A stretch of DNA of 47,814 nt. Source: Chloroflexota bacterium (GTDB lineage: Bacteria; Chloroflexota; Anaerolineae; Anaerolineales; UBA11858). Positions 1 to 47,814 of the stretch are shown one piece after another. The stretch lies in assembly GCA_018263575.1 (NCBI GenBank), contig JAANWX010000056.1, forward strand, positions 1-47,814. The letters are read 5' to 3'. The translations under genes and the position numbers were made by a program. How positions within the stretch are numbered: the first letter of the stretch is position 1; every line of letters starts with the position of its first letter. The notes beneath the pieces are model-generated. The model was not told the DNA's origin. It did not search any database and saw only the letters and a list, made by a program, of their open reading frames with translations.

Positions 1-21
1 CCAATCTCCAATCTCCAATCT

Positions 22-1470
22 CTAACCTCCAGCCTCCCGCTCCGCCAACACATCTTTAATAACGGCCTCCGCCTCATCTGATAGGGGAGTAACCTCATGC
101 TCGGCCAGGATTTGGCGGGCACGCTGGTTGGCGCGGGTGAACATATCCTTGCGGCCTTTTTCGTCCCAGGTGGTGTAGTCGTTGCGATCGATAATGTCGG
201 GCATCCATTGGGCAGTGCGGAAATTCTCGAACGTGTGCCGGTCAGCAATGTAGCCGCCGCCGGGGGTCACCCGCTTGGTGGCGTCCAGGGCCAGGGTGGC
301 CTTGTTGACGGGAAGTCCGCCGGCAAAGTAGCGTGTCATGCGGATGATCTCGTCGGCGATTACCAACATTTCCATGGATGAGGTGGAGCCATACTCAATA
401 TAGGCCACATCATGGGCCAGGGTGGTGCGGGAGAGGAAAGCGGTCATGATCGAGAAGGTGGCTTCTAGCCCGGCCTGAGCATCGACCACTTTGCTGTCGG
501 TTGCTCCGGCGTACCCCCACACGGGGAGGTTATAGTAATAGGCTAAGGCTGTCCAAGCCGCCATCCCCAGGCTCCATTCGGGCGCGCCATAGCTGACAAT
601 GGTGGTTTTCATGTCCAAGGCGGCGGTGTTCATTCCGTACAAGAAGGGCGCTCCAGGGTTCACCAGTTGAGAGATTATCAGACCCAGCAGGCATTCGGCA
701 TTGCCCAGGGCCACCGAACCGGCCACCGTGATCGGCCCTCCCCCGCCAGGGTTGGTGGAGGGGATATAGGCCACAGGGACGCCTTTTTCAGCACAAAAGA
801 TCACTTTTTGGAGGGATTCTTCGATGATGAAGAGCGGGGAGATGGGTTCAGCGTATTGCAGGAAGATGGGTTTCTCCCGTAGAATATCTTCTCCTCCCAC
901 GGCGGCCGCCGCAATGCGATAAATATCCCGCATGTCGTGGATGTCTTTGGCGGTGTAAACGTTGGGCTTAGTTGTGCCGCGCAGCATGCGGATAAAGGAA
1001 TGGATGTAGAGGTCATCGGGGGGGACGTCGGCGGAATTGCTCATGGACATGACGAAGTCAATGTTATCCAGGGCGTCGCTGAGGCGGGCGAAATCTTCCA
1101 CGTCTTGAGTCACGGCGCGGCGACGTTCTCCGCTTTCGATGTCGATGGTGAAGATGGTGTCGGAGCCAGTCCCGAAGAAAACTTTGCCTAATTCGAGAGG
1201 CATGACCAGGTTCCCCAACCGGTCGTACATGGGGATGCGGGAAGGCGCGCTGGCCAGGGCGTCATTGACGATGTGCTCGGGGATTTTTATGCGTCCGTCC
1301 GCTTCCCACGCGCCGGCCTCTAGGAGGAGTTCCCGGCCTTGGGGGTCTTCCATTTTGACACCGGTCTCGCGCAGAATCTCCAAGGTGGCGCTGTGGAGTT
1401 CTCGCACTTGCTCGTCGGAAAGCATGTTGATGGTGGGGTATGTGGTTGGGATAGGGACTTGCTGAGTCAT
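22..1470 (-). CDS. MttB-superfamily (trimethylamine methyltransferase family) corrinoid-dependent methyltransferase, non-pyrrolysine, copy 1
   Basis: 482 aa; family motifs FGTGSD, LDMKT..SYGAPE, GYAGATDSKVVDAQAG, HDVAYIE; AGGAGA RBS. Confidence 0.9.
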   Translation of the reverse strand: MTQQVPIPTTYPTINMLSDEQVRELHSATLEILRETGVKMEDPQGRELLLEAGAWEADGRIKIPEHIVNDALASAPSRIPMYDRLGNLVMPLELGKVFFGTGSDTIFTIDIESGERRRAVTQDVEDFARLSDALDNIDFVMSMSNSADVPPDDLYIHSFIRMLRGTTKPNVYTAKDIHDMRDIYRIAAAAVGGEDILREKPIFLQYAEPISPLFIIEESLQKVIFCAEKGVPVAYIPSTNPGGGGPITVAGSVALGNAECLLGLIISQLVNPGAPFLYGMNTAALDMKTTIVSYGAPEWSLGMAAWTALAYYYNLPVWGYAGATDSKVVDAQAGLEATFSIMTAFLSRTTLAHDVAYIEYGSTSSMEMLVIADEIIRMTRYFAGGLPVNKATLALDATKRVTPGGGYIADRHTFENFRTAQWMPDIIDRNDYTTWDEKGRKDMFTRANQRARQILAEHEVTPLSDEAEAVIKDVLAEREAGG

Positions 1471-1519
1471 ATATTTCTCCTAAAAAAGTGAAAGTTGGGT
1501 GCTGGCTATTGGGTATTTG

Positions 1520-1567
1520 AGGCTTGCCCTGAGCCTGGTCGAAAGGCTTGCCCTGAGCCTGGTCGAA
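1520..1567. repeat. Two tandem 24-bp copies of AGGCTTGCCCTGAGCCTGGTCGAA (REP-like), followed by a degenerate 7-mer TTACTCA-type tract to ~1617
   Basis: Read directly from the sequence. Confidence 0.85.
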
Positions 1568-1613
1568 GGGAAGGTCACTCATTACTCTTTACTCATCACT
1601 CTTCACTCCTCAC

Positions 1614-3746
1614 TCACTCTTCTCTGTGCCATATCCCCCTATTTTCTATCAGCCAAAGCTGGGAATTGATTTTAGGGTCGCCATCTTTGGGCTGGACGCG
1701 CTCGTACTTGCCATTGGGTAACATGCGGCGGGCTTTGACGTTGTCCTTAAGGTGAATGTTGAGAATCTCATCGCGCAGGGCAGTTTTTAAGCGTTCATCC
1801 TCAATGGGGACCAGGGTTTCGACGCGACGGTAAAGGTTGCGGGGCATGAGGTCCGCGCTGCCGATAATTATCTCTTCATCACCGCCGTTGCGGAAATAAT
1901 AGATACGGGTGTGCTCCAGGAAGCGTCCCACAATAGAGGTCACGGTGATATTCTCACTTACCCCTTCTACGCCGGGACGCAGGCAGCATATCCCCCGGGG
2001 CTGGAGGTCGATCTTTACGCCGGCCTGCGAGGCGCGGTAGAGGGCCCTGATGCAGTGTTTGTCTACCAGGGAATTCATTTTCAAGGCTATATAGCCCTTG
2101 CCGTTTTTTTTATGTTGTTCTATTTCCCGGTCAATGCGGGAGATAAATTGCTCTTGCATTTTCCCAGGTGCGACCAGGATTTTATTGTATTCTTCGTTGC
2201 GGGAGTAACCGGTCAGGGAGTTGAATAAATTAGAAAGATCAGCCCCTATTTCCGGATCACAGGTAAGATAACCTAAGTCGGCGTAAGTTCGGGCGGTCAC
2301 ATCGTTGTAGTTGCCCGTGCCCATGTGGACGTAGCGTTTAATTCCCTCTTGCTCGTTGCGGACAACCATACATATTTTGGCATGAGTCTTCAAACCCACC
2401 AGGCCATAAACCACATGTACCCCCGCTTCCTCCAGGGCGCGTGCCCAGACGATATTGTTCTCCTCGTCGAAGCGTGCTTTTAGCTCCACAAGCACGGCCA
2501 CTTGTTTCCCATTTTCGCGGGCTTCCATTAAGGCATCCACAATGGGAGAGTGAGGGCCGGTGCGGTAGAGGGCTTGTTTAATAGCCAAAACTTGAGGATC
2601 CCTGGCGGCTTGGCGGACGAATTTGACGATCGGGTCAAAACTGTCGTAGGGGTGATAAAAGAGGGTATTGTGACGGCGGATGACAGAGAAGATGTCCTCT
2701 CCTGTAGATAGCTGGGGAGGCATAGCGGGTTGGTAGGGTTTGTCTTTTAAATCGGGCCGGTTGACATCCATTAGCTCCATGACACTGGCCAGGCCAATAG
2801 GGCCATCTGATTGATAGACCTGATAAGGGGCTATACCAAGGTTATTGATCAATATCTCGCGTACCTGGTCAGACATGGTCTCGTCTATTTCTAGGCGCAC
2901 GGTGGAACCAAAGTGGCGTTTGCGAACGCTTTCCTCAATGGCTATCAAAAGGTCAGAGGCTTCATCTTCTTCTATCTCTGGGTCAGCGTCGCGGGTGATG
3001 CGGAAAGGGTAGGTAGCTACAACCTCTACACCGGGGAAGAGGATGTCTAAATTAGCGCCCACTACCTCTTCTAACCACACAAAGTTATTGGAAGATGCTT
3101 GGACGAGCCCCAGGCTTTGATAGTCTTCGGCCGTTTCTTCGCTGGGAATGCGCAGCAAGCGGGGGAAGGTATTGGGCACTTTGAGGCGGGCAAAGCGCTG
3201 GCCGTGCACGGGGTCGTTAACCACCACGGCCAGGTTAAGGCTGAGATTTGAGATATGTGGGAAGGGGTGGCCAGGGTCAAATGCCAAAGGGGTGAGCGCG
3301 GGAAAAATTTCTGCCTTGAAGTATTTTCGCATCAACTTGCATTGTTTGCGTTTGAGGTCATTGTAACGCAGTATTTTGATGCCTTCTTTTTTGAGCTTTG
3401 GGACCAGGTCGTTGTGCCAGCAGTCGTATTGCTTGTCCAGGACAGGAAGCAGGTTTTTGCGAATAGTGGCTAATTGTTCGGCTGGGGTCATCCCATCGGC
3501 GGGCGTTTTTAATACCCCAGCCGCCAACTGCCGTCGCAGTCCAGAAACACGTACCATGAAGAACTCATCCAGGAGGCTGCCAAAGATAGCAATGAACTTG
3601 ACCCTTTCCAGCAAAGGATGCGTTTCATCCAGTGCCTCTTCTAACACCCGGTTATTGTACTTGAGAAAACTCAACTCGCGGTTGATGTAGAGGCTGGGAT
3701 CCTTGAGAGAAGGTGGCTTTTTCTCTTTTTTCTTCTTCTTAGCCAT
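1614..3746 (-). CDS. ppk1: Polyphosphate kinase 1
   Basis: 710 aa; YINRELSFL, LDEFFMVRV, ELKARFDEENN, LKTHAK, GRFLEHTR, GSADLMPRNL. Confidence 0.97.
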   Translation of the reverse strand: MAKKKKKEKKPPSLKDPSLYINRELSFLKYNNRVLEEALDETHPLLERVKFIAIFGSLLDEFFMVRVSGLRRQLAAGVLKTPADGMTPAEQLATIRKNLLPVLDKQYDCWHNDLVPKLKKEGIKILRYNDLKRKQCKLMRKYFKAEIFPALTPLAFDPGHPFPHISNLSLNLAVVVNDPVHGQRFARLKVPNTFPRLLRIPSEETAEDYQSLGLVQASSNNFVWLEEVVGANLDILFPGVEVVATYPFRITRDADPEIEEDEASDLLIAIEESVRKRHFGSTVRLEIDETMSDQVREILINNLGIAPYQVYQSDGPIGLASVMELMDVNRPDLKDKPYQPAMPPQLSTGEDIFSVIRRHNTLFYHPYDSFDPIVKFVRQAARDPQVLAIKQALYRTGPHSPIVDALMEARENGKQVAVLVELKARFDEENNIVWARALEEAGVHVVYGLVGLKTHAKICMVVRNEQEGIKRYVHMGTGNYNDVTARTYADLGYLTCDPEIGADLSNLFNSLTGYSRNEEYNKILVAPGKMQEQFISRIDREIEQHKKNGKGYIALKMNSLVDKHCIRALYRASQAGVKIDLQPRGICCLRPGVEGVSENITVTSIVGRFLEHTRIYYFRNGGDEEIIIGSADLMPRNLYRRVETLVPIEDERLKTALRDEILNIHLKDNVKARRMLPNGKYERVQPKDGDPKINSQLWLIENRGIWHREE

Positions 3747-3907
3747 TGGTTGTTCCTTGTTAATCGTTCACTGGGAAGTGGCGGTCATCTCCGGGGTGGG
3801 GGAGGGGGAAAACTTCCCGATCCGGGATGCTCCCTAGCGGCGGACGGCGAACCCGGCGGGTACCGTTGACAAGGGCGGGACGGTCCCCCACGGGGAGACT
3901 CTCGCCA

Positions 3908-4747
3908 TTATCCATCCCCCACCTTTTTATCTTCCACCTGCCCATAGACCCGGGGTACAAAGTTTTGTTCGCTCATGGGGGGGCGCACGTAATTTGTGTC
4001 TTGTTCCTCACGTGGAGCGAGTTCTTCCAACTCTGGGGTCAGGTCTTTGTAGGTGATTAGGTTGAGCATGTGGGCCATGGTGTTTAAATGAGCGTGTTCG
4101 GGAACTTCGGCGTCCACCACGTACCAGGGCGCTTTGTCAATGTTTGTGTGGGCCATCATGGAGTCTTTGGCTTTGGAGTATTGCACCCATCGCTGGCGGG
4201 CTTCTCTATCAATGGGGGTGAGTCGCCAGCGTGTTCTGGGGTCTTTCATCCAGCTTTGGAAGCGGTGTTCTTGTTCTTCTGCGCTCACCGAAAGCCAATA
4301 TTTGATGAGGATGAATCCTTCGCGGACCAGCATGCGCTCAAATTGGGGGGTTTCGTTAAGGAAGAGGCGGTACTCATCTTCTGTGCAAAATTCCATCACC
4401 CACTCCACACCAGCGCGATTGTACCAACTTCGGTTGAAGAAGACGATTTCTCCTTTGGCGGGGAAATGTTTGGTATAGCGTTGGTAATACCATTGCCGTT
4501 TTTCACGGTCACTTGGTATGCCCAGGGCTACTGACCGCACAATGCGCGGGTTTAGTCGCTGTGTAATTTGCCTGATGGCCTCCGTTTTCCCGGCAGCGTC
4601 GCGCCCCTCGAAAATGACGATCACTTGCAAACCCTGGTCTCTGATCCAATATTGGAGTTTGACCATTTCGGTTTGGAGTTTGCGTAATTCTCGCTCGTAA
4701 TGTTCCGGGGTAATAACGCCATTTTTGTCGTATTCTATATTTGTCAT
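3908..4747 (-). CDS. ppk2: Polyphosphate kinase 2 paralog with altered Walker motifs
   Basis: 279 aa; EGRDAAGKTEAI and FNRSWYNRAGVE (canonical GKGG and FDRSWY). Confidence 0.85.
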   Translation of the reverse strand: MTNIEYDKNGVITPEHYERELRKLQTEMVKLQYWIRDQGLQVIVIFEGRDAAGKTEAIRQITQRLNPRIVRSVALGIPSDREKRQWYYQRYTKHFPAKGEIVFFNRSWYNRAGVEWVMEFCTEDEYRLFLNETPQFERMLVREGFILIKYWLSVSAEEQEHRFQSWMKDPRTRWRLTPIDREARQRWVQYSKAKDSMMAHTNIDKAPWYVVDAEVPEHAHLNTMAHMLNLITYKDLTPELEELAPREEQDTNYVRPPMSEQNFVPRVYGQVEDKKVGDG

Positions 4748-4883
4748 GGTAATCTGCTCCTTCGTTTAGAAGAGTAACAAGTAAAAAGTAATGAGAGATG
4801 CTTTTACACGGAGTTTCCCAGAGGAGACACAAACCTTAACGGAATTTTTTATTCTTTACGTTTTACTCATTACTCATTACGTT

Positions 4884-5702
4884 TCAATTATCATCAAATT
4901 CTGACCCGTAGATGAGAGGCACATAATTGTGTGCTTCGGTGGGGGGGCGTTGGTAATCCGTTTCTTCGCGCTCTTCGAACTCAACTGGATCGGGTGTTAA
5001 GTCTTGGTAAGGGATCATGGTTAAGAGATGGGAGATGCAGTTGAGACGGGCATGTTTTTTGACGTTGGCTTGCACTATGAACCAGGGGCTTTCGTTAGTG
5101 TCTGTGTATGCAAACATGGCGTCTTTGGCTTTGGAATATTCTCCCCAGCGGGCGCGGGATTCCATATCCATAGGGCTGAGTTTCCAAAGTTTACGGGGAT
5201 CTTGGTTACGGCTTCGGAAGCGTTCCTCTTGAATATCTTCGCTTATCTCGAACCAATATTTGATTAAGATAATGCCTTCCCGTACCAGCATGCGTTCGAA
5301 TGCGGGGCATTCGTTCAGGAAATGGCGGTATTCTTCTTCGGTGCAAAAGCCCATCACCCATTCCACACCAGCTCGGTTGTACCAACTGCGGTCAAATAGA
5401 ACCATTTCGCCTTTGGCTGGGAGATGTTCGATATAACGTTGAAAGTACCATTGACGATGCTCCCGGTCACTGGGTTTGGCTAGGGCTACTACCCGAACCA
5501 TACGGGGGTTCAGGCGGCGCATTATGCGGCGAATGGTTCCACCCTTTCCTGCGGCGTCGCGACCCTCGAAAATGACGATAACCCGCAGGCCCTGGTTTTT
5601 AATCCAATATTGAAGTTTGACCAGCTCGCCTTGGAGTTTTGCCAATTCTTTTTCATAATATTTATTTTTTATCTTCTTGTTTTTCTTATACTTTTTTGAC
5701 AT
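4884..5702 (-). CDS. ppk2: Polyphosphate kinase 2 (class I-like)
   Basis: 272 aa; EGRDAAGKGG, FDRSWYNRAGVE, WKLSPMD. Confidence 0.95.
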   Translation of the reverse strand: MSKKYKKNKKIKNKYYEKELAKLQGELVKLQYWIKNQGLRVIVIFEGRDAAGKGGTIRRIMRRLNPRMVRVVALAKPSDREHRQWYFQRYIEHLPAKGEMVLFDRSWYNRAGVEWVMGFCTEEEYRHFLNECPAFERMLVREGIILIKYWFEISEDIQEERFRSRNQDPRKLWKLSPMDMESRARWGEYSKAKDAMFAYTDTNESPWFIVQANVKKHARLNCISHLLTMIPYQDLTPDPVEFEEREETDYQRPPTEAHNYVPLIYGSEFDDN

Positions 5703-5719
5703 ACAACACTCCTTACCTC

Positions 5720-8290
5720 TTATAATGGTGTGATAATTTCAGCTATCATTTCTTTGAAACTATCACTCTGGAAATACACCCAGGTCTCCGGAAATGTACG
5801 TAGTTGTCTATAAAGCTCTCCTTGCCTATCGGCCAAGTAAGTTGCAACACCAGGGGCGAGGATAGGCTCTTTGGGCATATCCTGGTCTTTAGAACGCCCC
5901 CATGTTCCCCAGGTTAAAAAGTCGCGTAACAATTCGCTGGCTACCAGCGCGTCTTGCACATCTCCCAGGTGGTCTTGGAGTTTTTTCATGAGCTTGATAG
6001 CCTTCTCAGTTTGAGGTGAAAAGACTTCTTCGAAGAACTCCAATGTGTACCGCAGACGTTTGCCTGCGATTCGTAAACGGTGTAGTTGTTTTAAGGGTAC
6101 ATTGGGCGTGGTGACCCATTCCTCATAGGCCAAAACGTCTGCCATGCATTTGTATATGCTTATAGGTACCACATTGCTCACGCGATGAGGTTTTGCTCTA
6201 CCTTTCTTTGTCATTGTTTTTACTTTCCAGGCATCATCTCTTCTCAGTAGGATGGCAAAGCTCTCCTTGAATTCAGCGTATGTGTCCCCGTCCAGATAGG
6301 AGAGTAACTCTTCCCTGACCTTTTCTCGTTCTTCCTCCCACACTTCTCGGAGTGGGTCTAGCTCTTCTTGGCGTTCTGGGGGGAGTGTGTCCAGGTAGGC
6401 TTGGGTCTTATCCCAAAAGACATCCAAGTCACGCATGGAACCCAATTTGCGCCCCGTGCGTTTTAGGCCTTTGTGGATGGGCTTGAGGCGTTTCATATCC
6501 AGATAGTGTTTAAAAACGCGGAAGGCTGCCCGCATCCGGCGGGTAGCAACGCGCATTTTGTGTAATTTCTCAATGTCCTTGCTCTCCCGAGTGCCTTTTT
6601 CGTAGTATAACATTTCCTGGAAGTGGAATACGAAAGTTTTTCGAGCTGCTTCCCCCATTGAGTCATTTGCGTATAAGCCCGGATGGGTTGGCAGTTCTTG
6701 AGAACTGAAGTCAATCTCACTTTCATCCACCGGTTCTTCCTCTTCTAGGAAAGAAACGTAATCAGTTGCGGCCTGTTCAGGTTCGAAACGCAAATCTGTC
6801 TTGAATAACAAAGCCCATAAATCGCTTTTTTTCTGCGCACGGGCGGCGTCTGTAATGGCGTGGCGGCCCGTCACTTCAATTTCTACCAAGTCCTCCTTCT
6901 CGGTGACTTGGCCTATGGCACTATTCTGGCTGTGAGAATAATCCAGCCCGTCCCCTAAGCGGATCAAGGCGGCCAGGGCTAGGGCTTCATCGCGCGCTTT
7001 TTTCGACAAGCCAGCGAAAGCCTTTTTGGACGCTTTCTTGTCTACTTTTTTGTAGGTCATTTTTTTGCGGTGTAAGTAGGCGATAAGCGTCATCATCAGG
7101 CGTTCTTCTTCGTTGTACTCTTGCGGGGGATGGTCTAAGAGAATATCGCGCGCGGTCTTGTGATGGCCTTTAGGCCCAGAGACCAAGCCGATATCGTGGA
7201 GAAGGGCCGCTGTCTCTAAGAGCTGGCGATGTTCTGGGAGCAGGTTATGGAAGTCGTTGAGGTAGTCAAAGAGGGCCAGGGCGTTGTCTGCCACGGCGCG
7301 GGCGTGGTCCTGGTCTACGAGGTAGCGTTTGAGCAATTCTTGGAGTGGCCGTGGTTCGCTTTGTGGTTGGGGAGCTTCCTCTGGTTCTGAAGGCGGGGGC
7401 TGCTCGGTGGGTATTTCGGGGAGGATGGCTGCAGGAGACGGTAGTGTTTCATCTAAAATGCGTTTGGGGAAAGCCCCCAATCGTTTTTCTTGGAAAGTTG
7501 TCAGCCAGCGCCGGATTGTCCGCGTTGTCCTATCTGTGTCTTGGGCGACATGATCTTGGTCACTTCCCACATCAAGTTCCAGGAGGCCTTTCGCTCGCCG
7601 CCCATAGAGATCGTCTCGTTTGGTGATTAGCATGCAGATGGCATGTTCTTGGGGGGTTAGGATTCGTCCCCCTGGGGTGTCCTCGTTCATAAATGTCAGT
7701 GAGCGCTCGAACTTCGAACGCGGTTCAGGTTCTAATTCCCATTCGTCTTGCATGTGCCGCACAATGGAACTAATATCATCCTGCGTTCCCTTGGGACCTA
7801 GCTCAATCTCTAGTTCAAAATACCTTTGCTTTCTATCACCAGAGACAATATGGACATTGTCAAGACTTAATAGCGCAATCTCTCGTCCATCTTGAGACAT
7901 GCGGCGGTAAACGCGAGTTTGTTGGAGGTCAAAGAGGGGGAGTAGTGGAGCGTCAGCGATAAATTGTAGTATGAGATTGCGAACGGGACTCTTAGGCCAT
8001 TCCTGGGGAGGCTTGTAAGCGGGTAGGGAAATCTCTAATTCTTTCCGACGGTGGATGGCGCCACTTGCCCTTCCCGGCCCTTTGACTGTGATCAGCACTT
8101 CCGCTTCGGCCTCTCTTAAGCGGCAACTGTAACCGTTTGCCAGAATCATACGATCTTCTGTATCCAAGTAGGTATCGTGCACCTGTTGGATTTGATGCGC
8201 TGAAAGCGTAAAATTATTGACCTGATTGGCAGCTTGCAAACGTTGGAATGTTAGTACGTCAGGTAAGATGAACTTGGCTTCAATTTCCAT
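5720..8290 (-). CDS. CYTH + HTH-like + HD (Ppx C-terminal type) + CHAD multidomain polyphosphate-associated protein
   Basis: 856 aa; N-terminal MEIEAKF (ExExK) and ELEIE; HA..VA..AL.LF...LLHDIG; CHAD repeats LHKMRVATRRMR and LHRLRIAGKRLRY.LE. Confidence 0.85.
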   Translation of the reverse strand: MEIEAKFILPDVLTFQRLQAANQVNNFTLSAHQIQQVHDTYLDTEDRMILANGYSCRLREAEAEVLITVKGPGRASGAIHRRKELEISLPAYKPPQEWPKSPVRNLILQFIADAPLLPLFDLQQTRVYRRMSQDGREIALLSLDNVHIVSGDRKQRYFELEIELGPKGTQDDISSIVRHMQDEWELEPEPRSKFERSLTFMNEDTPGGRILTPQEHAICMLITKRDDLYGRRAKGLLELDVGSDQDHVAQDTDRTTRTIRRWLTTFQEKRLGAFPKRILDETLPSPAAILPEIPTEQPPPSEPEEAPQPQSEPRPLQELLKRYLVDQDHARAVADNALALFDYLNDFHNLLPEHRQLLETAALLHDIGLVSGPKGHHKTARDILLDHPPQEYNEEERLMMTLIAYLHRKKMTYKKVDKKASKKAFAGLSKKARDEALALAALIRLGDGLDYSHSQNSAIGQVTEKEDLVEIEVTGRHAITDAARAQKKSDLWALLFKTDLRFEPEQAATDYVSFLEEEEPVDESEIDFSSQELPTHPGLYANDSMGEAARKTFVFHFQEMLYYEKGTRESKDIEKLHKMRVATRRMRAAFRVFKHYLDMKRLKPIHKGLKRTGRKLGSMRDLDVFWDKTQAYLDTLPPERQEELDPLREVWEEEREKVREELLSYLDGDTYAEFKESFAILLRRDDAWKVKTMTKKGRAKPHRVSNVVPISIYKCMADVLAYEEWVTTPNVPLKQLHRLRIAGKRLRYTLEFFEEVFSPQTEKAIKLMKKLQDHLGDVQDALVASELLRDFLTWGTWGRSKDQDMPKEPILAPGVATYLADRQGELYRQLRTFPETWVYFQSDSFKEMIAEIITPL

Positions 8291-8363
8291 CGTTAACTCC
8301 TGTTAACTACCGTCAACCGTTAACTCATACTCTGTCATAGGTCCGTTTCCCCCTTTGTACATT

Positions 8364-8372
8364 ATTATAGCA
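8364..8372 (-). promoter_or_regulatory. Putative extended -10 promoter (TGCTATAAT) of the polyP operon
   Basis: TGnTATAAT on the minus strand ~75 nt upstream of the 8290 start. Confidence 0.5.
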
Positions 8373-8438
8373 TAATTAGGGATGGCTCAGAAACGTGTAT
8401 ACACTTTGGGTAGCGCGTTGGCAGTATTGGGTAAACCT

Positions 8439-9911
8439 TTACTTCTCACTCAGTATCAAGGTTGAAGCGAAACGTTCCCTGATCCAAGCATCCACTTCAG
8501 GATCAATGGGAGCAGGTTGGTAATTTTCTAAAATATCACGTGCTATTTTGGAGGCCCGCACTCGAGCGTCTTGTGCGCCGTCACCTTCCCACAGGTCGCG
8601 GTCTTGACGGTTGATCACATCCGAAGGGTAGTGATGGGCGGTGCGCATATGTTGCATGGTGTGGCGCTCTCTCAGGTAGTGATTTCCCGGCCCCACGTGG
8701 TCGATTGTCTCCAAAGCGAGAGTCTCTTCATTGACCTCAATGCCGCGTACAGCCCGCATAGCCATCCCCAGCATATCATTGTCAATCACAAATTGCTCAT
8801 ACGCTATGGTGGACATATCCTCCAACATACCGGCTGCGTGGTGGATGAAATTAGACCCCGCCAGGGCAACCTGGATTATGGATTGGGTCTTTTCAATTCC
8901 GGCTTGAATGTCTGGGAGTTTCGAATCCGTCATCCCCGCGCTGTTGTAGATTGGCACATTATAAAAATGGGCCATTTGGGTGATAGCGGCATTAGCGATG
9001 CCTATCTCAACGCTGCCTCCCAGATAGCTCCCCGTGCGCATATCAGCAATAGCGGGGATGGGGCCAATCAGGACGGGCGTGCCGGGGTTCACCAACTGCG
9101 TCAGCGCCAACCCTGCCAGCTCCTCAGCATTCAACTGGGCCAGCATTCCGGCCAAGGTGACGGGAGCGGTTGACCCCGCCATAGGAGCGGAGGATAGCAC
9201 CACCGGCATTCCCTGGCGGCAAACCTCGACCAGGAGCTCGGTCACGTCTGTGGCGAACATCAGGGGGCTGACCATCCAACTGGTGATGAAAGATACAATG
9301 GGGCGTTCCCGGAGGGCGTCAGCCCCGCCCATGATACGTTCGCTCATCTCTATTACATCGTGGATGCCTTGCATTGAATACGCCCCGGCCTGGACGTGTT
9401 TGGTCGTGTTGGCCAAGCCAGCATAATATTTACTGATCTCCACAGATTCTTCGGGGATATTTGTAGGATAAATGGGCAGCAAATAGAAGTGAATATTGTC
9501 CAGCGCGTCTACAACGAGTGCCATGTCGCCAGCATCTTTCAGGGTGGCTGGGCGGACTTTCCCAGTCTTCAGGTCTAGGACTTGGAGAGCAGCCCCCCCA
9601 GTACCTATGTGAACGCGCGATCCCTCCAAAATCAAATCATGTTTGGGGTCGCGTCCAGCCAGCACCACACGGGAGCTAGCTCTGGCCAGGGTATCTTCGA
9701 TCAGAGCGGGAGGGATACGTACCCGATTGCCATCTAAAGTGGCGCCGGCTGCTTCGAAAAGCTCCCTGGCTTGCGTTTCTTCAACCTGTACGCCAGTGCG
9801 CTCTAAAATGGCTAATGACGCCGCATGGATTTGTTGTACTTGTTCCTCGGTGAGCGGTTTATACTGTCCTCCAGAGAGGCCTTTGGGGGGCTGGGGCATT
9901 TTTTGTGACAT
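8439..9911 (-). CDS. MttB-superfamily methyltransferase, non-pyrrolysine, copy 2 (HAAGMLE subtype)
   Basis: GSTAPVTLAG, DMRTG, NSAGMTDSKLPDIQAG, HAAGMLE..YEQFVIDND; ATG at 9911 follows an AAGGA RBS. Confidence 0.9.
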   Translation of the reverse strand: MSQKMPQPPKGLSGGQYKPLTEEQVQQIHAASLAILERTGVQVEETQARELFEAAGATLDGNRVRIPPALIEDTLARASSRVVLAGRDPKHDLILEGSRVHIGTGGAALQVLDLKTGKVRPATLKDAGDMALVVDALDNIHFYLLPIYPTNIPEESVEISKYYAGLANTTKHVQAGAYSMQGIHDVIEMSERIMGGADALRERPIVSFITSWMVSPLMFATDVTELLVEVCRQGMPVVLSSAPMAGSTAPVTLAGMLAQLNAEELAGLALTQLVNPGTPVLIGPIPAIADMRTGSYLGGSVEIGIANAAITQMAHFYNVPIYNSAGMTDSKLPDIQAGIEKTQSIIQVALAGSNFIHHAAGMLEDMSTIAYEQFVIDNDMLGMAMRAVRGIEVNEETLALETIDHVGPGNHYLRERHTMQHMRTAHHYPSDVINRQDRDLWEGDGAQDARVRASKIARDILENYQPAPIDPEVDAWIRERFASTLILSEK

Positions 9912-9937
9912 AGAATATTTCCTTTTGCTCAAACCGA

Positions 9938-10032
9938 GACTTTTGAAGTCTGTCTTACGAGATGATCTGACGGCTATTCACGGAATATTTCTCAAAGTAA
10001 ATGGTCGTTTCACTAACAAGACTTCAAAAGTC
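9938..10032. repeat. Inverted REP pair GACTTTTGAAGTCT ... AGACTTCAAAAGTC (14-bp arms, 67-nt spacer)
   Basis: Perfect inverted match 9938-9951 vs 10019-10032. Confidence 0.8.
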
Positions 10033-10038
10033 GTAGTC

Positions 10039-10189
10039 GTAAGCGTTCACTACCTCAAAGAGAAGACTTCAAAAGTCTTCAAAACAACGTTTTTTGCGCT
10101 TGATAGTTCGAAAACGCTCGTGAAATTTCTCCAAAAGAGCCTTCTGAGACTTTTGAAGTTTGCCTTGGCGGGAGAGATTGAATGGTTAC
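10039..10189 (+). mobile_element. MITE family A, diverged copy (151 bp)
   Basis: Ends GTAAGCGTTCA / TGAATGGTTAC; colinear with copies at 29610 and 39412; no target duplication visible. Confidence 0.75.
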
Positions 10190-10207
10190 CAAAAATCTTC
10201 CACCTTT

Positions 10208-10822
10208 TCAGAAACTAACGATTTGATTAAATTTTTCATCGTCATCTTGAAAGAGTACATTGTTAGCGTAGTCTTGATGATATCTGACAAATGTTTCGCG
10301 ACTCCCAAACCAATCCAGTACAGTTTCTCGCTGTACCAATGTCGGGGAACTTCCTACAATAGCCTTTTAGGAACTGAACAACCATGCTTCATAGCTTTTG
10401 CACAGTCCAACTTGAAGTGGATTAGCATGTATATAGAGAACTAAACGTAAAAGGTGTTTCTTATCTCTGACGGGCTTGCGTTTGAATTTGTATTGAAAAA
10501 GGCTACCAGTACGGTCAAAACGCTTGTTGAAACTTTTAGCATAGCTGATGAAGAAATCTCTATAAGCCTTTTCTAAAGGTGTAAGTTTACGGTAGCCTGG
10601 CTTTCCAGGGGGAGAAGCTTTTGAAGCATTCCGTGTTGTTTCTTTTACACATGACAAAAAATGGAAGTGTGTGGGCATTAAACAATAGGCATAGGTGTCT
10701 ATATGTGGAAGCAGGTATTTTTTGTAGCGTTGTAGAAAGAATAGGTAGTTTTCTTTCTCCCTGAAAATTTTCTCGCAATTATTGCCCCTATTGTAGACGT
10801 GGTAAAAGATTCCTTCTTCCAT
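10208..10822 (-). pseudogene. REP-associated tyrosine transposase (RAYT, Y1 HUH family) interrupted by TAA at 10367-10369
   Basis: YHVYNRGNN, YAYCLMPTHFH (HUH), RTGSLFQ, YIHANP; the frame continues after the stop with RAYT-like text (PTLVQRETVLDWFGSRETFVRYH) to TGA at 10208. Confidence 0.85.
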
Positions 10823-10835
10823 GCTCTTTCCTCCG

Positions 10836-10884
10836 GCAGACGCAGACTACAAAAGTCTCCGAGACTTTTGTAGTTTGCGTCTGC
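10836..10884. repeat. 24-bp-arm palindrome just upstream of the RAYT, same core as the neighbouring REPs
   Basis: GCAGACGCAGACTACAAAAGTCTC-C-GAGACTTTTGTAGTTTGCGTCTGC, one mismatch. Confidence 0.85.
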
Positions 10885-10920
10885 TCTGCTGTCTGCTCCT
10901 ATTATCTGCTTTAACTTAGT

Positions 10921-11655
10921 CTAATTATTTTTCTGTTTCCGCCGCCCTGCTATCCAGGCTAGAAATATACCTAAGAAGTACAGGCCCAGGAGAGGCAGCA
11001 TCACCAACATCATGTTGAACGGATCGGGGGTGGGGGTTATACCTGCGGCCAGGATAGCGATGGCGATAGCAGCGAATTTCCAACCACTGAGCAATTGTTT
11101 CGAGGTGACAATATTGAGGTGCGCCAGGAAATAGCACACTAACGGCATCTCGAAACTGACGCCTACCCAAAATATCAAGGAAAGGATGAACGGGATGTAT
11201 TCATCGACCATCCAAGTCGGTTGGATCACGTCTGAGAGAAAGCCCAGCAGGAAGGGAATGGCGGCGGGAATCATGACAAAATAGGCAAAGGCGCCCCCTA
11301 ATAGAAAAAACAACGTCACGGCGGGAATAATCCAATAAAGGGATCTGCGTTCTTTGCGGGTCAGTCCCGGTGTTATAAAGCCCAAGAGTTGGTAGGTGAT
11401 GAAGGGTAGGGCGACAACGACTCCCGATAGGAGTGAAATGCGCATGAAGATGCCAATGGATGTTGTTGGGCGGGGCGCGATGACGGGATACTCCCCCATG
11501 GGTGCCAGCAGAAAGCCTAAAATCGGTTTTGAGATAAAAAAGCAGCCAGCCCCAGCGACGATGAGGACGATGGCGGATTTAACTAAACGCTTTTGTAGTT
11601 CCCCCAAGTGTTCGAGCAGCGACATGCCAGATTGTGGTAGTGCCTCTTCAGACAT
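10921..11655 (-). CDS. tatC: Twin-arginine translocase subunit TatC
   Basis: MSLLEHLGELQKRL, FITPGL, FEMP, ITPTPD; multiple TM helices. Confidence 0.95.
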   Translation of the reverse strand: MSEEALPQSGMSLLEHLGELQKRLVKSAIVLIVAGAGCFFISKPILGFLLAPMGEYPVIAPRPTTSIGIFMRISLLSGVVVALPFITYQLLGFITPGLTRKERRSLYWIIPAVTLFFLLGGAFAYFVMIPAAIPFLLGFLSDVIQPTWMVDEYIPFILSLIFWVGVSFEMPLVCYFLAHLNIVTSKQLLSGWKFAAIAIAILAAGITPTPDPFNMMLVMLPLLGLYFLGIFLAWIAGRRKQKNN

Positions 11656-12148
11656 CAGTTTTACTTCTTTGGGTTGAATCCCTATCAGCTATCTCGGAGC
11701 GTAATTCGTGCACCATCTTTTCCAATTCTTTTACGCGGTCGTTTAGTACTTGCTGTTGATCAGCGGATGTCGCTTGCCTTGACACTTTTTGCTCAGGCCC
11801 CGATTCGGTGCCAGCATCCTCATCCTTGTTGGTCGATGAAGAGGCGATGTGGGGCATCGGTCTAATACTTTGTTTAACAGCATTTTCAATGGGTTGGACA
11901 GTTTCCTTTACGCCATTATAGGCCTTGTTCGTGTCGTTTAGGGTATCTTTGACCTCATTAACCACGTCAGAGACTCCTGTTTCTTCATTTAATCTGTCCA
12001 TGAATTGTGCCATTATGCGCTGGGAAACCCGAGCATAATATCCCAGTTTTTTCGCGATAATGGGCAATTTTTCTGGCCCAAACAGGATTAGCCCCAAGAT
12101 AAGGATAAAGAATACTTCAATCCCATTAAAATTGGATATGATATTCAT
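11648..12148 (-). CDS. tatB: TatB-like subunit
   Basis: E.FFILILGLILFGPEKLP; lies between tatA and tatC. Confidence 0.85.
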   Translation of the reverse strand: MNIISNFNGIEVFFILILGLILFGPEKLPIIAKKLGYYARVSQRIMAQFMDRLNEETGVSDVVNEVKDTLNDTNKAYNGVKETVQPIENAVKQSIRPMPHIASSSTNKDEDAGTESGPEQKVSRQATSADQQQVLNDRVKELEKMVHELRSEIADRDSTQRSKTDV

Positions 12149-12153
12149 TTAGT

Positions 12154-12336
12154 TTAGGGGTTCTGTTCTTCGTCCTCTGGGCTGTCGGCTTCGTCTTTGC
12201 CTACATCTAAAGCATTTTTGAATTCGTTGATAGCTCCGCCTAGACCTTTGCCAATATCCGTCAGTCGGCTCGCGCCAAAGATCAAGAGCACAATTATCAA
12301 GATGATTACCCATTCCCATACGCCAAAGCTTGCCAT
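12154..12336 (-). CDS. tatA: TatA/TatE subunit
   Basis: 60 aa; LLIFGASRL...GKGLGGAINEFK; AAGGAG RBS. Confidence 0.92.
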   Translation of the reverse strand: MASFGVWEWVIILIIVLLIFGASRLTDIGKGLGGAINEFKNALDVGKDEADSPEDEEQNP

Positions 12337-12568
12337 TTTATTTCTCCTTATGAATCGTGAAACGTAAAAAGTGAATCGTGAAAATTTTTCTTTACGATGT
12401 ATCTAAATTATATGAATTTTCTACTCTCTAAGCACGTAAGCCTTTTGTTGAATGCTGCTTGGATTATATGTTGGTTATTAACGGGCGTCAAGCAGCCAAG
12501 AAAGCGGTATATTCTAAAAGTCGTTGTAAATTTCTATCCTAATAAAGGGAGTCTATCAAGGCCGAAAG

Positions 12569-13018
12569 TTAGGTGACATCATCGTTGTCACTGACTGAAG
12601 AAGTTGGTGGATGCCAACCAACACTTATCCAGCGACTTCGTGCATATACAATAACGGGGTTGTTCATATTCAAGGCCACAATTGTTGCTCGAGCTATTGC
12701 GGTTAAGCCAATTACGTATAACCCAGATTCACCCCATTGGAAATGATCAGTCCAGGACTGCTGTCGGGGGTGAAAGAGAGGTACCATTTCTCCAGTCAAT
12801 GGGTCTTGGATATTGGAGACACTACCCTTAAACTCGTTGCAGCGTCGGCAAGCAAAGCAGAGGTTTTCAAAAACAGTATCACCGTTTTGGACTTGAGGTT
12901 TAATGTGATCCACTGTCATTGGTTGGCCAGTGTTGGCTTCGGTGGTATAGCAATAAGCACAGTGGCGGTTATCGGCCTCAAGCAAACGGTTGCGCAAATC
13001 CGGTGGCAGATAACTCAT
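12569..13018 (-). CDS. HNH endonuclease
   Basis: CAYC...VDHIKP...G...NLCFACRRCN; LFHPRQQSWTDHF. Confidence 0.9.
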   Translation of the reverse strand: MSYLPPDLRNRLLEADNRHCAYCYTTEANTGQPMTVDHIKPQVQNGDTVFENLCFACRRCNEFKGSVSNIQDPLTGEMVPLFHPRQQSWTDHFQWGESGLYVIGLTAIARATIVALNMNNPVIVYARSRWISVGWHPPTSSVSDNDDVT

Positions 13019-13021
13019 TGG

Positions 13022-13462
13022 TTATAATTTGTCCGCTGATGGAATCTGGTGTCCACGCCATTGCAATAGGACTGCAGCATGAGCCTTGAGCAACATCTGC
13101 CGGTCAAAGTCGGCGCGGAGTTGTTTTAGCTCTTTTTGCTCTTGGGTAGAAAGAGTTTGATTGGTGTGTTTATCCAGTAGTGATTGATATCGATCTGTCT
13201 GGGTTGAATCGGCTTGAGTGCGTGCGATGCGCCATAGAGATGCATCATCCATTCGATCTAGGGCAGCTAAATCTGCCTGAAATTCAGCCGGCGCGGTTTC
13301 CCAGGTCGGCGGACTACCAACTTGTAAAGCATGCAATGTTGTTTCTTGCAGAGATTGGCGAGTAGCTTGCGCGGTTTGTTCCAATCGTAGATATAAACTC
13401 TCCGGTAGTTTTACAGTAATACTTCTTTTAGGGGGGGGGCTTGTGATATGGCTCATTTTCAA
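13022..13462 (-). CDS. Hypothetical protein with RHH-like N-terminus, probable partner of the HNH gene
   Basis: ITVKLPESLYLRLEQTAQ; stop 3 nt before the HNH start; start may be 13456. Confidence 0.65.
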   Translation of the reverse strand: MKMSHITSPPPKRSITVKLPESLYLRLEQTAQATRQSLQETTLHALQVGSPPTWETAPAEFQADLAALDRMDDASLWRIARTQADSTQTDRYQSLLDKHTNQTLSTQEQKELKQLRADFDRQMLLKAHAAVLLQWRGHQIPSADKL

Positions 13463-13671
13463 CTCCCTGGATTTTACTTTTTTCCTTTGGGCGAAATGTG
13501 AGAACTATAATAAGGGTATTATATACTGCCTAGTAGCAGCGTCAATTGCTACCGATCCATTAGAATTCACGTGGATCAATACGATGAATTGTGCCCACGA
13601 TATCAAAACCAGAATCCGACGTGATGATTTCTTTACTTATCTTACGCTTATTGTCAAGAGACGTGAAAGCG

Positions 13672-15105
13672 CTACCCTGTTTCTAAGATATACGCAATCT
13701 CCTCACGCACCCCTTCAGGGAGCGGTTGTGGATTGTGGTCCTCGATGATGGACAAAGTCTTGTCGCGCAGTCGTTGCCCCAAGCCTCTGCCCCCCTCCGC
13801 CAGCCACTCCTCGGCCCGTTGCCGGCTGAATAAGGTAGGTTGCCAAAAATCTTGGAAATGGTCGAAGGTGTGATCGCTGGCCAAGAAATCCCCGCCCGGC
13901 CCAACCTGATGGATGACTTCCTTGGCCAGGGATTCAGCATCCAGGGAGATACCATCCATGAAACGCCGCATCATGGAGATGGTCTCCGCGCTGAAGACGA
14001 TCATCTCCGGTGAGGTGGTCAGGCCAGCTTCTAAATAGCCTACGTCGTGCACCAGGTTGTTCCCCGCCAAGAGCGCTACTAGCACTGAGAACGTGGCGTC
14101 AGCGGCGGCTTGTTCATCCATGAGGCAACTATCCGAATGTCCGGCGTAACCCCAACTGGGCAGGTGATAAAATCGTCCCATTTCGGCTACAGCTATGCGC
14201 GCCAGTTGAAACTCTGGAGCGCCGCCGTACACGCTGATGGTGGTTTTCATGTCCATGTGATGCAGCCCGCTCCCATAGACAAAGGGTGCGCCAGCGTGTT
14301 TAAGTTGGTGCATTACCAGGCTAGAGAGCATCTCCGCGTTTCCCAGGGCCAGACCGCCCGCCAGCGTCGCCGGAGCGGTTCCGCCCATCATTGGCGCGGG
14401 GGAGTGGACGATGGGCAAGGTATTATCGGCCATATAGAGCAGCTTGTCCGTGGCCGTTTCCGAGTGTTGCAGGGGTGTGGATGGTTCGGAGTAGAGCAGC
14501 AGGGTGGGGTTGAGGCGTAATGCTTCCATCCCTCCCGCCGCTGAGGCAGCCATGGCTGCGATGGCTTCACAATCGGCCCGGTCATCGCACACGAAGACGA
14601 TGGGCTTGGTGGTATGTTCTAGCATCAGCGCGAATTGATGTTGGTAGGCGTTGTCGGTATCTAGCTCTGAGGGGATGCCCATGGACATGCAAAAGTCGAG
14701 TTCTGGCAGGGCATCTACCACGTGGATGGCATCCACCACATCGGGGGTGGTGAACGGACGGCGCTCGCCCGTGCGCGGGTCAAGGTAATTGAGGCAGTCG
14801 GAGCCAGTCCCGAAATTGACCTTCCTCCCTTCTAATGGCGCGGCAACGTGATTGCTTCCCCGCCGGCAGAGGGCAACCCGCGGGGGAGCTTGCTCCAAGG
14901 CCCACGCTACCAGCCCGGCTGGAAAACGCACCAGATTCTCATCTGTTATCACGGCGTCAGTCTGACTCAAGAGGTCTAATGCCCCGGAGTGAAAGACGCG
15001 CACGCCGGTGCGGCGTAATATCTCTAGTGAAGTGCGGTGAACTAATTCGCATTGGTCTTGGTTGAGCATTCCCAGTTTAGGGAAAGCAAATGTGTTTTGG
15101 GTCAT
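13672..15105 (-). CDS. MttB-superfamily methyltransferase, non-pyrrolysine, copy 3
   Basis: 477 aa; FGTGSD, YSEPSTPL, MDMKT, GYAGHSDSC, HDVGYLE. Confidence 0.9.
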   Translation of the reverse strand: MTQNTFAFPKLGMLNQDQCELVHRTSLEILRRTGVRVFHSGALDLLSQTDAVITDENLVRFPAGLVAWALEQAPPRVALCRRGSNHVAAPLEGRKVNFGTGSDCLNYLDPRTGERRPFTTPDVVDAIHVVDALPELDFCMSMGIPSELDTDNAYQHQFALMLEHTTKPIVFVCDDRADCEAIAAMAASAAGGMEALRLNPTLLLYSEPSTPLQHSETATDKLLYMADNTLPIVHSPAPMMGGTAPATLAGGLALGNAEMLSSLVMHQLKHAGAPFVYGSGLHHMDMKTTISVYGGAPEFQLARIAVAEMGRFYHLPSWGYAGHSDSCLMDEQAAADATFSVLVALLAGNNLVHDVGYLEAGLTTSPEMIVFSAETISMMRRFMDGISLDAESLAKEVIHQVGPGGDFLASDHTFDHFQDFWQPTLFSRQRAEEWLAEGGRGLGQRLRDKTLSIIEDHNPQPLPEGVREEIAYILETG

Positions 15106-15375
15106 ATTTTTTCTCCTGTTCTAACCTGGGCAAGCCAGGGTCAAATAGTTTGTCTGCTACGAAGATACCATCTTGGTCCTCACCCTACCCTCGCTCTGCG
15201 TACGGTGTACAGCCCGCCCGGTGGGCAACCCTAGGTTGTAGGCTGTGCCGTTGGGCATCCCACGGGGAGAGGGGAGTAGGCACCCCTGTAGCACGTAGAG
15301 GGGCCGGTCAACTCACAGTCCGTCACTCGCGCCTCGCAACTCGTAATTCGCACCTTGTAATTCGCATCTCACACC

Positions 15376-16242
15376 TCACACCTCGTTACTCGCCCGTTGA
15401 AACGCCAAATACAAAGCTTCGCTGACCAAGGTGGGGATGATTTGAAGCCGATATTCACGCGAGGAACGCATTAGGCTGCTGCGGGGATTGGCCTCCGCTT
15501 GGGCCAGCTTGGCCGCTTCTTGGATGGTCTCTTTGGTTATTTTTCTCTCGTTTAGATAAACCTCTGCCTTTCGCATGCGTTTTGGGCGGGATGCAACAGG
15601 GCCTAGGGCTAGGGTGACATTGTTCTCCTGGGCGTTGATTTCGAGTTTTACAGCGCAATTCAAGATGGGAAGCACCAGGGCAGGACGACGTCCTACCCGC
15701 TTCCAGGCGGTGCCGGTTTGGGAGCCGGGACGCGGGAAACGCAGGTGGGAGACGACTTGGCGGGTTGGGTCAATGGTGGAGAGGCCGGGGCCACGGAACA
15801 TGGATTCAACCGGTTGCCAGCCTGCGCCTTGCTGATCGACAACGCGTGCCTCAGCTTCAAGAGCGAGGGCGATGATGGCCCCATCCGCGGCGGGCATGGC
15901 CTGGACAATGTTGCCCACCCAGGTGGCCGCGTTCTGGATGGCCGCAGCGCCCACGCAACTGGCAGTGTTGACCAAAGCGGGCGTGTGGTGGCGTAAAAAG
16001 GGATGGCTTTGTATGGCGGCGAAGGTCACGGCCGCTCCCACGGTGAGATAAGAATCCGAGACCTGGATCTCGTCCAGGCCGGGAATCCGGGTGATGTCCA
16101 CCAAACAACACGGAGCGAGCGTGCCCTCCCGAATGGCTGGCATGACGTCCGTTCCCCCGGCGATGACGCGGGCATGGCCATCGTGTTGGGCCAAGACTTG
16201 GATGGCTTCTTCAAGTGTGGAGGGGTAGGCGTAGTGTGTCAT
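15376..16242 (-). CDS. Xanthine dehydrogenase family FAD-binding subunit
   Basis: IAGGTD, IQNAATWVGN, AMPAAD, SSREYR. Confidence 0.9.
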   Translation of the reverse strand: MTHYAYPSTLEEAIQVLAQHDGHARVIAGGTDVMPAIREGTLAPCCLVDITRIPGLDEIQVSDSYLTVGAAVTFAAIQSHPFLRHHTPALVNTASCVGAAAIQNAATWVGNIVQAMPAADGAIIALALEAEARVVDQQGAGWQPVESMFRGPGLSTIDPTRQVVSHLRFPRPGSQTGTAWKRVGRRPALVLPILNCAVKLEINAQENNVTLALGPVASRPKRMRKAEVYLNERKITKETIQEAAKLAQAEANPRSSLMRSSREYRLQIIPTLVSEALYLAFQRASNEV

Positions 16243-16319
16243 TGTTGGCGGGTCAGGTGGGTTGGGAGATCAGTAGATCGGTGGATCAGTAAATTGGTAG
16301 ATTGGTTCTAATTTGTCTC

Positions 16320-16414
16320 GATTGAAATCGAGGCTGATTTGCGAAACCGACCTGCGTCGGTTCAAGCCTAATCCGCGAAGGCGGATTTCGCACGCCAGCG
16401 GCGAATTCATTCGC
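16320..16414. repeat. REP-like palindromic cluster
   Basis: AACCGACCTGCGTCGGTT, AATCCGCGAAGGCGGATT and GCGAATTCATTCGC hairpins between the XDH subunit genes. Confidence 0.6.
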
Positions 16415-19175
16415 TTTGATCTGCGAAGGCTTGAATTGCCTGCAAAACCCGTTCTGGCGTAGCGGGGACAGCCCGAACTCTAGCCCCGATGGCGCGTGAA
16501 ATGGCGTTAATGATGGCCGGTGCGGTGGGCATAATGGCGGCTTCGCCCAATCCCTTGGCGCCAAAAGGTCCTAAAAAGCTGGGGACTTCGACTAATTCTA
16601 CCGTAATCTTGGGCATGGACATGGTGGTGGGGATGTAATAATCGCTGAAGCCTGTGCTCTTGCCGGGGAGGTATTCCTCCATGAGCGCTGTGCCCAGGCC
16701 CATGAGGACGGCGCCTTCAATTTGGCCTTGAGCATCAAGGGGATTGATCGCCCGCCCCACATCGTGAGAGGCGGCCAGGCGGGGAACGGTGACTTCCCCT
16801 GTGCGGGTGTTTACGGTCACTTGGGCGACTTGCGCTCCGGTGACAAAGAGCGGCACGTACTCTGGCCTGGTTTCTTTGGGGAAGTTGGGGGAGAGGTCAA
16901 AAATCCCCGGCACCCGGCGGGATTTCCCGATGCGCTCCATTTCCTGGGCTACGGCGCTCAAATCTATGCCTGTAGGAGATGTCTTTTGGGCACATCGAAC
17001 CTGGTCGGTGTCTAAGACCAGAGCGTTGGGAGGGCAGTCGAGCATCTCTGCGGCGGTGCTGAAAATCCCTGTTTTCAGGACCTTGGCGGCCTGACAAACG
17101 GCGCTGCCGACAAAATAAGTGGCCCGTGAGGCGCCCTGGATGCCGCTGTCAGGTGCGAGGGCTGTATCGGCGTTGATGACACTGACTCGCTCGCGCGGCA
17201 CGCCCAGCGCCTCGGCGGACAATTGGGCCATGGTTGTGTTGCTTCCCTGGCCGTAATCTGGCGCGGAGCAATAGATAATGAAGTTTCCATCCTTGGCCAG
17301 CTCAGCGTGGGCTTCAATTTTTAATGACCCTGATTTTCCAAACCGATACCACATGCCAGAAAGCCCCACACCCATGCGCAGTAGTGAGTCTTGATGGCCC
17401 TTGTTGAAGGCGGCGGCTTCGCGAAGGAAATTCTGGTAATAGGGCTGAATAGCATCCAAGACTTCCTGGTAGCCCAGGGATTCCGCTATGGGGTAGCCTA
17501 AAAATGAAACACTGTCTTGGTCAATGGCGTTTCTACGCCGGAATGCCAAGGGGTCTTGGTCCAGGGTTTGGGCCATTTCGTCCAGGGTGCATTCCAGGGC
17601 AAAGATTGATTCTGGCGAACCAAAGCCGCGGAATTGCCCTCCTTTGGGACCGTTGGTGTAGACGCTTTGGGCGTAGGCGTCCACGGCCTGGTAGCGGTAC
17701 GGTCCACCGCTGGCTGTGAGGGCGTAATTAGCGATATATTGCCCGTGGCCGTCATAGCCGCCGGTGTTGGCGTCCACGCGGGCGTGAATGCCGGTCAGGC
17801 GGCCATGGTTGGTGGCCCCAAGCCGGTAGCGAACGTGGTAGGGATGGCGCTTTGGAGAAGCCTCGAAGGATTCCCGCCGAGAATATGCAAGTTGAACTGG
17901 ACGCTGGGCGTTGAAAACGGCCAGGGCGGTGGTGATAAAGGGCCAAGGGTCTTGCCGGCCGCCAAAGGATCCGCCCGTGGGCGGCATGATCACGCGCACT
18001 TCCTCAGGGTCAAGGGCTAGGGAGGCAGCAATGTAGCCCTGTTGCCAGTGCGGTTCGTGTGTGCCGCCCATCACGGTGAGACGCCCTTCCTGGTCAAAAT
18101 ACCCTAGCAAGGCTTCTCGTTCTAAAGTGGCGTGCTCTTGCCAGGTGGTCGTGTAGCAGCTTTCGAGAATGAGATCAGCTTCAGCAAAGCTGGCTTCCAA
18201 ATCGCCGTGAGCTTCTTCTTCTGAGGTGAGAATATTGCCATGTGGATAAATAGGGAGTGCGTCTTCGGCTAAGGCGGTTTTAAGGTCGAAGGTATGCGGC
18301 AGCGGTTCGTAGGTGGCAAGCACGGCATCTAGTCCTGCCTGGGCTTGTTTGGGGGAGGTGGCGACAACCAGGGCCACCGGCGCCCCGCGCATTTTAACGC
18401 TCTCACCGACCGGGGTGAGGACCGGCTCGTCCCGGCTGTAATCGCCCAGGCCATTTTCGCCGGGGATATCCCTGGCGGTGAGAACACAGAGGACGCCCTC
18501 CACTTGCTCAGCCGCGCTGGTGTCCAGGGCGAGTAAGCGCGCGTGGTGGTGGGGACTGCGCAGCACGCCGGCGTAGGCCATCTCCGGGAGGGTGATATCC
18601 TCCACGTATTGCGTTTGCCCGGTGACCTTGTCGCGGGAGTCGGTGCGGATGGCGTTCCCGCCGATGAAAGGGGCGGAAGTCTGGAACTGGTCGGGCAGCG
18701 GGGACCCTTCCCCCCGGAGGCGGGCGGCGGCCACCTCCACAGCCTGGACAATGCGTTGATAGCCCGTGCAGCGGCAAAGATTGCCGGCCAAGGCGGTGAC
18801 GATCTCCTCCCGGGTCGGGCTAGGCTCCTCCCCCAAAAGGGCTTTGGCCGCCATGAGGACCCCCGGCGTGCAGTAGCCGCATTGCACCGCGCCCAACTCG
18901 ATGAAGGCTTCCTGGAGCGGGTGCAGGGCCTCAGGCTGGCCCAATCCCTCAACGGTGAGCACGCGCCGCCCAGCGACCTTGCCCATCGGGGTCAGACAGG
19001 AGCGGACGGCTTTCCCATCCAGGAGCACGGTGCAGGTTCCACATTCTCCCTCGTGGTCACAACCCTGTTTGGGGCCGGTGAGGCCTAAATCCTTCCGGAG
19101 CACATCCAAGAGCGGGCGGGCGGGGTCAACGTTGATGTTTATGGGATAGTGGTTGAGGGTAAAGCTAAGCTTCAT
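16407..19175 (-). CDS. Xanthine dehydrogenase/aldehyde oxidoreductase family fused [2Fe-2S] + molybdopterin subunit
   Basis: GCDHEGECGTC, QCGYCTPG, NLCRCTGY; GGSFGGR, FRGFG, AKGLGE (catalytic Glu); start MKLSFTLN overlaps the upstream stop. Confidence 0.92.
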   Translation of the reverse strand: MKLSFTLNHYPININVDPARPLLDVLRKDLGLTGPKQGCDHEGECGTCTVLLDGKAVRSCLTPMGKVAGRRVLTVEGLGQPEALHPLQEAFIELGAVQCGYCTPGVLMAAKALLGEEPSPTREEIVTALAGNLCRCTGYQRIVQAVEVAAARLRGEGSPLPDQFQTSAPFIGGNAIRTDSRDKVTGQTQYVEDITLPEMAYAGVLRSPHHHARLLALDTSAAEQVEGVLCVLTARDIPGENGLGDYSRDEPVLTPVGESVKMRGAPVALVVATSPKQAQAGLDAVLATYEPLPHTFDLKTALAEDALPIYPHGNILTSEEEAHGDLEASFAEADLILESCYTTTWQEHATLEREALLGYFDQEGRLTVMGGTHEPHWQQGYIAASLALDPEEVRVIMPPTGGSFGGRQDPWPFITTALAVFNAQRPVQLAYSRRESFEASPKRHPYHVRYRLGATNHGRLTGIHARVDANTGGYDGHGQYIANYALTASGGPYRYQAVDAYAQSVYTNGPKGGQFRGFGSPESIFALECTLDEMAQTLDQDPLAFRRRNAIDQDSVSFLGYPIAESLGYQEVLDAIQPYYQNFLREAAAFNKGHQDSLLRMGVGLSGMWYRFGKSGSLKIEAHAELAKDGNFIIYCSAPDYGQGSNTTMAQLSAEALGVPRERVSVINADTALAPDSGIQGASRATYFVGSAVCQAAKVLKTGIFSTAAEMLDCPPNALVLDTDQVRCAQKTSPTGIDLSAVAQEMERIGKSRRVPGIFDLSPNFPKETRPEYVPLFVTGAQVAQVTVNTRTGEVTVPRLAASHDVGRAINPLDAQGQIEGAVLMGLGTALMEEYLPGKSTGFSDYYIPTTMSMPKITVELVEVPSFLGPFGAKGLGEAAIMPTAPAIINAISRAIGARVRAVPATPERVLQAIQAFADQSE

Positions 19176-20547
19176 GGGCGGTTTGGGCGTGATGAATGGT
19201 GGCGAGGGTGCGCTGCATTTCGTTGTTGATAATGGCAATACCTTCATCGATTCCCATGCCCGGTTTGGCCATGACCATCTCCGGGCGGGTTGCCAGGGCC
19301 ACGTGGGCCGAGACGCGCGCAGAGAGGTCGGTTTCGGCGCAGCTTCCGCCCAGAAAGGCTTTCACATCCCCCGCCTGACAGGCCAGAACAGCCTCTACTG
19401 CGTCACACACGCTTCCTAAATCGGGCATTTTAACCTGGATCATGTGGGCCGCTTTGGCCTCGATAAAGGCGCCAATATCCTCCAAGGTGTTGGCCCATTC
19501 GTCGGCCACGATTTCCACCTTCATTTTGCGAATGCGAAGATAATCCCGCAGGGTTTGCATGCTTTTAATGTGCGCCTGGCGGGTTTCCCCTATGAGCGGG
19601 CATTCCACGCGCAGGGGGTAGGGTTGGGCGGCTTGTTCCAGGGCCGAGAGCGCGCCCAGTACTCGTCCTAAATTATGGTCATAAATTTCTCCCAACGCGC
19701 CATGAACATCGAGGTGAATGGTAGGCACATACTCCTCTCCGCCCAACTCGTTAATGCGGGCGCTGAGCCAGCGGACATAACGGGTTAGGACAACGGCGTC
19801 CTGTCCGATGTGTTCGGGGATATTATCAACCAGCGAGTGGGGGAGGGAATCCACCCGTTTGGCAATCATTTTGTCGGCTCCGTCGTAGCGGTCGGCTCCA
19901 CATTGGGCGTGGATGGGGATGGGCGTTTGGGGGAGGGGCAGATTCCATTCCCGGCAGATGACCTCGGCCATGGTCGTGCCCTGGGCCAGGGCCACCGCTT
20001 GGAGCAGGGCCTGGCTGACCCCGTAGCGGATGGCGGTGTGCAGCGGCCTCTCCTCTGTGACGCGCTCGGTGGGGGGGGAGGGGTCGGGGTTGAGGAGGCG
20101 GGCCGGGGCCGTGAAAAGCTCGCGCCGGGAAAAACCATCCCCCGCCTTGCGTTTGGGCAATAGACGTTCAATTTCCATGCTTTCAGTGAGGGCATCCACC
20201 TCTGCGGCCAACGCCCGGAAAGAGGTGAGGGGACGGTTTTCCAGGAGCGGGGCCAGGCTGCGCTGGATAGTGGCCATTCCCTCCTGGGAGCGGAAAACCG
20301 GATCCCGCCCAGCCTTGCCGCTGAACTCCACGGCCACGCAATCCCCCCACGCCACGCGGCCATCGTCCAACACCAGTCCCACAGAAAGGGCTTCAGCAGG
20401 CTCGCGGACGCAGCGGAATCCGGGTGTGTGGGGTTGGGCGGTGTAGCGCTCGGCCACGGACATGGGTTGGGACTGGAGCGCGGCCAGGTCGTCGTAATAA
20501 TATCCGCCAAGGGCGGGGGTGGTGAGGATGCGAGTTATGCGTGTCAT
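19165..20547 (-). CDS. mal: Methylaspartate ammonia-lyase homolog (enolase superfamily) with variant active site and ~40-aa insertion
   Basis: GYYYDD, GDC..V..SG.AGRDP, LHTAIRYGVSQA, VADEW.NT, QVKMPDLG, AKPGMG.DEG. Confidence 0.88.
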   Translation of the reverse strand: MTRITRILTTPALGGYYYDDLAALQSQPMSVAERYTAQPHTPGFRCVREPAEALSVGLVLDDGRVAWGDCVAVEFSGKAGRDPVFRSQEGMATIQRSLAPLLENRPLTSFRALAAEVDALTESMEIERLLPKRKAGDGFSRRELFTAPARLLNPDPSPPTERVTEERPLHTAIRYGVSQALLQAVALAQGTTMAEVICREWNLPLPQTPIPIHAQCGADRYDGADKMIAKRVDSLPHSLVDNIPEHIGQDAVVLTRYVRWLSARINELGGEEYVPTIHLDVHGALGEIYDHNLGRVLGALSALEQAAQPYPLRVECPLIGETRQAHIKSMQTLRDYLRIRKMKVEIVADEWANTLEDIGAFIEAKAAHMIQVKMPDLGSVCDAVEAVLACQAGDVKAFLGGSCAETDLSARVSAHVALATRPEMVMAKPGMGIDEGIAIINNEMQRTLATIHHAQTAHEA

Positions 20548-20557
20548 AGGCAAATTT

Positions 20558-20692
20558 GAGTGGCGAGTGTGCGAGTGGCAAGTGGGCAGGTGGCAAGGGG
20601 CAAGTGGGCAGGTGGCAAGTGGCAAGGGGCGAGTGGGCAAGTGATAGCTGGTGCATTGCACTACCTGTATTTTGGGAGTGCGTTGCACCTTG
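20558..20692. repeat. Degenerate 7/8-mer tract (AAGTGGC/AAGTGGGC) followed by REP hairpin GGTGCATTGCACT...AGTGCGTTGCACC
   Basis: Read directly; the same hairpin recurs at 35452-35495. Confidence 0.75.
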
Positions 20693-20695
20693 CGT

Positions 20696-21724
20696 TTACG
20701 GCGCTATAACCACCCGCGTGTCGGAGCTGAAACTCTCCAGGCGGTCCATGGTCTCGTTGACAGCATCAGCATCCAGGGGTACGGTATCGCTGACCACGCC
20801 GGAAAGGTCTAGGGTGCCGCGCCGGGCCATTTCGATGAGGGTGGGCAATTCGCGGGCAAGATGGTCGGCCGAACCGATGATCTCCGCCTCCCGGCATATC
20901 ATTTCTTCATAAGCGTTGAATTGGGAGTTCTCATCGCTGAGGCCCACCATGACTGCTCGGCCAAAGACGGCCAACACCTCTATGGACTGGCGCACGGTGA
21001 GAGGCAGGCCGATCAGCTCCAGGGCTACGTCCACGCCACGGCCACCGGTGAGGCGTTTGATCTCCTCCACGGGGTCGGTTTCGGCAGCGTTGACCGGGAT
21101 GGCCCCAAATCCCTCGGCCGTTTTGAGCTTGGCTGGGTTAATGTCCACGGCGAAGGTGTCCAGCGCCCCAAAGGCCGGGGCCAACTGCACGGCGGACATT
21201 CCCAATCCGCCCACACCGAAGACGGCCACCGTATCTCCCGCGCTGACCCGTCCCTTGCGCAAGGCGTGGAATGAGGTCGCGGAGGAGCACATCATGATGG
21301 CCCCTTGCGCGAAGGGAATCTCTTCGGGGAGGAGAAAGGCGTTACGGGCTGGGATGAGGATATATTCGGCGTAGCCTCCGTTCCGGTTTTTGCCCAGCAT
21401 CTGGCCCGAGGCGCAAAATTGCTCGCTGCCCTGGGCGCAGTACGCGCAGTCTCCGCAGGTGACCATGTAATGGAGGCAGACCCGGTCGCCAATCTCTCGT
21501 GAGGTGACTTCTGCTCCTATCTCTTCGACGACGCCGGCCACCTCGTGACCCAGCGTGAGAGGGAGGGGGTTGACGGGCGAGACTCCGGCCCTATAGTGGG
21601 CGTCTGAGTGGCAGATGCCGGCCGCCTTGACGCGCACGAGCACATCTCTGGGGCCGGGTTCGGGCTTGGGTATTTCTTGGATTTCTAGGGGTTGATGGGG
21701 TTTTATGAGGCGAATGGCTTTCAT
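20696..21724 (-). CDS. Zinc-dependent alcohol dehydrogenase (MDR family)
   Basis: GICHSD, GHE, CGDCAYC..C, GVGGLG. Confidence 0.93.
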   Translation of the reverse strand: MKAIRLIKPHQPLEIQEIPKPEPGPRDVLVRVKAAGICHSDAHYRAGVSPVNPLPLTLGHEVAGVVEEIGAEVTSREIGDRVCLHYMVTCGDCAYCAQGSEQFCASGQMLGKNRNGGYAEYILIPARNAFLLPEEIPFAQGAIMMCSSATSFHALRKGRVSAGDTVAVFGVGGLGMSAVQLAPAFGALDTFAVDINPAKLKTAEGFGAIPVNAAETDPVEEIKRLTGGRGVDVALELIGLPLTVRQSIEVLAVFGRAVMVGLSDENSQFNAYEEMICREAEIIGSADHLARELPTLIEMARRGTLDLSGVVSDTVPLDADAVNETMDRLESFSSDTRVVIAP

Positions 21725-21809
21725 GGAAAACTCCGTGATGAGTAACGAGTAATGAGTAATGAGTGATGCATGACCCGTACCTTACGTTTTACTCATTACT
21801 CTTTACGCC

Positions 21810-22595
21810 CTACACATGCCCATAATAATCTCGATGGACTACCACCGAGTAGGCGTAGTCTAAAAGTGTGCCCCAGGTGAAGATGGGGATGTCGATTTGG
21901 TGTTGTATGGCGCGGGCAAAAGGCTGCATACCGGTGCATTCTAACATCATGGCGCCCATATTGGGATGGGCTTCGTAGAATTCCACGGCCACGGCCATAA
22001 ATTCCTCTTCGGCTTTGTCGTAATAGGCCTGGGGGGGATCGGGGCGTTTAGGTTTGTACCACAGATGCTCGAATTCCTCGCAGCGACCATCGTCCTCCGC
22101 TCCCTCAATGACGTAATTTGTGCCGGGGATGATGCCAACGGCGTCCAAATGGGCTTGGCGGAGTTGGGCCTTGCGGGCCGCCAAGATGCCGACAACCTGT
22201 TCAGGGCCAATGAGTTGTTGGGCAAAAGGGACTTGTAAAAGGCTGGACATGAAGACGGGCACGTCCACGTGTTTGGCGATGTCCTTTTGGAAGTAGGCAA
22301 AATAGCCGCATTCGGCGGCAATGGCCCGGCAGCCCATTGATTCTAGTTTTTTGGCGGCGCGTTGGATGGGCTCCAGGCAGGGAGATTTATCTTCCTCGTG
22401 AACTAAAGCCCAAATGTCTACGCCTTGGGCAATTTCGTATTGGATGGGAAAGGGAAATGCGCTGGCGTTGCGCACGTCGCCGGGGAAGCCGGGATAGACG
22501 TCATCCAGGATGATGATGCCTAGGCCCATGCCGTAACAGCGGTGGTCTTTGCGGGCTTTGATATGGTTGATTCCTAAATCTCGATTGCGGTACAT
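21810..22595 (-). CDS. Aspartate/glutamate/hydantoin racemase superfamily protein
   Basis: GIIILD..YPGFPGDV.NA..FPFP; two Cys motifs AECGYF and LECTGM; GGAGG RBS. Confidence 0.75.
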   Translation of the reverse strand: MYRNRDLGINHIKARKDHRCYGMGLGIIILDDVYPGFPGDVRNASAFPFPIQYEIAQGVDIWALVHEEDKSPCLEPIQRAAKKLESMGCRAIAAECGYFAYFQKDIAKHVDVPVFMSSLLQVPFAQQLIGPEQVVGILAARKAQLRQAHLDAVGIIPGTNYVIEGAEDDGRCEEFEHLWYKPKRPDPPQAYYDKAEEEFMAVAVEFYEAHPNMGAMMLECTGMQPFARAIQHQIDIPIFTWGTLLDYAYSVVVHRDYYGHV

Positions 22596-22669
22596 TTAAA
22601 CCTCCTTTGTGGATGTCGGAATTCGGATTGGAGAGACAATTACATATAATGCTCATAGGGGAACGCCAG

Positions 22670-22717
22670 TTCCCCGGACTCCACCCGCAGGATCTGGCGA
22701 TCCTGCTCGAGCGTGGT
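22670..22717. repeat. Dispersed repeat with GCAGGAT..ATCCTGC hairpin; second copy at 39344-39391
   Basis: TTCCCCG...CCGCAGGATnTGGCnATCCTGCTCGAGCGTGGT shared by both sites. Confidence 0.75.
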
Positions 22718-22873
22718 TCAGATTGGAGATTAGTTGGTGTATCCGTTCGGTGCAACCCCGCCAAAGGCGCACACCGTGAGGTCGTGCTACGCGAGGGACA
22801 CCTTCACTATCAATTCCTGAGGTTAGGATTGGTGATTAGCGAAAATTCGCGCAGATTGGTGGAAAGTGAAGTA

Positions 22874-24289
22874 TTAGCGGTTGACGATATTTTGGAGTGC
22901 GGTTTGGGTTTTTTCTGGCAAGGGTTCCGCGCGGTGGGTTTTTAGAATCTCTTTCACTTTTTGGTTGGCCCTTTCTTCTAAGGTTTCCTCTCCGGCCTCA
23001 GCCCAGCGCTGGTAGTCAAGGCGGTCTAGGAGGGTTGGTTGCCAGTCATCGTGGAGGTGATTAAAGGTATGATCCGCCTCCAAGAAGTATTCATCAGGGC
23101 CTAGTTCGTGGATTAAATCCAAGGCCAGGGTGTCTTCATTGATTTCCAGGGGGCTAAAGTAAGCTTCGAGCCAGGAGATGATCTCATCGGAGAGGGCTAC
23201 TAATTCCAGGGAGCCGGTCATGGCGCAGTCTAAGTAACCCACATCGTGGATGAGGTTAGCCCCGCCGAGGGTGTTGGTGAGTAGGGTGAGGGCAGCCTCG
23301 GTTGCGGCTTGGGTGTCAAAGATCTTTGAATCGCTGCAGCCGGCCGCGCCAAAGATGGGGATGCCGTAGTGATGGGCTAAGTCCCAACCGTACGGGCCGC
23401 CATCGGGGGCGTTGTAGAGGCTGATCAGGGTTTTCATATCCAGGGTGTTGCCACCGGGGTTGCTGCGCAAGAAAGGCGACCCTTCCCGTTTGAGCTGGGA
23501 AAGCACCAACCCGGCCAGTTGCCCGGCGTTACCCACGGCCAGCGCGCCGGCGGGGGTTATGGGAGATGTGGTGCCACGCGTGTTGCCGGGAGCGTAGATG
23601 GTGGGGATACCTCGTTCAGCCGCGTAGAGCAAGCGCTGGACGCTTTCTTTATTGTGTTGAAAAGCTGAAACCGCATTTACGTAGTTGATGATGAATGGAT
23701 ATTTTTGAAGGTTCTCTATCCCTTCACTCACTATTGAGGCCATTTCGATGGCGTGGATTGTACTAGCGGCTTCCATACCCACAAACACAATCGGTTTAAC
23801 GCTCTCCTGGAGCATGATGGCCATTTGTTGGCGTTCGTAACGATCGTCTGGGATATCGGAGGGCAAGAACATGGACATAATAAAGTCCAGGTTGGGCAGA
23901 GCGTCCACTAAACGCACGCCATTGACGACATCGTTCAGGACTGCTTTACGCCGCTGATTGGTGTTGATGTCATAGATATGCATGCAATCGGAGCCAGGAC
24001 CAAAATAGCTCCGGTACTCGCCTAACCCCATGGCGGGGTTCCCCTCTTGATTGTAGATAGCAATGTTTTTGGGCACGCAACGTAAAGCCCACTCCACTAA
24101 ATTTTGAGGAATGTGGACGATGTTCCCATCAGTGATGGTAGCGCCGCCTTTTTTGAATAGGCTAAGGGCTTCTTCATCGTGAAAGCGCATTCCAGTGTGC
24201 GACATGATTTCCAGGCTGGCCCTATGCAAGTGGGATATTTTGATGTTGCTTAAAGTTTTAAATTCGAGTTTTGCGTTTGTAATAGGCAT
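22874..24289 (-). CDS. MttB-superfamily methyltransferase, non-pyrrolysine, copy 4
   Basis: 471 aa; FGPGSD, LDMKT, GAAGCSDSKIFD, HDVGYLD. Confidence 0.9.
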   Translation of the reverse strand: MPITNAKLEFKTLSNIKISHLHRASLEIMSHTGMRFHDEEALSLFKKGGATITDGNIVHIPQNLVEWALRCVPKNIAIYNQEGNPAMGLGEYRSYFGPGSDCMHIYDINTNQRRKAVLNDVVNGVRLVDALPNLDFIMSMFLPSDIPDDRYERQQMAIMLQESVKPIVFVGMEAASTIHAIEMASIVSEGIENLQKYPFIINYVNAVSAFQHNKESVQRLLYAAERGIPTIYAPGNTRGTTSPITPAGALAVGNAGQLAGLVLSQLKREGSPFLRSNPGGNTLDMKTLISLYNAPDGGPYGWDLAHHYGIPIFGAAGCSDSKIFDTQAATEAALTLLTNTLGGANLIHDVGYLDCAMTGSLELVALSDEIISWLEAYFSPLEINEDTLALDLIHELGPDEYFLEADHTFNHLHDDWQPTLLDRLDYQRWAEAGEETLEERANQKVKEILKTHRAEPLPEKTQTALQNIVNR

Positions 24290-24340
24290 AGTTGGTTATA
24301 TGTAAGTAACTTGTATCATCTCAAAAAATAGGGGGCTGAT

Positions 24341-24446
24341 GTAGGGCGATTTGGTAAATCGCCTAGGCAAAGTGGAACTTTGCACCGAAATCACCATTTC
24401 GACCTACATTTCCCCGGAATATTGAGAAGTTACAGTAACTTCTCAA
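24341..24446. repeat. GTAG-type REP (GTAGGGCGATTTGGTAAATCGCC...CCTAC) plus perfect palindrome TTGAGAAGTTAC-A-GTAACTTCTCAA
   Basis: Read directly from the sequence. Confidence 0.65.
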
Positions 24447-24493
24447 AAAAGGGAGAACGGTAGCCGAGATTTTAGATCCAACATAGCAATGTC

Positions 24494-24524
24494 AAGGGAC
24501 AGGAGATGATCTCTCCTGTCCCTT
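24494..24524 (-). terminator. Hairpin downstream of the CBS gene, possible terminator
   Basis: AAGGGACAGGAGA-TGATC-TCTCCTGTCCCTT; no clear U tract. Confidence 0.5.
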
Positions 24525-24602
24525 TGAGGTAGAACTTTTTGCCCTGCTGGACATTCTTAACAGGGACCAGTGCAAGTAAGCGTGCTTACAGCCGATGTGC
24601 TT

Positions 24603-25250
24603 TCAGCGTACGTCGATGATCTCCTGGCCTTCAATTTGTTCCAAAGCAGCGACAACTTCTTCTTTGTCTCCACCTTGGATCTTGAGGACAGCATCCCAGT
24701 ACCCCGGTTGCTTTGGGGCGTCGTGTCCCCCACCGCCGTATATTCCCCATCCGTGCGAGGCGATCACGTCGGTGACCTTCGCGCTCTCTCCGACCTTGTC
24801 TGGCATACGAATAGTGACACGTACCCCTTGGACAGTCGCTCCCATGAGGTGGGCGAGATGAGCCAACATATCGGTATCGGTGATGATGCCACCCACAACG
24901 CCGTCCTCGAGGACAGGTAAGCAGCCAATTTTTTCTTCTAACATGATCTTGGCGGCGTCTTCGATGGTGATGTCACCTTCTGTGGTGATCAGGTCTTTGC
25001 CCTTTACCATCATGCCTTTGACTTTTAGGTCTGATAAAAGGCGGCTTATCTCCCAAACATTGAGACTGCCCAAATCAGATGGCGGAACGTGTAACTTTTC
25101 GCGGGTAATAAGACCCAGCAAACGTTTGCCATCACCGACGACAGGTAAGTGGCGAATGTTGTTTTCTGTCATGATATTTTGCGCCTCAGAGGCGTCTGTT
25201 TCAGGGGATATCATGATCGGATGTCGGGTCATGTAATCTTTAACTAACAT
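24603..25250 (-). CDS. AcuB-like CBS-pair + ACT domain protein
   Basis: MLVKDYMT, IRHLPVV, IGCLPV, GIITDTD, C-terminal ACT-like PDKVGE. Confidence 0.85.
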   Translation of the reverse strand: MLVKDYMTRHPIMISPETDASEAQNIMTENNIRHLPVVGDGKRLLGLITREKLHVPPSDLGSLNVWEISRLLSDLKVKGMMVKGKDLITTEGDITIEDAAKIMLEEKIGCLPVLEDGVVGGIITDTDMLAHLAHLMGATVQGVRVTIRMPDKVGESAKVTDVIASHGWGIYGGGGHDAPKQPGYWDAVLKIQGGDKEEVVAALEQIEGQEIIDVR

Positions 25251-27357
25251 GGTTAGAACCCTCCGGTTTTTGCGTGATAACAGGATCAAAGGTGTTCAAA
25301 GTTTCTAAGGGTATGTGGCAGAAGATACGATGTCCTTCGGCAGTTTCGCGCCAGGGGGGCATTTCTGTCTCGCAGATGGCCCCACCGTCGGGGAGCAATT
25401 CCCTACGAGGGCAGCGGGTGTGGAAGCGGCAACCGTCCGGGGGATTGATGGCGCTGGGGACGGTTCCCTCCAAGCGGATGTGCTTTTGCTCAGCCGAGGG
25501 ATCAGGGATCGGTACGGCTGAGAGCAAGGCCTCGCTGTAGGGATGGTAAGGCGGAGCATAAATGGCGTTGGCTGGGCCAATCTCCATGATTTGCCCCAGG
25601 TACATTACTGCTACCTGGTCGGAGAAGAAGCGCACCACGCTCAGGTCGTGAGCAATGAACATCATGGTTGTGTCATATTCCTGCTGAAGCTCCAATAACA
25701 GGTTGAGCAAAGCTGCCTGTACTGAAACGTCTAGGGCGCTAACAGGCTCATCACACAAGACCAGGTTGGGGTGACTGGCCAAAGCGCGGGCAATCCCTAC
25801 ACGTTGTTTCTCTCCCCCGCTGAGCTGACGCGGCAGGCGGTCATAGTAATTCTCTCCCAGCCGCATCGACTCTAGGAGTTTGATGACCTCTCCCCGAATC
25901 TCATCTTTAGGCACGGTGCTAAAACGCTTCATGGGTCGGCCTATCTGCTGCCCAACCGTGTAGGAGGGGTTCATAGTTGAGTCAGGGTTCTGGAAAACCA
26001 TCTGCAGTTCTTTGATAACATCTTCTCCGCGTGTTGAGATTTCATCGGTGATGTCAATCTCCATGAATTCCGCATGGCCTTCAGTGGTTTGCTCTAGTCC
26101 AATGATGGTCTTGATAAGAGTACTCTTCCCACAGCCAGATTCACCTACCACGCCTAAGGTTGTACCTCGTGGCAGATCAAAGTCGGCATTTTCAACTGCT
26201 TTAACATAACGTTGTTCACCGAGTCCTAAGATATCTTTCAGTGAACTACCTTGAACTTCGTAGTACTTTTTCAGATTATCCAATTTAAGGATAGGTTCTC
26301 GAGGGCTGGTGTCAGTAATGATTTCAGGTGGCAGGATATCGTCACTAGGAGACCATTTGTCAGCTTCAATCTCGCCAGCAAAATGGCAGCGGACAGATAC
26401 ACCACTAGAAAACTCAAGCAACTCAGGACGTTTATTGTGGCAAATCTCTCGGACGTAGTCACAACGAGGGCTGAAAACACAGCCTACGGGACGGTTATTG
26501 GGCGGCGGGACCCGTCCCCGGATGGGGTAGAGAATGCTGCTGGCTTTGTCTGCACCCAATTTGGGCACGCAGCGCATGAGTCCCTGTGTGTAGGGATGTT
26601 GAGGATCTTTGTAGATATCTTCCACGGTGCCCCGTTCAACCATCTCGCCGGCATACATCACCCCAACCCGCGTGGAAACGCGAGCCACTACGCCCAGGTT
26701 ATGGGTAATGTACATGATTGCTGTGTCAAACTCTCGCCGCAGATCAGCGATCAAGTCCAACACGACGGCTTCTACAGTCACATCTAACGCGGTGGTGGGT
26801 TCGTCCATGATCAGTAAGGCTGGGTTATTGAGCAAGGCGGTGGCGATGACCACACGCTGCTGCTGACCGCCTGAAATTTGGTGCGGATAACGATTCATGA
26901 CGTTGGCCGCATCGGGCATATACACCCGCTCTAACATTTCAATGCAACGTTTCTCAGCCTCTTTTTTATCCATATCACGATGCACCGTTAACACCTCTGA
27001 CATCTGGTCGCCCAGGCGCATAGAAGGGTTAAGGGCCTGCATGGGATCTTGGTAGACCATGGCAATTTGGTCACCCCGCAACCGGCGGAGTTCCTCTCCG
27101 GTTACGCCGACTAATTCTTGGCCTTGGAATTTGATGCTGCCACGTTTTACGTATCCATTGGCTCCCAAAAAGTTAAGTACAGCCCAGGCAACGGTACTTT
27201 TCCCACAGCCTGATTCTCCTACGATGCCGTGGGTTTCACCGCGGTTGATTTCAAAAGAGACGTTTTGAACGGCCTCAATTTCGCCGCCGCGTATTTTATA
27301 AGCAACCGCTACATCTTCAAGTATTAGAACAGGAGGTGCTTTTTTTAAGTTATTCAT
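25240..27357 (-). CDS. Fused OppD/OppF-type ABC ATPase
   Basis: Two GESGCGKST Walker A motifs, ISGGQQQR and LSGGEKQR, Cys-rich C-terminal oligo_HPY motifs. Confidence 0.95.
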   Translation of the reverse strand: MNNLKKAPPVLILEDVAVAYKIRGGEIEAVQNVSFEINRGETHGIVGESGCGKSTVAWAVLNFLGANGYVKRGSIKFQGQELVGVTGEELRRLRGDQIAMVYQDPMQALNPSMRLGDQMSEVLTVHRDMDKKEAEKRCIEMLERVYMPDAANVMNRYPHQISGGQQQRVVIATALLNNPALLIMDEPTTALDVTVEAVVLDLIADLRREFDTAIMYITHNLGVVARVSTRVGVMYAGEMVERGTVEDIYKDPQHPYTQGLMRCVPKLGADKASSILYPIRGRVPPPNNRPVGCVFSPRCDYVREICHNKRPELLEFSSGVSVRCHFAGEIEADKWSPSDDILPPEIITDTSPREPILKLDNLKKYYEVQGSSLKDILGLGEQRYVKAVENADFDLPRGTTLGVVGESGCGKSTLIKTIIGLEQTTEGHAEFMEIDITDEISTRGEDVIKELQMVFQNPDSTMNPSYTVGQQIGRPMKRFSTVPKDEIRGEVIKLLESMRLGENYYDRLPRQLSGGEKQRVGIARALASHPNLVLCDEPVSALDVSVQAALLNLLLELQQEYDTTMMFIAHDLSVVRFFSDQVAVMYLGQIMEIGPANAIYAPPYHPYSEALLSAVPIPDPSAEQKHIRLEGTVPSAINPPDGCRFHTRCPRRELLPDGGAICETEMPPWRETAEGHRIFCHIPLETLNTFDPVITQKPEGSNHVS

Positions 27358-27367
27358 TGTCTCCTCC

Positions 27368-28276
27368 TTATTTTTGATACCTGGTCATCTCTTCACGTAA
27401 ACCATCTGCAAAGAGATTTAAGCCGATAACCAGGGTGGCAATGGCCAGTGCCGGCCATATTACGGCTAACTGATTAGAAAAGATATTTCGGCGAGCCTCG
27501 TTGACCATATTGCCCCAATCGGGATCGGGTGGCGGAAGTCCAATGCCTAAGAATCCGAGGGTGCCGATGGCGAAGATTGCATACCCTACTCGCAGCATGC
27601 CATCCACCAAAAGCGGGCCACTAGCGTTAGGTAATATTTCTTTGAACATAATATACCAAACACTCTCGCCTCGAGTCTCGGCGGCACGGATATAGTCACG
27701 GGTTTTTATATCCATGGCCAAACTGCGTGCCAAGCGCGCTACGCCCGGTGCGCCGGTGATGCTGATGGCCAGGATGACCACCAAGTCACCTTGGCCCAAG
27801 GCGGCGATGACCACCAGGTAGAGTACGATGCGTGGGAAAGCAATTAGGGCATCAAGGATTTGCATGATGACTTGATCCCACCATCCTCCTCTGTATCCAG
27901 CGTTGAGGCCCATGGTTACTCCTAAAGCCATTGAACCTATCACGCCCCAAATAGCTACTCCTCCAGGGATGATAATGTTTCCTTCTCCTGGAAGACGGGT
28001 CTTAAGAAGTACCACCTGGGTTCCTTTCATGAGGCGGGAGAAAATATCCCGCCCTAGGTGGTCCGTGCCCAACCAGTTTTGTGGGTTGGGGCCTAGATTT
28101 TGAAGGAAATCAGAAGCATTGTAGTCGTAAGGTGTCCAGAAGAGGGAGATAAAGGCCAAAACCAGCCAAAATAGGACCATGATGCTACCGACTGTAGCTA
28201 CCCGAGATGCGAGTATGAGTGATACGCTATCCCAAAACTTTTGGAGTCGGGATTTTTTCTTTGTTTTTGCTTTCAT
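27368..28276 (-). CDS. OppC/DppC-type ABC permease
   Basis: WLGTDHLGRD, EILPN, LGFLGIG.PPP.PDWG. Confidence 0.92.
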   Translation of the reverse strand: MKAKTKKKSRLQKFWDSVSLILASRVATVGSIMVLFWLVLAFISLFWTPYDYNASDFLQNLGPNPQNWLGTDHLGRDIFSRLMKGTQVVLLKTRLPGEGNIIIPGGVAIWGVIGSMALGVTMGLNAGYRGGWWDQVIMQILDALIAFPRIVLYLVVIAALGQGDLVVILAISITGAPGVARLARSLAMDIKTRDYIRAAETRGESVWYIMFKEILPNASGPLLVDGMLRVGYAIFAIGTLGFLGIGLPPPDPDWGNMVNEARRNIFSNQLAVIWPALAIATLVIGLNLFADGLREEMTRYQK

Positions 28277-28288
28277 AATCTCCTCTCC

Positions 28289-29587
28289 TTATGAGTAACG
28301 TATACGGGGGTTTAGAAGCGTATAAGCCAGGTCACCAAGTAAGCGGGTGATAATTGCTATGGCAACAGTTACCATTGCGGCTGCTTCTATGGCGTTGAAA
28401 TCTCCAAAGATAGCTGACTTATAGATGTAATAACCTAATCCTGGGTATCCAAAGATCACCTCTACAACCACCAGTCCTCCTACCAGCCAGTTGACGTGCA
28501 ACATGATGATGGTAATGGGAGCCATGAGCGCGTTGCGTATAGCATGTTTGAGGATGATGCGCGTTTTTGGCATGCCTTTGATGATTGCCGTGCGGATGTA
28601 GTCGGATTCCATGACCTCTACCATGCTAGCCCGTGTCATGCGGGCTATATAACCTAGCTCTACAGCCGTTAAAGTCAGGACGGGTAGTGCCAATAATTTA
28701 GGATTCTCGAATATGGCATCGGCACTAGTAAAGAGTGCCACTGCTGGCAGCCACTTGAGCCAAATACCAAAAATAAGGATCAAAAAGATTCCTGTCACAA
28801 ATTCTGGTGTGGCAGTAGCTCCTAAACTGGTAATGGAAATAAAGCGGTCTAGGGGTTTGCCTTCATTGATACCTGCCAAGATGCCTAAAAAGAGAGCCAG
28901 AGGCATGATCACCGCAAAGGCTACCCCTGCTAGAACGAGGGTGTTGCGTATTCGAGGGATAAGTGTTACGGCTACAGGACGGCCATATTGCAAGGAGATT
29001 CCAGGGTCACCCCGCAGTAAGCCTTTGCGGAGCGGAATGTATTTTTGTGGGCCATCCCCTTCTTTACGCAAGCCAGCTTTGGTGAGGGCCCAGACTTCGG
29101 CCCCTTCCCCTCGCATCCACATGACGGTGTTATTCTTCGTGTCTACCCCCCAGAAATACTCATTGCCTTCTTCGTTTATTTTCCATGCCCCACTGCTTAA
29201 ATGTGAGGTGACGGAACCGTCTTCTTGTCGCTTTAACGTGATTAAGCGACCTTCCTCCATTTTCCAACGGGTTAATTGGCCATCTACATCAGCATACCAA
29301 TCCTTTTCCCCCGTTTGGGGGTTGGTGGCAGTGACCAACGGGTAACCGACCTTGCGCTTTGCCCGCCAGTCGTTGCCAATCAACCAGTCGATATAGCGTT
29401 GCCAGACCGGGGCATCTAAGCCTAATTGGGCACGGTATGAAGCACGTTGTTCTGGGGTAGCGAAAACCCCCAAGATTTTTACAGTGATATCGCCGCTGCC
29501 AACTTCAATGAGCACAAAAAGAGCGATAGAAACCAGGAGCATGGTAACAATGGTTGAAATTATGCTGCGTAAGATAAATCTAGCCAT
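28289..29587 (-). CDS. OppB/DppB-type ABC permease with large extracytoplasmic insertion
   Basis: LGLD.P...RY..W, LRGDPG.S, TRASM....DYIRTA..KG, NPRIR. Confidence 0.92.
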   Translation of the reverse strand: MARFILRSIISTIVTMLLVSIALFVLIEVGSGDITVKILGVFATPEQRASYRAQLGLDAPVWQRYIDWLIGNDWRAKRKVGYPLVTATNPQTGEKDWYADVDGQLTRWKMEEGRLITLKRQEDGSVTSHLSSGAWKINEEGNEYFWGVDTKNNTVMWMRGEGAEVWALTKAGLRKEGDGPQKYIPLRKGLLRGDPGISLQYGRPVAVTLIPRIRNTLVLAGVAFAVIMPLALFLGILAGINEGKPLDRFISITSLGATATPEFVTGIFLILIFGIWLKWLPAVALFTSADAIFENPKLLALPVLTLTAVELGYIARMTRASMVEVMESDYIRTAIIKGMPKTRIILKHAIRNALMAPITIIMLHVNWLVGGLVVVEVIFGYPGLGYYIYKSAIFGDFNAIEAAAMVTVAIAIITRLLGDLAYTLLNPRIRYS

Positions 29588-29609
29588 AACTTAGCTCCTT
29601 GTAAGAAAG

Positions 29610-29761
29610 GTAACCATTCAGCCCCTTCCCCTAGAGCAAACTTCAAAAGTCTCAGAGGATGTTTTAAGAGAAGTTTCATAAACGTTTTTGAACTTATGGG
29701 TCCACCAAGCTCTATTTTGAAGACTTTTGAAGTCTATCTCTTTGGGCTGATGAACGCTTAC
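29610..29761 (-). mobile_element. MITE family A copy (152 bp) with 9-bp target duplication GTAAGAAAG
   Basis: TIRs GTAACCATTCA / TGAACGCTTAC; direct repeats at 29601-29609 and 29762-29770. Confidence 0.88.
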
Positions 29762-29765
29762 GTAA

Positions 29766-29801
29766 GAAAGAGACCCAACTAAGGAAGCTTGGGTCTCTTT
29801 C
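29766..29801 (-). terminator. Hairpin after the substrate-binding protein gene
   Basis: GAAAGAGACCCAA...TTGGGTCTCTTTC inverted repeat. Confidence 0.6.
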
Positions 29802-29818
29802 ATAAGGTAAAAGAGAGT

Positions 29819-31543
29819 TTACTCGTCGATCCAGACTTCGTAGAGCAGGTCGTAGGCTGTGGGGTGGGCTTCGACGTTCTGGAATTTGGAAGCGGTGACA
29901 TTCCAGACGCTCTTCCAGAAGCTGTTGAAGACGGGTCCGCGTTCTTGCATGATGTCTTCGATCTTGCACATCAGGCTGCGGCGGGCTTCAACGTCCAACG
30001 TGCCCTGAGCCTCGCGGAGGATTCCTTCGAACTCTTCATCAAACCAACGAGTCTCATTCCAGGCTCCGATGCTCTCTTCGGTGTAAGCCAACGGCAGGAC
30101 CATAGTGGCCAGCGGTCGGTGTGTCCAGGATGTGATTCCTAGGTCAACCTCAGTCCAGCGATCCCAGTAGCCAGACGGTTCAGTGATGTCCAATTCAATC
30201 TCGAAGCCGGCCGGTTCGGCCAGTTCTTTCAAAGTCTGGGCAATCGCTGGTTCGGCTTGGTCATTCTTGGTGGCCAGGGATACCTTGAGGGGCAGTTCAA
30301 GGCCCTTCTCGGCGGCATATTCTTCGAGTAATGCCTTGGCACCTTCGGGATCGTATTCTGGGATGTCCTTCTCGCAGTAAGCGGGGTGGACAGGGGCCAC
30401 ATGGGCATCTAGGGAGAGGTCACCCTCACCGAAGTAGGCTAGTTGCAAAATCTTGGCCCGATCCTGGCACTTCTTGAGCGCGTTGCGCACGCGTACGTCA
30501 TCCCACGGTTCGAGGTCTACGCGCATGCGGCCAAGTAGACACTGCGCCGTGCTGGCGGGGCGGATGGTCAGGCCATCAACACCCTGGAGGGCTTGGAAGT
30601 CAGTGGGGCGCGGATCGTAGAGCGCGTCCACCTGACCAGATTGTAGTGCGGCTAAACCAGCGTCCTTGTCCGTGGAAACGTAAACTAGTTTATCCAGGTA
30701 AGGGAGTGGTTCCCCGTCACAACCCATCTGCCAATAATCCTCGCGGCGTTGGAAGACAGCTCGCTCGCCCTCAGCATATTCTTCTAAGGTGAAAGCACCT
30801 GTGCCAATGGGCTGTTTGATGATGTCGCCATCGAAGTCGCGATGTAAGATCACGGCTGGATAGTGGAAGAGGTGCTCGGGCACGGCGATATCGCCAAATT
30901 GCAGGTGGAGTTTGATGTGGTAATCATCAACTTTTTCCACGTCTTGCATGCCGCTTAGGTAAGACATCAACCCCAGCATTGAAGAGCCAACATCCGGATT
31001 TAGCCACTCACCAATGGTGAACATGACGTCATCGGCGGTCAGTTCATCGCCATTGTTGAATAAAACGCCTTTCCGCAAGTAAAGGTCCCAGGTCTTGACA
31101 TCCTCACTCGCTTCCCATTTTTCGAGCAAATAGGGGTGGGTGATATTGTCAGAGCCTGTCAGGGTCAGGTATTCATTCGTTTGGCGAACAATGTTGGCGC
31201 CTTCCACCCACGAGAGGCGGGCCGGGTGATCGAGAAGCTGAAGCTGCATGGAAGCTGTCCAAGTGCCACCGCGCTTTACACAAGGAGCGGCCTCTTCTTC
31301 TACAACTTCTTCTTCCTCGGCAGGGGCTTCTTCTACAACTTCTTCCTCGGCAGGGGCTTCTTCCACGGGTTCTTCTGTTTTACATCCGGCTAAGAACGTG
31401 GTAGCGGCAGCGGCCGACATCCCTAATAACGTCGCGTTGCGTAAAAACTCGCGGCGAGTGATTTTCCCTTTTTGGAAAAGGTTTTGTAGTTCAGGGATAT
31501 ACGGATGTGCTACATCTCTGTCTTTCTTCTTGATAATTTCCAT
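29819..31543 (-). CDS. ABC transporter family-5 substrate-binding lipoprotein with Tat signal
   Basis: ITRREFLR, FLAGC lipobox, acidic EEAPAEEEVV repeat linker, PIGTGAF, DVRVRNAL; GAGGAGG RBS before ATG 31543. Confidence 0.92.
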   Translation of the reverse strand: MEIIKKKDRDVAHPYIPELQNLFQKGKITRREFLRNATLLGMSAAAATTFLAGCKTEEPVEEAPAEEEVVEEAPAEEEEVVEEEAAPCVKRGGTWTASMQLQLLDHPARLSWVEGANIVRQTNEYLTLTGSDNITHPYLLEKWEASEDVKTWDLYLRKGVLFNNGDELTADDVMFTIGEWLNPDVGSSMLGLMSYLSGMQDVEKVDDYHIKLHLQFGDIAVPEHLFHYPAVILHRDFDGDIIKQPIGTGAFTLEEYAEGERAVFQRREDYWQMGCDGEPLPYLDKLVYVSTDKDAGLAALQSGQVDALYDPRPTDFQALQGVDGLTIRPASTAQCLLGRMRVDLEPWDDVRVRNALKKCQDRAKILQLAYFGEGDLSLDAHVAPVHPAYCEKDIPEYDPEGAKALLEEYAAEKGLELPLKVSLATKNDQAEPAIAQTLKELAEPAGFEIELDITEPSGYWDRWTEVDLGITSWTHRPLATMVLPLAYTEESIGAWNETRWFDEEFEGILREAQGTLDVEARRSLMCKIEDIMQERGPVFNSFWKSVWNVTASKFQNVEAHPTAYDLLYEVWIDE

Positions 31544-31832
31544 CTGTTTATTCCTCCTCATAGGTAATTTTGTTCTCTTTAGACAATATATGAGCGCCAG
31601 TGTTAAAAGGATTAGCCCAGACAGGCACTAACCAATTACTCTGGCAGCAATACGCGGGAATGTTTTTTCGGTACACCTCCTTTTTTTATTGAATTATGTT
31701 TTTGGGTGATAGTTTAATCTCTGCGGGACAAAGACTTTGGTGGATTAACCTATTATAACATAGTATATCATAAATATATCAAGTGACACAAGTAATATTT
31801 GTGCCTGGCATTTCCATATAGTTGATTAGGTG

Positions 31833-32891
<1,059 letters not shown>

Positions 32892-32910
32892 AAGGGAACA
32901 TTATTGTCTT

Positions 32911-33603
32911 TTACTCGGGCCGGGTGCCAACATACCAGGCATCGCTGTCTTCTCGAATAATGTGCTCGAGGGTAATTTGGCGGGTCTCGTTTACTTCATC
33001 AAGGATGGCTTGTTTAGCGCTTTCTATATCTCCCGCGCGCAAAGCCTCAACCAAACGATGGTGTCTGTTTTCAATTTCATCTCCTGTTTGGATGAAGATC
33101 AAAAAACGGGCCAAGCGTTCATGGAGGCGTTTCAATGTTTCAGCAAGTTCTTGATTTCCGGAGGCTTGGGCAATTAGGTAGTGGAAACGTAGGTTTTCAT
33201 CGAGGTAACGTTCTTGGGATGAGTTCTCGTCTCCAGTATAACCAGCATGCACATTCTCTAATATGGAGAGCTGTTCCTCAGTGATGCGTTGGGCCGCTTG
33301 CTCTACGGAGGCAAGCTCGAGAATCTTCCGCAACTCGAGCATGTCACGTAATTTTTTGAGCGAGACCTTAGCCACGTAGAAACCAGCATGAGGCCGGTTG
33401 ACGACCAGGTTTTCTTGGGTGAGCATTTGCAAAGCTTCTCGCACTGGTGTCACGCTGGTATTGTATTGGGCTGCTAACTCATCCAAGTGAAGTCGCTCTC
33501 CTGGTTTAAGATCATTTGAAATGATAGAACGACGAACATTCCGATAGATTTTATTCTTGGATGTATCGCTGGGGGATGTATCCCCGAGAGGAGAAGTCAT
33601 CAA
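32911..33603 (-). CDS. GntR-family regulator (FCD domain)
   Basis: LKPGERL....LA...TSVTPVREAL; FH..IA.ASGN. Confidence 0.92.
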   Translation of the reverse strand: MMTSPLGDTSPSDTSKNKIYRNVRRSIISNDLKPGERLHLDELAAQYNTSVTPVREALQMLTQENLVVNRPHAGFYVAKVSLKKLRDMLELRKILELASVEQAAQRITEEQLSILENVHAGYTGDENSSQERYLDENLRFHYLIAQASGNQELAETLKRLHERLARFLIFIQTGDEIENRHHRLVEALRAGDIESAKQAILDEVNETRQITLEHIIREDSDAWYVGTRPE

Positions 33604-33659
33604 CTCAGCCTCCGGGTGAAATCATTGTCATACTAAGAAGCGGGGGAGTAGTTACCTAA

Positions 33660-33757
33660 AGTATAAGCAGGAATGTATTTTTTGTCAAGAAAAATATATT
33701 ATGTTGGCCCTAAAATATATTTTAGGCTGTACACCTGAAAGGATAACGCGGTATAAT
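33660..33757. promoter_or_regulatory. Divergent promoters with central 18-bp palindrome
   Basis: Minus strand TTGACA(33683-88)-17-TATACT(33660-65); CCTAAAATATATTTTAGG at 33709-33726; plus strand TATAAT at 33752-57. Confidence 0.65.
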
Positions 33758-33803
33758 TTTAGGGCTTGTACTACATAAATTATCCATATTCAGGAGACGA
33801 AAA

Positions 33804-35246
33804 ATGCCCAAAACACATCAGAAGCGTCAAACCGATGCCCCTTATGCCCGTATGGGCGGGAAAACTAGTGAACAAATTCATTTAGCAAGTTTAGAAATTT
33901 TAGAGCGCGTGGGCATCGAAGTCCACGATGACAAAGCCAGAGAAATACTTGTGGAGGCGGGCGCCACGACCGAAGGTCAGCGTGTTCTTATTCCTGAACA
34001 CCTGGTCAGCTGGGCCTTGGCGGCGACTCCTGGGCGGATTACCCTGTGTGACCGGCACGGTGATGTTGCTATGCGCGCCTGGGGCTACAACACGTATTTT
34101 GGGGGCGGCTCCGATTGTCTCTATGTCCTCGACCACCGCACTGGCGAGCGGCGCAGGGCGGTGATGGAAGATCTTCGGGAAGCAGTGACCCTCATGGACG
34201 CCCTGCCCAACATCGACTTTGTCATGTCCGCCTTTCTGCCCTCCGACGTGGAGCAGCAGGTTTATGACCTTTACCAAATGGAGGCCATTCTCAACCTGAC
34301 CACTAAACCGCTCGTTTTCGTCACTCCCGATTTCGAGGGCTGCGTGACCGCGGTGGAGATGTGTGAGGCCGTGGCCGGCGGGGAGGAGGCCTTTCGCCAG
34401 CGTCCCTTCGCCACCTGTTATATCAACGTCACCTCTGGCCTGGTCGCCAACGAGGAGGCTCTTCAAAAATGTATCTACCTGGCCGAAAAAGGGCTGCCCT
34501 TGCTTTATATCCCCATCAACGCGGCCGGTGTCAACTCCCCCTCCACCCCGGCGGGATGTATGGCCACTTTGAACGCCGGGACCTTGTTGGGCATTGTCTT
34601 GGCACAGCTCGTGCGGGAAGGAACACCTGTGGGCGTGGTGGGCTGGAATGGCGGGACGTATAACCTGAAGACCATGGTCGCAAACTACGTCCTGGCCGAT
34701 GGACTTGGCATGGCAGCCTCGATGGGCAAGTTTTACGACCTCCCCGTTTTTGGGCTGGGCGGCGCGACCGACTCGAAAGTTTTGGACCAACAATGCGCGG
34801 CCGAAACGACCATCAGCCTCTACACCGCCCACCTCAACGGAGCCAACATCATTCACGATTGCGGCTTCATGGACGCTGGCCTTCAAGGTTCGCTGCAACT
34901 CATCACCATCACCAATGACCTGATCGGCTTCATCCGCGCCGCCACGGCCCCGGTGGAGATCAACGCGGAGACCCTGGCCCTGGACGTGGTGGAAGAGCTC
35001 GGACCGGAGGGGAATTATCTGGCCCATGACCATACCTTCGAGCATTTCCGCGACCCCTATTATTCTGAGCTGGCCGATAAACGCCAATATGATTCGTGGG
35101 TCGAGCAAGGAGCCACCACCATGGAAGAACGCGCCGCCGAGCAGGTGGAGAAAATCCTCGCCGAACACGAGCCAGAACCCCTCCCGGACGATGTGCAAAA
35201 AGCGTTGCGTGCGATCGTTGTGCGAGAGGAGGAGGCGGTTGGGTGA
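33804..35246 (+). CDS. MttB-superfamily methyltransferase, non-pyrrolysine, copy 5
   Basis: 480 aa; FGGGSD, GLGGATDSKVLD, HDCGFMD; AGGAG RBS. Confidence 0.9.
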   Translation: MPKTHQKRQTDAPYARMGGKTSEQIHLASLEILERVGIEVHDDKAREILVEAGATTEGQRVLIPEHLVSWALAATPGRITLCDRHGDVAMRAWGYNTYFGGGSDCLYVLDHRTGERRRAVMEDLREAVTLMDALPNIDFVMSAFLPSDVEQQVYDLYQMEAILNLTTKPLVFVTPDFEGCVTAVEMCEAVAGGEEAFRQRPFATCYINVTSGLVANEEALQKCIYLAEKGLPLLYIPINAAGVNSPSTPAGCMATLNAGTLLGIVLAQLVREGTPVGVVGWNGGTYNLKTMVANYVLADGLGMAASMGKFYDLPVFGLGGATDSKVLDQQCAAETTISLYTAHLNGANIIHDCGFMDAGLQGSLQLITITNDLIGFIRAATAPVEINAETLALDVVEELGPEGNYLAHDHTFEHFRDPYYSELADKRQYDSWVEQGATTMEERAAEQVEKILAEHEPEPLPDDVQKALRAIVVREEEAVG

Positions 35247-35250
35247 GTAG

Positions 35251-35658
35251 GGACTGGGAAACTGGGAAACTGGGAGACTGGGAGACTGGAGACTGGGAGG
35301 CTGGGAGACTGGAGACTGGGAGGCTGGGAGACTGGAGACTGGGAGGCTGGGAGACTGGAAACCAGGGAACCAGGTGACCAGGGACTGGGAGACTGGGAAA
35401 CTGGGGCTAGTACATAGCGGCGTAAATTCATTGAGGGTTAATATTTGCGCTCAAGGTGCGCTGCACTCCCGTTTTTTGGAGTGCATTGCACCTTGAAACC
35501 CCAAGGGATTTCCGCCATGGAGTACTAGGAGACTGGGAAACTGGGAGACTGGGAAACTGGGGCATCAGGAAACCAGGGAACCAGGAAACCAGGTGACTAG
35601 GAGACTAGTGACTAGGAGACTAGTGACTAGGAGACTAAAGACCAGGGACTAGGAGACT
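35251..35658. repeat. Short tandem repeat tract (GGGAGACT/GGAGACT/GGAAACT, GACTAG variants) interrupted by a MITE
   Basis: Dozens of degenerate 7/8-mers. Confidence 0.9.
35407..35528. mobile_element. MITE family B (122 bp) with CTAG ends and internal REP hairpin
   Basis: Left end CTAGTACatagcGGCGtAAAT; right end reverse complement CTAGTACtccatGGCGgAAAT; hairpin at 35452-35495. Confidence 0.7.
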
Positions 35659-35689
35659 AATTAGACCAATAAGACCACCGGAGCAAACC

Positions 35690-36931
35690 ATGACCGACAA
35701 AGACCAATTTTTTATGCGCGAAGCCTGGGAATACGATCCCGGCGCCAAGCCAAAACCGGCCCCTGACGCTCACCTGGGCTTCAACACCCGCGCCCTGCAC
35801 ACTGGGTTTGACCCTTTGAAGAGCGTGAAGGATTTTCGTTCCTTTGTGCCGCCCATCACCCAATCCATGACCTATCCCTATGAACGCTTCGAGGAGATTC
35901 CCTATCCGGTTTATGGGCGCACCCAGACTCCCACCACGGCGGTTTTGGAGGAGCGTTTGGCCGCCTTGGAGGGGGGAGAGGCCTGCGTGACGGCTGGTTC
36001 CGGTTCCCAGGCCCTGTTCGACCTCATCTTCACCCTGACCCGGCCCGGCGACAACGTGGTCACCAGCCTCAACATCTATGGGGAGGGATACAAACAAGCC
36101 ACGGCCATTTTCCCGGAGCGCTGCGGAGTGGATTTTCACTTCGTGGACGACCCCGCCGACCCCGCTTCGTGGGATGCCGCCATTGACGACAAAACCAAGC
36201 TGGTGTGGGTGGAGACGCCCAGCAACCCCTGCCTCTTCGTCACCGACATCGCCGCTGTGGCCGATGTAGCCCACGCCAAGGGCGTTCCCCTGCTGGTGGA
36301 TAACACCACCGCCACGGCCGCCCTCCAAAAACCGATCGCCTTGGGCGCGGATATGGTGCTCCTCTCCATCACCAAATTCCTGTGCGGGAACGCCAGCGTG
36401 CTGGGTGGGGCAGTGGTTGGCCCCGAAGCCCTGGTGGAGGATGTGCGCTGGAACACGACCGAGTTCGTCGGCGCGGTCTTGCAACCTTTCGAGGCCTGGT
36501 TGACGCTCCAATTCTTAGAGACTCTCTCCCTGCGCATGGAGCGGCACAGCGCCAACGCCCAACGGGTGGCCGAGTTCCTGGCCGGGCACCCCCGGGTGGA
36601 GCACGTCAACTACCCCGGGCTGGTCGGCCATCCCCAACATGAACTGGCCCAACGCCAAATGCGGGCTGGCGGGGGGATGTTATCCTTCGTCGCCCCGGGC
36701 GGGATGGCGGGGGCCGGGGCCGTGATCGACCGTTTCCAACTCATCACCCACGCCGTCACCTTCGGGACCAGCCGGACGATCTGCATGCATCCCCCCACCA
36801 TCACCCACGAGCACATGACCCCCGAGGAACGCGCCAAGGCCGGTATCGATGACGGCCTGATCCGCCTCTCCGTTGGCCTGGAAGACCCGGACGACCTGAT
36901 CACCGATTTGGATCAAGCCCTGTCTGGCTAA
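35690..36931 (+). CDS. Cys/Met metabolism PLP-dependent lyase (methionine gamma-lyase / cystathionine lyase family), divergent
   Basis: LAALEGGE, WVETPSNP, VDNT, SITK (PLP Lys), YPGL, IRLSVGLED. Confidence 0.88.
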   Translation: MTDKDQFFMREAWEYDPGAKPKPAPDAHLGFNTRALHTGFDPLKSVKDFRSFVPPITQSMTYPYERFEEIPYPVYGRTQTPTTAVLEERLAALEGGEACVTAGSGSQALFDLIFTLTRPGDNVVTSLNIYGEGYKQATAIFPERCGVDFHFVDDPADPASWDAAIDDKTKLVWVETPSNPCLFVTDIAAVADVAHAKGVPLLVDNTTATAALQKPIALGADMVLLSITKFLCGNASVLGGAVVGPEALVEDVRWNTTEFVGAVLQPFEAWLTLQFLETLSLRMERHSANAQRVAEFLAGHPRVEHVNYPGLVGHPQHELAQRQMRAGGGMLSFVAPGGMAGAGAVIDRFQLITHAVTFGTSRTICMHPPTITHEHMTPEERAKAGIDDGLIRLSVGLEDPDDLITDLDQALSG

Positions 36932-36952
36932 ACAGCAGATTTGATTATTGAA

Positions 36953-36991
36953 AGACAAAACCTCGGTTCAGGGAGCCGGGGCTTTTGTTTT
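36953..36991 (+). terminator. Rho-independent terminator
   Basis: ACAAAACCTCGGTTC-AGG-GAGCCGGGGCTTTTGTTTT. Confidence 0.7.
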
Positions 36992-36998
36992 AAAGGCC

Positions 36999-37057
36999 TT
37001 GACAAAAAGTCCTGATTCCTTGATAATTTCCTAAAGAACATAATATCAGATAATATG
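36999..37057 (+). promoter_or_regulatory. Sigma70-type promoter plus inverted repeat overlapping the FadR start
   Basis: TTGACA-17-GATAAT; CATAATATC-A-GATAATATG at 37039-37057. Confidence 0.6.
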
Positions 37058-37753
37058 ATAAATAAAACCTCTCCCCCTTTCCAAAGAAATACCCTTGTCG
37101 ACAATGTCACCGCTGAACTGCGGCGCATGATCCTGGAGCAAGAGATCATGCCGGGAGAATTTTTGCCAGCCCGCAAGGATTTGGCTGCCCGGTTTGGTGT
37201 CGGGCTTTCCACTATTCAAGAAGGCATACAGGCCCTGGCCGCGGTCGGGATGCTCGAGTCACGCCCCGGAAAAGGGACTTGGGTGCGTGAGGACACCCTG
37301 GATATGCTCATTCATCCCACCACGGTGGAAACTCGTTTGGGTGAGTTGGATATCCAGCAACTCTACGACGCCCGTCTGGTGGTTGAGGTTGGCCTAGCGG
37401 AACTCGCTGCCCAAAACGCCAAACCAGAAGACATCCAAAAAATCCAGGATGCCTTAACGGCCTTGGAAGATTCTCAAGGGGATGATGAGGCCTTCATTGC
37501 CGCCGATCTGGCTTTTCACATCGCGGTAGCCCAGGCCGGGCATAACAAATTATTGGAGCAGTTTTATCACCTTTCCCGCAAACTATTGGAAGAGGTGATC
37601 GCTGAGTTAATCAAACTGCCCTCTGTGAAAGAAAATGGTATACGCATTCAGGGTGAAATTGCCCGGGCTATTCAAGACGCGGATGTTGAGCAAGCACGTC
37701 GAGCCACCCTTGACCACATGGAGATTATTAAAGATCTTATTAAGAAACTATAG
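37055..37753 (+). CDS. FadR/GntR-family regulator
   Basis: PGEFLP...LA.RFGV...IQEG...L...G.LESRPGKGTWV; AD..FH..VA.A.HN. Confidence 0.92.
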   Translation: MINKTSPPFQRNTLVDNVTAELRRMILEQEIMPGEFLPARKDLAARFGVGLSTIQEGIQALAAVGMLESRPGKGTWVREDTLDMLIHPTTVETRLGELDIQQLYDARLVVEVGLAELAAQNAKPEDIQKIQDALTALEDSQGDDEAFIAADLAFHIAVAQAGHNKLLEQFYHLSRKLLEEVIAELIKLPSVKENGIRIQGEIARAIQDADVEQARRATLDHMEIIKDLIKKL

Positions 37754-37787
37754 TGGACGAGTCTTATTCCTAAGGAGAGATGAGAGT

Positions 37788-39227
37788 ATGAAAACTTCCA
37801 ACACAATTGCCTTCCAATCCCCACAATTTGCCGTCCTTTCCGAGAGCCAATTGCGCGACCTGCACCTCGGCGCGTTGGAATTATTGCGGCGGACGGGGAT
37901 CCGCTTCTATCACGACCAGGCCCTAAAGATGCTCGGAGAGGCCGGGGCTTTCGTCTCGGACGGCAACCTGGTCAAATTTCCGGCCCGCATGGTCGAGGAT
38001 GCCCTCGCCACTGTGCCTGAACGGGTCATCATGTGTGACCGGGATGGGGAGCCAGCCGTCTTTTTGGAGGATCATAAAGTCAATTTTGGGACCGGCTCGG
38101 ATTGTATCAATTTCCTTGATCCTGAGACGGGAGAGCATCGCAAGTTCACCCAGGCTGACATTATCAAAGGGTATCACTTATGCGACGCGCTGCCCAATAT
38201 CGATTTTGTGATGTCGATAGGCATCCCCGCCGACGTGGACCCCGGTATCACTTACGATGCGCAAATGGCCCTGATGCTGGAACATACCACCAAGCCCCTC
38301 GTTTTCGTCACTGATGACAAAGCCAGTTGCCAGCGGGCCATCGACATGGCCGCGGCGGTGGCGGGCGGGCACGAGGCTTTGCGAGAGCAGCAGCATATCC
38401 TGCTCTACTCGGAACCCAGTTCCCCCCTCCAACAATCGGAAACAGCCGTGGATAAGCTGCTCTTAATGGCCGAACACGAGCTTCCGGTTGTGCACTCTCC
38501 CGGCCTGTTGATGGGCGGAACGGCCCCGATCACAATGGCCAGCGGGTTGGTGATGTCCATGGCCGAGATTCTCAGTGGGCTGGTCGTCCACCAGATGACC
38601 AACCCCGGCGCGCCCTTCATCTTTGGGGCCGGTCTCCATCACATGGACATGAAGGCCACCCAGATTTGCTATGGCGGCCCCGAATTCCAACTCACCAAGG
38701 CGGCCGTGGCCGAACTGGGACGCTGGTATGGGATGCCCACCTGGGGCTATGCGGGCTGCTCGGACGCCAAGGTCATGGACGAACAAGCGGCGGCGGAAGC
38801 CATGCTCTCGGTGACAATGGCCAAGCTGACGGGCGCCAACCTCATCCACGATGTCGGGTACATGGAAAGCGGCCTGACCACCTCCTTCGAAATGATTGCC
38901 TTGAGCGATGAATTGATAGGCCTGACGGGGAGTTTGATGAAGGGCATTGAGGTCAACGAAGAGACCATGATGCTGGACGAACTGCATGAGATTGGGCCGG
39001 GCGGGCACTTCCTCTCCACCGACGCCACCATGAACCGCTTCCGGGATTTTTGGTACCCGGATATGATCAGCCGCGAGATTCGTGATACCTGGCTAGAGCG
39101 GGACGCAAAACCGCTGGGCCAGCGCCTGAACGAAAAGGTCAAGACCATCATCGCCGAACACCGCCCCCAGCCGTTGGAGAAAGGGAAAAAGGAGAAAGTG
39201 CAGGCCATTCTCGCCCAAGCCGCTTAA
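37788..39227 (+). CDS. MttB-superfamily methyltransferase, non-pyrrolysine, copy 6
   Basis: FGTGSD, YSEPSSPL, HHMDMK, GYAGCSDAK, HDVGYME; closest to copy 3; AAGGAG upstream of ATG 37788. Confidence 0.9.
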   Translation: MKTSNTIAFQSPQFAVLSESQLRDLHLGALELLRRTGIRFYHDQALKMLGEAGAFVSDGNLVKFPARMVEDALATVPERVIMCDRDGEPAVFLEDHKVNFGTGSDCINFLDPETGEHRKFTQADIIKGYHLCDALPNIDFVMSIGIPADVDPGITYDAQMALMLEHTTKPLVFVTDDKASCQRAIDMAAAVAGGHEALREQQHILLYSEPSSPLQQSETAVDKLLLMAEHELPVVHSPGLLMGGTAPITMASGLVMSMAEILSGLVVHQMTNPGAPFIFGAGLHHMDMKATQICYGGPEFQLTKAAVAELGRWYGMPTWGYAGCSDAKVMDEQAAAEAMLSVTMAKLTGANLIHDVGYMESGLTTSFEMIALSDELIGLTGSLMKGIEVNEETMMLDELHEIGPGGHFLSTDATMNRFRDFWYPDMISREIRDTWLERDAKPLGQRLNEKVKTIIAEHRPQPLEKGKKEKVQAILAQAA

Positions 39228-39411
39228 TCCACTAATCTTCGCTAATCTTCGCTAATCTACGCTAATTTAACATATGTCTCTAGGAATTCACGGGGTTATA
39301 CCCAAATTGCTGCTCTGAGGGTGGCTTATGTTAAGCTTAGCAATTCCCCGTATCCCGTCCGCAGGATGTGGCCATCCTGCTCGAGCGTGGTGAAAAAATA
39401 GTATCCAAAAT

Positions 39412-39563
39412 GTGAGCGTTCACTACCCCAAAGAGATAGACTTCAAAAGTCTTCAAAATAGAGCTTGGTGGACCCAAAAGTTCAAAAACGCTTATGAAAC
39501 TTCTCTTAAAACATCCTCTGAGACTTTTGAAGTTTGCGCTAGGGGGAGGGGCTGAATGGTTAC
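39412..39563 (+). mobile_element. MITE family A copy (152 bp) with 8-bp target duplication TCCAAAAT
   Basis: Ends GTGAGCGTTCA / TGAATGGTTAC; direct repeats at 39404-39411 and 39564-39571; near-identical to the reverse complement of 29610-29761. Confidence 0.88.
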
Positions 39564-39641
39564 TCCAAAATAAGTACCCCGCGAAATCCCCAAGAGCCTT
39601 TAACATTTATGTCGATTAGGAATGATAGAAAAGGATCAACT

Positions 39642-40799
39642 ATGAATTTTGCCACCCGCACCCACCACCTCGCTCCGGAAGGCGCTTACCAGGTATTATC
39701 CCGCGCTCAGGAACTGGAAGCCCAGGGACGAGAGATCGTCCATCTTGAGATTGGCCAGCCGGATTTCGCGACGTTTTCTCACGTCAGCTCGGCGGGGATT
39801 CAGGCTATCCGGGACGGCCACACTTGTTACACGCCCCCCGCTGGGATGCCGTCTTTGCGGGCGGCCATCGCCGAAGACGCCGGGAAACGCCGGGGGATGG
39901 ATTTCCGTTCCGAGCAGGTAGTCGTCAGCCCGGGCGCGAAGCCCAACTTGTTCTTCCCCACCCTGGCCCTGGTCGAGCCGGGTGATGAGGTGATCTACCC
40001 CAACCCTGGATTCCCCACCTACCAGGCCATGATCGGCATCGCGGGCGGCGTCCCGGTGCCGGTTCCCCTGCTGGAAGAAAAGGGCTTCTCCTTCGATTTG
40101 GAGGCCTTCGACGCCCTGATCAATGAGCGCACGAAGTTGATCATCCTCAACTCCCCCAGCAACCCCACTGGCGGCATTATGCCCCTGGCGGATTTGGAGC
40201 ACATTGCCGAAGCGGCCCGGCGCTATGACTGCTGGGTTCTCTCAGATGAGATTTATACCCGCCTGGTCTATGACGGGGTGGAAGCCCCCTCGATTGCGGC
40301 CTTGCCCGGCATGGTGGAGCGCACGGTGATCATGGACGGGTTCTCGAAGACTTACTCCATGACCGGTTGGCGGTTGGGGTACGGGATTATGCCCGAGTCC
40401 CTGGCGGATAAGGTGGGGCTATTGTTGACCCATTCGGTGGGATGCACGGCCCATTTCACCCAATACGCGGGAATCGAAGCCCTCACCGGCCCGCAGGAGG
40501 AGGTGGAGGAGATGGTGGCGGAATACGCCCGCCGCCGGGAGGTGATCGTGGCGGGATTGAACGCCCTCCCCGGCGTGACCTGCCAAAACCCGCAGGGAGC
40601 ATTTTACGTTTTCCCCAACATCCGGGCGCTGGGAAAATCCTCCCACGAGGTGGCGGATTGGCTGCTGGAGGAAGCGGGCGTGGCGCTCTTGCCCGGTTCG
40701 GCCTTTGGGGAATACGGTGAGGGGTATTTGCGGCTCTCGTATGCCAACTCAGTGGAGAATATCGAGCTGGCTTTGGAGCGGATGGGGGATGTGCTTTAA
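39642..40799 (+). CDS. Class I/II PLP-dependent aminotransferase (AspC-like)
   Basis: IGQPDF, NSPSNPTG, SDEIY, GFSKTYSMTGWRLG, GAFYVF. Confidence 0.93.
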   Translation: MNFATRTHHLAPEGAYQVLSRAQELEAQGREIVHLEIGQPDFATFSHVSSAGIQAIRDGHTCYTPPAGMPSLRAAIAEDAGKRRGMDFRSEQVVVSPGAKPNLFFPTLALVEPGDEVIYPNPGFPTYQAMIGIAGGVPVPVPLLEEKGFSFDLEAFDALINERTKLIILNSPSNPTGGIMPLADLEHIAEAARRYDCWVLSDEIYTRLVYDGVEAPSIAALPGMVERTVIMDGFSKTYSMTGWRLGYGIMPESLADKVGLLLTHSVGCTAHFTQYAGIEALTGPQEEVEEMVAEYARRREVIVAGLNALPGVTCQNPQGAFYVFPNIRALGKSSHEVADWLLEEAGVALLPGSAFGEYGEGYLRLSYANSVENIELALERMGDVL

Positions 40800-40804
40800 C
40801 GCAG
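40754..40804 (+). repeat. 51-bp direct repeat, copy 1 (aminotransferase 3' end)
   Basis: Identical to 42056-42106. Confidence 0.92.
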
Positions 40805-40858
40805 CGGCGCGGAGAGGCGGGGGATTTTTTGCCAACAACACTCAAATGATCTAAGCAA

Positions 40859-40887
40859 CATGCGGAAGTGACAGTCACTTCCGCATG
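40859..40887. repeat. Perfect palindrome CATGCGGAAGTGAC-A-GTCACTTCCGCATG
   Basis: 14-bp arms. Confidence 0.8.
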
Positions 40888-41078
40888 CAGCTATCCAAAT
40901 GAAATTCTCCCCCCACCCGTCTTCTGGGTGACTACTCAATCCCGAAAAAATTATGTTATACTCTATTGAAGATAAGTTGAACATCATTTCCCTGCTCCCG
41001 GACATGGCACATGTGATTTAAGTACACTGAGGAAGAAATAGTAAGAAGCGATCGCTCTCACGCTTTAAGACAGATAAA

Positions 41079-41909
41079 ATGAAACAATTCAAACGTTCAA
41101 TTCGAAATTATTTTGTAGATGAGTCTGGGGATGGTGTTTTGTTCAACCGAAAGGGTCGGATCATTGTAGGTGAACGGGGGTGCTCAAAATTCTTTATCCT
41201 CGGTTTTGTAGATATTCCCAACCTTGCAGATATTACTAGTGAGTTAAATGCTCTGCGCGTTCAGTTATTGGCTGATCCCTATTTCCTAGATGTTCCTTCA
41301 ATGCAACCTGAAACGCACAAAACGGCTGAAGCTTTTCATGCCAAGGATGACTTACCTGAGGTACGGAAGGAAGTCTTTACACTCTTACGCCAACATCAAA
41401 TCCACTTTTCGGCTGTAGTGCGGGACAAGCAACAATTGCTTAGTTATGTAAAACAACGCAACAAACATGACGATAGTTATCGCTACCATCCCAACGAATT
41501 GTACGACTATCTAGTACGTCGCTTGTTTAAGACACGGCTTCATAAAGATGATGAGTACAATATCTATTTCGCCAAGCGAGGAAAATCTGATCGCACGACT
41601 GCTCTGTTACAGGCTTTACAAACAGCCCGTCATCGCTTTTGTAAGCAGCATAATATTGAGAATCAGTCGCTTATCAACGTAATACCCACAACACCCAAAC
41701 ATTGTGTCGGACAGCAAGTTGTAGATTATTTTCTGTGGGCCTTACAACGTTTCTACGAACGCGGTGAAACTCGCTTTATTCATTTATTGTGGGACTCAGT
41801 TAGCGTGGTGCATGACTTGGATGATACACGCCAAGCTGCTTATGGAGTATATTACACAAGCAAAAAGCCGCTAACAGTAGCAGCTTTAGAGAACAGGCGG
41901 GGGATATAG
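41079..41909 (+). CDS. DUF3800 domain protein
   Basis: N-terminal FVDESG, FHAK, C-terminal QVVD (QxxD); lower GC than flanks. Confidence 0.8.
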   Translation: MKQFKRSIRNYFVDESGDGVLFNRKGRIIVGERGCSKFFILGFVDIPNLADITSELNALRVQLLADPYFLDVPSMQPETHKTAEAFHAKDDLPEVRKEVFTLLRQHQIHFSAVVRDKQQLLSYVKQRNKHDDSYRYHPNELYDYLVRRLFKTRLHKDDEYNIYFAKRGKSDRTTALLQALQTARHRFCKQHNIENQSLINVIPTTPKHCVGQQVVDYFLWALQRFYERGETRFIHLLWDSVSVVHDLDDTRQAAYGVYYTSKKPLTVAALENRRGI

Positions 41910-41966
41910 GAACCCAAAACCAAGGTCTAGGATTCACACGGCTTGGAGCCGAATTTCGTCCCCTGC
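41897..41966 (+). ncRNA. Candidate DUF3800-associated structured RNA overlapping the stop codon
   Basis: GCGGGGGAT pairs with GTCCCCTGC and encloses two hairpins. Confidence 0.45.
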
Positions 41967-42055
41967 TCTGGGATTATAATACACAAATTTTAGATAGTTG
42001 TCAAGTTGTTGGCGTTGTTTTCGCGAATTGCCAAAAAACCCGGTTCAGTCTTTAG

Positions 42056-42106
42056 GGAGAATATCGAGCTGGCTTTGGAGCGGATGGGGGATGTGCTTTA
42101 ACGCAG
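42056..42106 (+). repeat. 51-bp direct repeat, copy 2
   Basis: Identical to 40754-40804. Confidence 0.92.
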
Positions 42107-42402
42107 AGGGGTGGAGAAGGGGAGAACGCCCAGTCGTGATTTGTAGGTCGTTAATGATCAAAGCGAGGCAGCCTAGACTGTCTCGCTTTTTGCTTTAAAC
42201 CGATGAGCTTCTCATTAGCACCCAAACCTGATTGGCAAATAGGGTTTACTCACCTGCAATCAAGGTATTAAAGCGATTCCCCAAAGTGCCAAAGACACAA
42301 TTTTGGAAGACGCCGCCGAACGCGATACCGTTTGTAGTATTACAGCCTGAACCAGCAAACCAAACACCTGCGCGATATCTCTGCTATCACCCACCTCATA
42401 TC

Positions 42403-42449
42403 TTGACAAAACATATAATAATATTTATGATAATATTTATAAATATTAT
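42403..42449 (+). promoter_or_regulatory. Promoter and 20-bp perfect palindromic operator candidate for the iscS-like operon
   Basis: TTGACA-17-TATGAT; ATAATATTTATAAATATTAT at 42430-42449. Confidence 0.7.
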
Positions 42450-42483
42450 AAAAGCACCTATTAAGAGGGAGCGTTGAGAACCT

Positions 42484-43650
42484 ATGTTTGGAGACCTGGT
42501 TTATTTAGATAATTCGGCTGCCACGCGCCTGGATGAGCGCGTGCTGGAGGCCATGCGGCCCTATTTTTTGGAAACCTACGCGGTGGCCACCTCCCAGTTT
42601 GGGTACTCGGCAGGGATTGAATCCCGGGAAGCCCTGGAGGGTGCTCGGGAGTCGATCGCGGCCCGTTTGGGCGCTAAGCGGGAGGAATTCCTGTTCACGT
42701 CCGGCAGCACGGAGTCGAGCAACATGGCCCTGAAAGGGGTAGCCCTGGCCTTGGGGGAGAAGAAGGGCCGGCATATCATCACCACCAAAATTGAAGATTT
42801 CCCCGTCTTGTACAGCGCACGTTCCCTGGGTAGACGCGGCTTCGAGATCACCTACCTGGATGTCGACGAGACTGGCCGCCTTGACCTGGATCAACTCCGG
42901 GATGCTATCCAAGCGGAGACCATTCTCGTCTCGGTTCAGGCCGCCAACCAGGAGATCGCCACCTTGCAGGATATTGAATCCATTGCCAAGATTTGCCAGG
43001 AGCGGGACGCCCTCTTTCATACCGATGCTACCCACACCTTCCCGCGCCTGCCGCTTAATGTGGGGGAAGTGCCGGTGGATCTGGTCACGGTCGCCTCGCA
43101 CCTCATCCACGGCCCCAAGGGGGTGGGCGGTCTTTACGTGCGGGAGAGGACTCCCCTCACCAAGTGGATGGATGGTGGGTTCCAGGAGTTCAACCTCCGG
43201 GCCGGAGCGGAAAACATCCCCGGCGCGGTGGGGTTTGCCAAAGCGGTGGAACTGGTCACTCTTGAAGAAACGTCCCGCCTGCGTGACATGCGCGACCGTC
43301 TGACGGAACGCTTGCTGGGAATCCCCCACGCCCGGCTCAACGGGCATCCCTCCCTGCGTTTGCCGCATAACACCAATGTCTCCTTCCGCTTTGTGGAGGG
43401 GGAATCGATTTTGCTGCACCTGGACATGCGCGGTTTTGCCGTCAGCACCGGATCGGCGTGTTTTAGCCGCTCCCTGGAGGCCAGCCACGTGATTATGGGC
43501 ATTGGCGGCAACCACGAACAAGCTCATGGCTCGGTGCGTTTCACGTTTGGGCGCTTCAACACCATGGACGATGTGGACGCGGTGGCGGGAGCGATCACCG
43601 AAGTAATTGAGAAATTACGGGAAATAAGCCCTTTGGGAAAGGATGAGTAG
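42484..43650 (+). CDS. IscS/NifS-like protein lacking the PLP-binding lysine
   Basis: YLDNSAAT, FTSGSTES, HTDA, SHLIHGPKG (canonical HK..GPKG), STGSAC, GSVRF. Confidence 0.9.
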   Translation: MFGDLVYLDNSAATRLDERVLEAMRPYFLETYAVATSQFGYSAGIESREALEGARESIAARLGAKREEFLFTSGSTESSNMALKGVALALGEKKGRHIITTKIEDFPVLYSARSLGRRGFEITYLDVDETGRLDLDQLRDAIQAETILVSVQAANQEIATLQDIESIAKICQERDALFHTDATHTFPRLPLNVGEVPVDLVTVASHLIHGPKGVGGLYVRERTPLTKWMDGGFQEFNLRAGAENIPGAVGFAKAVELVTLEETSRLRDMRDRLTERLLGIPHARLNGHPSLRLPHNTNVSFRFVEGESILLHLDMRGFAVSTGSACFSRSLEASHVIMGIGGNHEQAHGSVRFTFGRFNTMDDVDAVAGAITEVIEKLREISPLGKDE

Positions 43651-43652
43651 TT

Positions 43653-44291
43653 ATGACACAATTACCCTATACTGAAACTGTCATGGAGCATTTCAAGAAC
43701 CCCCAGAATGTGGGCCGCATTGAAAACCCGGACGCGAAATCTGTGGAAGGCAGCCCATCGTGTGGTGATATGGTGGCTTTGTATTTGCTTGTCGATGAAG
43801 ACACGCAAACCATTACCGATATTAAATTTGAATCCTACGGCTGCGCTTCCAATATTGCCACGGGATCCATAATCACTGAGCTTGCTAAGGGCAGAACGTT
43901 GGAAAAGGCGAAAGACATCACCTGGAAAGAGGCGACCGAAGCGCTGGGTGGTCTCCCGCCCATTAAGACGCATTGTTCCATTTTGGCGGTGGATGGTTTG
44001 CGGGCTGCCATAGAAAACTATGAAGAAAAACACGGCCTGGTCAAAGAACGGGTCCCCACCACGAAGAATGTGGTTGTTAAACGCCTCAAACGAGTCATGA
44101 ACCCCATTGTTGGCCTGGATTTAGTGCGCACCAAGTTGGTTGATGATATTGAAGTTGAGGATGGGGTAGTTCGCGTTGAGATCAAGTTAGCGGAAGATCA
44201 CCAATTTGCGCCCAATATCCGCGAGGAAATTCATGAGAAACTTGACCACCTTTGGGATGTTGAAAAGGTGGTCGTCACTTACGAAGCGTAG
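43653..44291 (+). CDS. iscU: IscU/NifU-N scaffold fused to a degenerate DUF59 (SufT-like) domain
   Basis: HFKNPQNVG, CGD, GCAS, PPIKTHC; C-terminal LKRVMNPIVGLDLV...V..IEVEDG.V. Confidence 0.85.
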   Translation: MTQLPYTETVMEHFKNPQNVGRIENPDAKSVEGSPSCGDMVALYLLVDEDTQTITDIKFESYGCASNIATGSIITELAKGRTLEKAKDITWKEATEALGGLPPIKTHCSILAVDGLRAAIENYEEKHGLVKERVPTTKNVVVKRLKRVMNPIVGLDLVRTKLVDDIEVEDGVVRVEIKLAEDHQFAPNIREEIHEKLDHLWDVEKVVVTYEA

Positions 44292-44299
44292 GAGAAACT

Positions 44300-44521
44300 A
44301 TGGCTGAAATCAAGATTGATATCCGGGGTGAGACCTGCCCGGTCCCCCTGGTTGAAACCCGCAAAGCAGTCCGCCACGCCGAGGTGGGGGATATTATCGA
44401 AGTCACCGGCACGCACCCGACCTCCAGAAAGGAGATTCCGATGGCTGTTGAGGCCCTATCCTTGACGTTATTGAGCAACGAAGGCACAGATACGGAATGG
44501 GTGATTCGCATTCGCCGATAA
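44300..44521 (+). CDS. tusA: TusA/SirA-family sulfur carrier
   Basis: 73 aa; DIRGETCPVP. Confidence 0.88.
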   Translation: MAEIKIDIRGETCPVPLVETRKAVRHAEVGDIIEVTGTHPTSRKEIPMAVEALSLTLLSNEGTDTEWVIRIRR

Positions 44522-44554
44522 GCAATCGGGGACTAGGAACTAAAGGAGCATACT

Positions 44555-44995
44555 ATGACCCAAGAACAGAAGGCTTCCCCAGAACAAGCTACCATTGTCC
44601 TGCATAGTGGGGATATGGACAAAGTTTACAGCGCCCTGATCGTTGCCAATGGCGCCTTGGCGATGGGCATGGAGGCTTCCATTTATTTCACATTCTGGGG
44701 GCTGCAACGCCTGGAAAAGGGCGGCCTAGAAAAAGGCCCTCTCTCCAAGATGCACCTTTTTGGACTGGGGAAGTGGATGATCAAACAGCGCATGAAAAAG
44801 TCCAATGTAGCCAAATTAGAGCGTTTGATGAATGACTTCAAAACCTTGGGCGGGCGGATCATCGCTTGCGAAATGACCATGGACATTATGGGCATCGATG
44901 CCGATGACTTACGCCAAGATTGGATTGACGAATATGGCGCGGTGGGGACGTATGTTCAAGAGGCACGCAAATCGGAGATCACGCTCTTTATTTAG
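44555..44995 (+). CDS. DsrE2 (DsrE/DsrF/DrsH-like) sulfur-relay protein
   Basis: SGDMDK, FTFWGL, IACEMTMDIMG, LFI terminus. Confidence 0.88.
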   Translation: MTQEQKASPEQATIVLHSGDMDKVYSALIVANGALAMGMEASIYFTFWGLQRLEKGGLEKGPLSKMHLFGLGKWMIKQRMKKSNVAKLERLMNDFKTLGGRIIACEMTMDIMGIDADDLRQDWIDEYGAVGTYVQEARKSEITLFI

Positions 44996-45105
44996 GGGGT
45001 ACTATCGCTCGTAACCAATCGAGAAAAATCGCGCCGCTTTCCCAACGGGGCGGCGGATGAGCCGCAGGTTCGTCTGCATAAAGGCCGAGTCCAGTCACCC
45101 GCGTC

Positions 45106-45702
45106 CTACCGACTACTTTCTTTTACATACACAAAAAGGGCCATCTCGACGTCGGCGGCAAACCACTTTCCGCCATCTCTGCCCAGCGGGTTACGCACGC
45201 CAAGCCGTTGGAGTAGAGCGGCGACTTTTTGGCAATCGTCGGAAAAGCGCTGATAACCGCGACTATTGAGAGGATAGCCCAACATTTCTGATAATGTGCT
45301 GTCAAGGACAGGGCACACGTCGGGACGCAACAGGCGCAGGTGCTTCGATGAAAATGATACCCCCAGGTGCCGCACTCGCCGCACGGCACGCAGTGCGCTT
45401 TGAACGTCGGGCGGGTCTAGAGATAGGGCCGCTATTGCACTGTCAAACTGGCGTTGGATGTCCGGCCAGGCGTTCTGTCCGAGAACCCGTGCCGCGGTCC
45501 CTGGATAGCCGCCCCACGCGCATACACTCCGTATGAAATCGCTCAACTGCTGCCGCGAAAAGTTGGTCAACAACTGCCTTGCCTCGACCTCTAGCGACAT
45601 TGTCTTTTCTACCTGCGGGTGACGTTCGACAAGCCCTGTGAAAGCCCCAGGTTGCACAGGGCTTCCTGCAACGATGATAACTTGATCTGTAATTTGTAGC
45701 AT
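45106..45702 (-). CDS. Hypothetical protein with HhH-GPD/OGG glycosylase-like motifs
   Basis: WGG, LGVSFSSKHLRLLRP...PVLD, W.AADVEMALF; AAGGA upstream of ATG 45702. Confidence 0.55.
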   Translation of the reverse strand: MLQITDQVIIVAGSPVQPGAFTGLVERHPQVEKTMSLEVEARQLLTNFSRQQLSDFIRSVCAWGGYPGTAARVLGQNAWPDIQRQFDSAIAALSLDPPDVQSALRAVRRVRHLGVSFSSKHLRLLRPDVCPVLDSTLSEMLGYPLNSRGYQRFSDDCQKVAALLQRLGVRNPLGRDGGKWFAADVEMALFVYVKESSR

Positions 45703-45783
45703 ATGCCCAAATCCTTGGCTATGGGCTACAGCGTCCGACCAACCGCGCTGTGGCCATCGTTTGAAAAAACTACTTTCGCTTTT

Positions 45784-46025
45784 GCGAAGCACCCTCTTGA
45801 GGGACTGGTCGAGGGTACTGGTAGGCGTTGGGGATTTCGCTCTACGGTGTACAGCCCATGGGCTAGTGCGTGCCATCGGCAAAAACATTCTGAAATAAAG
45901 TGATTTGTAGGGAAGTATTTTGCTGGACCAGGTGTCTTTTTTACCACGACTCTCCGCTTTTTCTTTGCGATAGAAGAATTTTACTTGTTTTCGACTTTAC
46001 CCCTAGCGAAGCACCCTCTTGAGGG
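45784..46025. repeat. Two 20-bp direct repeats GCGAAGCACCCTCTTGAGGG (45784-45803 and 46006-46025)
   Basis: Exact match, 222-bp period. Confidence 0.85.
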
Positions 46026-46062
46026 TTGTCACTGCAATTCATCGGTAGGCAAATTTCTATAT

Positions 46063-46683
46063 CTAAGACGCTTTATAATCTCTCCGCTTCACAAATTCGT
46101 CTGCTATGCTTTCAAAAAACATCTTTACATGCTTTTCAACTACTTTCTTTGATCCTTCAACCAACTTTAATTTGTTTTTTCGATAATCTTTTATACGCCA
46201 ATCTAGAACCAGTTTTGGCATGTTTTTTTTATACTCATCGTCAATTTCAAGAGATAGTTCTTCATAAGCGTTGTATATCCCGTAACTTACATCTAAACGA
46301 TCTTTTTTGGCATCATTAAAAACGGCTCGATGAGTGTTTAAATGCCTTGCATCGATTACTGCTTTAAACTTGGAATAGTAAGAATTAAGAATAGGATATG
46401 CTTTGCTTTTTTTGATTTCATCTCTGTCTTTTAAATTATCCCAAGAACAGTCTCTTTCGGGTATTCCTAACTCATAAATTGCATTTAACATCAATTTCAT
46501 TAATTCAAGTATTGTGTGTATCTTGTGCATAAATACTTCGAAGTGATATTGAGAATAAACAAGTTGGTTTATATCGTTTTCTTCGTAGAATTTTCGGGCG
46601 GGAAAACGTCTTAAGAAGACTTCAATATATTTCAGGTTGTTTACGATTTCATTAATTTTTGTGAAGTAGCCAAAGGTTGTCAT
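46063..46683 (-). CDS. HEPN-domain protein (Cthe_2314-like), possibly 5'-truncated
   Basis: RHLNTH (RxxxxH), YHFE, all-alpha character, markedly AT-rich. Confidence 0.65.
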   Translation of the reverse strand: MTTFGYFTKINEIVNNLKYIEVFLRRFPARKFYEENDINQLVYSQYHFEVFMHKIHTILELMKLMLNAIYELGIPERDCSWDNLKDRDEIKKSKAYPILNSYYSKFKAVIDARHLNTHRAVFNDAKKDRLDVSYGIYNAYEELSLEIDDEYKKNMPKLVLDWRIKDYRKNKLKLVEGSKKVVEKHVKMFFESIADEFVKRRDYKAS

Positions 46684-46699
46684 TACATACTTTCCCCTT

Positions 46700-47326
46700 C
46701 ATCCACTGTCACTTTTTTTATTACCAAAAATATGGTAGATTCCCTTTATAGGATTATAGGAATAACTTACAAAAAAAGGAGAATCTATCATGCGCAAACA
46801 ACTATACCGTACTTTAACAGCCGAACTAGAGAGACAACTGCCTGGAAGCAGTAAGCCGCAAGTGCAAAACCTTGCTTTACTGACACAGGCGTTGGTATTC
46901 AGCCCAGACTGCCACCTGTCGAATCTGGCTCTGGAGTTGCCAATTCCTGGACAGCGAGAGAATCTCACCCAGAGATTGCGCCGTTTGTTGAAAAACAACC
47001 ATGTCAGATGGCGGACCCATTACTTTCCTCTGGTCAAAGAGTTACTGGCTCACTGGCCAGATCGGGAGGTCAACCTAGTGATGGACCGCACCGACATCCG
47101 ACAAGAGAAGAGCATTCTGATGCTGGCTTTGGCCTTCAAGCATCGGGCGTTGCCCTTAATTTGGGAGGTATTGCTCTTCGGTAGCACCGGAGAAGAGCTA
47201 CAGTTGACATTGCTGAAAACAATAGCCCCTTATCTTCCATCTGTGAACCAGAAGCGCATCTGCTTTTTCGGCGACAGCGGGTTTCGGGCTGTGGCTCTGC
47301 AACGTTATTGCCGGCAAAAAGAGTGG
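46700..47326 (+). mobile_element. Truncated IS4-superfamily element; transposase N-terminal fragment begins at 46790
   Basis: QRLRRLLKN, LVMDRT, RALPLIW, FGDSGF (first two Asp of DDE); similarity ends at KEWAW; left end coordinate is approximate. Confidence 0.75.
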
Positions 47327-47714
47327 GCCTGGCTTCCCACCAGACGACCGGCGCTATATCTCCCTCCAGGAAATGCACGGTAAACTTGTCACATGCAACT
47401 TGAAGCCCGCTACCCCTCCAAAAGGAAACGGGCCTGCACGTACCTTCCGAATCCCTGGAGTGCCTGGCACGGTGGGTTTCATCTCCCCGCTGGGGGAACA
47501 TTTCTGCGAAAGCTGCAACCGCTTGCGGCTGACCGCGGATGGTGCGCTGCGCCCTTGTCTGCTGATGGACACCGAAATCTCGGTCCGCGAGAGTGTAGGA
47601 AATGATGAACTGACTCGAAAAATTTCACAGGCAATCGCCCTCAAACCCGAGAGACACGGACTTACCCGCCAAAATCACCTCGAAGTCCAGTGCATGGCTC
47701 AAATCGGGGGATAA
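47325..47714 (+). pseudogene. moaA: 3' fragment of GTP 3',8-cyclase
   Basis: VGFISPLGEHFCESCNRLRLTADG.LRPCL and MAQIGG terminus; radical SAM N-terminal half absent. Confidence 0.88.
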
Positions 47715-47814
47715 GCTAGAATTAGAGAAGACCCAAGGAGTGGCCTCTCAGGCCAAATGAGAGATATCTACAAAAAATGCCTAAATGCTCCCCTCCCAAC
47801 CAGGACCACCCCAC

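Follow-up and report, generated by a model that had tools for sequence, protein, structure and literature searches.

Six pyrrolysine-free MttB-family paralogues in an Anaerolineales-type gene island, probable substrate-specific methyltransferases with a remote corrinoid partner

A stretch of 47,814 nucleotides from a Chloroflexota bacterium (GCA_018263575.1, JAANWX010000056.1; the whole of it is referred to here as the window) raises the question of what six MttB-family genes, packed into 39 kb, may be doing in a region in which no corrinoid protein or second methyltransferase had been recognized. The explanation that we favour, and hold to be probable, is that they specify six MttB-superfamily 'MT1' methyltransferases, each with a substrate of its own, in a catabolic gene island of a type usual in Anaerolineales (Chloroflexota).

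Six intact genes and their active-site motifs

A Pfam scan of the 38 open reading frames of at least 100 amino acids in the window identified six intact PF06253 (MTTB) genes within 39 kb, which score 259–408 bits against a gathering cut-off of 25 and cover most of the 500 profile positions. They are listed with their motifs and with the residues that they carry at the pyrrolysine (Pyl) position and at the position of Arg312 of MtgB:

22-1470, minus strand: c1, MttB-family, 482 aa; PF06253 E 1.9e-91; AG-A-TDSK, HDVAY, GTG; Pyl position A, MtgB-R312 position W
8439-9932, minus strand: c2, MttB-family, 497 aa from a TTG start, with an ATG eight codons in; PF06253 E 4.5e-122; AG-M-TDSK, HHAAGMLE, GTG; Pyl position M, MtgB-R312 position Y
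13672-15105, minus strand: c3, MttB-family, 477 aa; PF06253 E 3.1e-83; AG-H-SDSC, HDVGY, GTG; Pyl position H, MtgB-R312 position W
22874-24289, minus strand: c4, MttB-family, 471 aa; PF06253 E 8.7e-77; AG-C-SDSK, HDVGY, GPG; Pyl position C, MtgB-R312 position F
33804-35246, plus strand: c5, MttB-family, 480 aa; PF06253 E 6.4e-91; GG-A-TDSK, HDCGF, GGG; Pyl position A, MtgB-R312 position F
37635-39227, plus strand: c6, MttB-family, 530-aa ORF; PF06253 E 8.4e-91; AG-C-SDAK, HDVGY, GTG; Pyl position C, MtgB-R312 position W

The PF06253 match within the 530-aa frame of c6 begins only at residue 51, and the true start is likely to be Met52 at 37788, giving a protein of 479 aa (37788..39227). Searches of the window by tblastn with all six copies returned exactly six regions and no seventh MttB copy or fragment, and chance falls far short of accounting for six full-length matches at E <= 1e-77 within 39 kb. 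All six reading frames are open under translation table 11, and therefore none contains an in-frame TAG; the original prediction of six non-Pyl MttB paralogues in 39 kb is thus borne out by the PF06253 matches and the open frames alike. Identity to c1 is 35–41% for c2–c6, and the divergence among the six is about as large as that from MtgB.

The X of 'AGSXSDAK' in Methanosarcina barkeri MttB (7xcl) aligns exactly, in a HMMER alignment, with the residue preceding (S/T)D(S/A)K, showing that the Pyl position given when the locus was first described is correct. The residues reported there (A, M, H, C, A and C in c1–c6) and the SDSC that replaces SDSK in c3 are found both by motif reading and in the alignment, and motif reading likewise gives the five HD(V/C)(G/A)(Y/F) copies and the single HAAGMLE copy (c2) that had been described. 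A Gly-Thr peptide touches the corrin ring in the MttB–MttC complex (PMC9842639); the corresponding GTG is kept in c1, c2, c3 and c6, while c4 has GPG, similar to the 'PG' of MtgB, and c5 has GGG.

Gene neighbourhoods and orthologue clades

The genes that accompany the six copies in the window, annotated by Pfam unless otherwise indicated, are as follows:

1614..8290, minus strand: polyphosphate block comprising a CYTH-HD-CHAD fusion, two PPK2 and PPK1
15376-16242, minus strand: FAD subunit
16407-19247, minus strand: fused 2Fe-2S and Mo xanthine-dehydrogenase (XDH)-family subunit, below every NCBIfam cut-off
19165-20688, minus strand: methylaspartate ammonia-lyase (MAL); TIGR01502 465 bits, above the cut-off of 286
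20696-21724, minus strand: Zn alcohol dehydrogenase
21810-22595, minus strand: Asp/Glu-racemase-like PRK07475-family protein; PRK07475 273 bits, above 231
24603-25289, minus strand: CBS-domain protein
25240-27357, minus strand: fused double ABC ATPase
27368-28276 and 28289-29587, minus strand: two permeases
29819-31561, minus strand: family-5 solute-binding protein
31833-32891, minus strand: L-threonine 3-dehydrogenase (Tdh), by NF003808 (571 bits, above the cut-off of 380)
32911-33603, minus strand: GntR
35690-36931, plus strand: Cys/Met-metabolism PLP enzyme, downstream of c5; PF01053 E 7.5e-117
37055-37753, plus strand: GntR regulator with GntR and FCD domains, upstream of c6

The minus-strand block at 15376..22595 separates c4 from c3, which are likewise on the minus strand. 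The minus-strand genes at 24603..33603, upstream of c4, constitute a putative uptake and regulation module, the transporter families of which recur in 32–33 of 80 related loci. The PLP enzyme comes closest, among NCBIfam models, to methionine gamma-lyase, with 376 bits against a cut-off of 666. The polyphosphate block, which parts c2 from c1 (the two adjoin in relatives), has a GC content of 0.48–0.52 compared with 0.56 over c1; the order PPK2, PPK2, PPK1, c1 also occurs in the closest relative, L001, and the block does not belong to the methyltransferase system. Fragments of mobile elements (an HNH gene, a REP-transposase-like ORF and an IS4 fragment) are present nearby.

For comparison, 80 related Anaerolineales loci were selected on the basis of their similarity to c1; together they contain 198 MttB genes, with at least two in 59 of the 80 loci. 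Clustering of MttB paralogues is the norm in this lineage, and the rarity implied when the locus was first described is not supported; multi-copy non-Pyl MttB genes with one remote corrinoid protein in common have published precedents in Eubacterium limosum and Ruegeria pomeroyi. Each of the six copies falls into a clade of its own (support 97–100) with a conserved active-site signature, and its orthologues in other genomes are up to 70–95% identical; judged by their sequences, the six are old paralogues.

The clades also tend to keep their neighbours. Within the c1 clade (43 sequences, support 97) a c2-type gene precedes the orthologue in 17 of 42 cases, and 27 of 30 orthologues within the c2 clade (31 sequences, support 99) are immediately followed by a c1- or x1-type gene. 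The c4 clade comprises three sequences (support 100); c4 is preceded by CBS/ABC-transporter genes, as are six of the seven members of clade x6, which bears the same F/C signature. Orthologues of c5 (12 sequences, support 100) have the Cys/Met-metabolism PLP enzyme directly downstream in 9/11, as in the window. Among those of c6 (18 sequences, support 100), 7/17 are preceded by GntR and 10/17 are followed by an XDH-family Mo subunit, and the c6 of the window differs from most of them in having an aminotransferase downstream and no XDH-family Mo subunit there. These conserved pairings hint at unstudied substrates.

The same observations bear on whether the six could be redundant or decaying duplicates devoid of distinct functions, as might be suspected from so many copies in a small region with HNH, REP-transposase-like and IS4 fragments close by. 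This is barely credible, as all six genes are intact, identities of 35–41% indicate long-ago divergence, and the orthologue clades, with members up to 70–95% identical and with conserved signatures and neighbours, contradict it.

Corrinoid partner genes and the case of c3

No B12-binding, Pterin_bind or RamA-type Pfam domain occurs in any of the 38 ORFs of the window, and a tblastn search with 47 corrinoid proteins, pterin methyltransferases and candidate activases from the related loci revealed no significant match, and so no remnant of such a gene, in it (best E 0.038). The reported absence of a corrinoid protein, a methyl-THF methyltransferase and an activase from the window is therefore confirmed by two approaches. 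In L001, the closest relative (95% identical), no partner gene lies within ~960 bp downstream of c1.

Relatives do encode such partners. A homologue of the small, B12-binding corrinoid protein is present in 35 of the 80 loci, and all five candidates tested contain the Pfam domains B12-binding and B12-binding_2. MtgC_2 and pyl_corrinoid are the best-matching NCBIfam models for the corrinoid proteins of the relatives; in the two candidates scanned, MtgC_2 matched best, with 245 and 218 bits (below the cut-off of 370), and TIGR02370 gave 206 and 208 bits, just below 215. A homologue of the methyl-THF:corrinoid methyltransferase is found in 11/80 loci, and the two that were scanned exceed the PRK07535 cut-off of 259 (284 and 319 bits). 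Of the c2-type genes 9/30, and of the x1-type genes 11/36, have a corrinoid gene immediately upstream, and 3/42 c1-type genes have one immediately downstream. In locus L009 the set is complete, with GntR, a betaine ABC transporter of the OpuA type, genes of the c2 and c1 types (the latter 72% identical), the corrinoid protein, GlnA and the pterin methyltransferase. Within 10 kb, a corrinoid gene is present in 5 of the 34 loci with a c1 orthologue at least 70% identical, compared with 30 of the 46 more distant loci, so that a remote partner is the usual state in the closest relatives.

A corrinoid gene directly adjoins none of the c3, c4 or c5 orthologues in the sampled loci (0/4, 0/2 and 0/11), clades that are poorly sampled because the loci were picked by similarity to c1. 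This counts against the favoured explanation. A rival possibility is that one copy or more has abandoned methyl transfer to a corrinoid for another TIM-barrel chemistry, for example a metal- or thiol-assisted one. The chief candidate is c3, which carries His at the Pyl position and Cys in place of the motif Lys, and has co-operonic genes for an XDH-family molybdoenzyme and FAD subunit; none of the four sampled c3-type loci contains a corrinoid gene. His and SDSC are kept in 116 of its best 120 database relatives (75–99% identical) and are therefore under selection; they also occur in all five members of the c3 clade, the window copy included. The FAD subunit gene is upstream of the c3 orthologue in 4/4 relatives: the order MAL, XDH, FAD and c3-type MttB is kept in three of them (L007, L008 and L012) and its FAD–MttB part in L016, and in L007 the stop and start codons overlap at the FAD subunit/c3-type junction. 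That the c4 and c6 clades likewise conserve a Cys as their Pyl-position residue points in the same direction. However, the AF2 model of c3, the only copy modelled (pLDDT 92.2), keeps the whole MttB fold, C-terminal region included: like the solved structures of MttB and MtgB, it has a TIM barrel extended at both the N and the C terminus. It superposes with a TM score of 0.93 on MttB (7xcl) and of 0.89–0.90 on MtgB (9yce/2qne) over ~480 columns. Moreover, c3 retains GTG, the corrin-contact motif, together with the residues that are invariant in the family, its sample is small (four loci), and the superfamily literature describes no member known to act free of corrinoid. On balance, a departure from corrinoid chemistry seems rather unlikely.

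Since orthologues of the window genes stand beside corrinoid and methyl-THF:corrinoid methyltransferase genes, an ordinary corrinoid-dependent methyl transfer is the most likely reaction for the six, with a partner that is remote and common to them. The original prediction had left two options, a battery for unstudied methylated substrates with a remote corrinoid partner or a non-canonical reaction; the former is retained as the best explanation, and the latter is disfavoured by these same adjoining genes. Each enzyme would bind a methylated onium compound, most likely a quaternary amine, in its TIM-barrel pocket and offer one of the compound's methyl groups to Co(I) in a small corrinoid protein, from which a Pterin_bind 'MT2' would then move it to tetrahydrofolate. 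The genes for these two partners, and for an activase if there is one, would be outside the 47.8-kb window, and all of these proteins probably serve the six paralogues in common. The genes paired with each paralogue (a Dpp/Opp-type ABC importer, GntR regulators, the Cys/Met-family PLP enzyme, the XDH-family molybdoenzyme and its FAD subunit, methylaspartate ammonia-lyase and an aminotransferase) would act on the product of demethylation or provide the substrate.

Comparison with characterised enzymes

Direct sequence comparisons, through PDB searches, were limited to MtgB, MttB and 4YYC. Against the TIGR02369 model the six copies score 414, 477, 376, 334, 358 and 406 bits (c1–c6), all below the equivalog cut-off of 525. 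In MtgB glycine betaine is bound by Y97, R312, H348 and F356, and the activity of the R312L variant was not detectable (PMC13080624). H348 alone of this tetrad is kept, in all six: the Y97 position is occupied by S, G, S, S, S and S, the R312 position, in a stretch aligned without gaps, by W, Y, W, F, F and W, and the F356 position by G, M, G, A, G and G. The Arg equivalent to R312 binds the acidic group of the substrate and is stated in the same paper to be conserved in all members of known function (PMC13080624), and it is present in 0/175 scorable Anaerolineales homologues. With this Arg replaced by Trp, Tyr or Phe, substrate binding should therefore differ from every studied case.

These data also allow the weighing of a further proposal, that the six are isozymes of characterised betaine demethylases (MtgB and its proline-betaine, carnitine, butyrobetaine and phosphocholine relatives) and the island a glycine-betaine/osmolyte pathway. 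An OpuAC-type betaine-binding protein is encoded upstream of the c2/c1 pair in seven related loci, c2 scores slightly higher with MtgB than with MttB (283 compared with 258 bits), and metagenome papers routinely label such Chloroflexi genes mtgB (PMC6081815). Nevertheless, the bit scores of each copy to the two enzymes are nearly equal (161–283 to MtgB compared with 145–258 to MttB), c3 and c5 score higher to MttB, the six are as far from one another as from MtgB, and three of the four binding residues are gone, among them the one whose loss abolishes detectable MtgB activity. A set of betaine isozymes is thus distinctly improbable and, as far as the aligned residues indicate, none of the six is MtgB-like. 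The expectation that the copies would be unmatched by characterised enzymes is supported by the TIGR02369 scores, the single retained binding residue and the near-equal scores to MtgB and MttB. Being Pyl-free, with no characterised match and no partner in the window, the six are therefore preferably regarded as a battery with a remote corrinoid partner.

The closest structural references resemble the six only in part. MtgB from Desulfitobacterium hafniense (PDB entries 2QNE and 9YCE) shares their Pfam family, fold, lack of pyrrolysine and H348, but differs in its Y97, R312 and F356 and in the Leu at its Pyl position; the window, in contrast, has no corrinoid gene adjacent to any copy. MttB from M. 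barkeri (PDB entries 7XCL and 7XCN) has an aromatic residue at the MtgB-R312 position (Tyr in MttB; Trp, Tyr or Phe here) and shares the GTG corrin-contact motif with four copies, but has features that none of the six possesses, namely Pyl334 with its in-frame TAG and Tyr364, which is fully conserved in Pyl-MttB and required for activity (PMC9842639) and is replaced by His in all six copies. Given these two differences and the scores below the TIGR02369 cut-off, the six are therefore predicted to be unable to activate trimethylamine in the manner of MttB. In 4YYC, an alphaproteobacterial relative with a solved structure (Sinorhizobium meliloti), the R312 position is occupied by Arg, and scores to the six reach only 115–204 bits.

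The organization proposed here, a remote partner shared by several paralogues, has already been published for two systems (PMC12155760; PMC12478193). E. limosum is described as having 42 MttB-superfamily members, of which three of the characterised ones, MtpB, MtcB and MtyB, share MtqC and MtqA (MthB being served by MthC/MthA), so that many non-Pyl paralogues exist and several use one corrinoid protein and MT2, the same logic as that suggested for the window (PMC12155760). These enzymes, compared by description only, differ in acting on acidic quaternary amines and in keeping the R312-equivalent Arg (PMC13080624). In the MtgBCD(E) system of R. pomeroyi and other aerobic marine bacteria, which belongs to a different phylum, up to seven pfam06253 ORFs are reported per genome, located at a distance from MtgC, which binds cobalamin, and MtgD, which binds pterin, the last two being shared with a split methionine synthase, and their authors suggest that these ORFs serve diverse methylated substrates (PMC12478193).

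Six MttB paralogs in the window

A Pfam scan of the 38 open reading frames of at least 100 amino acids in the window identified six intact genes of the MttB family (PF06253) between bases 22 and 39227, here named c1–c6:

22–1470, minus strand: c1, PF06253
8439–9932, minus strand: c2, PF06253
13672–15105, minus strand: c3, PF06253
22874–24289, minus strand: c4, PF06253
33804–35246, plus strand: c5, PF06253
37635–39227, plus strand: c6, PF06253 (probable true start at 37788)

The family matches have E-values of 8.7e-77 to 4.5e-122, all six reading frames are open in the standard bacterial code, and tblastn detected no further MttB copy or fragment in the window. The original prediction of six open MttB paralogs within 39 kb was thus confirmed, and every motif that it quoted is present as given. 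Its claim that the window lacks a corrinoid protein, a second methyltransferase and an activator also stood: B12-binding, pterin-binding and RamA-type domains were found by Pfam in none of the 38 reading frames, and a tblastn search of the window with 47 proteins of related genomes (corrinoid proteins, pterin methyltransferases and candidate activases) gave no significant match (best E-value 0.038).

The six are old paralogs, the other copies sharing 35–41% identity with c1. On TIGR02369, the equivalog model of pyrrolysine-containing MttB, they score 334–477 bits, all below the cut-off of 525. Among solved structures, MtgB and MttB give each copy about the same score and the Sinorhizobium protein 4YYC a lower one, and no copy groups specifically with the glycine betaine enzyme MtgB. 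An AlphaFold2 model of c3 (pLDDT 92.2, pTM 0.90) superposes on MttB with a TM-score of 0.93 and on MtgB with 0.89–0.90, predicting that the entire fold is retained in this copy.

Bit scores of c1–c6 against MtgB, MttB and 4YYC, in that order
c1: 232, 224, 136
c2: 283, 258, 204
c3: 161, 173, 115
c4: 177, 145, 130
c5: 165, 170, 129
c6: 207, 190, 136

In the glycine betaine site of MtgB, Tyr97 and Phe356 provide cation–π contacts and Arg312 and His348 hold the carboxylate; according to the same 2026 paper, Arg312 is conserved across all members of known function, the substrates of which are all acidic quaternary amines (PMC13080624). The alignment is gapless over the stretch containing Arg312 and the pyrrolysine position, and the location that the original prediction gave for the latter proved correct, since X (Pyl334) of the 'AGSXSDAK' segment of solved M. 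barkeri MttB (7xcl) is aligned by HMMER with the residue preceding (S/T)D(S/A)K. While MtgB has leucine at this position, c1–c6 have A, M, H, C, A and C, respectively, with SDSC following in c3. The Arg312 column reads W, Y, W, F, F and W, and is thus aromatic as in Methanosarcina barkeri MttB, which has tyrosine there; the Tyr97 column holds S or G and the Phe356 column G, M or A. His348, the only residue of the glycine betaine site kept in c1–c6, falls in the column of Tyr364 of MttB, which activates pyrrolysine (PMC9842639). The Gly-Thr peptide that touches the corrin ring in the MttB–MttC complex (PMC9842639) lies in a motif that reads GTG in c1, c2, c3 and c6, GGG in c5 and GPG in c4, the last being the same as in MtgB. 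Among the 175 scorable sequences of related loci none has arginine at the Arg312 position (W 97, Y 48, F 24, M 4, H 2). That the copies are known betaine enzymes, against which the replaced arginine and cation–π residues speak, is very unlikely.

Orthologous clades and partner genes in related loci

Of 8000 candidates scored in a database search with c3, 4210 proved to be relatives. Identity is 75–99% in the best 120, which, where named, are annotated as 'trimethylamine methyltransferase family protein' and stem from metagenome-assembled genomes of Anaerolineae or Chloroflexi; 116 of these 120 combine histidine with SDSC, two combine methionine with SDSC and two do not match the pattern. Since His + SDSC is kept so widely, the SDSC motif is a selected character of the clade and not an error.

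A scan with c1, using one genome per species, found 411 relatives, of which the best 80 loci (L001–L080, each spanning at most about 21 kb) were kept; these are all from Chloroflexota, mostly Anaerolineales or Anaerolineae, and are 60–95% identical. The habitats named in the records of the hits are sediment, soil, saline and water-column metagenomes, where these bacteria are common. Family labels were corrected by hand where single-linkage clustering had merged a CBS protein with ABC ATPases and, via L080, corrinoid proteins with MttB; an apparent corrinoid–MttB fusion in L080 was rejected as an artefact of a masked N run. The 80 loci contain 198 MttB-family gene regions, with two or more in 59 loci and six in one. 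A FastTree phylogeny was built from the six window copies and those 177 regions for which 400 or more residues were aligned; when it is cut into clades at a fixed depth, c1–c6 each fall in a separate clade (support 97–100) with its own conserved signature.

Members of each MttB clade
c1: 43
x1 (sister of the c1 clade): 36
c2: 31
c6: 18
x4: 16
c5: 12
x6 (F/C signature in common with c4): 7
c3: 5
c4: 3

In the Anaerolineales the MttB family comprises at least nine clades that are distinct and conserved. That the copies are redundant, decaying duplicates is contradicted by these orthologue clades and is scarcely credible.

Homologues of the small corrinoid protein are encoded in 35 of the 80 loci, as detected by tblastn. 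A regular expression combined with ORF calling recovered only 28–29 loci because antisense ORFs displaced some of the genes, and the adjacency counts, which are based on that set, are for this reason lower bounds: a corrinoid gene lies immediately upstream of 9/30 c2-type and 11/36 x1-type genes and immediately downstream of 3/42 c1-type genes. All five corrinoid candidates scanned have the Pfam B12-binding and B12-binding_2 domains; a further match to the regular expression (L055, 3651–4628) has no Pfam domain and was dropped. Two corrinoid proteins compared with NCBIfam match best to NF047996, the 'glycine betaine-specific corrinoid protein MtgC', where they reach 245 and 218 bits against a cut-off of 370, and score 206 and 208 bits on TIGR02370, the methyltransferase cognate corrinoid protein, just below the cut-off of 215. 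A methyltetrahydrofolate:corrinoid methyltransferase homologue is encoded in 11 of the 80 loci, and the two tested exceed the PRK07535 cut-off of 259 with 284 and 319 bits. Locus L009, the c1-type gene of which is 72% identical to c1, has the complete textbook arrangement, in the order GntR, betaine ABC transporter of the OpuA type, c2-type gene, c1-type gene, corrinoid protein, glutamine synthetase GlnA and pterin methyltransferase.

The presence of these partner genes links the MttB paralogs of the lineage to corrinoid chemistry, although all lack Arg312. The original prediction had offered either a battery for unstudied substrates sharing a remote corrinoid partner or a noncanonical reaction; the former remains the best explanation, while the latter is disfavoured by this linkage. 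That one copy, chiefly c3, has abandoned corrinoid chemistry would suit its His–SDSC signature and a putative metal site formed by His, Cys, His and Asp, but the fold predicted for c3 and its GTG motif are those of a corrinoid-dependent enzyme, and we regard this as unlikely. Both this possibility and that of known betaine enzymes are less likely than methyltransferases with a remote partner.

Closer relatives mostly lack a nearby partner gene: where the c1 orthologue is at least 70% identical (34 loci), a corrinoid gene lies within 10 kb in only five, compared with 30 of the 46 more distant loci. The nearest relative, L001 (95% identical, on a 6.3 kb contig), has the PPK2-PPK2-PPK1-c1 order of the window, followed downstream of c1 by a spacer of about 500 bp, a MazF-like ORF and the contig end.

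Homologues of an ASKHA protein of 560–810 amino acids (Hydantoinase_A/Hydant_A_N/MutL-like) occur in 13 of the 80 loci, in eight of them immediately upstream of the corrinoid gene (L050, L059, L060, L065, L067, L068, L070 and L071; for example L070, 6960–9035, followed by the corrinoid gene at 9284–9922). The protein is below all NCBIfam cut-offs (best match caprolactamase alpha, 127 bits) and is a candidate non-RamA-type corrinoid reductive activase or chaperone.

Conserved gene pairings and proposed function

Pairings were counted on the same strand with a gap of less than 300 bp. Of 30 c2-type genes, 27 have a c1- or x1-type gene as their downstream neighbour; head-to-tail examples are L007 (8486–11449), L009 (8505–11443) and L012 (8464–11455). 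The solved MttB and MtgB enzymes are dimers in which the C-terminal loop of the partner edges the active site, so that a c2/c1 heterodimer is conceivable by analogy. In the window the tandem is split by a 6.7 kb block with a GC content of 0.48–0.52, below that over the MttB genes:

1614–8290, minus strand: polyphosphate block, with a CYTH + HD/Ppx-GppA_III + CHAD fusion (856 amino acids), two PPK2 and PPK1

GlnA, a type I glutamine synthetase, is encoded immediately downstream of 8/42 c1-type genes; the loci containing it are L002, L007–L010, L012, L016, L029, L034, L035, L040 and L061, and that of L009 scores 515 bits on TIGR00653, above the cut-off of 429. This neighbour suggests that nitrogen released from the substrates is assimilated locally; that of window c1 is either lost or beyond the left edge.

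The c5-type gene precedes a methionine-γ-lyase-like PLP enzyme of the Cys/Met-metabolism family in 9 of 11 orthologues, as it does in the window. The c6-type gene has GntR upstream in 7/17 cases and the molybdenum subunit of a xanthine dehydrogenase (XDH)-family enzyme downstream in 10/17, often with overlapping stop and start codons; in the window an aminotransferase takes the place of this subunit. An XDH FAD-subunit gene precedes the c3-type gene in all four cases and likewise in the window, and a CBS/ABC-transporter block precedes the x6-type gene in 6/7, a setting shared by window c4. The XDH-family proteins are below every NCBIfam cut-off.

It is probable that c1–c6 are six substrate-specific methyltransferases (MT1). 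Each would demethylate an onium compound and load the methyl group onto the Co(I) of a remotely encoded small corrinoid protein, from which a pterin-binding enzyme (MT2) would pass it to tetrahydrofolate, while the adjoining genes would serve uptake, regulation and the handling of demethylated products. The family, fold, orthology and pairings were observed, as were the partner genes in relatives; that this genome has a corrinoid partner, that all six copies share it and what kind of compound they act on is inferred.

[quoted passage not shown] It is possible, if rather doubtful, that one or more of the six clades use a substrate class new to the superfamily, for instance sulfonium amino acids or N-methyl heteroaromatic compounds, and the conserved pairings may point to which. 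Because of the PLP enzyme downstream, the c5 type could demethylate a sulfonium amino acid, yielding methionine from S-methylmethionine, for example. For the c3 and c6 types, which share operons with XDH-family molybdenum hydroxylases, candidate substrates are N-methyl-pyridinium or purinium osmolytes (of the trigonelline/homarine type), which would be demethylated before ring hydroxylation. The lineage-wide loss of the acid-binding arginine, the His/Cys at the pyrrolysine position and the lysine-to-cysteine change of c3 would all fit a different binding mode.

Three small ORFs in the window (12569–13462 and 10367–10822, minus strand) break up a region whose counterpart in L007 and L008 is compact (MttB-TatA-TatC): an HNH endonuclease gene (149 amino acids), an adjoining 146-amino-acid ORF with no family match and a 151-amino-acid ORF with a weak similarity to REP-associated tyrosine transposases (50 bits against a cut-off of 80); the GC content around them falls to 0.45. 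A methylaspartate ammonia-lyase ORF (19165–20688, minus strand; TIGR01502, 465 bits) shares an operon with the XDH-family enzyme and two MttB paralogs; it has a GTG start and a 47-residue proline/histidine-rich extension overlapping the ORF of the next gene, and its true start is probably Met48, as that of the XDH-family ORF (16407–19247, minus strand) is probably the second methionine. In a family-5 solute-binding protein (29819–31561, minus strand), the signal/anchor region is followed by a long linker of acidic, repetitive sequence with many E, A, P and V residues, and the binding domain starts at about residue 140. The right end of the window is unrelated to the MttB genes:

41079–47714: DUF3800 protein, NifS-like and NifU-like Fe–S assembly genes, DsrE2-family protein, OGG-like protein, Cthe_2314-type HEPN protein, C-terminal part of a MoaA-like gene, and an IS4 transposase fragment (197 amino acids; 63 bits, below the cut-off of 152)

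Comparison with known systems

Non-pyrrolysine mttB homologues of Chloroflexi/Anaerolineae metagenome-assembled genomes receive passing mentions, usually under the label mtgB (PMC6081815, PMC11264602). Metagenome studies name every non-pyrrolysine homologue 'mttB' or 'mtgB' and deduce methylamine or glycine betaine cycling from the name; the genes described here should not be read as markers of glycine betaine or trimethylamine use. Our literature search, which covered few subscription journals, found neither these clades nor their association with XDH-type or PLP enzymes investigated, and no report of S-methylmethionine or trigonelline as a substrate of the family.

Eubacterium limosum has 42 MttB-family members, of which MtpB, MtcB and MtyB share MtqC and MtqA, so that many non-pyrrolysine paralogs with one shared corrinoid protein are an already published pattern (PMC12155760). 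Remote partner genes have likewise been published for R. pomeroyi, in which the MtgB genes lie apart from mtgC and mtgD; the same authors count up to seven pfam06253 ORFs per genome and propose diverse methylated compounds as substrates (PMC12478193). No new kind of system is therefore revealed, and the present analysis is of value for showing that the acid-binding arginine is lost throughout the lineage and that the pairings are conserved, which together provide testable substrate hypotheses and a concrete ranked list of orthologue groups for expression and screening. The Anaerolineales clades differ from all studied enzymes in lacking the substrate-binding arginine, and each is accompanied by a different downstream enzyme.

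Follow-up and report, generated by a model that had tools for sequence, protein, structure and literature searches.

The window, a 47,814-nucleotide stretch of a Chloroflexota contig (JAANWX010000056.1), encodes a member of the methylaspartate ammonia-lyase (MAL) family, P0001, together with redox enzymes, methyltransferases of the MttB superfamily and an importer:

19165..20547, minus strand: MAL-family gene P0001 (460 aa), with an intact catalytic set and rebuilt amine and alkyl pockets
20050..20181, minus strand: codons of the subfamily insertion (residues 123-166), with an invariant SRR(E/D)L(F/L) motif
16407..19175, minus strand: xanthine-oxidase-family enzyme with fused [2Fe-2S] and molybdopterin-binding parts
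15376..16242, minus strand: FAD-binding subunit of the molybdenum enzyme
13672..15105, minus strand: MttB-superfamily methyltransferase, ortholog group 'c', without an in-frame stop
20696..21724, minus strand: Zn-dependent alcohol dehydrogenase (Zn-ADH), directly upstream of the MAL gene
21810..22595, minus strand: Asp/Glu-racemase superfamily protein (NCBIfam PRK07475, 273 bits)
22874..24289, minus strand: MttB-superfamily methyltransferase, ortholog group 'a', flanked by the CBS gene on one side and the PRK07475 gene on the other
24603..25289, minus strand: CBS-pair protein, overlapping the end of the ABC ATPase gene
25240..31561, minus strand: Opp/Dpp-type ABC importer
25240-27357, minus strand: double ATPase of the importer
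27368-28276 and 28289-29587, minus strand: two permeases of the importer
29819-31561, minus strand: family-5 solute-binding protein of the importer

The P0001 frame runs on the minus strand from an ATG at 20547 to a TAG at 19165-19167; its most upstream start is a GTG at 20688, and 21 homologs align from the ATG. The two-domain MAL architecture is present (Pfam MAAL_N, 1.5e-50; MAAL_C, 1.2e-96), and the protein scores 465.5 bits against the TIGR01502 equivalog model, for which the cut-off is 286.15. It matches the Clostridium tetanomorphum enzyme (CtMAL, 1kcz) with E=1.4e-105 and the Citrobacter amalonaticus enzyme (CaMAL, 1kko) with E=1.2e-100, and the best Foldseek matches of its AlphaFold model (pLDDT 85.7) are 3zvi, 1kcz, 1kko, and 3zvh, with TM scores of 0.92-0.95. 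Judged from its sequence, P0001 is a full-length, intact MAL-family protein of the Mg2+-dependent enolase superfamily.

The molybdenum enzyme, whose closest solved relatives are Desulfovibrio aldehyde oxidoreductases (E=2e-122), has a frame of 16407-19247 and a likely start at the in-frame ATG 19175-19173. The end of the MAL gene, stop codon included, overlaps it by 11 nt when counted from this ATG and by 83 nt with the longest ORF, in agreement with the overlap reported in a preliminary description of this DNA. The group 'c' MttB gene comes after the FAD subunit gene in 11 related loci. The closest solved relatives of the Zn-ADH are NAD-dependent alcohol dehydrogenases, and the PRK07475 protein, which carries conserved Cys motifs, has copies with a mean identity of 85% in 10 loci. 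Only one of the four glycine-betaine-binding residues of MtgB is kept in the group 'a' MttB, so a preference of this protein for quaternary amines is unproven. A Pfam scan of the 36 window ORFs of at least 140 aa found no MutE, MutL, or B12-binding domain, and MutE, MutL, and GlmS seeds from other loci had no tblastn match in the window at E<=1e-3, which bears out the earlier remark that glutamate mutase genes are absent from it. No corrinoid-protein gene was found in the window.

Residue equivalences were drawn from the alignment of P0001 to 1kcz and from a script run over 120 close homologs, and are given in CtMAL numbering. The Mg2+ ligands D238, E273, and D307 are kept as D280, E315, and D349 and are invariant in 120/120 close homologs, as are the equivalents of K331 and H194 (K373 and H237 in P0001). 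Q329, which we take to be the enolate partner in MAL, corresponds to Q371 and is kept in 119/120, and Q172, presumably part of the amine pocket, is kept in P0001. K331 and H194 are described as the S-specific and R-specific general bases of CtMAL (PMC7586795).

Around this catalytic set the specificity pockets are altered. Compared with CtMAL, P0001 has Q73E (AVEFSG vs. AVQYSG), Y240H (HLDVHG vs. HIDVYG) and, in the alkyl pocket, F170H, Y356F, and L384M; F170 and Y356 are, on our assumption, residues of the pocket that holds the methyl (alkyl) group. The preliminary description had named the same retained residues and the same five substitutions, all of which the alignment confirms. Further changes are A77K, S173C, N198D, C310A, T360S, and N362A, of which A77K, N198D, C310A, and N362A, like Y240H, are fixed in the subfamily. 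H170 and H240 occur in 120/120 close homologs and in 51/51 and 49/51 subfamily loci, respectively, and F356 and M384 each occur in 115/120 homologs. The second-carboxylate residues of MAL (S/T360, C361, and Q172) are kept. Gln is never found at position 73, neither in the 120 close homologs nor in the 49 of 51 subfamily loci that cover the position; the species representatives have Ala (33), Glu (13), or another residue (3 of 49), and the states seen are A, E, V, C, and S. Canonical MAL sequences, in contrast, have Q73, F/Y170, and L384 in 31/31 cases, H194 in 30/31 and Y356 in 24/31, and all 14 sampled mutase-linked MALs have Q73, F/Y170, Y240, and L384. The substitutions are thus not common in mutase-linked enzymes, a possibility that the preliminary description had raised against itself. 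Of the two residues whose conservation it had singled out, H170 proved universal in the subfamily loci, but Glu73 is present in only 13/49 species, and with Ala in 33/49 no specific role can be argued for the Glu73 carboxylate. In sequence terms the amine pocket of a strict-sense 3-methylaspartase (Q73 and Q172) is half kept in P0001, with Q73 lost; the variability at position 73 could reflect relaxed constraint rather than a designed pocket.

Two of these positions have been engineered in MAL: Q73A is described as widening its amine scope, with linear and cyclic alkylamines accepted by the CtMAL variant, and L384A, in the alkyl pocket, as widening its fumarate scope (PMC7586795). The preliminary description drew an analogy at both, which holds at position 73 only. 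The Ala of CtMAL Q73A (3zvh) is present in 33/49 subfamily species, although P0001 itself has Glu73 and the natural proteins have many other changes and an insertion besides. At position 384 the analogy fails, because L384M enlarges the side chain, the opposite of L384A (3zvi), and should narrow the pocket rather than widen it.

P0001 carries an insertion of 44 residues relative to CtMAL, placed after residue 121 and 42-65 residues long across the subfamily. In the model, it forms a helix (141-152) between two strands at a pLDDT of about 60. A clade of catalytically dead paralogs has the same insertion, which argues for a role apart from catalysis. The preliminary description mentioned neither the insertion nor S173C, T360S, and N362A.

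All 51 related species loci that we fetched are from Chloroflexota according to their record titles. Clustering at 50% left only two full-length representatives (P0072 and P0121) and one fragment, and beyond the subfamily representatives the match score falls from 620 to 371 bits. The insertion-bearing clade has a support of 0.968 in a tree of 202 sequences; a basal member, L053, lies outside the 51 loci. By these criteria the P0001 subfamily is discrete and restricted to Chloroflexota. The sister clade (e.g., L058 and L075; joint support 1.0) has S73, H/Q170, and H240 and lacks the insertion, and its MAL gene overlaps a gene for a BCCT betaine/carnitine/choline transporter in both loci sampled. 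It shares K77, R85, D198, H240, and A310 with the subfamily but differs in Q172 (Ser), Q329 (His), and H194 (often Ala), and no MttB neighbours occur in the two loci seen.

We compared the 51 subfamily loci with 28 other MAL loci over up to 10 kb, leaving out L053. Clusters of MutE, MutL, GlmS, mesaconase, and citramalate lyase occur in none of the 51, whereas glutamate mutase genes (MutE, MutL, or GlmS) occur in 14 of the 28. MttB genes show the reverse distribution, with 42/51 subfamily loci (41/51 when ORFs lying over the MAL gene are dropped) and 0/28 others; L053 is the sole MttB locus outside the 51. The next co-directional downstream gene encodes MttB in 21/45 subfamily loci, the molybdenum enzyme in 7/45, and a tungsten aldehyde oxidoreductase (AFOR) in 2/45, and three MttB ortholog groups hold fixed operon positions. 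The subfamily is strongly linked to MttB-type genes, in line with the methyltransferase neighbourhood noted in the preliminary description. The recurring operon comprises several MttB genes, which encode corrinoid methyltransferases, an Opp-type ABC importer with the CBS protein, a racemase-like protein, either an alcohol dehydrogenase or a polyferredoxin, and an aldehyde-oxidoreductase-type enzyme, with the tungsten AFOR replacing the molybdenum enzyme in some loci. The CBS protein gene is present in 23/51 loci, and the molybdenum enzyme (17/51), Zn-ADH (15/51), and PRK07475 (10/51) are minority neighbours; because of these minority neighbours, and because many loci lie on short contigs, any pathway reconstruction is loose. 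MmgE/PrpD-family genes are nearby in eight loci. MttB enzymes of known function give tertiary amines. The substrates described for such members are trimethylamine, glycine betaine, carnitine, gamma-butyrobetaine, and phosphocholine (PMC8604678, PMC12155760, PMC13080624), and MtgB is described as also having been tried with proline betaine (PMC13080624).

The closest characterized systems, CtMAL and CaMAL (EC 4.3.1.2), share the two-domain fold with P0001 at 39-40% identity and have the Mg ligands, K331, H194, Q329, and Q172 in common with it. They lack the 42-65-residue insertion and differ from the subfamily at Q73 (E/A), F170H, Y240H, Y356F, T360S, N362A, L384M, A77K, N198D, and C310A, and the mutase, mesaconase, and citramalate lyase context of 3-methylaspartase is replaced by MttB, ABC-importer, and molybdenum-enzyme genes. 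P0001 probably cleaves an amino-dicarboxylic acid other than 3-methylaspartate and is probably not the 3-methylaspartase of glutamate fermentation. The reading that we favour, with a little less than even confidence, is a C-N lyase whose substrate would be of the aspartate type but carry a bulkier, probably methylated amine. The mechanism would follow that of MAL: the Lys would take the proton beside the Mg-bound carboxylate and the enolate would expel the amine from the neighbouring carbon. L384M places a larger Met in the pocket, which suggests a substrate without a 3-methyl group rather than one with a bulky C3 substituent; M384 and H170 would fill the 3-methyl pocket of an aspartate-type dicarboxylate, the group expelled would be larger than ammonia, with a methylated amine the likeliest, and the product would be of the fumarate type. 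The imported compound would be a methylated (betaine-type) amine whose methyl groups are harvested by the MttB enzymes, and the second carboxylate may be made by the dehydrogenase and the molybdenum enzyme. The proposal of the preliminary description, a natural lyase that releases an alkylamine from an N-substituted amino acid, is unproven, and we know of no MAL-family enzyme whose natural leaving group is a secondary, tertiary, or quaternary amine. The chemistry proposed here is that of EDDS lyase and related C-N lyases of the aspartase/fumarase superfamily, which are described as converting N-substituted aspartates to fumarate and an amine larger than ammonia (PMC7586795); their fold and mechanism are unrelated, with no Mg-enolate and no sequence kinship to P0001.

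The variability at position 73, the larger Met384, the minority neighbours, the tertiary amines made by known MttB enzymes, and the lack of a corrinoid-protein gene in the window count against the favoured reading. So does the score above the curated TIGR01502 equivalog cut-off, which would suit an ordinary ammonia-lyase for 3-methylaspartate (or aspartate) with a drifted pocket, the mutase or methylaspartate-cycle set then lying elsewhere in the genome. Every catalytic residue is kept, close homologs carry the name 'methylaspartate ammonia-lyase' in source databases, and wild-type CtMAL is itself described as taking aspartate and small amines (PMC7586795). We nevertheless consider an ordinary lyase unlikely: mutase genes are missing within 10 kb from all 51 subfamily loci and present in half of the other MAL loci, the subfamily has its pocket changes fixed and none of the 14 mutase-linked enzymes has them, and other synteny is conserved in place of the mutase linkage. 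The invariance of the two opposed bases, which correspond to K331 and H194, in 120/120 close homologs would also be expected of a two-base racemase or epimerase that acts on an amino-acid betaine, at an alpha carbon bearing a quaternary or tertiary amine, and supplies the stereoisomer used by MttB. Epimerases of proline betaine and hydroxyproline betaine exist in the enolase superfamily, and both the linkage to MttB and that of the sister clade to BCCT transporter genes are consistent with such a role; however, H194 is as conserved in true lyases (30/31 canonical sequences), the retained second-carboxylate residues fit an aspartate-type lyase substrate, and the operon already has a separate racemase-superfamily gene (PRK07475), which leaves an epimerase quite improbable.

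Reaction types change often within the enolase superfamily, and P0001 might instead act on a substrate that is not an amine, by a different beta-elimination or addition (e.g., a (de)hydration of the substituted fumarate/malate type), or be chiefly a structural partner that works by way of its SRR insertion. The MmgE/PrpD-family genes near eight loci and the insertion shared with the dead paralogs would agree with this, but P0001 keeps Q172 and the MAL-type substrate-binding residues and, unlike the dead paralogs, has the full catalytic set, and we regard these roles as very improbable.

The reading as a C-N lyase for a methylated amine can be extended to a pathway, which we offer as speculation that is unlikely to hold in full. 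The subfamily would act on an N-methylated aspartate or on 'aspartate betaine', releasing a methylamine with one, two, or three methyl groups, and so end a betaine pathway of sediment Chloroflexota. The pathway would start from an amino-acid betaine that bears a hydroxyl group (homoserine betaine, for example), taken up by the Opp-type ABC importer and the CBS protein; the Zn-ADH and the molybdenum (or tungsten) aldehyde oxidoreductase would turn its alcohol to the acid, the second carboxylate that Mg-enolate chemistry needs; the three position-conserved MttB paralogs would harvest methyls; and C-N cleavage to fumarate would be the last, carbon-salvaging step, with the SRR insertion as the site at which a partner protein docks. 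If true, the enolase superfamily would gain its first natural amine-lyase, working in an undescribed pathway.

MAL is a workhorse for the synthesis of substituted aspartates, and Q73A is its best-known engineered variant; a natural clade with Ala or Glu at position 73 and a rebuilt second pocket would be a convenient place to find C-N lyases that accept new amines. Because TIGR01502 does not separate the subfamily, its members are annotated automatically as methylaspartate ammonia-lyase, a name that would wrongly credit these Chloroflexota with glutamate fermentation or a methylaspartate cycle. Sediment Anaerolineae and related Chloroflexota have many MttB homologs with unassigned substrates. 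A lyase fixed beside MttB suggests that a methylated nitrogen compound is catabolized by a complete route, to which P0001, as a single soluble enzyme, would be a tractable entry point.

The gene encoding P0001, a homologue of methylaspartate ammonia-lyase (MAL), is placed as follows:

20547 (ATG) to 19165-19167 (TAG), minus strand, MAL-family ORF of 460 aa

The longest frame extends to a GTG at 20688, but the alignment of 21 homologues begins at the ATG (MT.IT...), which makes 20547 the likely start. P0001 is a full-length member of the family (Pfam MAAL_N, 1.5e-50; MAAL_C, 1.2e-96), scores 465.5 bits against NCBIfam TIGR01502 (cut-off 286), and matches the MALs of C. tetanomorphum (1kcz, E=1.4e-105) and C. 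amalonaticus (1kko, 1.2e-100). The AlphaFold model built from a 22-sequence alignment (mean pLDDT 85.7, pTM 0.86) has four MAL entries as its best PDB matches (target-normalised TM 0.92-0.95, 39-40% identity), followed by other enolase-superfamily enzymes at ~14% identity, and membership of the MAL family is beyond chance. A search for fused forms among longer proteins (806-2300 aa) yielded none at E<=1e-20, a weak indication of their absence.

Residues are numbered as in the C. tetanomorphum enzyme, with query 3-122 aligned to MAL 2-121 of 1kcz, 167-269 to 124-226, and 270 onward to 228 onward. This alignment bears out the preliminary description: the Mg ligands D238/E273/D307, K331, Q329, H194, and Q172 are kept, and Q73E, F170H, Y240H, Y356F, and L384M are present. 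It adds S173C, T360S, and N362A. In MAL, F170 and Y356 belong to the methyl pocket and Q172 to the amine pocket. The comparison shows an intact MAL-type catalytic apparatus with rebuilt amine and alkyl pockets. P0001 shares fold and catalytic residues with 3-methylaspartase proper but lacks three features that define it, which are Q73, the F170/Y356/L384 pocket, and linkage to glutamate mutase.

Across 185,579 species genomes, a scan gave 313 matching stretches, the best 80 of which were compared as loci. Fifty-one (55-71% identity) form the subfamily of P0001, each assigned to Chloroflexota by its record title (Anaerolineae, Anaerolineales, Ardenticatenales, Caldilineae, Thermoflexia, and Chloroflexia); one further locus is a basal member (L053, 48% identity), and the other 28 come from many phyla. 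Locus ORFs were clustered by all-against-all BLASTP, and clusters were named with Pfam and NCBIfam from one representative each. MutE, MutL, and/or GlmS occur in 14 of the 28 other loci, usually in the order GlmS-MutL-MutE-MAL with genes for a fumarase-type hydratase and for citrate-lyase-type subunits after it, and none of these clusters occurs in the 51 subfamily loci. All 14 mutase-linked MALs have Q73, F or Y170, Y240, and L384, and 12 have Y356; the concern that the substitutions might be common in mutase-linked MALs is not borne out, as the subfamily substitutions at 73, 170, 240, and 384 occur in 0/14. The subfamily loci have H170 (51/51) and H240 (49/51), and position 73, where covered, is Ala in 33 of 49, Glu in 13, Val, Cys, or Ser in one each, and never Gln. 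According to the review PMC7586795, K331 is the S-specific and H194 the R-specific base of MAL, and the engineered variants Q73A and L384A have a broad amine and a broad fumarate scope, respectively. P0001 is altered at these engineered positions, as the earlier proposal had it; the commonest subfamily residue at 73 is the engineered Ala, but Glu73 is a minority state, and the natural L384M is unlike L384A. Glu73 and Ala73 do not mark subtypes with distinct neighbourhoods, since a cross-table has the same gene families beside both. Three Bathyarchaeia homologues (L057, L069, and L078), with no mutase nearby, keep the canonical Q73, F170, and Y240 but have D238G, Q329N, K331M, and L384A, and are probably not lyases.

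A word-indexed search retrieved 1750 relatives of P0001. Among the best 120 of these 1750 (>=63% identity, 430-497 aa, mostly from metagenomes), the named sequences are "methylaspartate ammonia-lyase" of Anaerolineae or Chloroflexota MAGs; H170, H194, D238, H240, E273, D307, K331, and C361 show no variation; F356 and M384 are each present in 115/120, S360 in 119/120, and A362 in 109/120; and position 73 is E in 76, A in 41, C in 2, and T in 1. Searching 1.84 billion 50%-cluster representatives exhaustively with HMMER gave only 839 relatives, 231 of them at E<=1e-30. Two full-length representatives of the group (at 663 and 620 bits) and a fragment come before a drop to 371 bits at 47% identity. 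By these sequence comparisons, the group is a discrete subfamily. A FastTree phylogeny was computed for 202 sequences, comprising the locus proteins and those representatives that reach 380 aa, with the root placed on the mutase-linked clade. In it, sequences bearing the insertion described below form a single clade of 113 leaves (support 0.968). Its sister has 17 leaves, no insertion, and S73, H/Q170, S172, and H240 (joint support 1.0). Both non-canonical clades differ from canonical MALs by A77K, L85R, N198D, Y240H, and C310A. The sister-clade proteins in L058 and L075 have S73, H/Q170, S172, H240, H329, and L356 and no insertion.

Absent from the preliminary description is a 44-residue insertion in P0001 (query 123-166), between MAL residues 121 and 124. 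Its length across the subfamily is 42-65 residues, R141 and R142 are invariant within the motif SRR(E/D)L(F/L), and the low-confidence model of this part (pLDDT ~60) has a helix flanked by two strands. Insertion and SRRDLF motif are also kept by 48 cluster representatives without the catalytic residues (Mg ligands, K331, and H194), at 40-50% identity to the subfamily, within which they form a nested clade in the same tree. They include, outside the window:

P0124, P0144, P0148, P0150, P0160, P0165, P0169, P0175, P0179, P0180, and others, catalytically dead paralogues

P0148, for example, has D238N, E273V, K331N, and H194Y at 42% identity to P0001. These paralogues are probably pseudo-enzymes. 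Because they keep the insertion and its motif, the SRR motif has a role separate from catalysis. No second, dead MAL-like copy was found in the 80 loci or the window, where tblastn with seven dead paralogues matched known MAL genes only. Although it resembles a twin-arginine signal, the motif is internal and no hydrophobic stretch follows it. Immediately downstream, the operon is followed by TatC and TatA/B-like genes (10921-12148, minus strand), as it is in L009, L016, and L045; their presence is curious in view of the internal twin-arginine-like motif of the MAL homologue.

The neighbourhood of the subfamily genes is conserved in other ways.

Gene families in the 51 subfamily loci, many of them short contigs
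MttB-superfamily methyltransferase: 42 (41 without the ORFs that overlie the MAL gene)
Opp-type ABC ATPase/permease: 29
CBS-pair protein: 23
Second permease: 21
Xanthine-oxidase-family Mo enzyme: 17 (16 without such overlying ORFs)
Zn-ADH: 15
Polyferredoxin-like protein (341 aa): 14
Family-5 solute-binding protein: 14
FAD subunit of the Mo enzyme: 11
PRK07475 racemase-like protein: 10
MmgE/PrpD-family protein: 8
Class-I glutamine amidotransferase-like protein: 7
Histidine ammonia-lyase: 5
Tungsten-type AFOR: 3
Urocanase: 2
Corrinoid protein: 2

The directly downstream co-directional gene encodes MttB in 21, the Mo enzyme in 7, and AFOR in 2 of the 45 loci with enough sequence, and several such neighbours overlap the MAL gene or start within 30 nt of it. 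Directly upstream are the polyferredoxin (12/48), Zn-ADH (6/48), or PRK07475 (5/48). The commonest order is solute-binding protein, permeases, ATPase, CBS protein, MttB(a), PRK07475, ADH or polyferredoxin, MAL, (MttB(b)), Mo enzyme, FAD subunit, and MttB(c); AFOR replaces the Mo enzyme in L032 and L033. In a phylogeny of 82 MttB ORFs, sequences cluster according to their place in the operon, which makes them three orthologous lines and not random paralogues. MttB genes occur in none of the 28 non-subfamily MAL loci among the best 80 of 313. The subfamily gene is thus tied to methylamine-type methyltransferases and an importer instead of glutamate mutase.

A genuine histidine ammonia-lyase (TIGR01225, 650 bits) is encoded directly upstream of the MAL homologue in L014 (6386-9996), L021, L022, L025, and L037, with urocanase (TIGR01228, 921 bits) also upstream in L014 and L022; there are hints that these regions collect amino-acid or amino-acid-betaine catabolic genes. 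In both sister-clade loci sampled, the MAL-like gene overlaps the end of a BCCT betaine/carnitine/choline transporter gene:

L058, 8460-9989 with 9986-11206, overlapping pair
L075, 8533-10011 with 9998-11167, overlapping pair

This linkage supports a betaine-type theme. An aldehyde dehydrogenase gene lies upstream in L058, and thiolase, FadB-like, and family-III CoA-transferase genes lie downstream in L075.

The window operon follows the commonest order on the minus strand, from 31561 down to 13672, without MttB(b). The likely Mo-enzyme start is an in-frame ATG at 19175-19173 (MKLSFTLN...), which matches the first residues of Desulfovibrio aldehyde oxidoreductases and confirms the reported overlap with the MAL gene, 11 nt at the MAL stop. 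The Mo enzyme is closest to 1dgj (E=2e-122) and 1sij (4e-121), and the Zn-ADH to true alcohol dehydrogenases. The PRK07475 neighbour, modelled from a 10-sequence alignment, gave an unusable model (mean pLDDT 45), a PDB sequence search had no match at E<=1, and ESM Atlas returned solely "aspartate/glutamate racemase family protein". Seven MttB-family ORFs, none with an interrupting stop, lie in the window, six of them at:

22-1470, minus strand, MttB-family match
8439-9932, minus strand, MttB-family match
13672-15105, minus strand, MttB-family match
22874-24289, minus strand, MttB-family match, MttB(a)
33804-35246, plus strand, MttB-family match
37635-39227, plus strand, MttB-family match

The homologue at 8439-9932 is the window's closest to true trimethylamine methyltransferase (TIGR02369, 476.8 bits, cut-off 525). 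From about residue 334 it contains a match to PYLIS_3, a pyrrolysine insertion element (8834-8933, minus strand; 44.7 bits, gathering score 38), where the frame has no in-frame TAG and reads ...YNSAGMTDSK...; this PYLIS-like element is the sole match of an Rfam scan, which found no riboswitch in the window, and there are no tRNA genes. We rejected MttB(a) as a glycine betaine enzyme: of the glycine-betaine-binding residues reported for MtgB in PMC13080624 (Y97, R312, H348, and F356), a hand-mapped alignment has only H348 kept. The 48-kb window has no corrinoid-protein gene, with no tblastn match to corrinoid-protein seeds from L033 and L044; the cognate corrinoid protein, methyl-THF transferase, and activase must lie elsewhere.

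Imperfect intergenic tandem repeats with a period of 7-8 nt (or 15-23 nt) occur at 20559-20643, 35252-35405, and 35519-35660. The first lies in the spacer that separates the ADH stop from the MAL gene; its 11.6 copies of AGTGGCA come right before the MAL start codon, and no evident ribosome-binding site was seen there. The stretch 10000-14000 is low in GC (0.45-0.46 versus 0.58-0.61 in the operon) and includes ORFs for an HNH endonuclease (12569-13018) and for a REP-associated tyrosine-transposase-like protein (10367-10822), besides small ORFs without assignment. A polyphosphate gene group spans 1614-8290 (minus strand), with PPK1 (1614-3746), two PPK2 (3908-4747 and 4884-5702), and a gene (5720-8290) whose product of 856 aa has CYTH, HD/Ppx-like, and CHAD domains. 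Near the 3' end, DUF3800 (41079-41909, plus strand) and HEPN (Cthe_2314-like; 46063-46683, minus strand) ORFs adjoin NifS/NifU-like and DsrE-like genes.

Because Q172, S360, and C361, which presumably bind the other carboxylate, are retained, that carboxylate would still be bound, which suggests an aspartate-type substrate skeleton. Replacing Gln73 by Ala or Glu would open or charge the amine site, as would suit the release of an amine bulkier than ammonia; L384M and F170H would be expected to fill the methyl pocket or make it more polar, in keeping with a substrate that has no 3-methyl group. By MAL chemistry as outlined in PMC7586795, Lys373 (K331) would deprotonate the carbon alpha to the Mg-bound carboxylate, and the resulting enolate would eject the amine from the adjacent carbon. 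Substrates described for MttB-superfamily members whose function is known (PMC8604678, PMC12155760, and PMC13080624) are trimethylamine, glycine betaine, carnitine, gamma-butyrobetaine, and phosphocholine, and MtgB was also tested with proline betaine (PMC13080624). Given these substrates, an N-methylated aspartate-type compound is the most economical guess for P0001. The alcohol dehydrogenase and the aldehyde-oxidoreductase-type Mo enzyme could build the second carboxylate from a hydroxylated precursor, for which homoserine betaine is one concrete, speculative candidate; we found no described homoserine betaine catabolic pathway in the literature.

Several observations count against an N-methylated-aspartate lyase, including the variable position 73, the dissimilarity of L384M to L384A, and acceptance of P0001 by the TIGR01502 equivalog model. 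The pathway is weakened by the presence of the Mo enzyme, ADH, and PRK07475 each in only 10-17 of 51 loci, many of them short contigs, and MttB(a) keeps a single one of the four MtgB residues that bind glycine betaine. An ordinary methylaspartase or aspartase with its mutase encoded elsewhere would share the conserved fold and catalytic residues, and has the remodelled pocket and the mutase-free subfamily loci against it; we consider it unlikely. P0001 keeps both the S- and the R-specific base, and a two-base betaine racemase seems to us a little less likely still. Catalysis of another elimination reaction is a further, similarly improbable alternative.

We found nothing in the literature on this MAL subfamily or on a link between MAL and MttB; PMC6946804 lists MAL as a superfamily branch. 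By fold and catalytic residues, the subfamily belongs to the MAL family, with N-methylated-aspartate lyase as a candidate function. Its "methylaspartate ammonia-lyase" label is likely a systematic mis-annotation, and the subfamily is a good lead for enzyme discovery.

Follow-up and report, generated by a model that had tools for sequence, protein, structure and literature searches.

A conserved iscS*-iscU::DUF59-tusA-dsrE2 operon in a Chloroflexota genome encodes a candidate minimal Fe-S assembly module with an IscS homologue predicted to be PLP-free

The window analyzed here is a stretch of 47,814 nucleotides (contig JAANWX010000056.1) from a Chloroflexota bacterium. On its plus strand, positions 42484-44995 hold four consecutive genes separated by 2, 8, and 33 nt according to the ORF calls. 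An initial annotation made from the sequence had proposed a four-gene iscS*/iscU::DUF59/tusA/dsrE2 operon here, and both the ORF layout and the Pfam matches bear this out. The genes and the signals preceding them are as follows:

42403..42431, plus strand: promoter-like TTGACA-17 nt-TATGAT, 11 of 12 consensus matches, about 50 nt 5′ of the iscS* start
42418..42449, no strand assigned: perfect 11-nt inverted repeat ATAATATTTAT / ATAAATATTAT, overlapping the −10 region; candidate operator
42463..42471, plus strand: Shine-Dalgarno-like AAGAGGGAG, 12 nt 5′ of the iscS* ATG, read from the sequence
42484..43650, plus strand: iscS*, type-I IscS/NifS fold, 388 aa, lacking the PLP lysine along with most of the PLP pocket (ORF, Pfam, alignment)
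43653..44291, plus strand: iscU::DUF59 fusion, 212 aa (Pfam, alignments)
44300..44521, plus strand: tusA, 73 aa, Cys13 in C-P-V-P (PF01206, 2.8e-19)
44555..44995, plus strand: DsrE2-like gene, 146 aa, Cys105 (PF13686, DrsE_2, 1e-34)

Promoter-consensus sites numbered 5, against 2.8 ± 1.7 in shuffled sequences, a count based on match to consensus alone. The closest locus in relatives (L010) retains TTTATAAATATTAT 3′ of its own TTGACA. An Rfam search of 41800-45300 at E ≤ 1 returned two chance-level matches only and no riboswitch or leader.

IscS* has the homology and fold of type-I cysteine desulfurases. It matches Aminotran_5 (PF00266) at 4e-66 over residues 6-367, and its AF2 model (pLDDT 92.7, pTM 0.91, with low confidence at loop 325-330) superimposes in Foldseek on NFS1, AfIscS, and EcIscS with TM 0.93-0.95. 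Its scores lie under the NCBIfam equivalog cut-offs for NifS (432 versus 530.75 bits) and IscS (373.9 versus 548 and 363.6 versus 643.2 bits). Four codons mark the state of its active site:

42796..42798, plus strand: Asp105, at the position of the PLP-stacking His104 of E. coli IscS; Asp in 80/80 loci
43033..43035, plus strand: His184, at the position of Gln183, which hydrogen bonds PLP O3′; His in 99% of the clade versus Gln in 98% of canonical relatives
43102..43104, plus strand: Leu207 (CTC), at the position of the Schiff-base Lys206; in the clade Leu 76%, Thr 23%, Arg and Val 1% each, Lys 0%
43459..43461, plus strand: Cys326, in mobile loop VSTGSACFSRSL; loop 99-100% conserved in 195 orthologues

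The initial annotation had reported that the PLP lysine is replaced by leucine, the stacking histidine by aspartate (IEDFPV), and DAxQ by DATH, and that the mobile-loop cysteine (STGSAC) is intact. All four readings were recovered from the DNA, in which GCC TCG CAC CTC ATC CAC GGC CCC AAG GGG encodes A-S-H-L-I-H-G-P-K-G. Leu207 aligns with Asp199 of Archaeoglobus fulgidus IscS (4eb5, E 1.5e-98) and with the Lys of the D199K mutant (4r5f). Position 105 is Asp in 97% and Asn in 3% of the 195 orthologues versus His in 100% of 128 canonical relatives, a comparison set that was picked for Lys207, His105, and Cys326. The pocket losses N34V, G75S, H105D, N156Q, and Q184H fall at positions that are 80-100% conserved in the canonical relatives. 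Six canonical positions, affected by N34V, H105D, N156Q, Q184H, K207L/T, and the variable T242 equivalent, are 97-100% invariant in those 128 proteins (Asn, the residue at 156, in 97%) and replaced in the clade; the window protein has V, D, Q, H, L, and A at them. The phosphate-loop Gly75 is mostly Ser in the clade. The PLP pocket is thus lost more widely than the Lys, His, and Gln listed in the initial annotation, N34, G75, N156, and T242 being replaced as well.

In E. coli IscS, H104, D180, Q183, K206, and C328 are each reported to be indispensable (PMC9978102). D181, C326, and R352 of IscS*, which correspond to E. coli Asp180, Cys328, and Arg354, are 100% conserved in the orthologues, and S/T76 and H206 are also kept. 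Within the Cys326 loop, F327 and R329 are specific to the clade. Judged from these residues, IscS* would be expected neither to bind PLP nor to desulfurate cysteine. An alternative is that the protein is still a PLP/PMP-dependent enzyme, either through Lys212 or Lys227 or through a noncovalently held cofactor. A. fulgidus IscS is reported to hold PMP even without the lysine (PMC8918507), so that absence of cofactor cannot be deduced from lysine loss alone; D181, S/T76, H206, and R352 are kept in IscS*; and Lys227 is 99% conserved in the clade versus Pro in 62% of canonical relatives. However, the equivalents of His104, Gln183, Asn155, and Thr243 are all replaced, whereas A. fulgidus IscS still has N, H, and N at three of those positions. 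Lys212 of the GPKG motif was rejected as a substitute Schiff-base lysine because it is equally conserved in canonical enzymes (95%), and is therefore not compensatory, and because 14 of 80 loci have Arg and 1 has His instead. We consider a surviving PLP/PMP enzyme very improbable.

The missing catalytic lysine and the location of the operon in a variable genomic island would also suit a gene in decay, a relic or pseudogene that a recent mutation had inactivated. Yet position 207 is Lys in none of the 195 distinct orthologues, which have intact frames, share 67-100% identity, span several classes, and come mostly from Chloroflexota; and residues D105, Q152, Q156, H184, H209, F327, R329, and H312 are invariant and specific to the clade. 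The gene is under purifying selection. Survival of the lysine in close orthologues, which would have signaled recent decay, was therefore not seen in any of the 195, and we regard the relic reading as practically eliminated.

The second gene product combines an IscU domain (about residues 6-127, with Cys37, Asp39, Cys64, His107, Cys108, and LPPIK) with a DUF59 domain (about 140-206). It matches NifU_N (PF01592) at 2.7e-41 and FeS_assembly_P (DUF59, PF01883) at 2.3e-11, the latter with 44.3 bits against a cut-off of 23.5. A. fulgidus IscU is its best solved match (E 1.7e-35), and its AF2 model has pLDDT 92.3 and pTM 0.84. The IscU part scores under the IscU and NifU equivalog cut-offs and has the full set of scaffold residues: three Cys, Asp39, the His, and an LPPVK-like motif. 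Cys 37, 64, and 108 are conserved in 71-73 of 74 aligned IscU hits, the shortfalls being partial or cut hits and one Phe at Cys64. In the DUF59 part, DHQFA replaces the Cys-Pro motif, FAP aligning to the FCP of a stand-alone DUF59 protein. This Cys-to-Ala replacement was not in the initial annotation. The domain in the window has no Cys, the orthologue alignment has no Cys-rich column, and D-H-Q-F-A is conserved among the orthologues. By comparison, the SufT homologues described in PMC4982691 all have the conserved Cys; the "S5" architecture, a U-type scaffold fused to DUF59, accounts for 5 of the 761 reported there.

The two remaining genes encode predicted sulfur carriers. TusA retains Cys13 in 69/69 hits, and C13-P-V-P is invariant in 61/61 sequences; its equivalog scores are 36 bits for YedF and 34 bits for TusA, both under cut-off, and no other TusA-family gene was found in the genome. 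The DsrE2-like protein retains Cys105 in 52 of 53 hits (the remainder partial or cut) and scores 67.2 bits against the NCBIfam SulfCarrDsrE2 equivalog, for which the cut-off is 210. The retention of the three IscU cysteines, the TusA CPxP motif, and the DsrE2 cysteine claimed at the outset thus extends from the window to the hits in relatives. Sulfur oxidizers such as Allochromatium and Metallosphaera use TusA/DsrE2/DsrE3 trafficking. Those systems share with the window a TusA encoded beside a DsrE2-family (PF13686) protein that has a single conserved Cys; the window differs in its Fe-S scaffold partners, in a DsrE2 below cut-off, and in the absence of dsr/hdr genes near the operon. The genome has no NIR_SIR-family sulfite reductase.

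Because TusA and DsrE-family proteins serve many sulfur-transfer routes, the operon could instead be a sulfur trafficking or detoxification unit (for example, for tRNA/cofactor thiolation, sulfane sulfur, or selenium) with IscS* and IscU as carriers or sensor. The near-equal YedF and TusA scores and a persulfide-dioxygenase/rhodanese fusion in the cluster at 3/80 loci fit such a role. However, the IscU cluster ligands and LPPIK are all retained, DUF59, which is tied to Fe-S maturation in the SufT work (PMC4982691), is fused to the scaffold, and relatives' loci have ferritin, ferredoxin, and rubrerythrin among their neighbors, with no thiolation enzyme recurring in the loci examined. We therefore judge a trafficking unit improbable.

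Across 80 genome loci, iscS* is accompanied by iscU::DUF59 in 71, tusA in 68, and dsrE2 in 52, with all three partners in 51; 6 of the loci lacking them end at contig ends. dsrE2 was not found in 27 loci, 16 of which have both iscU::DUF59 and tusA, and some of the rest stop shortly past iscS*. In three loci, no IscU lies within 5 kb of IscS*. Additional genes recur in relatives: ferritin lies between iscS* and iscU in 11/80 loci, of the 23 loci with a ferredoxin match, 17 have it less than about 100 nt upstream, a glutaredoxin and ferredoxin:thioredoxin-reductase-like (FTR-like) pair follows downstream on the same strand in 20 loci, and a Crp/Fnr regulator precedes the genes in 13.

The combination of non-Lys207 with Asp105 marks a clade (12/12 rows, 100% SH-aLRT), in answer to the initial question of whether the K-to-non-K and H-to-D changes would do so together with co-conservation of the three partners, which is seen in 51/80 loci. 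That clade is nested in a larger IscU::DUF59/TusA-linked family of 32 rows (99% support), ten members of which keep the Lys; nine of these ten also keep His105, and the members keeping Lys and His also have TusA/DsrE2. Linkage to the partners is therefore co-conserved with the clade without being specific to it: it predates the loss, and the relay cannot be read as compensating specifically for it. The 68 sequences record at least 6 losses of the lysine, among them those in the sister pairs L102/L120 and L105/L111 of the TusA-linked family; loss repeated in this way suggests that another supply of sulfur is generally at hand. Together, these sequence patterns suggest that catalysis is dispensable in the larger family. 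In a metagenome set, TusA adjoined 10/20 family-X loci, 3/12 loci of an independent lysine-less lineage, and 0/48 canonical IscS loci; the related-loci search for distant lysine-less relatives used a single protein (P0123) as query.

The best solved match for both IscS* and IscU::DUF59 is A. fulgidus IscS2-IscU (4eb5, 4eb7, 4hvk; D199K 4r5f). A. fulgidus IscS is reported to have no desulfurase activity and to supply its Cys as a [2Fe-2S] ligand (PMC7585200, PMC8918507, PMC13066941). It shares with IscS* a type-I fold without the Schiff-base Lys, a mobile-loop Cys, and an adjoining IscU. It differs in keeping Asn34, the stacking His, Asn156, and a Ser for Thr242 and in binding PMP, whereas the window protein lacks six canonical residues; the window also has an IscU fused to a Cys-less DUF59 and co-encodes TusA and DsrE2. 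IscS* does not belong to the same clade: the tree places the A. fulgidus-like sequences (P0144 and others) and the 32-row family holding the query in separate groups, each with 99% support. The catalytic lysine is also reported to be missing from Methanosarcina acetivorans IscS1, for which a role like that of A. fulgidus IscS has been proposed (PMC7585200); this protein formed inclusion bodies and is uncharacterized.

The operon also has the layout of the MIS system (MisS and MisU), an IscS-like/IscU-like pair described without chaperones or an A-type carrier (PMC13066941, PMC12192291). MIS is described with a working cysteine desulfurase, whereas in the window catalytic residues are missing and sulfur carriers are added. 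The E. coli IscS-TusA complex (3lvj) pairs an IscS fold with a CPxP TusA, and the IscS* model has TM 0.93-0.94 to its IscS. Sulfur in E. coli flows from IscS to TusA; since IscS*, judged by its residues, would make no persulfide, flow would be reversed, if IscS* and TusA interact at all. The predicted IscS*-TusA complex had a median score of 0.10 (mark 0.32), which carries no weight either way. SMS (SmsCB), whose scaffold family is unrelated to that of the window, uses sulfide and sets a precedent for assembling Fe-S clusters with no cysteine desulfurase (PMC12192291). Our literature search found neither this family nor a TusA, DsrE2, IscS, and IscU combination, although supplements may list lysine-less MisS.

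The operon lies in a species-specific island, with these features:

40800..47814, no strand assigned: island holding the operon; same-genus synteny stops at about 40800
41079-41909: DUF3800 flank
45106-45888, minus strand: OGG-like gene, weak
46063-46683, minus strand: HEPN_Cthe2314 flank

GC content is 0.492 in the island versus 0.576 for 34000-40800. The left part of the contig (34043-40799) is syntenic with three genomes of the genus, at 71-77% identity on the DNA level, which rules out MAG contamination as the cause of the operon's absence from same-genus genomes. The module occurs in 6 of 301 sampled Chloroflexota genomes and in 0 of 36 same-genus genomes, and it moves between Chloroflexota, Firmicutes, and a methanogen.

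Elsewhere, the genome carries genes for SufS together with SufU, for an orphan canonical IscS/NifS (contig C70; GAHKFYGPKG, IEHHAV), and for a third class-V enzyme that has the Lys. Housekeeping in this genome therefore does not depend on the module, and TusA could be loaded from cysteine. This permits a rival with the same architecture, in which the orphan IscS/NifS or SufS persulfurates TusA, TusA and DsrE2 deliver the sulfur to IscS*-IscU::DUF59, and IscS* is only an adaptor; such a system would not be cysteine-independent. The orphan has no adjoining IscU gene, the window's IscU is the genome's sole IscU-type scaffold besides SufU, TusA is reported to accept IscS persulfide in E. coli (PMC13066941), and 8 of 10 examined module-bearing genomes carry one or more strong canonical Aminotran_5 genes. 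However, the orphan is unlinked to the module, the repeated loss of lysine points to an alternative supply, and in two Dehalococcoidia-type genomes, G168 (97% complete) and G350, no IscS/SufS-type gene other than the module's IscS* was detected. The only other Aminotran_5 match in each of these genomes is weaker (97.7 and 98.5 bits), and was read in G168 as a 362-aa aminotransferase without the Cys loop; in addition to the module, G168 and G087 carry a single SufB-type gene. We regard supply from cysteine as a serious alternative, although on balance unlikely. The cysteine independence put forward in the initial annotation is plausible: this genome, with its three other enzymes, speaks against it, and G168 and G350 give it better backing.

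The explanation we favor, with modest confidence, is that the operon is an accessory, horizontally mobile minimal ISC (MIS/IscS-IscU) Fe-S assembly module with a PLP-free IscS*, fed by TusA/DsrE2. What the sequences show is the loss of the PLP pocket, purifying selection, synteny, phylogeny, and the island setting; that IscS* and IscU form a complex, which way sulfur flows, and where it ultimately comes from are inferred. In such a module, IscS* would neither bind PLP nor desulfurate cysteine, its dimeric type-I fold and mobile Cys326 loop remaining. As in A. fulgidus IscS-IscU, it would dock IscU::DUF59, with Cys326 serving as the fourth cluster ligand or as a persulfide shuttle. Protein-bound sulfane sulfur would enter via TusA, the DsrE2-like protein being an optional upstream carrier, and would pass to Cys326 or straight to IscU. 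Ferritin may be the iron store and the 4Fe-4S ferredoxin the electron donor, within the same transcription unit of many relatives; the FTR-like protein, with glutaredoxin, could turn persulfide into sulfide. The pseudo-desulfurase/scaffold with a TusA/DsrE2 relay first suggested for this locus therefore survives as a lysine-less, A. fulgidus-like IscS under purifying selection, but not as a relay tied specifically to the loss.

For A. fulgidus, it is described as an open question how IscS-IscU builds clusters without a desulfurating IscS (PMC8918507). Because sulfur carriers are encoded in the same operon here, this family offers a concrete, testable answer, and in relatives the iron store and reductant are encoded in the operon as well. 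Loss of the catalytic lysine recurs in MIS-type desulfurases and can extend to dismantling of the whole PLP pocket. The genome annotation of these proteins as "cysteine desulfurase" is probably wrong, and such misnaming inflates the inferred capacity of Chloroflexota for cysteine-based sulfur mobilization. In at least two small genomes, the module's IscS* is the only IscS/SufS homologue found, accompanied by an SMS-like SufBC in the one checked, G168.

A bolder version of the favored explanation, which we consider rather unlikely on present sequence evidence, is a self-contained cysteine-independent line in which the former PLP pocket has been rebuilt as a ligand site for iron or sulfur species. 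IscS* would then be a metal/sulfide donor as well as a cluster ligand, with TusA/DsrE2 carrying environmental sulfane sulfur and, where the gene set is fuller, ferritin giving iron and electrons coming from ferredoxin together with the FTR-like protein and glutaredoxin. If so, some Dehalococcoidia would have replaced every cysteine desulfurase by the module and a minimal SufBC. The candidate side chains of such a site (Asp105, Gln152, Gln156, Asp181, His184, His206, and His209) are 91-100% conserved; Asp181, His206, and partly His209 are common in canonical enzymes too.

All four open reading frames of the initial annotation were recovered, each on the + strand, separated by gaps of 2, 8, and 33 nt, and we regard the iscS* operon as a real feature.

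Genes and upstream signals of the operon
42403-42431, upstream of the operon: promoter-like TTGACA-17-TATGAT (consensus match only)
42418-42449, overlapping the promoter-like site: perfect 11-nt inverted repeat (read from sequence only)
Downstream of both: ribosome site AAGAGGGAG (consensus match only)
42484-43650, +: iscS*, encoding the lysine-less IscS/NifS-type protein, 388 aa (Pfam Aminotran_5, 4e-66)
43653-44291, +: iscU::DUF59, 212 aa (NifU_N, 2.7e-41; FeS_assembly_P/DUF59, 2.3e-11)
44300-44521, +: tusA, 73 aa (TusA, 2.8e-19)
44555-44995, +: dsrE2-like gene, 146 aa (DrsE_2, 1e-34)

The motif A-S-H-L-I-H-G-P-K-G was likewise read correctly in the earlier annotation (43093-43122, with the CTC codon at 43102-43104). 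Among NCBIfam models IscS* was closest to NifS and IscS, under every equivalog cut-off (432 vs 530.75; 373.9 vs 548). For IscS* and the window's IscU, the top solved relatives were the two partners in one A. fulgidus complex, IscS-IscU (4eb5; IscS, 1.5e-98; IscU, 1.7e-35), in which Asp199 of IscS aligns with Leu207 of IscS*; in the D199K mutant 4r5f, the aligned residue is Lys.

Recent decay of iscS* would be expected to leave orthologues that keep Lys207. None of 80 orthologous genome loci did so, and Asp105 and Cys326 were present in all 80; the gene is maintained by selection, and we give decay practically no weight. Seventy-seven loci were labelled Chloroflexota (52 Anaerolineae, 5 Dehalococcoidia, 2 Thermoflexia, 1 Chloroflexia, 1 Ardenticatenia, and 16 unclassified), two were from unclassified bacteria, and one was from a 259-kb Methanobacteriaceae contig; one further representative, 64% identical to IscS*, was labelled Thermacetogeniaceae. 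The Methanobacteriaceae contig (L080, labelled archaeon UBA587) carries at 4241-6891 a complete tusA-dsrE2-iscS*-iscU::DUF59 module, the gene order of the Dehalococcoidia, with an IscS* 70% identical to that of the window. Like its flanks, the module is low in GC (0.42 vs 0.38 to 0.39), and it groups with the Dehalococcoidia copies in the tree, and looks like a cross-domain transfer, not misbinning.

We compared the pocket column by column between 195 distinct orthologues (the 80 genome loci pooled with the 120 closest database proteins) and 128 canonical relatives, the latter picked for Lys207, His105, and Cys326.

Pocket residues in canonical relatives and in the IscS* clade (IscS* numbering)
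Position 34: canonical Asn 98%; IscS* clade Val 97%
Position 75: canonical Gly 80%; IscS* clade Ser 82%
Position 105: canonical His 100% (by selection of the set); IscS* clade Asp 97%
Position 152: canonical Met 84%; IscS* clade Gln 100%
Position 156: canonical Asn 97%; IscS* clade Gln 99%
Position 184: canonical Gln 98%; IscS* clade His 99%
Position 207: canonical Lys 100% (by selection of the set); IscS* clade Leu 76%, Thr 23%
Position 242: canonical Thr 98%; IscS* clade variable (E/V/A/S)

By these columns, the change in the pocket reaches far beyond the lysine. Asp181, His206, Arg352, and the entire loop VSTGSACFSRSL were kept, and His209 was invariant. E. coli IscS cannot do without any of His104, Asp180, Gln183, Lys206, and Cys328, and Asn155 is among the residues lining its pocket (PMC9978102); set against the five indispensable residues, IscS* therefore has three replaced. 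The fold is predicted to be intact: the AlphaFold model (pLDDT 92.7, pTM 0.91) is of low confidence only at the Cys loop (325-330) and superposes on NFS1, E. coli IscS, and A. fulgidus IscS with TM scores of 0.93 to 0.95. A. fulgidus IscS, which binds PMP (PMC8918507), retains the equivalents of Asn34, His105, and Asn156 (FGNPSS, VEHMSV, ANNEIG), whereas IscS* has replaced all three and is a more radical case. The clade has lost PLP chemistry, and residual cofactor binding by IscS*, such as the PMP of the A. fulgidus protein, is in our estimate highly improbable. The boldest reading, that the conserved Asp/His/Gln cluster of the former PLP pocket has become a new site for metal or sulfur, we think rather unlikely. 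The GPKG lysine was considered as a stand-in Schiff-base residue and rejected: it is equally conserved in canonical enzymes (95%), and 14 of the 80 loci have Arg and one His in its place.

The synteny of iscS* with its partner genes is conserved in most of the same 80 loci.

Partner and accessory genes at the 80 orthologous loci
Full-length IscU::DUF59: 71/80
TusA: 68/80, plus 1 partial
DsrE2-like gene: 52/80, plus 1 partial
All three partners together: 51/80
4Fe-4S ferredoxin, upstream of iscS*, same strand: 23/80 (within ~100 nt in 17 of these)
Glutaredoxin + FTR-like::rubredoxin pair, downstream of iscS*, same strand, mostly after dsrE2: 20/80
Crp/Fnr regulator, same strand: 13/80
Ferritin, between iscS* and iscU, same strand: 11/80
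Small Cys-Cys protein, between tusA and dsrE2, same strand: 7/80
YHS protein, same strand: 5/80
Persulfide-dioxygenase/rhodanese fusion, same strand: 3/80

Nine loci have no full IscU::DUF59, six of which end at a contig edge at most 235 nt from iscS*. No IscU was found within 5 kb in L051, L054, and L087; in the annotated locus L054, iscS* is preceded by genes for a ferredoxin and a stand-alone DUF59 protein and followed by ferritin-like, glutaredoxin, and FTR-like genes, and tblastn detected the same set in the other two. The IscU cysteines, TusA Cys13, and DsrE2 Cys105 are conserved across loci. The scaffold::DUF59 architecture is known as "S5" (5 of 761 homologues), and the DUF59 Cys is reported in every SufT homologue of the survey (PMC4982691); in IscU::DUF59 this position is Ala, inside a conserved D-H-Q-F-A motif. 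A sulfur-trafficking role for the module outside Fe-S assembly is improbable. The small Cys-Cys protein is conserved at 81 to 89 aa (motif …DPCCASFKGGGGHV…; e.g., 7653-7895 in L026, 7135-7401 in L042, and five more loci) and had no Pfam match.

The lysine state was followed in two sequence sets. The first comprised 148 near-full-length rows kept from the best 150 50%-identity representatives and the query; lysine was missing in 17 of the 148, and well-supported branches forced at least five changes. The second, a set of 80 metagenome loci for which the sister protein P0123 served as the seed, fell into three groups. No TusA was found beside any of 48 canonical loci (signature N-H-N-Q-K-T). Twelve loci (L133, L135, L137, L139-L142, L144, L145, L153, L156, L162) form an independent lysine-less lineage that reads AADQFYGPKG and keeps Asn34 and His105; TusA was found beside three (L135, L137, L140), and the four long loci read (L137, L142, L144, L153) have Nfu-IscS-IscU(186 aa)-(TusA)-NadA-rubrerythrin clusters. 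The remaining 20, with non-Asn34, belong to family X, the larger IscU::DUF59/TusA-linked family that contains the query clade: 15 have IscU::DUF59, 10 TusA, and 5 DsrE2, and Lys207 is kept in 12 (11 of these with His105) and absent in 8. The TusA counts of all three groups come from a model of Chloroflexota orthologues, which can overlook distant TusA, and many contigs of this set are short.

In a maximum-likelihood tree of 68 sequences (six trait columns removed, short search, SH-aLRT support only), family X was a 32-row clade (99%) of 22 rows without Lys and 10 with it. The query's V-D-Q-H clade (12 rows, 100%) was entirely without Lys, and the A. fulgidus-like (99%) and AADQ (100%) clades were placed outside family X. 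The lysine state needed 10 changes, at least six of them forced, including the sister pairs L102/L120 and L105/L111. Lysine loss thus recurs in exactly family X. The initial annotation had asked whether loss of Lys with His-to-Asp marks a clade co-conserved with the partner genes. Non-Lys with Asp105 does define a clade; the partner link is not particular to it, since the tree and the lysine-keeping members of family X make the link to IscU::DUF59/TusA/DsrE2 older than the loss.

A PF00266 scan of ten genomes that carry the module gave one or more strong canonical matches in eight. In G168 (1.4 Mb, 97% complete) the single match besides IscS* (SAHTLHGPKG, IEDFPV, DATH) was weak (97.7 bits) and was interpreted as a 362-aa aminotransferase lacking the Cys loop; the lysine-less gene was the only one of IscS/SufS type that the scan found. 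The single further match in G350 (1.9 Mb) was, by its score, also weak (98.5 bits). G168 and G087 (the same as G353; 1.7 Mb), small Dehalococcoidia-type genomes, each have a single SufB-type (SUFBD_core) gene, as does the SMS system, which uses sulfide and has been tested by complementation of an E. coli strain without ISC and SUF (PMC12192291).

The window's own genome, G000 (2.71 Mb, 90.7% complete), encodes SufS (SAHKMCGPTG; gene flanked by sufD and sufU), an orphan canonical IscS/NifS on contig C70 (GAHKFYGPKG, IEHHAV, DAVQ), and a 497-aa Lys-bearing class-V enzyme. The operon's IscU and SufU have its only NifU_N domains, and the operon's tusA is its sole TusA gene. Two rhodanese domains were detected and no NIR_SIR sulfite reductase was found. 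The mechanism that we favor, by a modest preference, is that a PLP-free IscS* would be the structural partner of IscU::DUF59 and lend it Cys326, while TusA would deliver sulfane sulfur, optionally received from DsrE2; in modules with more genes, iron and electrons would come from ferritin, ferredoxin, and the FTR-like/glutaredoxin pair. Here we infer the IscS*-IscU complex, which way sulfur flows, and where it comes from. In the main rival, the architecture is the same and the orphan IscS or SufS charges TusA with sulfur taken from cysteine; G168 and G350 speak against its holding generally, though not against it in G000, and we consider it possible though doubtful.

Lysine-less IscS is already known from A. 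fulgidus (PMC8918507) and, as IscS1, from M. acetivorans (PMC7585200). The literature searched gave no account of a family in which the entire PLP pocket has been dismantled, of a fixed TusA and DsrE2 linkage to a lysine-less IscS family, of recurrent lysine loss within the IscS* family, of its mobility, or of lysine-less IscS* as sole IscS/SufS homologue in some genomes; earlier mention of any of these may exist, e.g., in Garcia et al. 2022, the primary A. fulgidus papers, or supplements.

Of 301 Chloroflexota genomes sampled evenly, 6 carried an orthologue at ≥67% identity (five of the 301 are unpublished, none of them among the 6), and a search of 30 relatives at E ≤ 1e-120 gave none. In a DNA search of 36 same-genus genomes, three (G313, G314, G317) were syntenic with the window over 34043-40799 (71 to 77% identity) and many others matched the aminotransferase gene, but none matched the operon, which therefore lies within a species-specific island. 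GC is 0.49 in the island versus 0.58 in the syntenic part. The operon was probably acquired horizontally, and the flanking genes point to a defence or mobile-element neighborhood.

Genes flanking the operon in the island
41079-41909: DUF3800
45106-45888, -: OGG-like (24 bits vs a cut-off of 27)
46063-46683, -: Cthe_2314-like HEPN

The window operon consists of the four-gene core only, and with the queries used the accessory neighbors of relatives were not found elsewhere in G000. A conserved element, TTTCTAAC(R)CAAATTTAATAGA-N6-7-TTGACTTTAT-N14-TG(n)TATAAT, lies 76 to 226 nt upstream of iscS* in 19 of 78 orthologous loci (L024, L026, L045, L047, L050, L052, L053, L055, L057, L059-L061, L063, L070, L072, L075, L077, L082, L083); it is a shared promoter, possibly with a regulator site. 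The operon in the window lacks it upstream, and no + strand match to it turned up in G000.

A second DsrE2-like gene of G000 lies on contig C46 (L090, 1489-2402, - strand; 170 aa, 128.8 bits to PF13686), adjoining genes for a DsrC/TusE-like protein of 102 aa with the C-terminal residues PTGCI and for a protein of 219 aa. The syntenic part of the window holds an MttB-family (trimethylamine methyltransferase-like) gene at 37635-39227 (8.4e-91), a 530-aa frame without an in-frame stop. Between it and the aminotransferase gene, a ~150-bp repeat (39407-39564) recurs with 91 to 97% identity at no fewer than seven other G000 sites (contigs C7, C9, C10, C34, C69, C95, and C74:29610-29761) and with about 80 to 84% identity in G334, a genome of the same genus; it resembles a MITE-like element.
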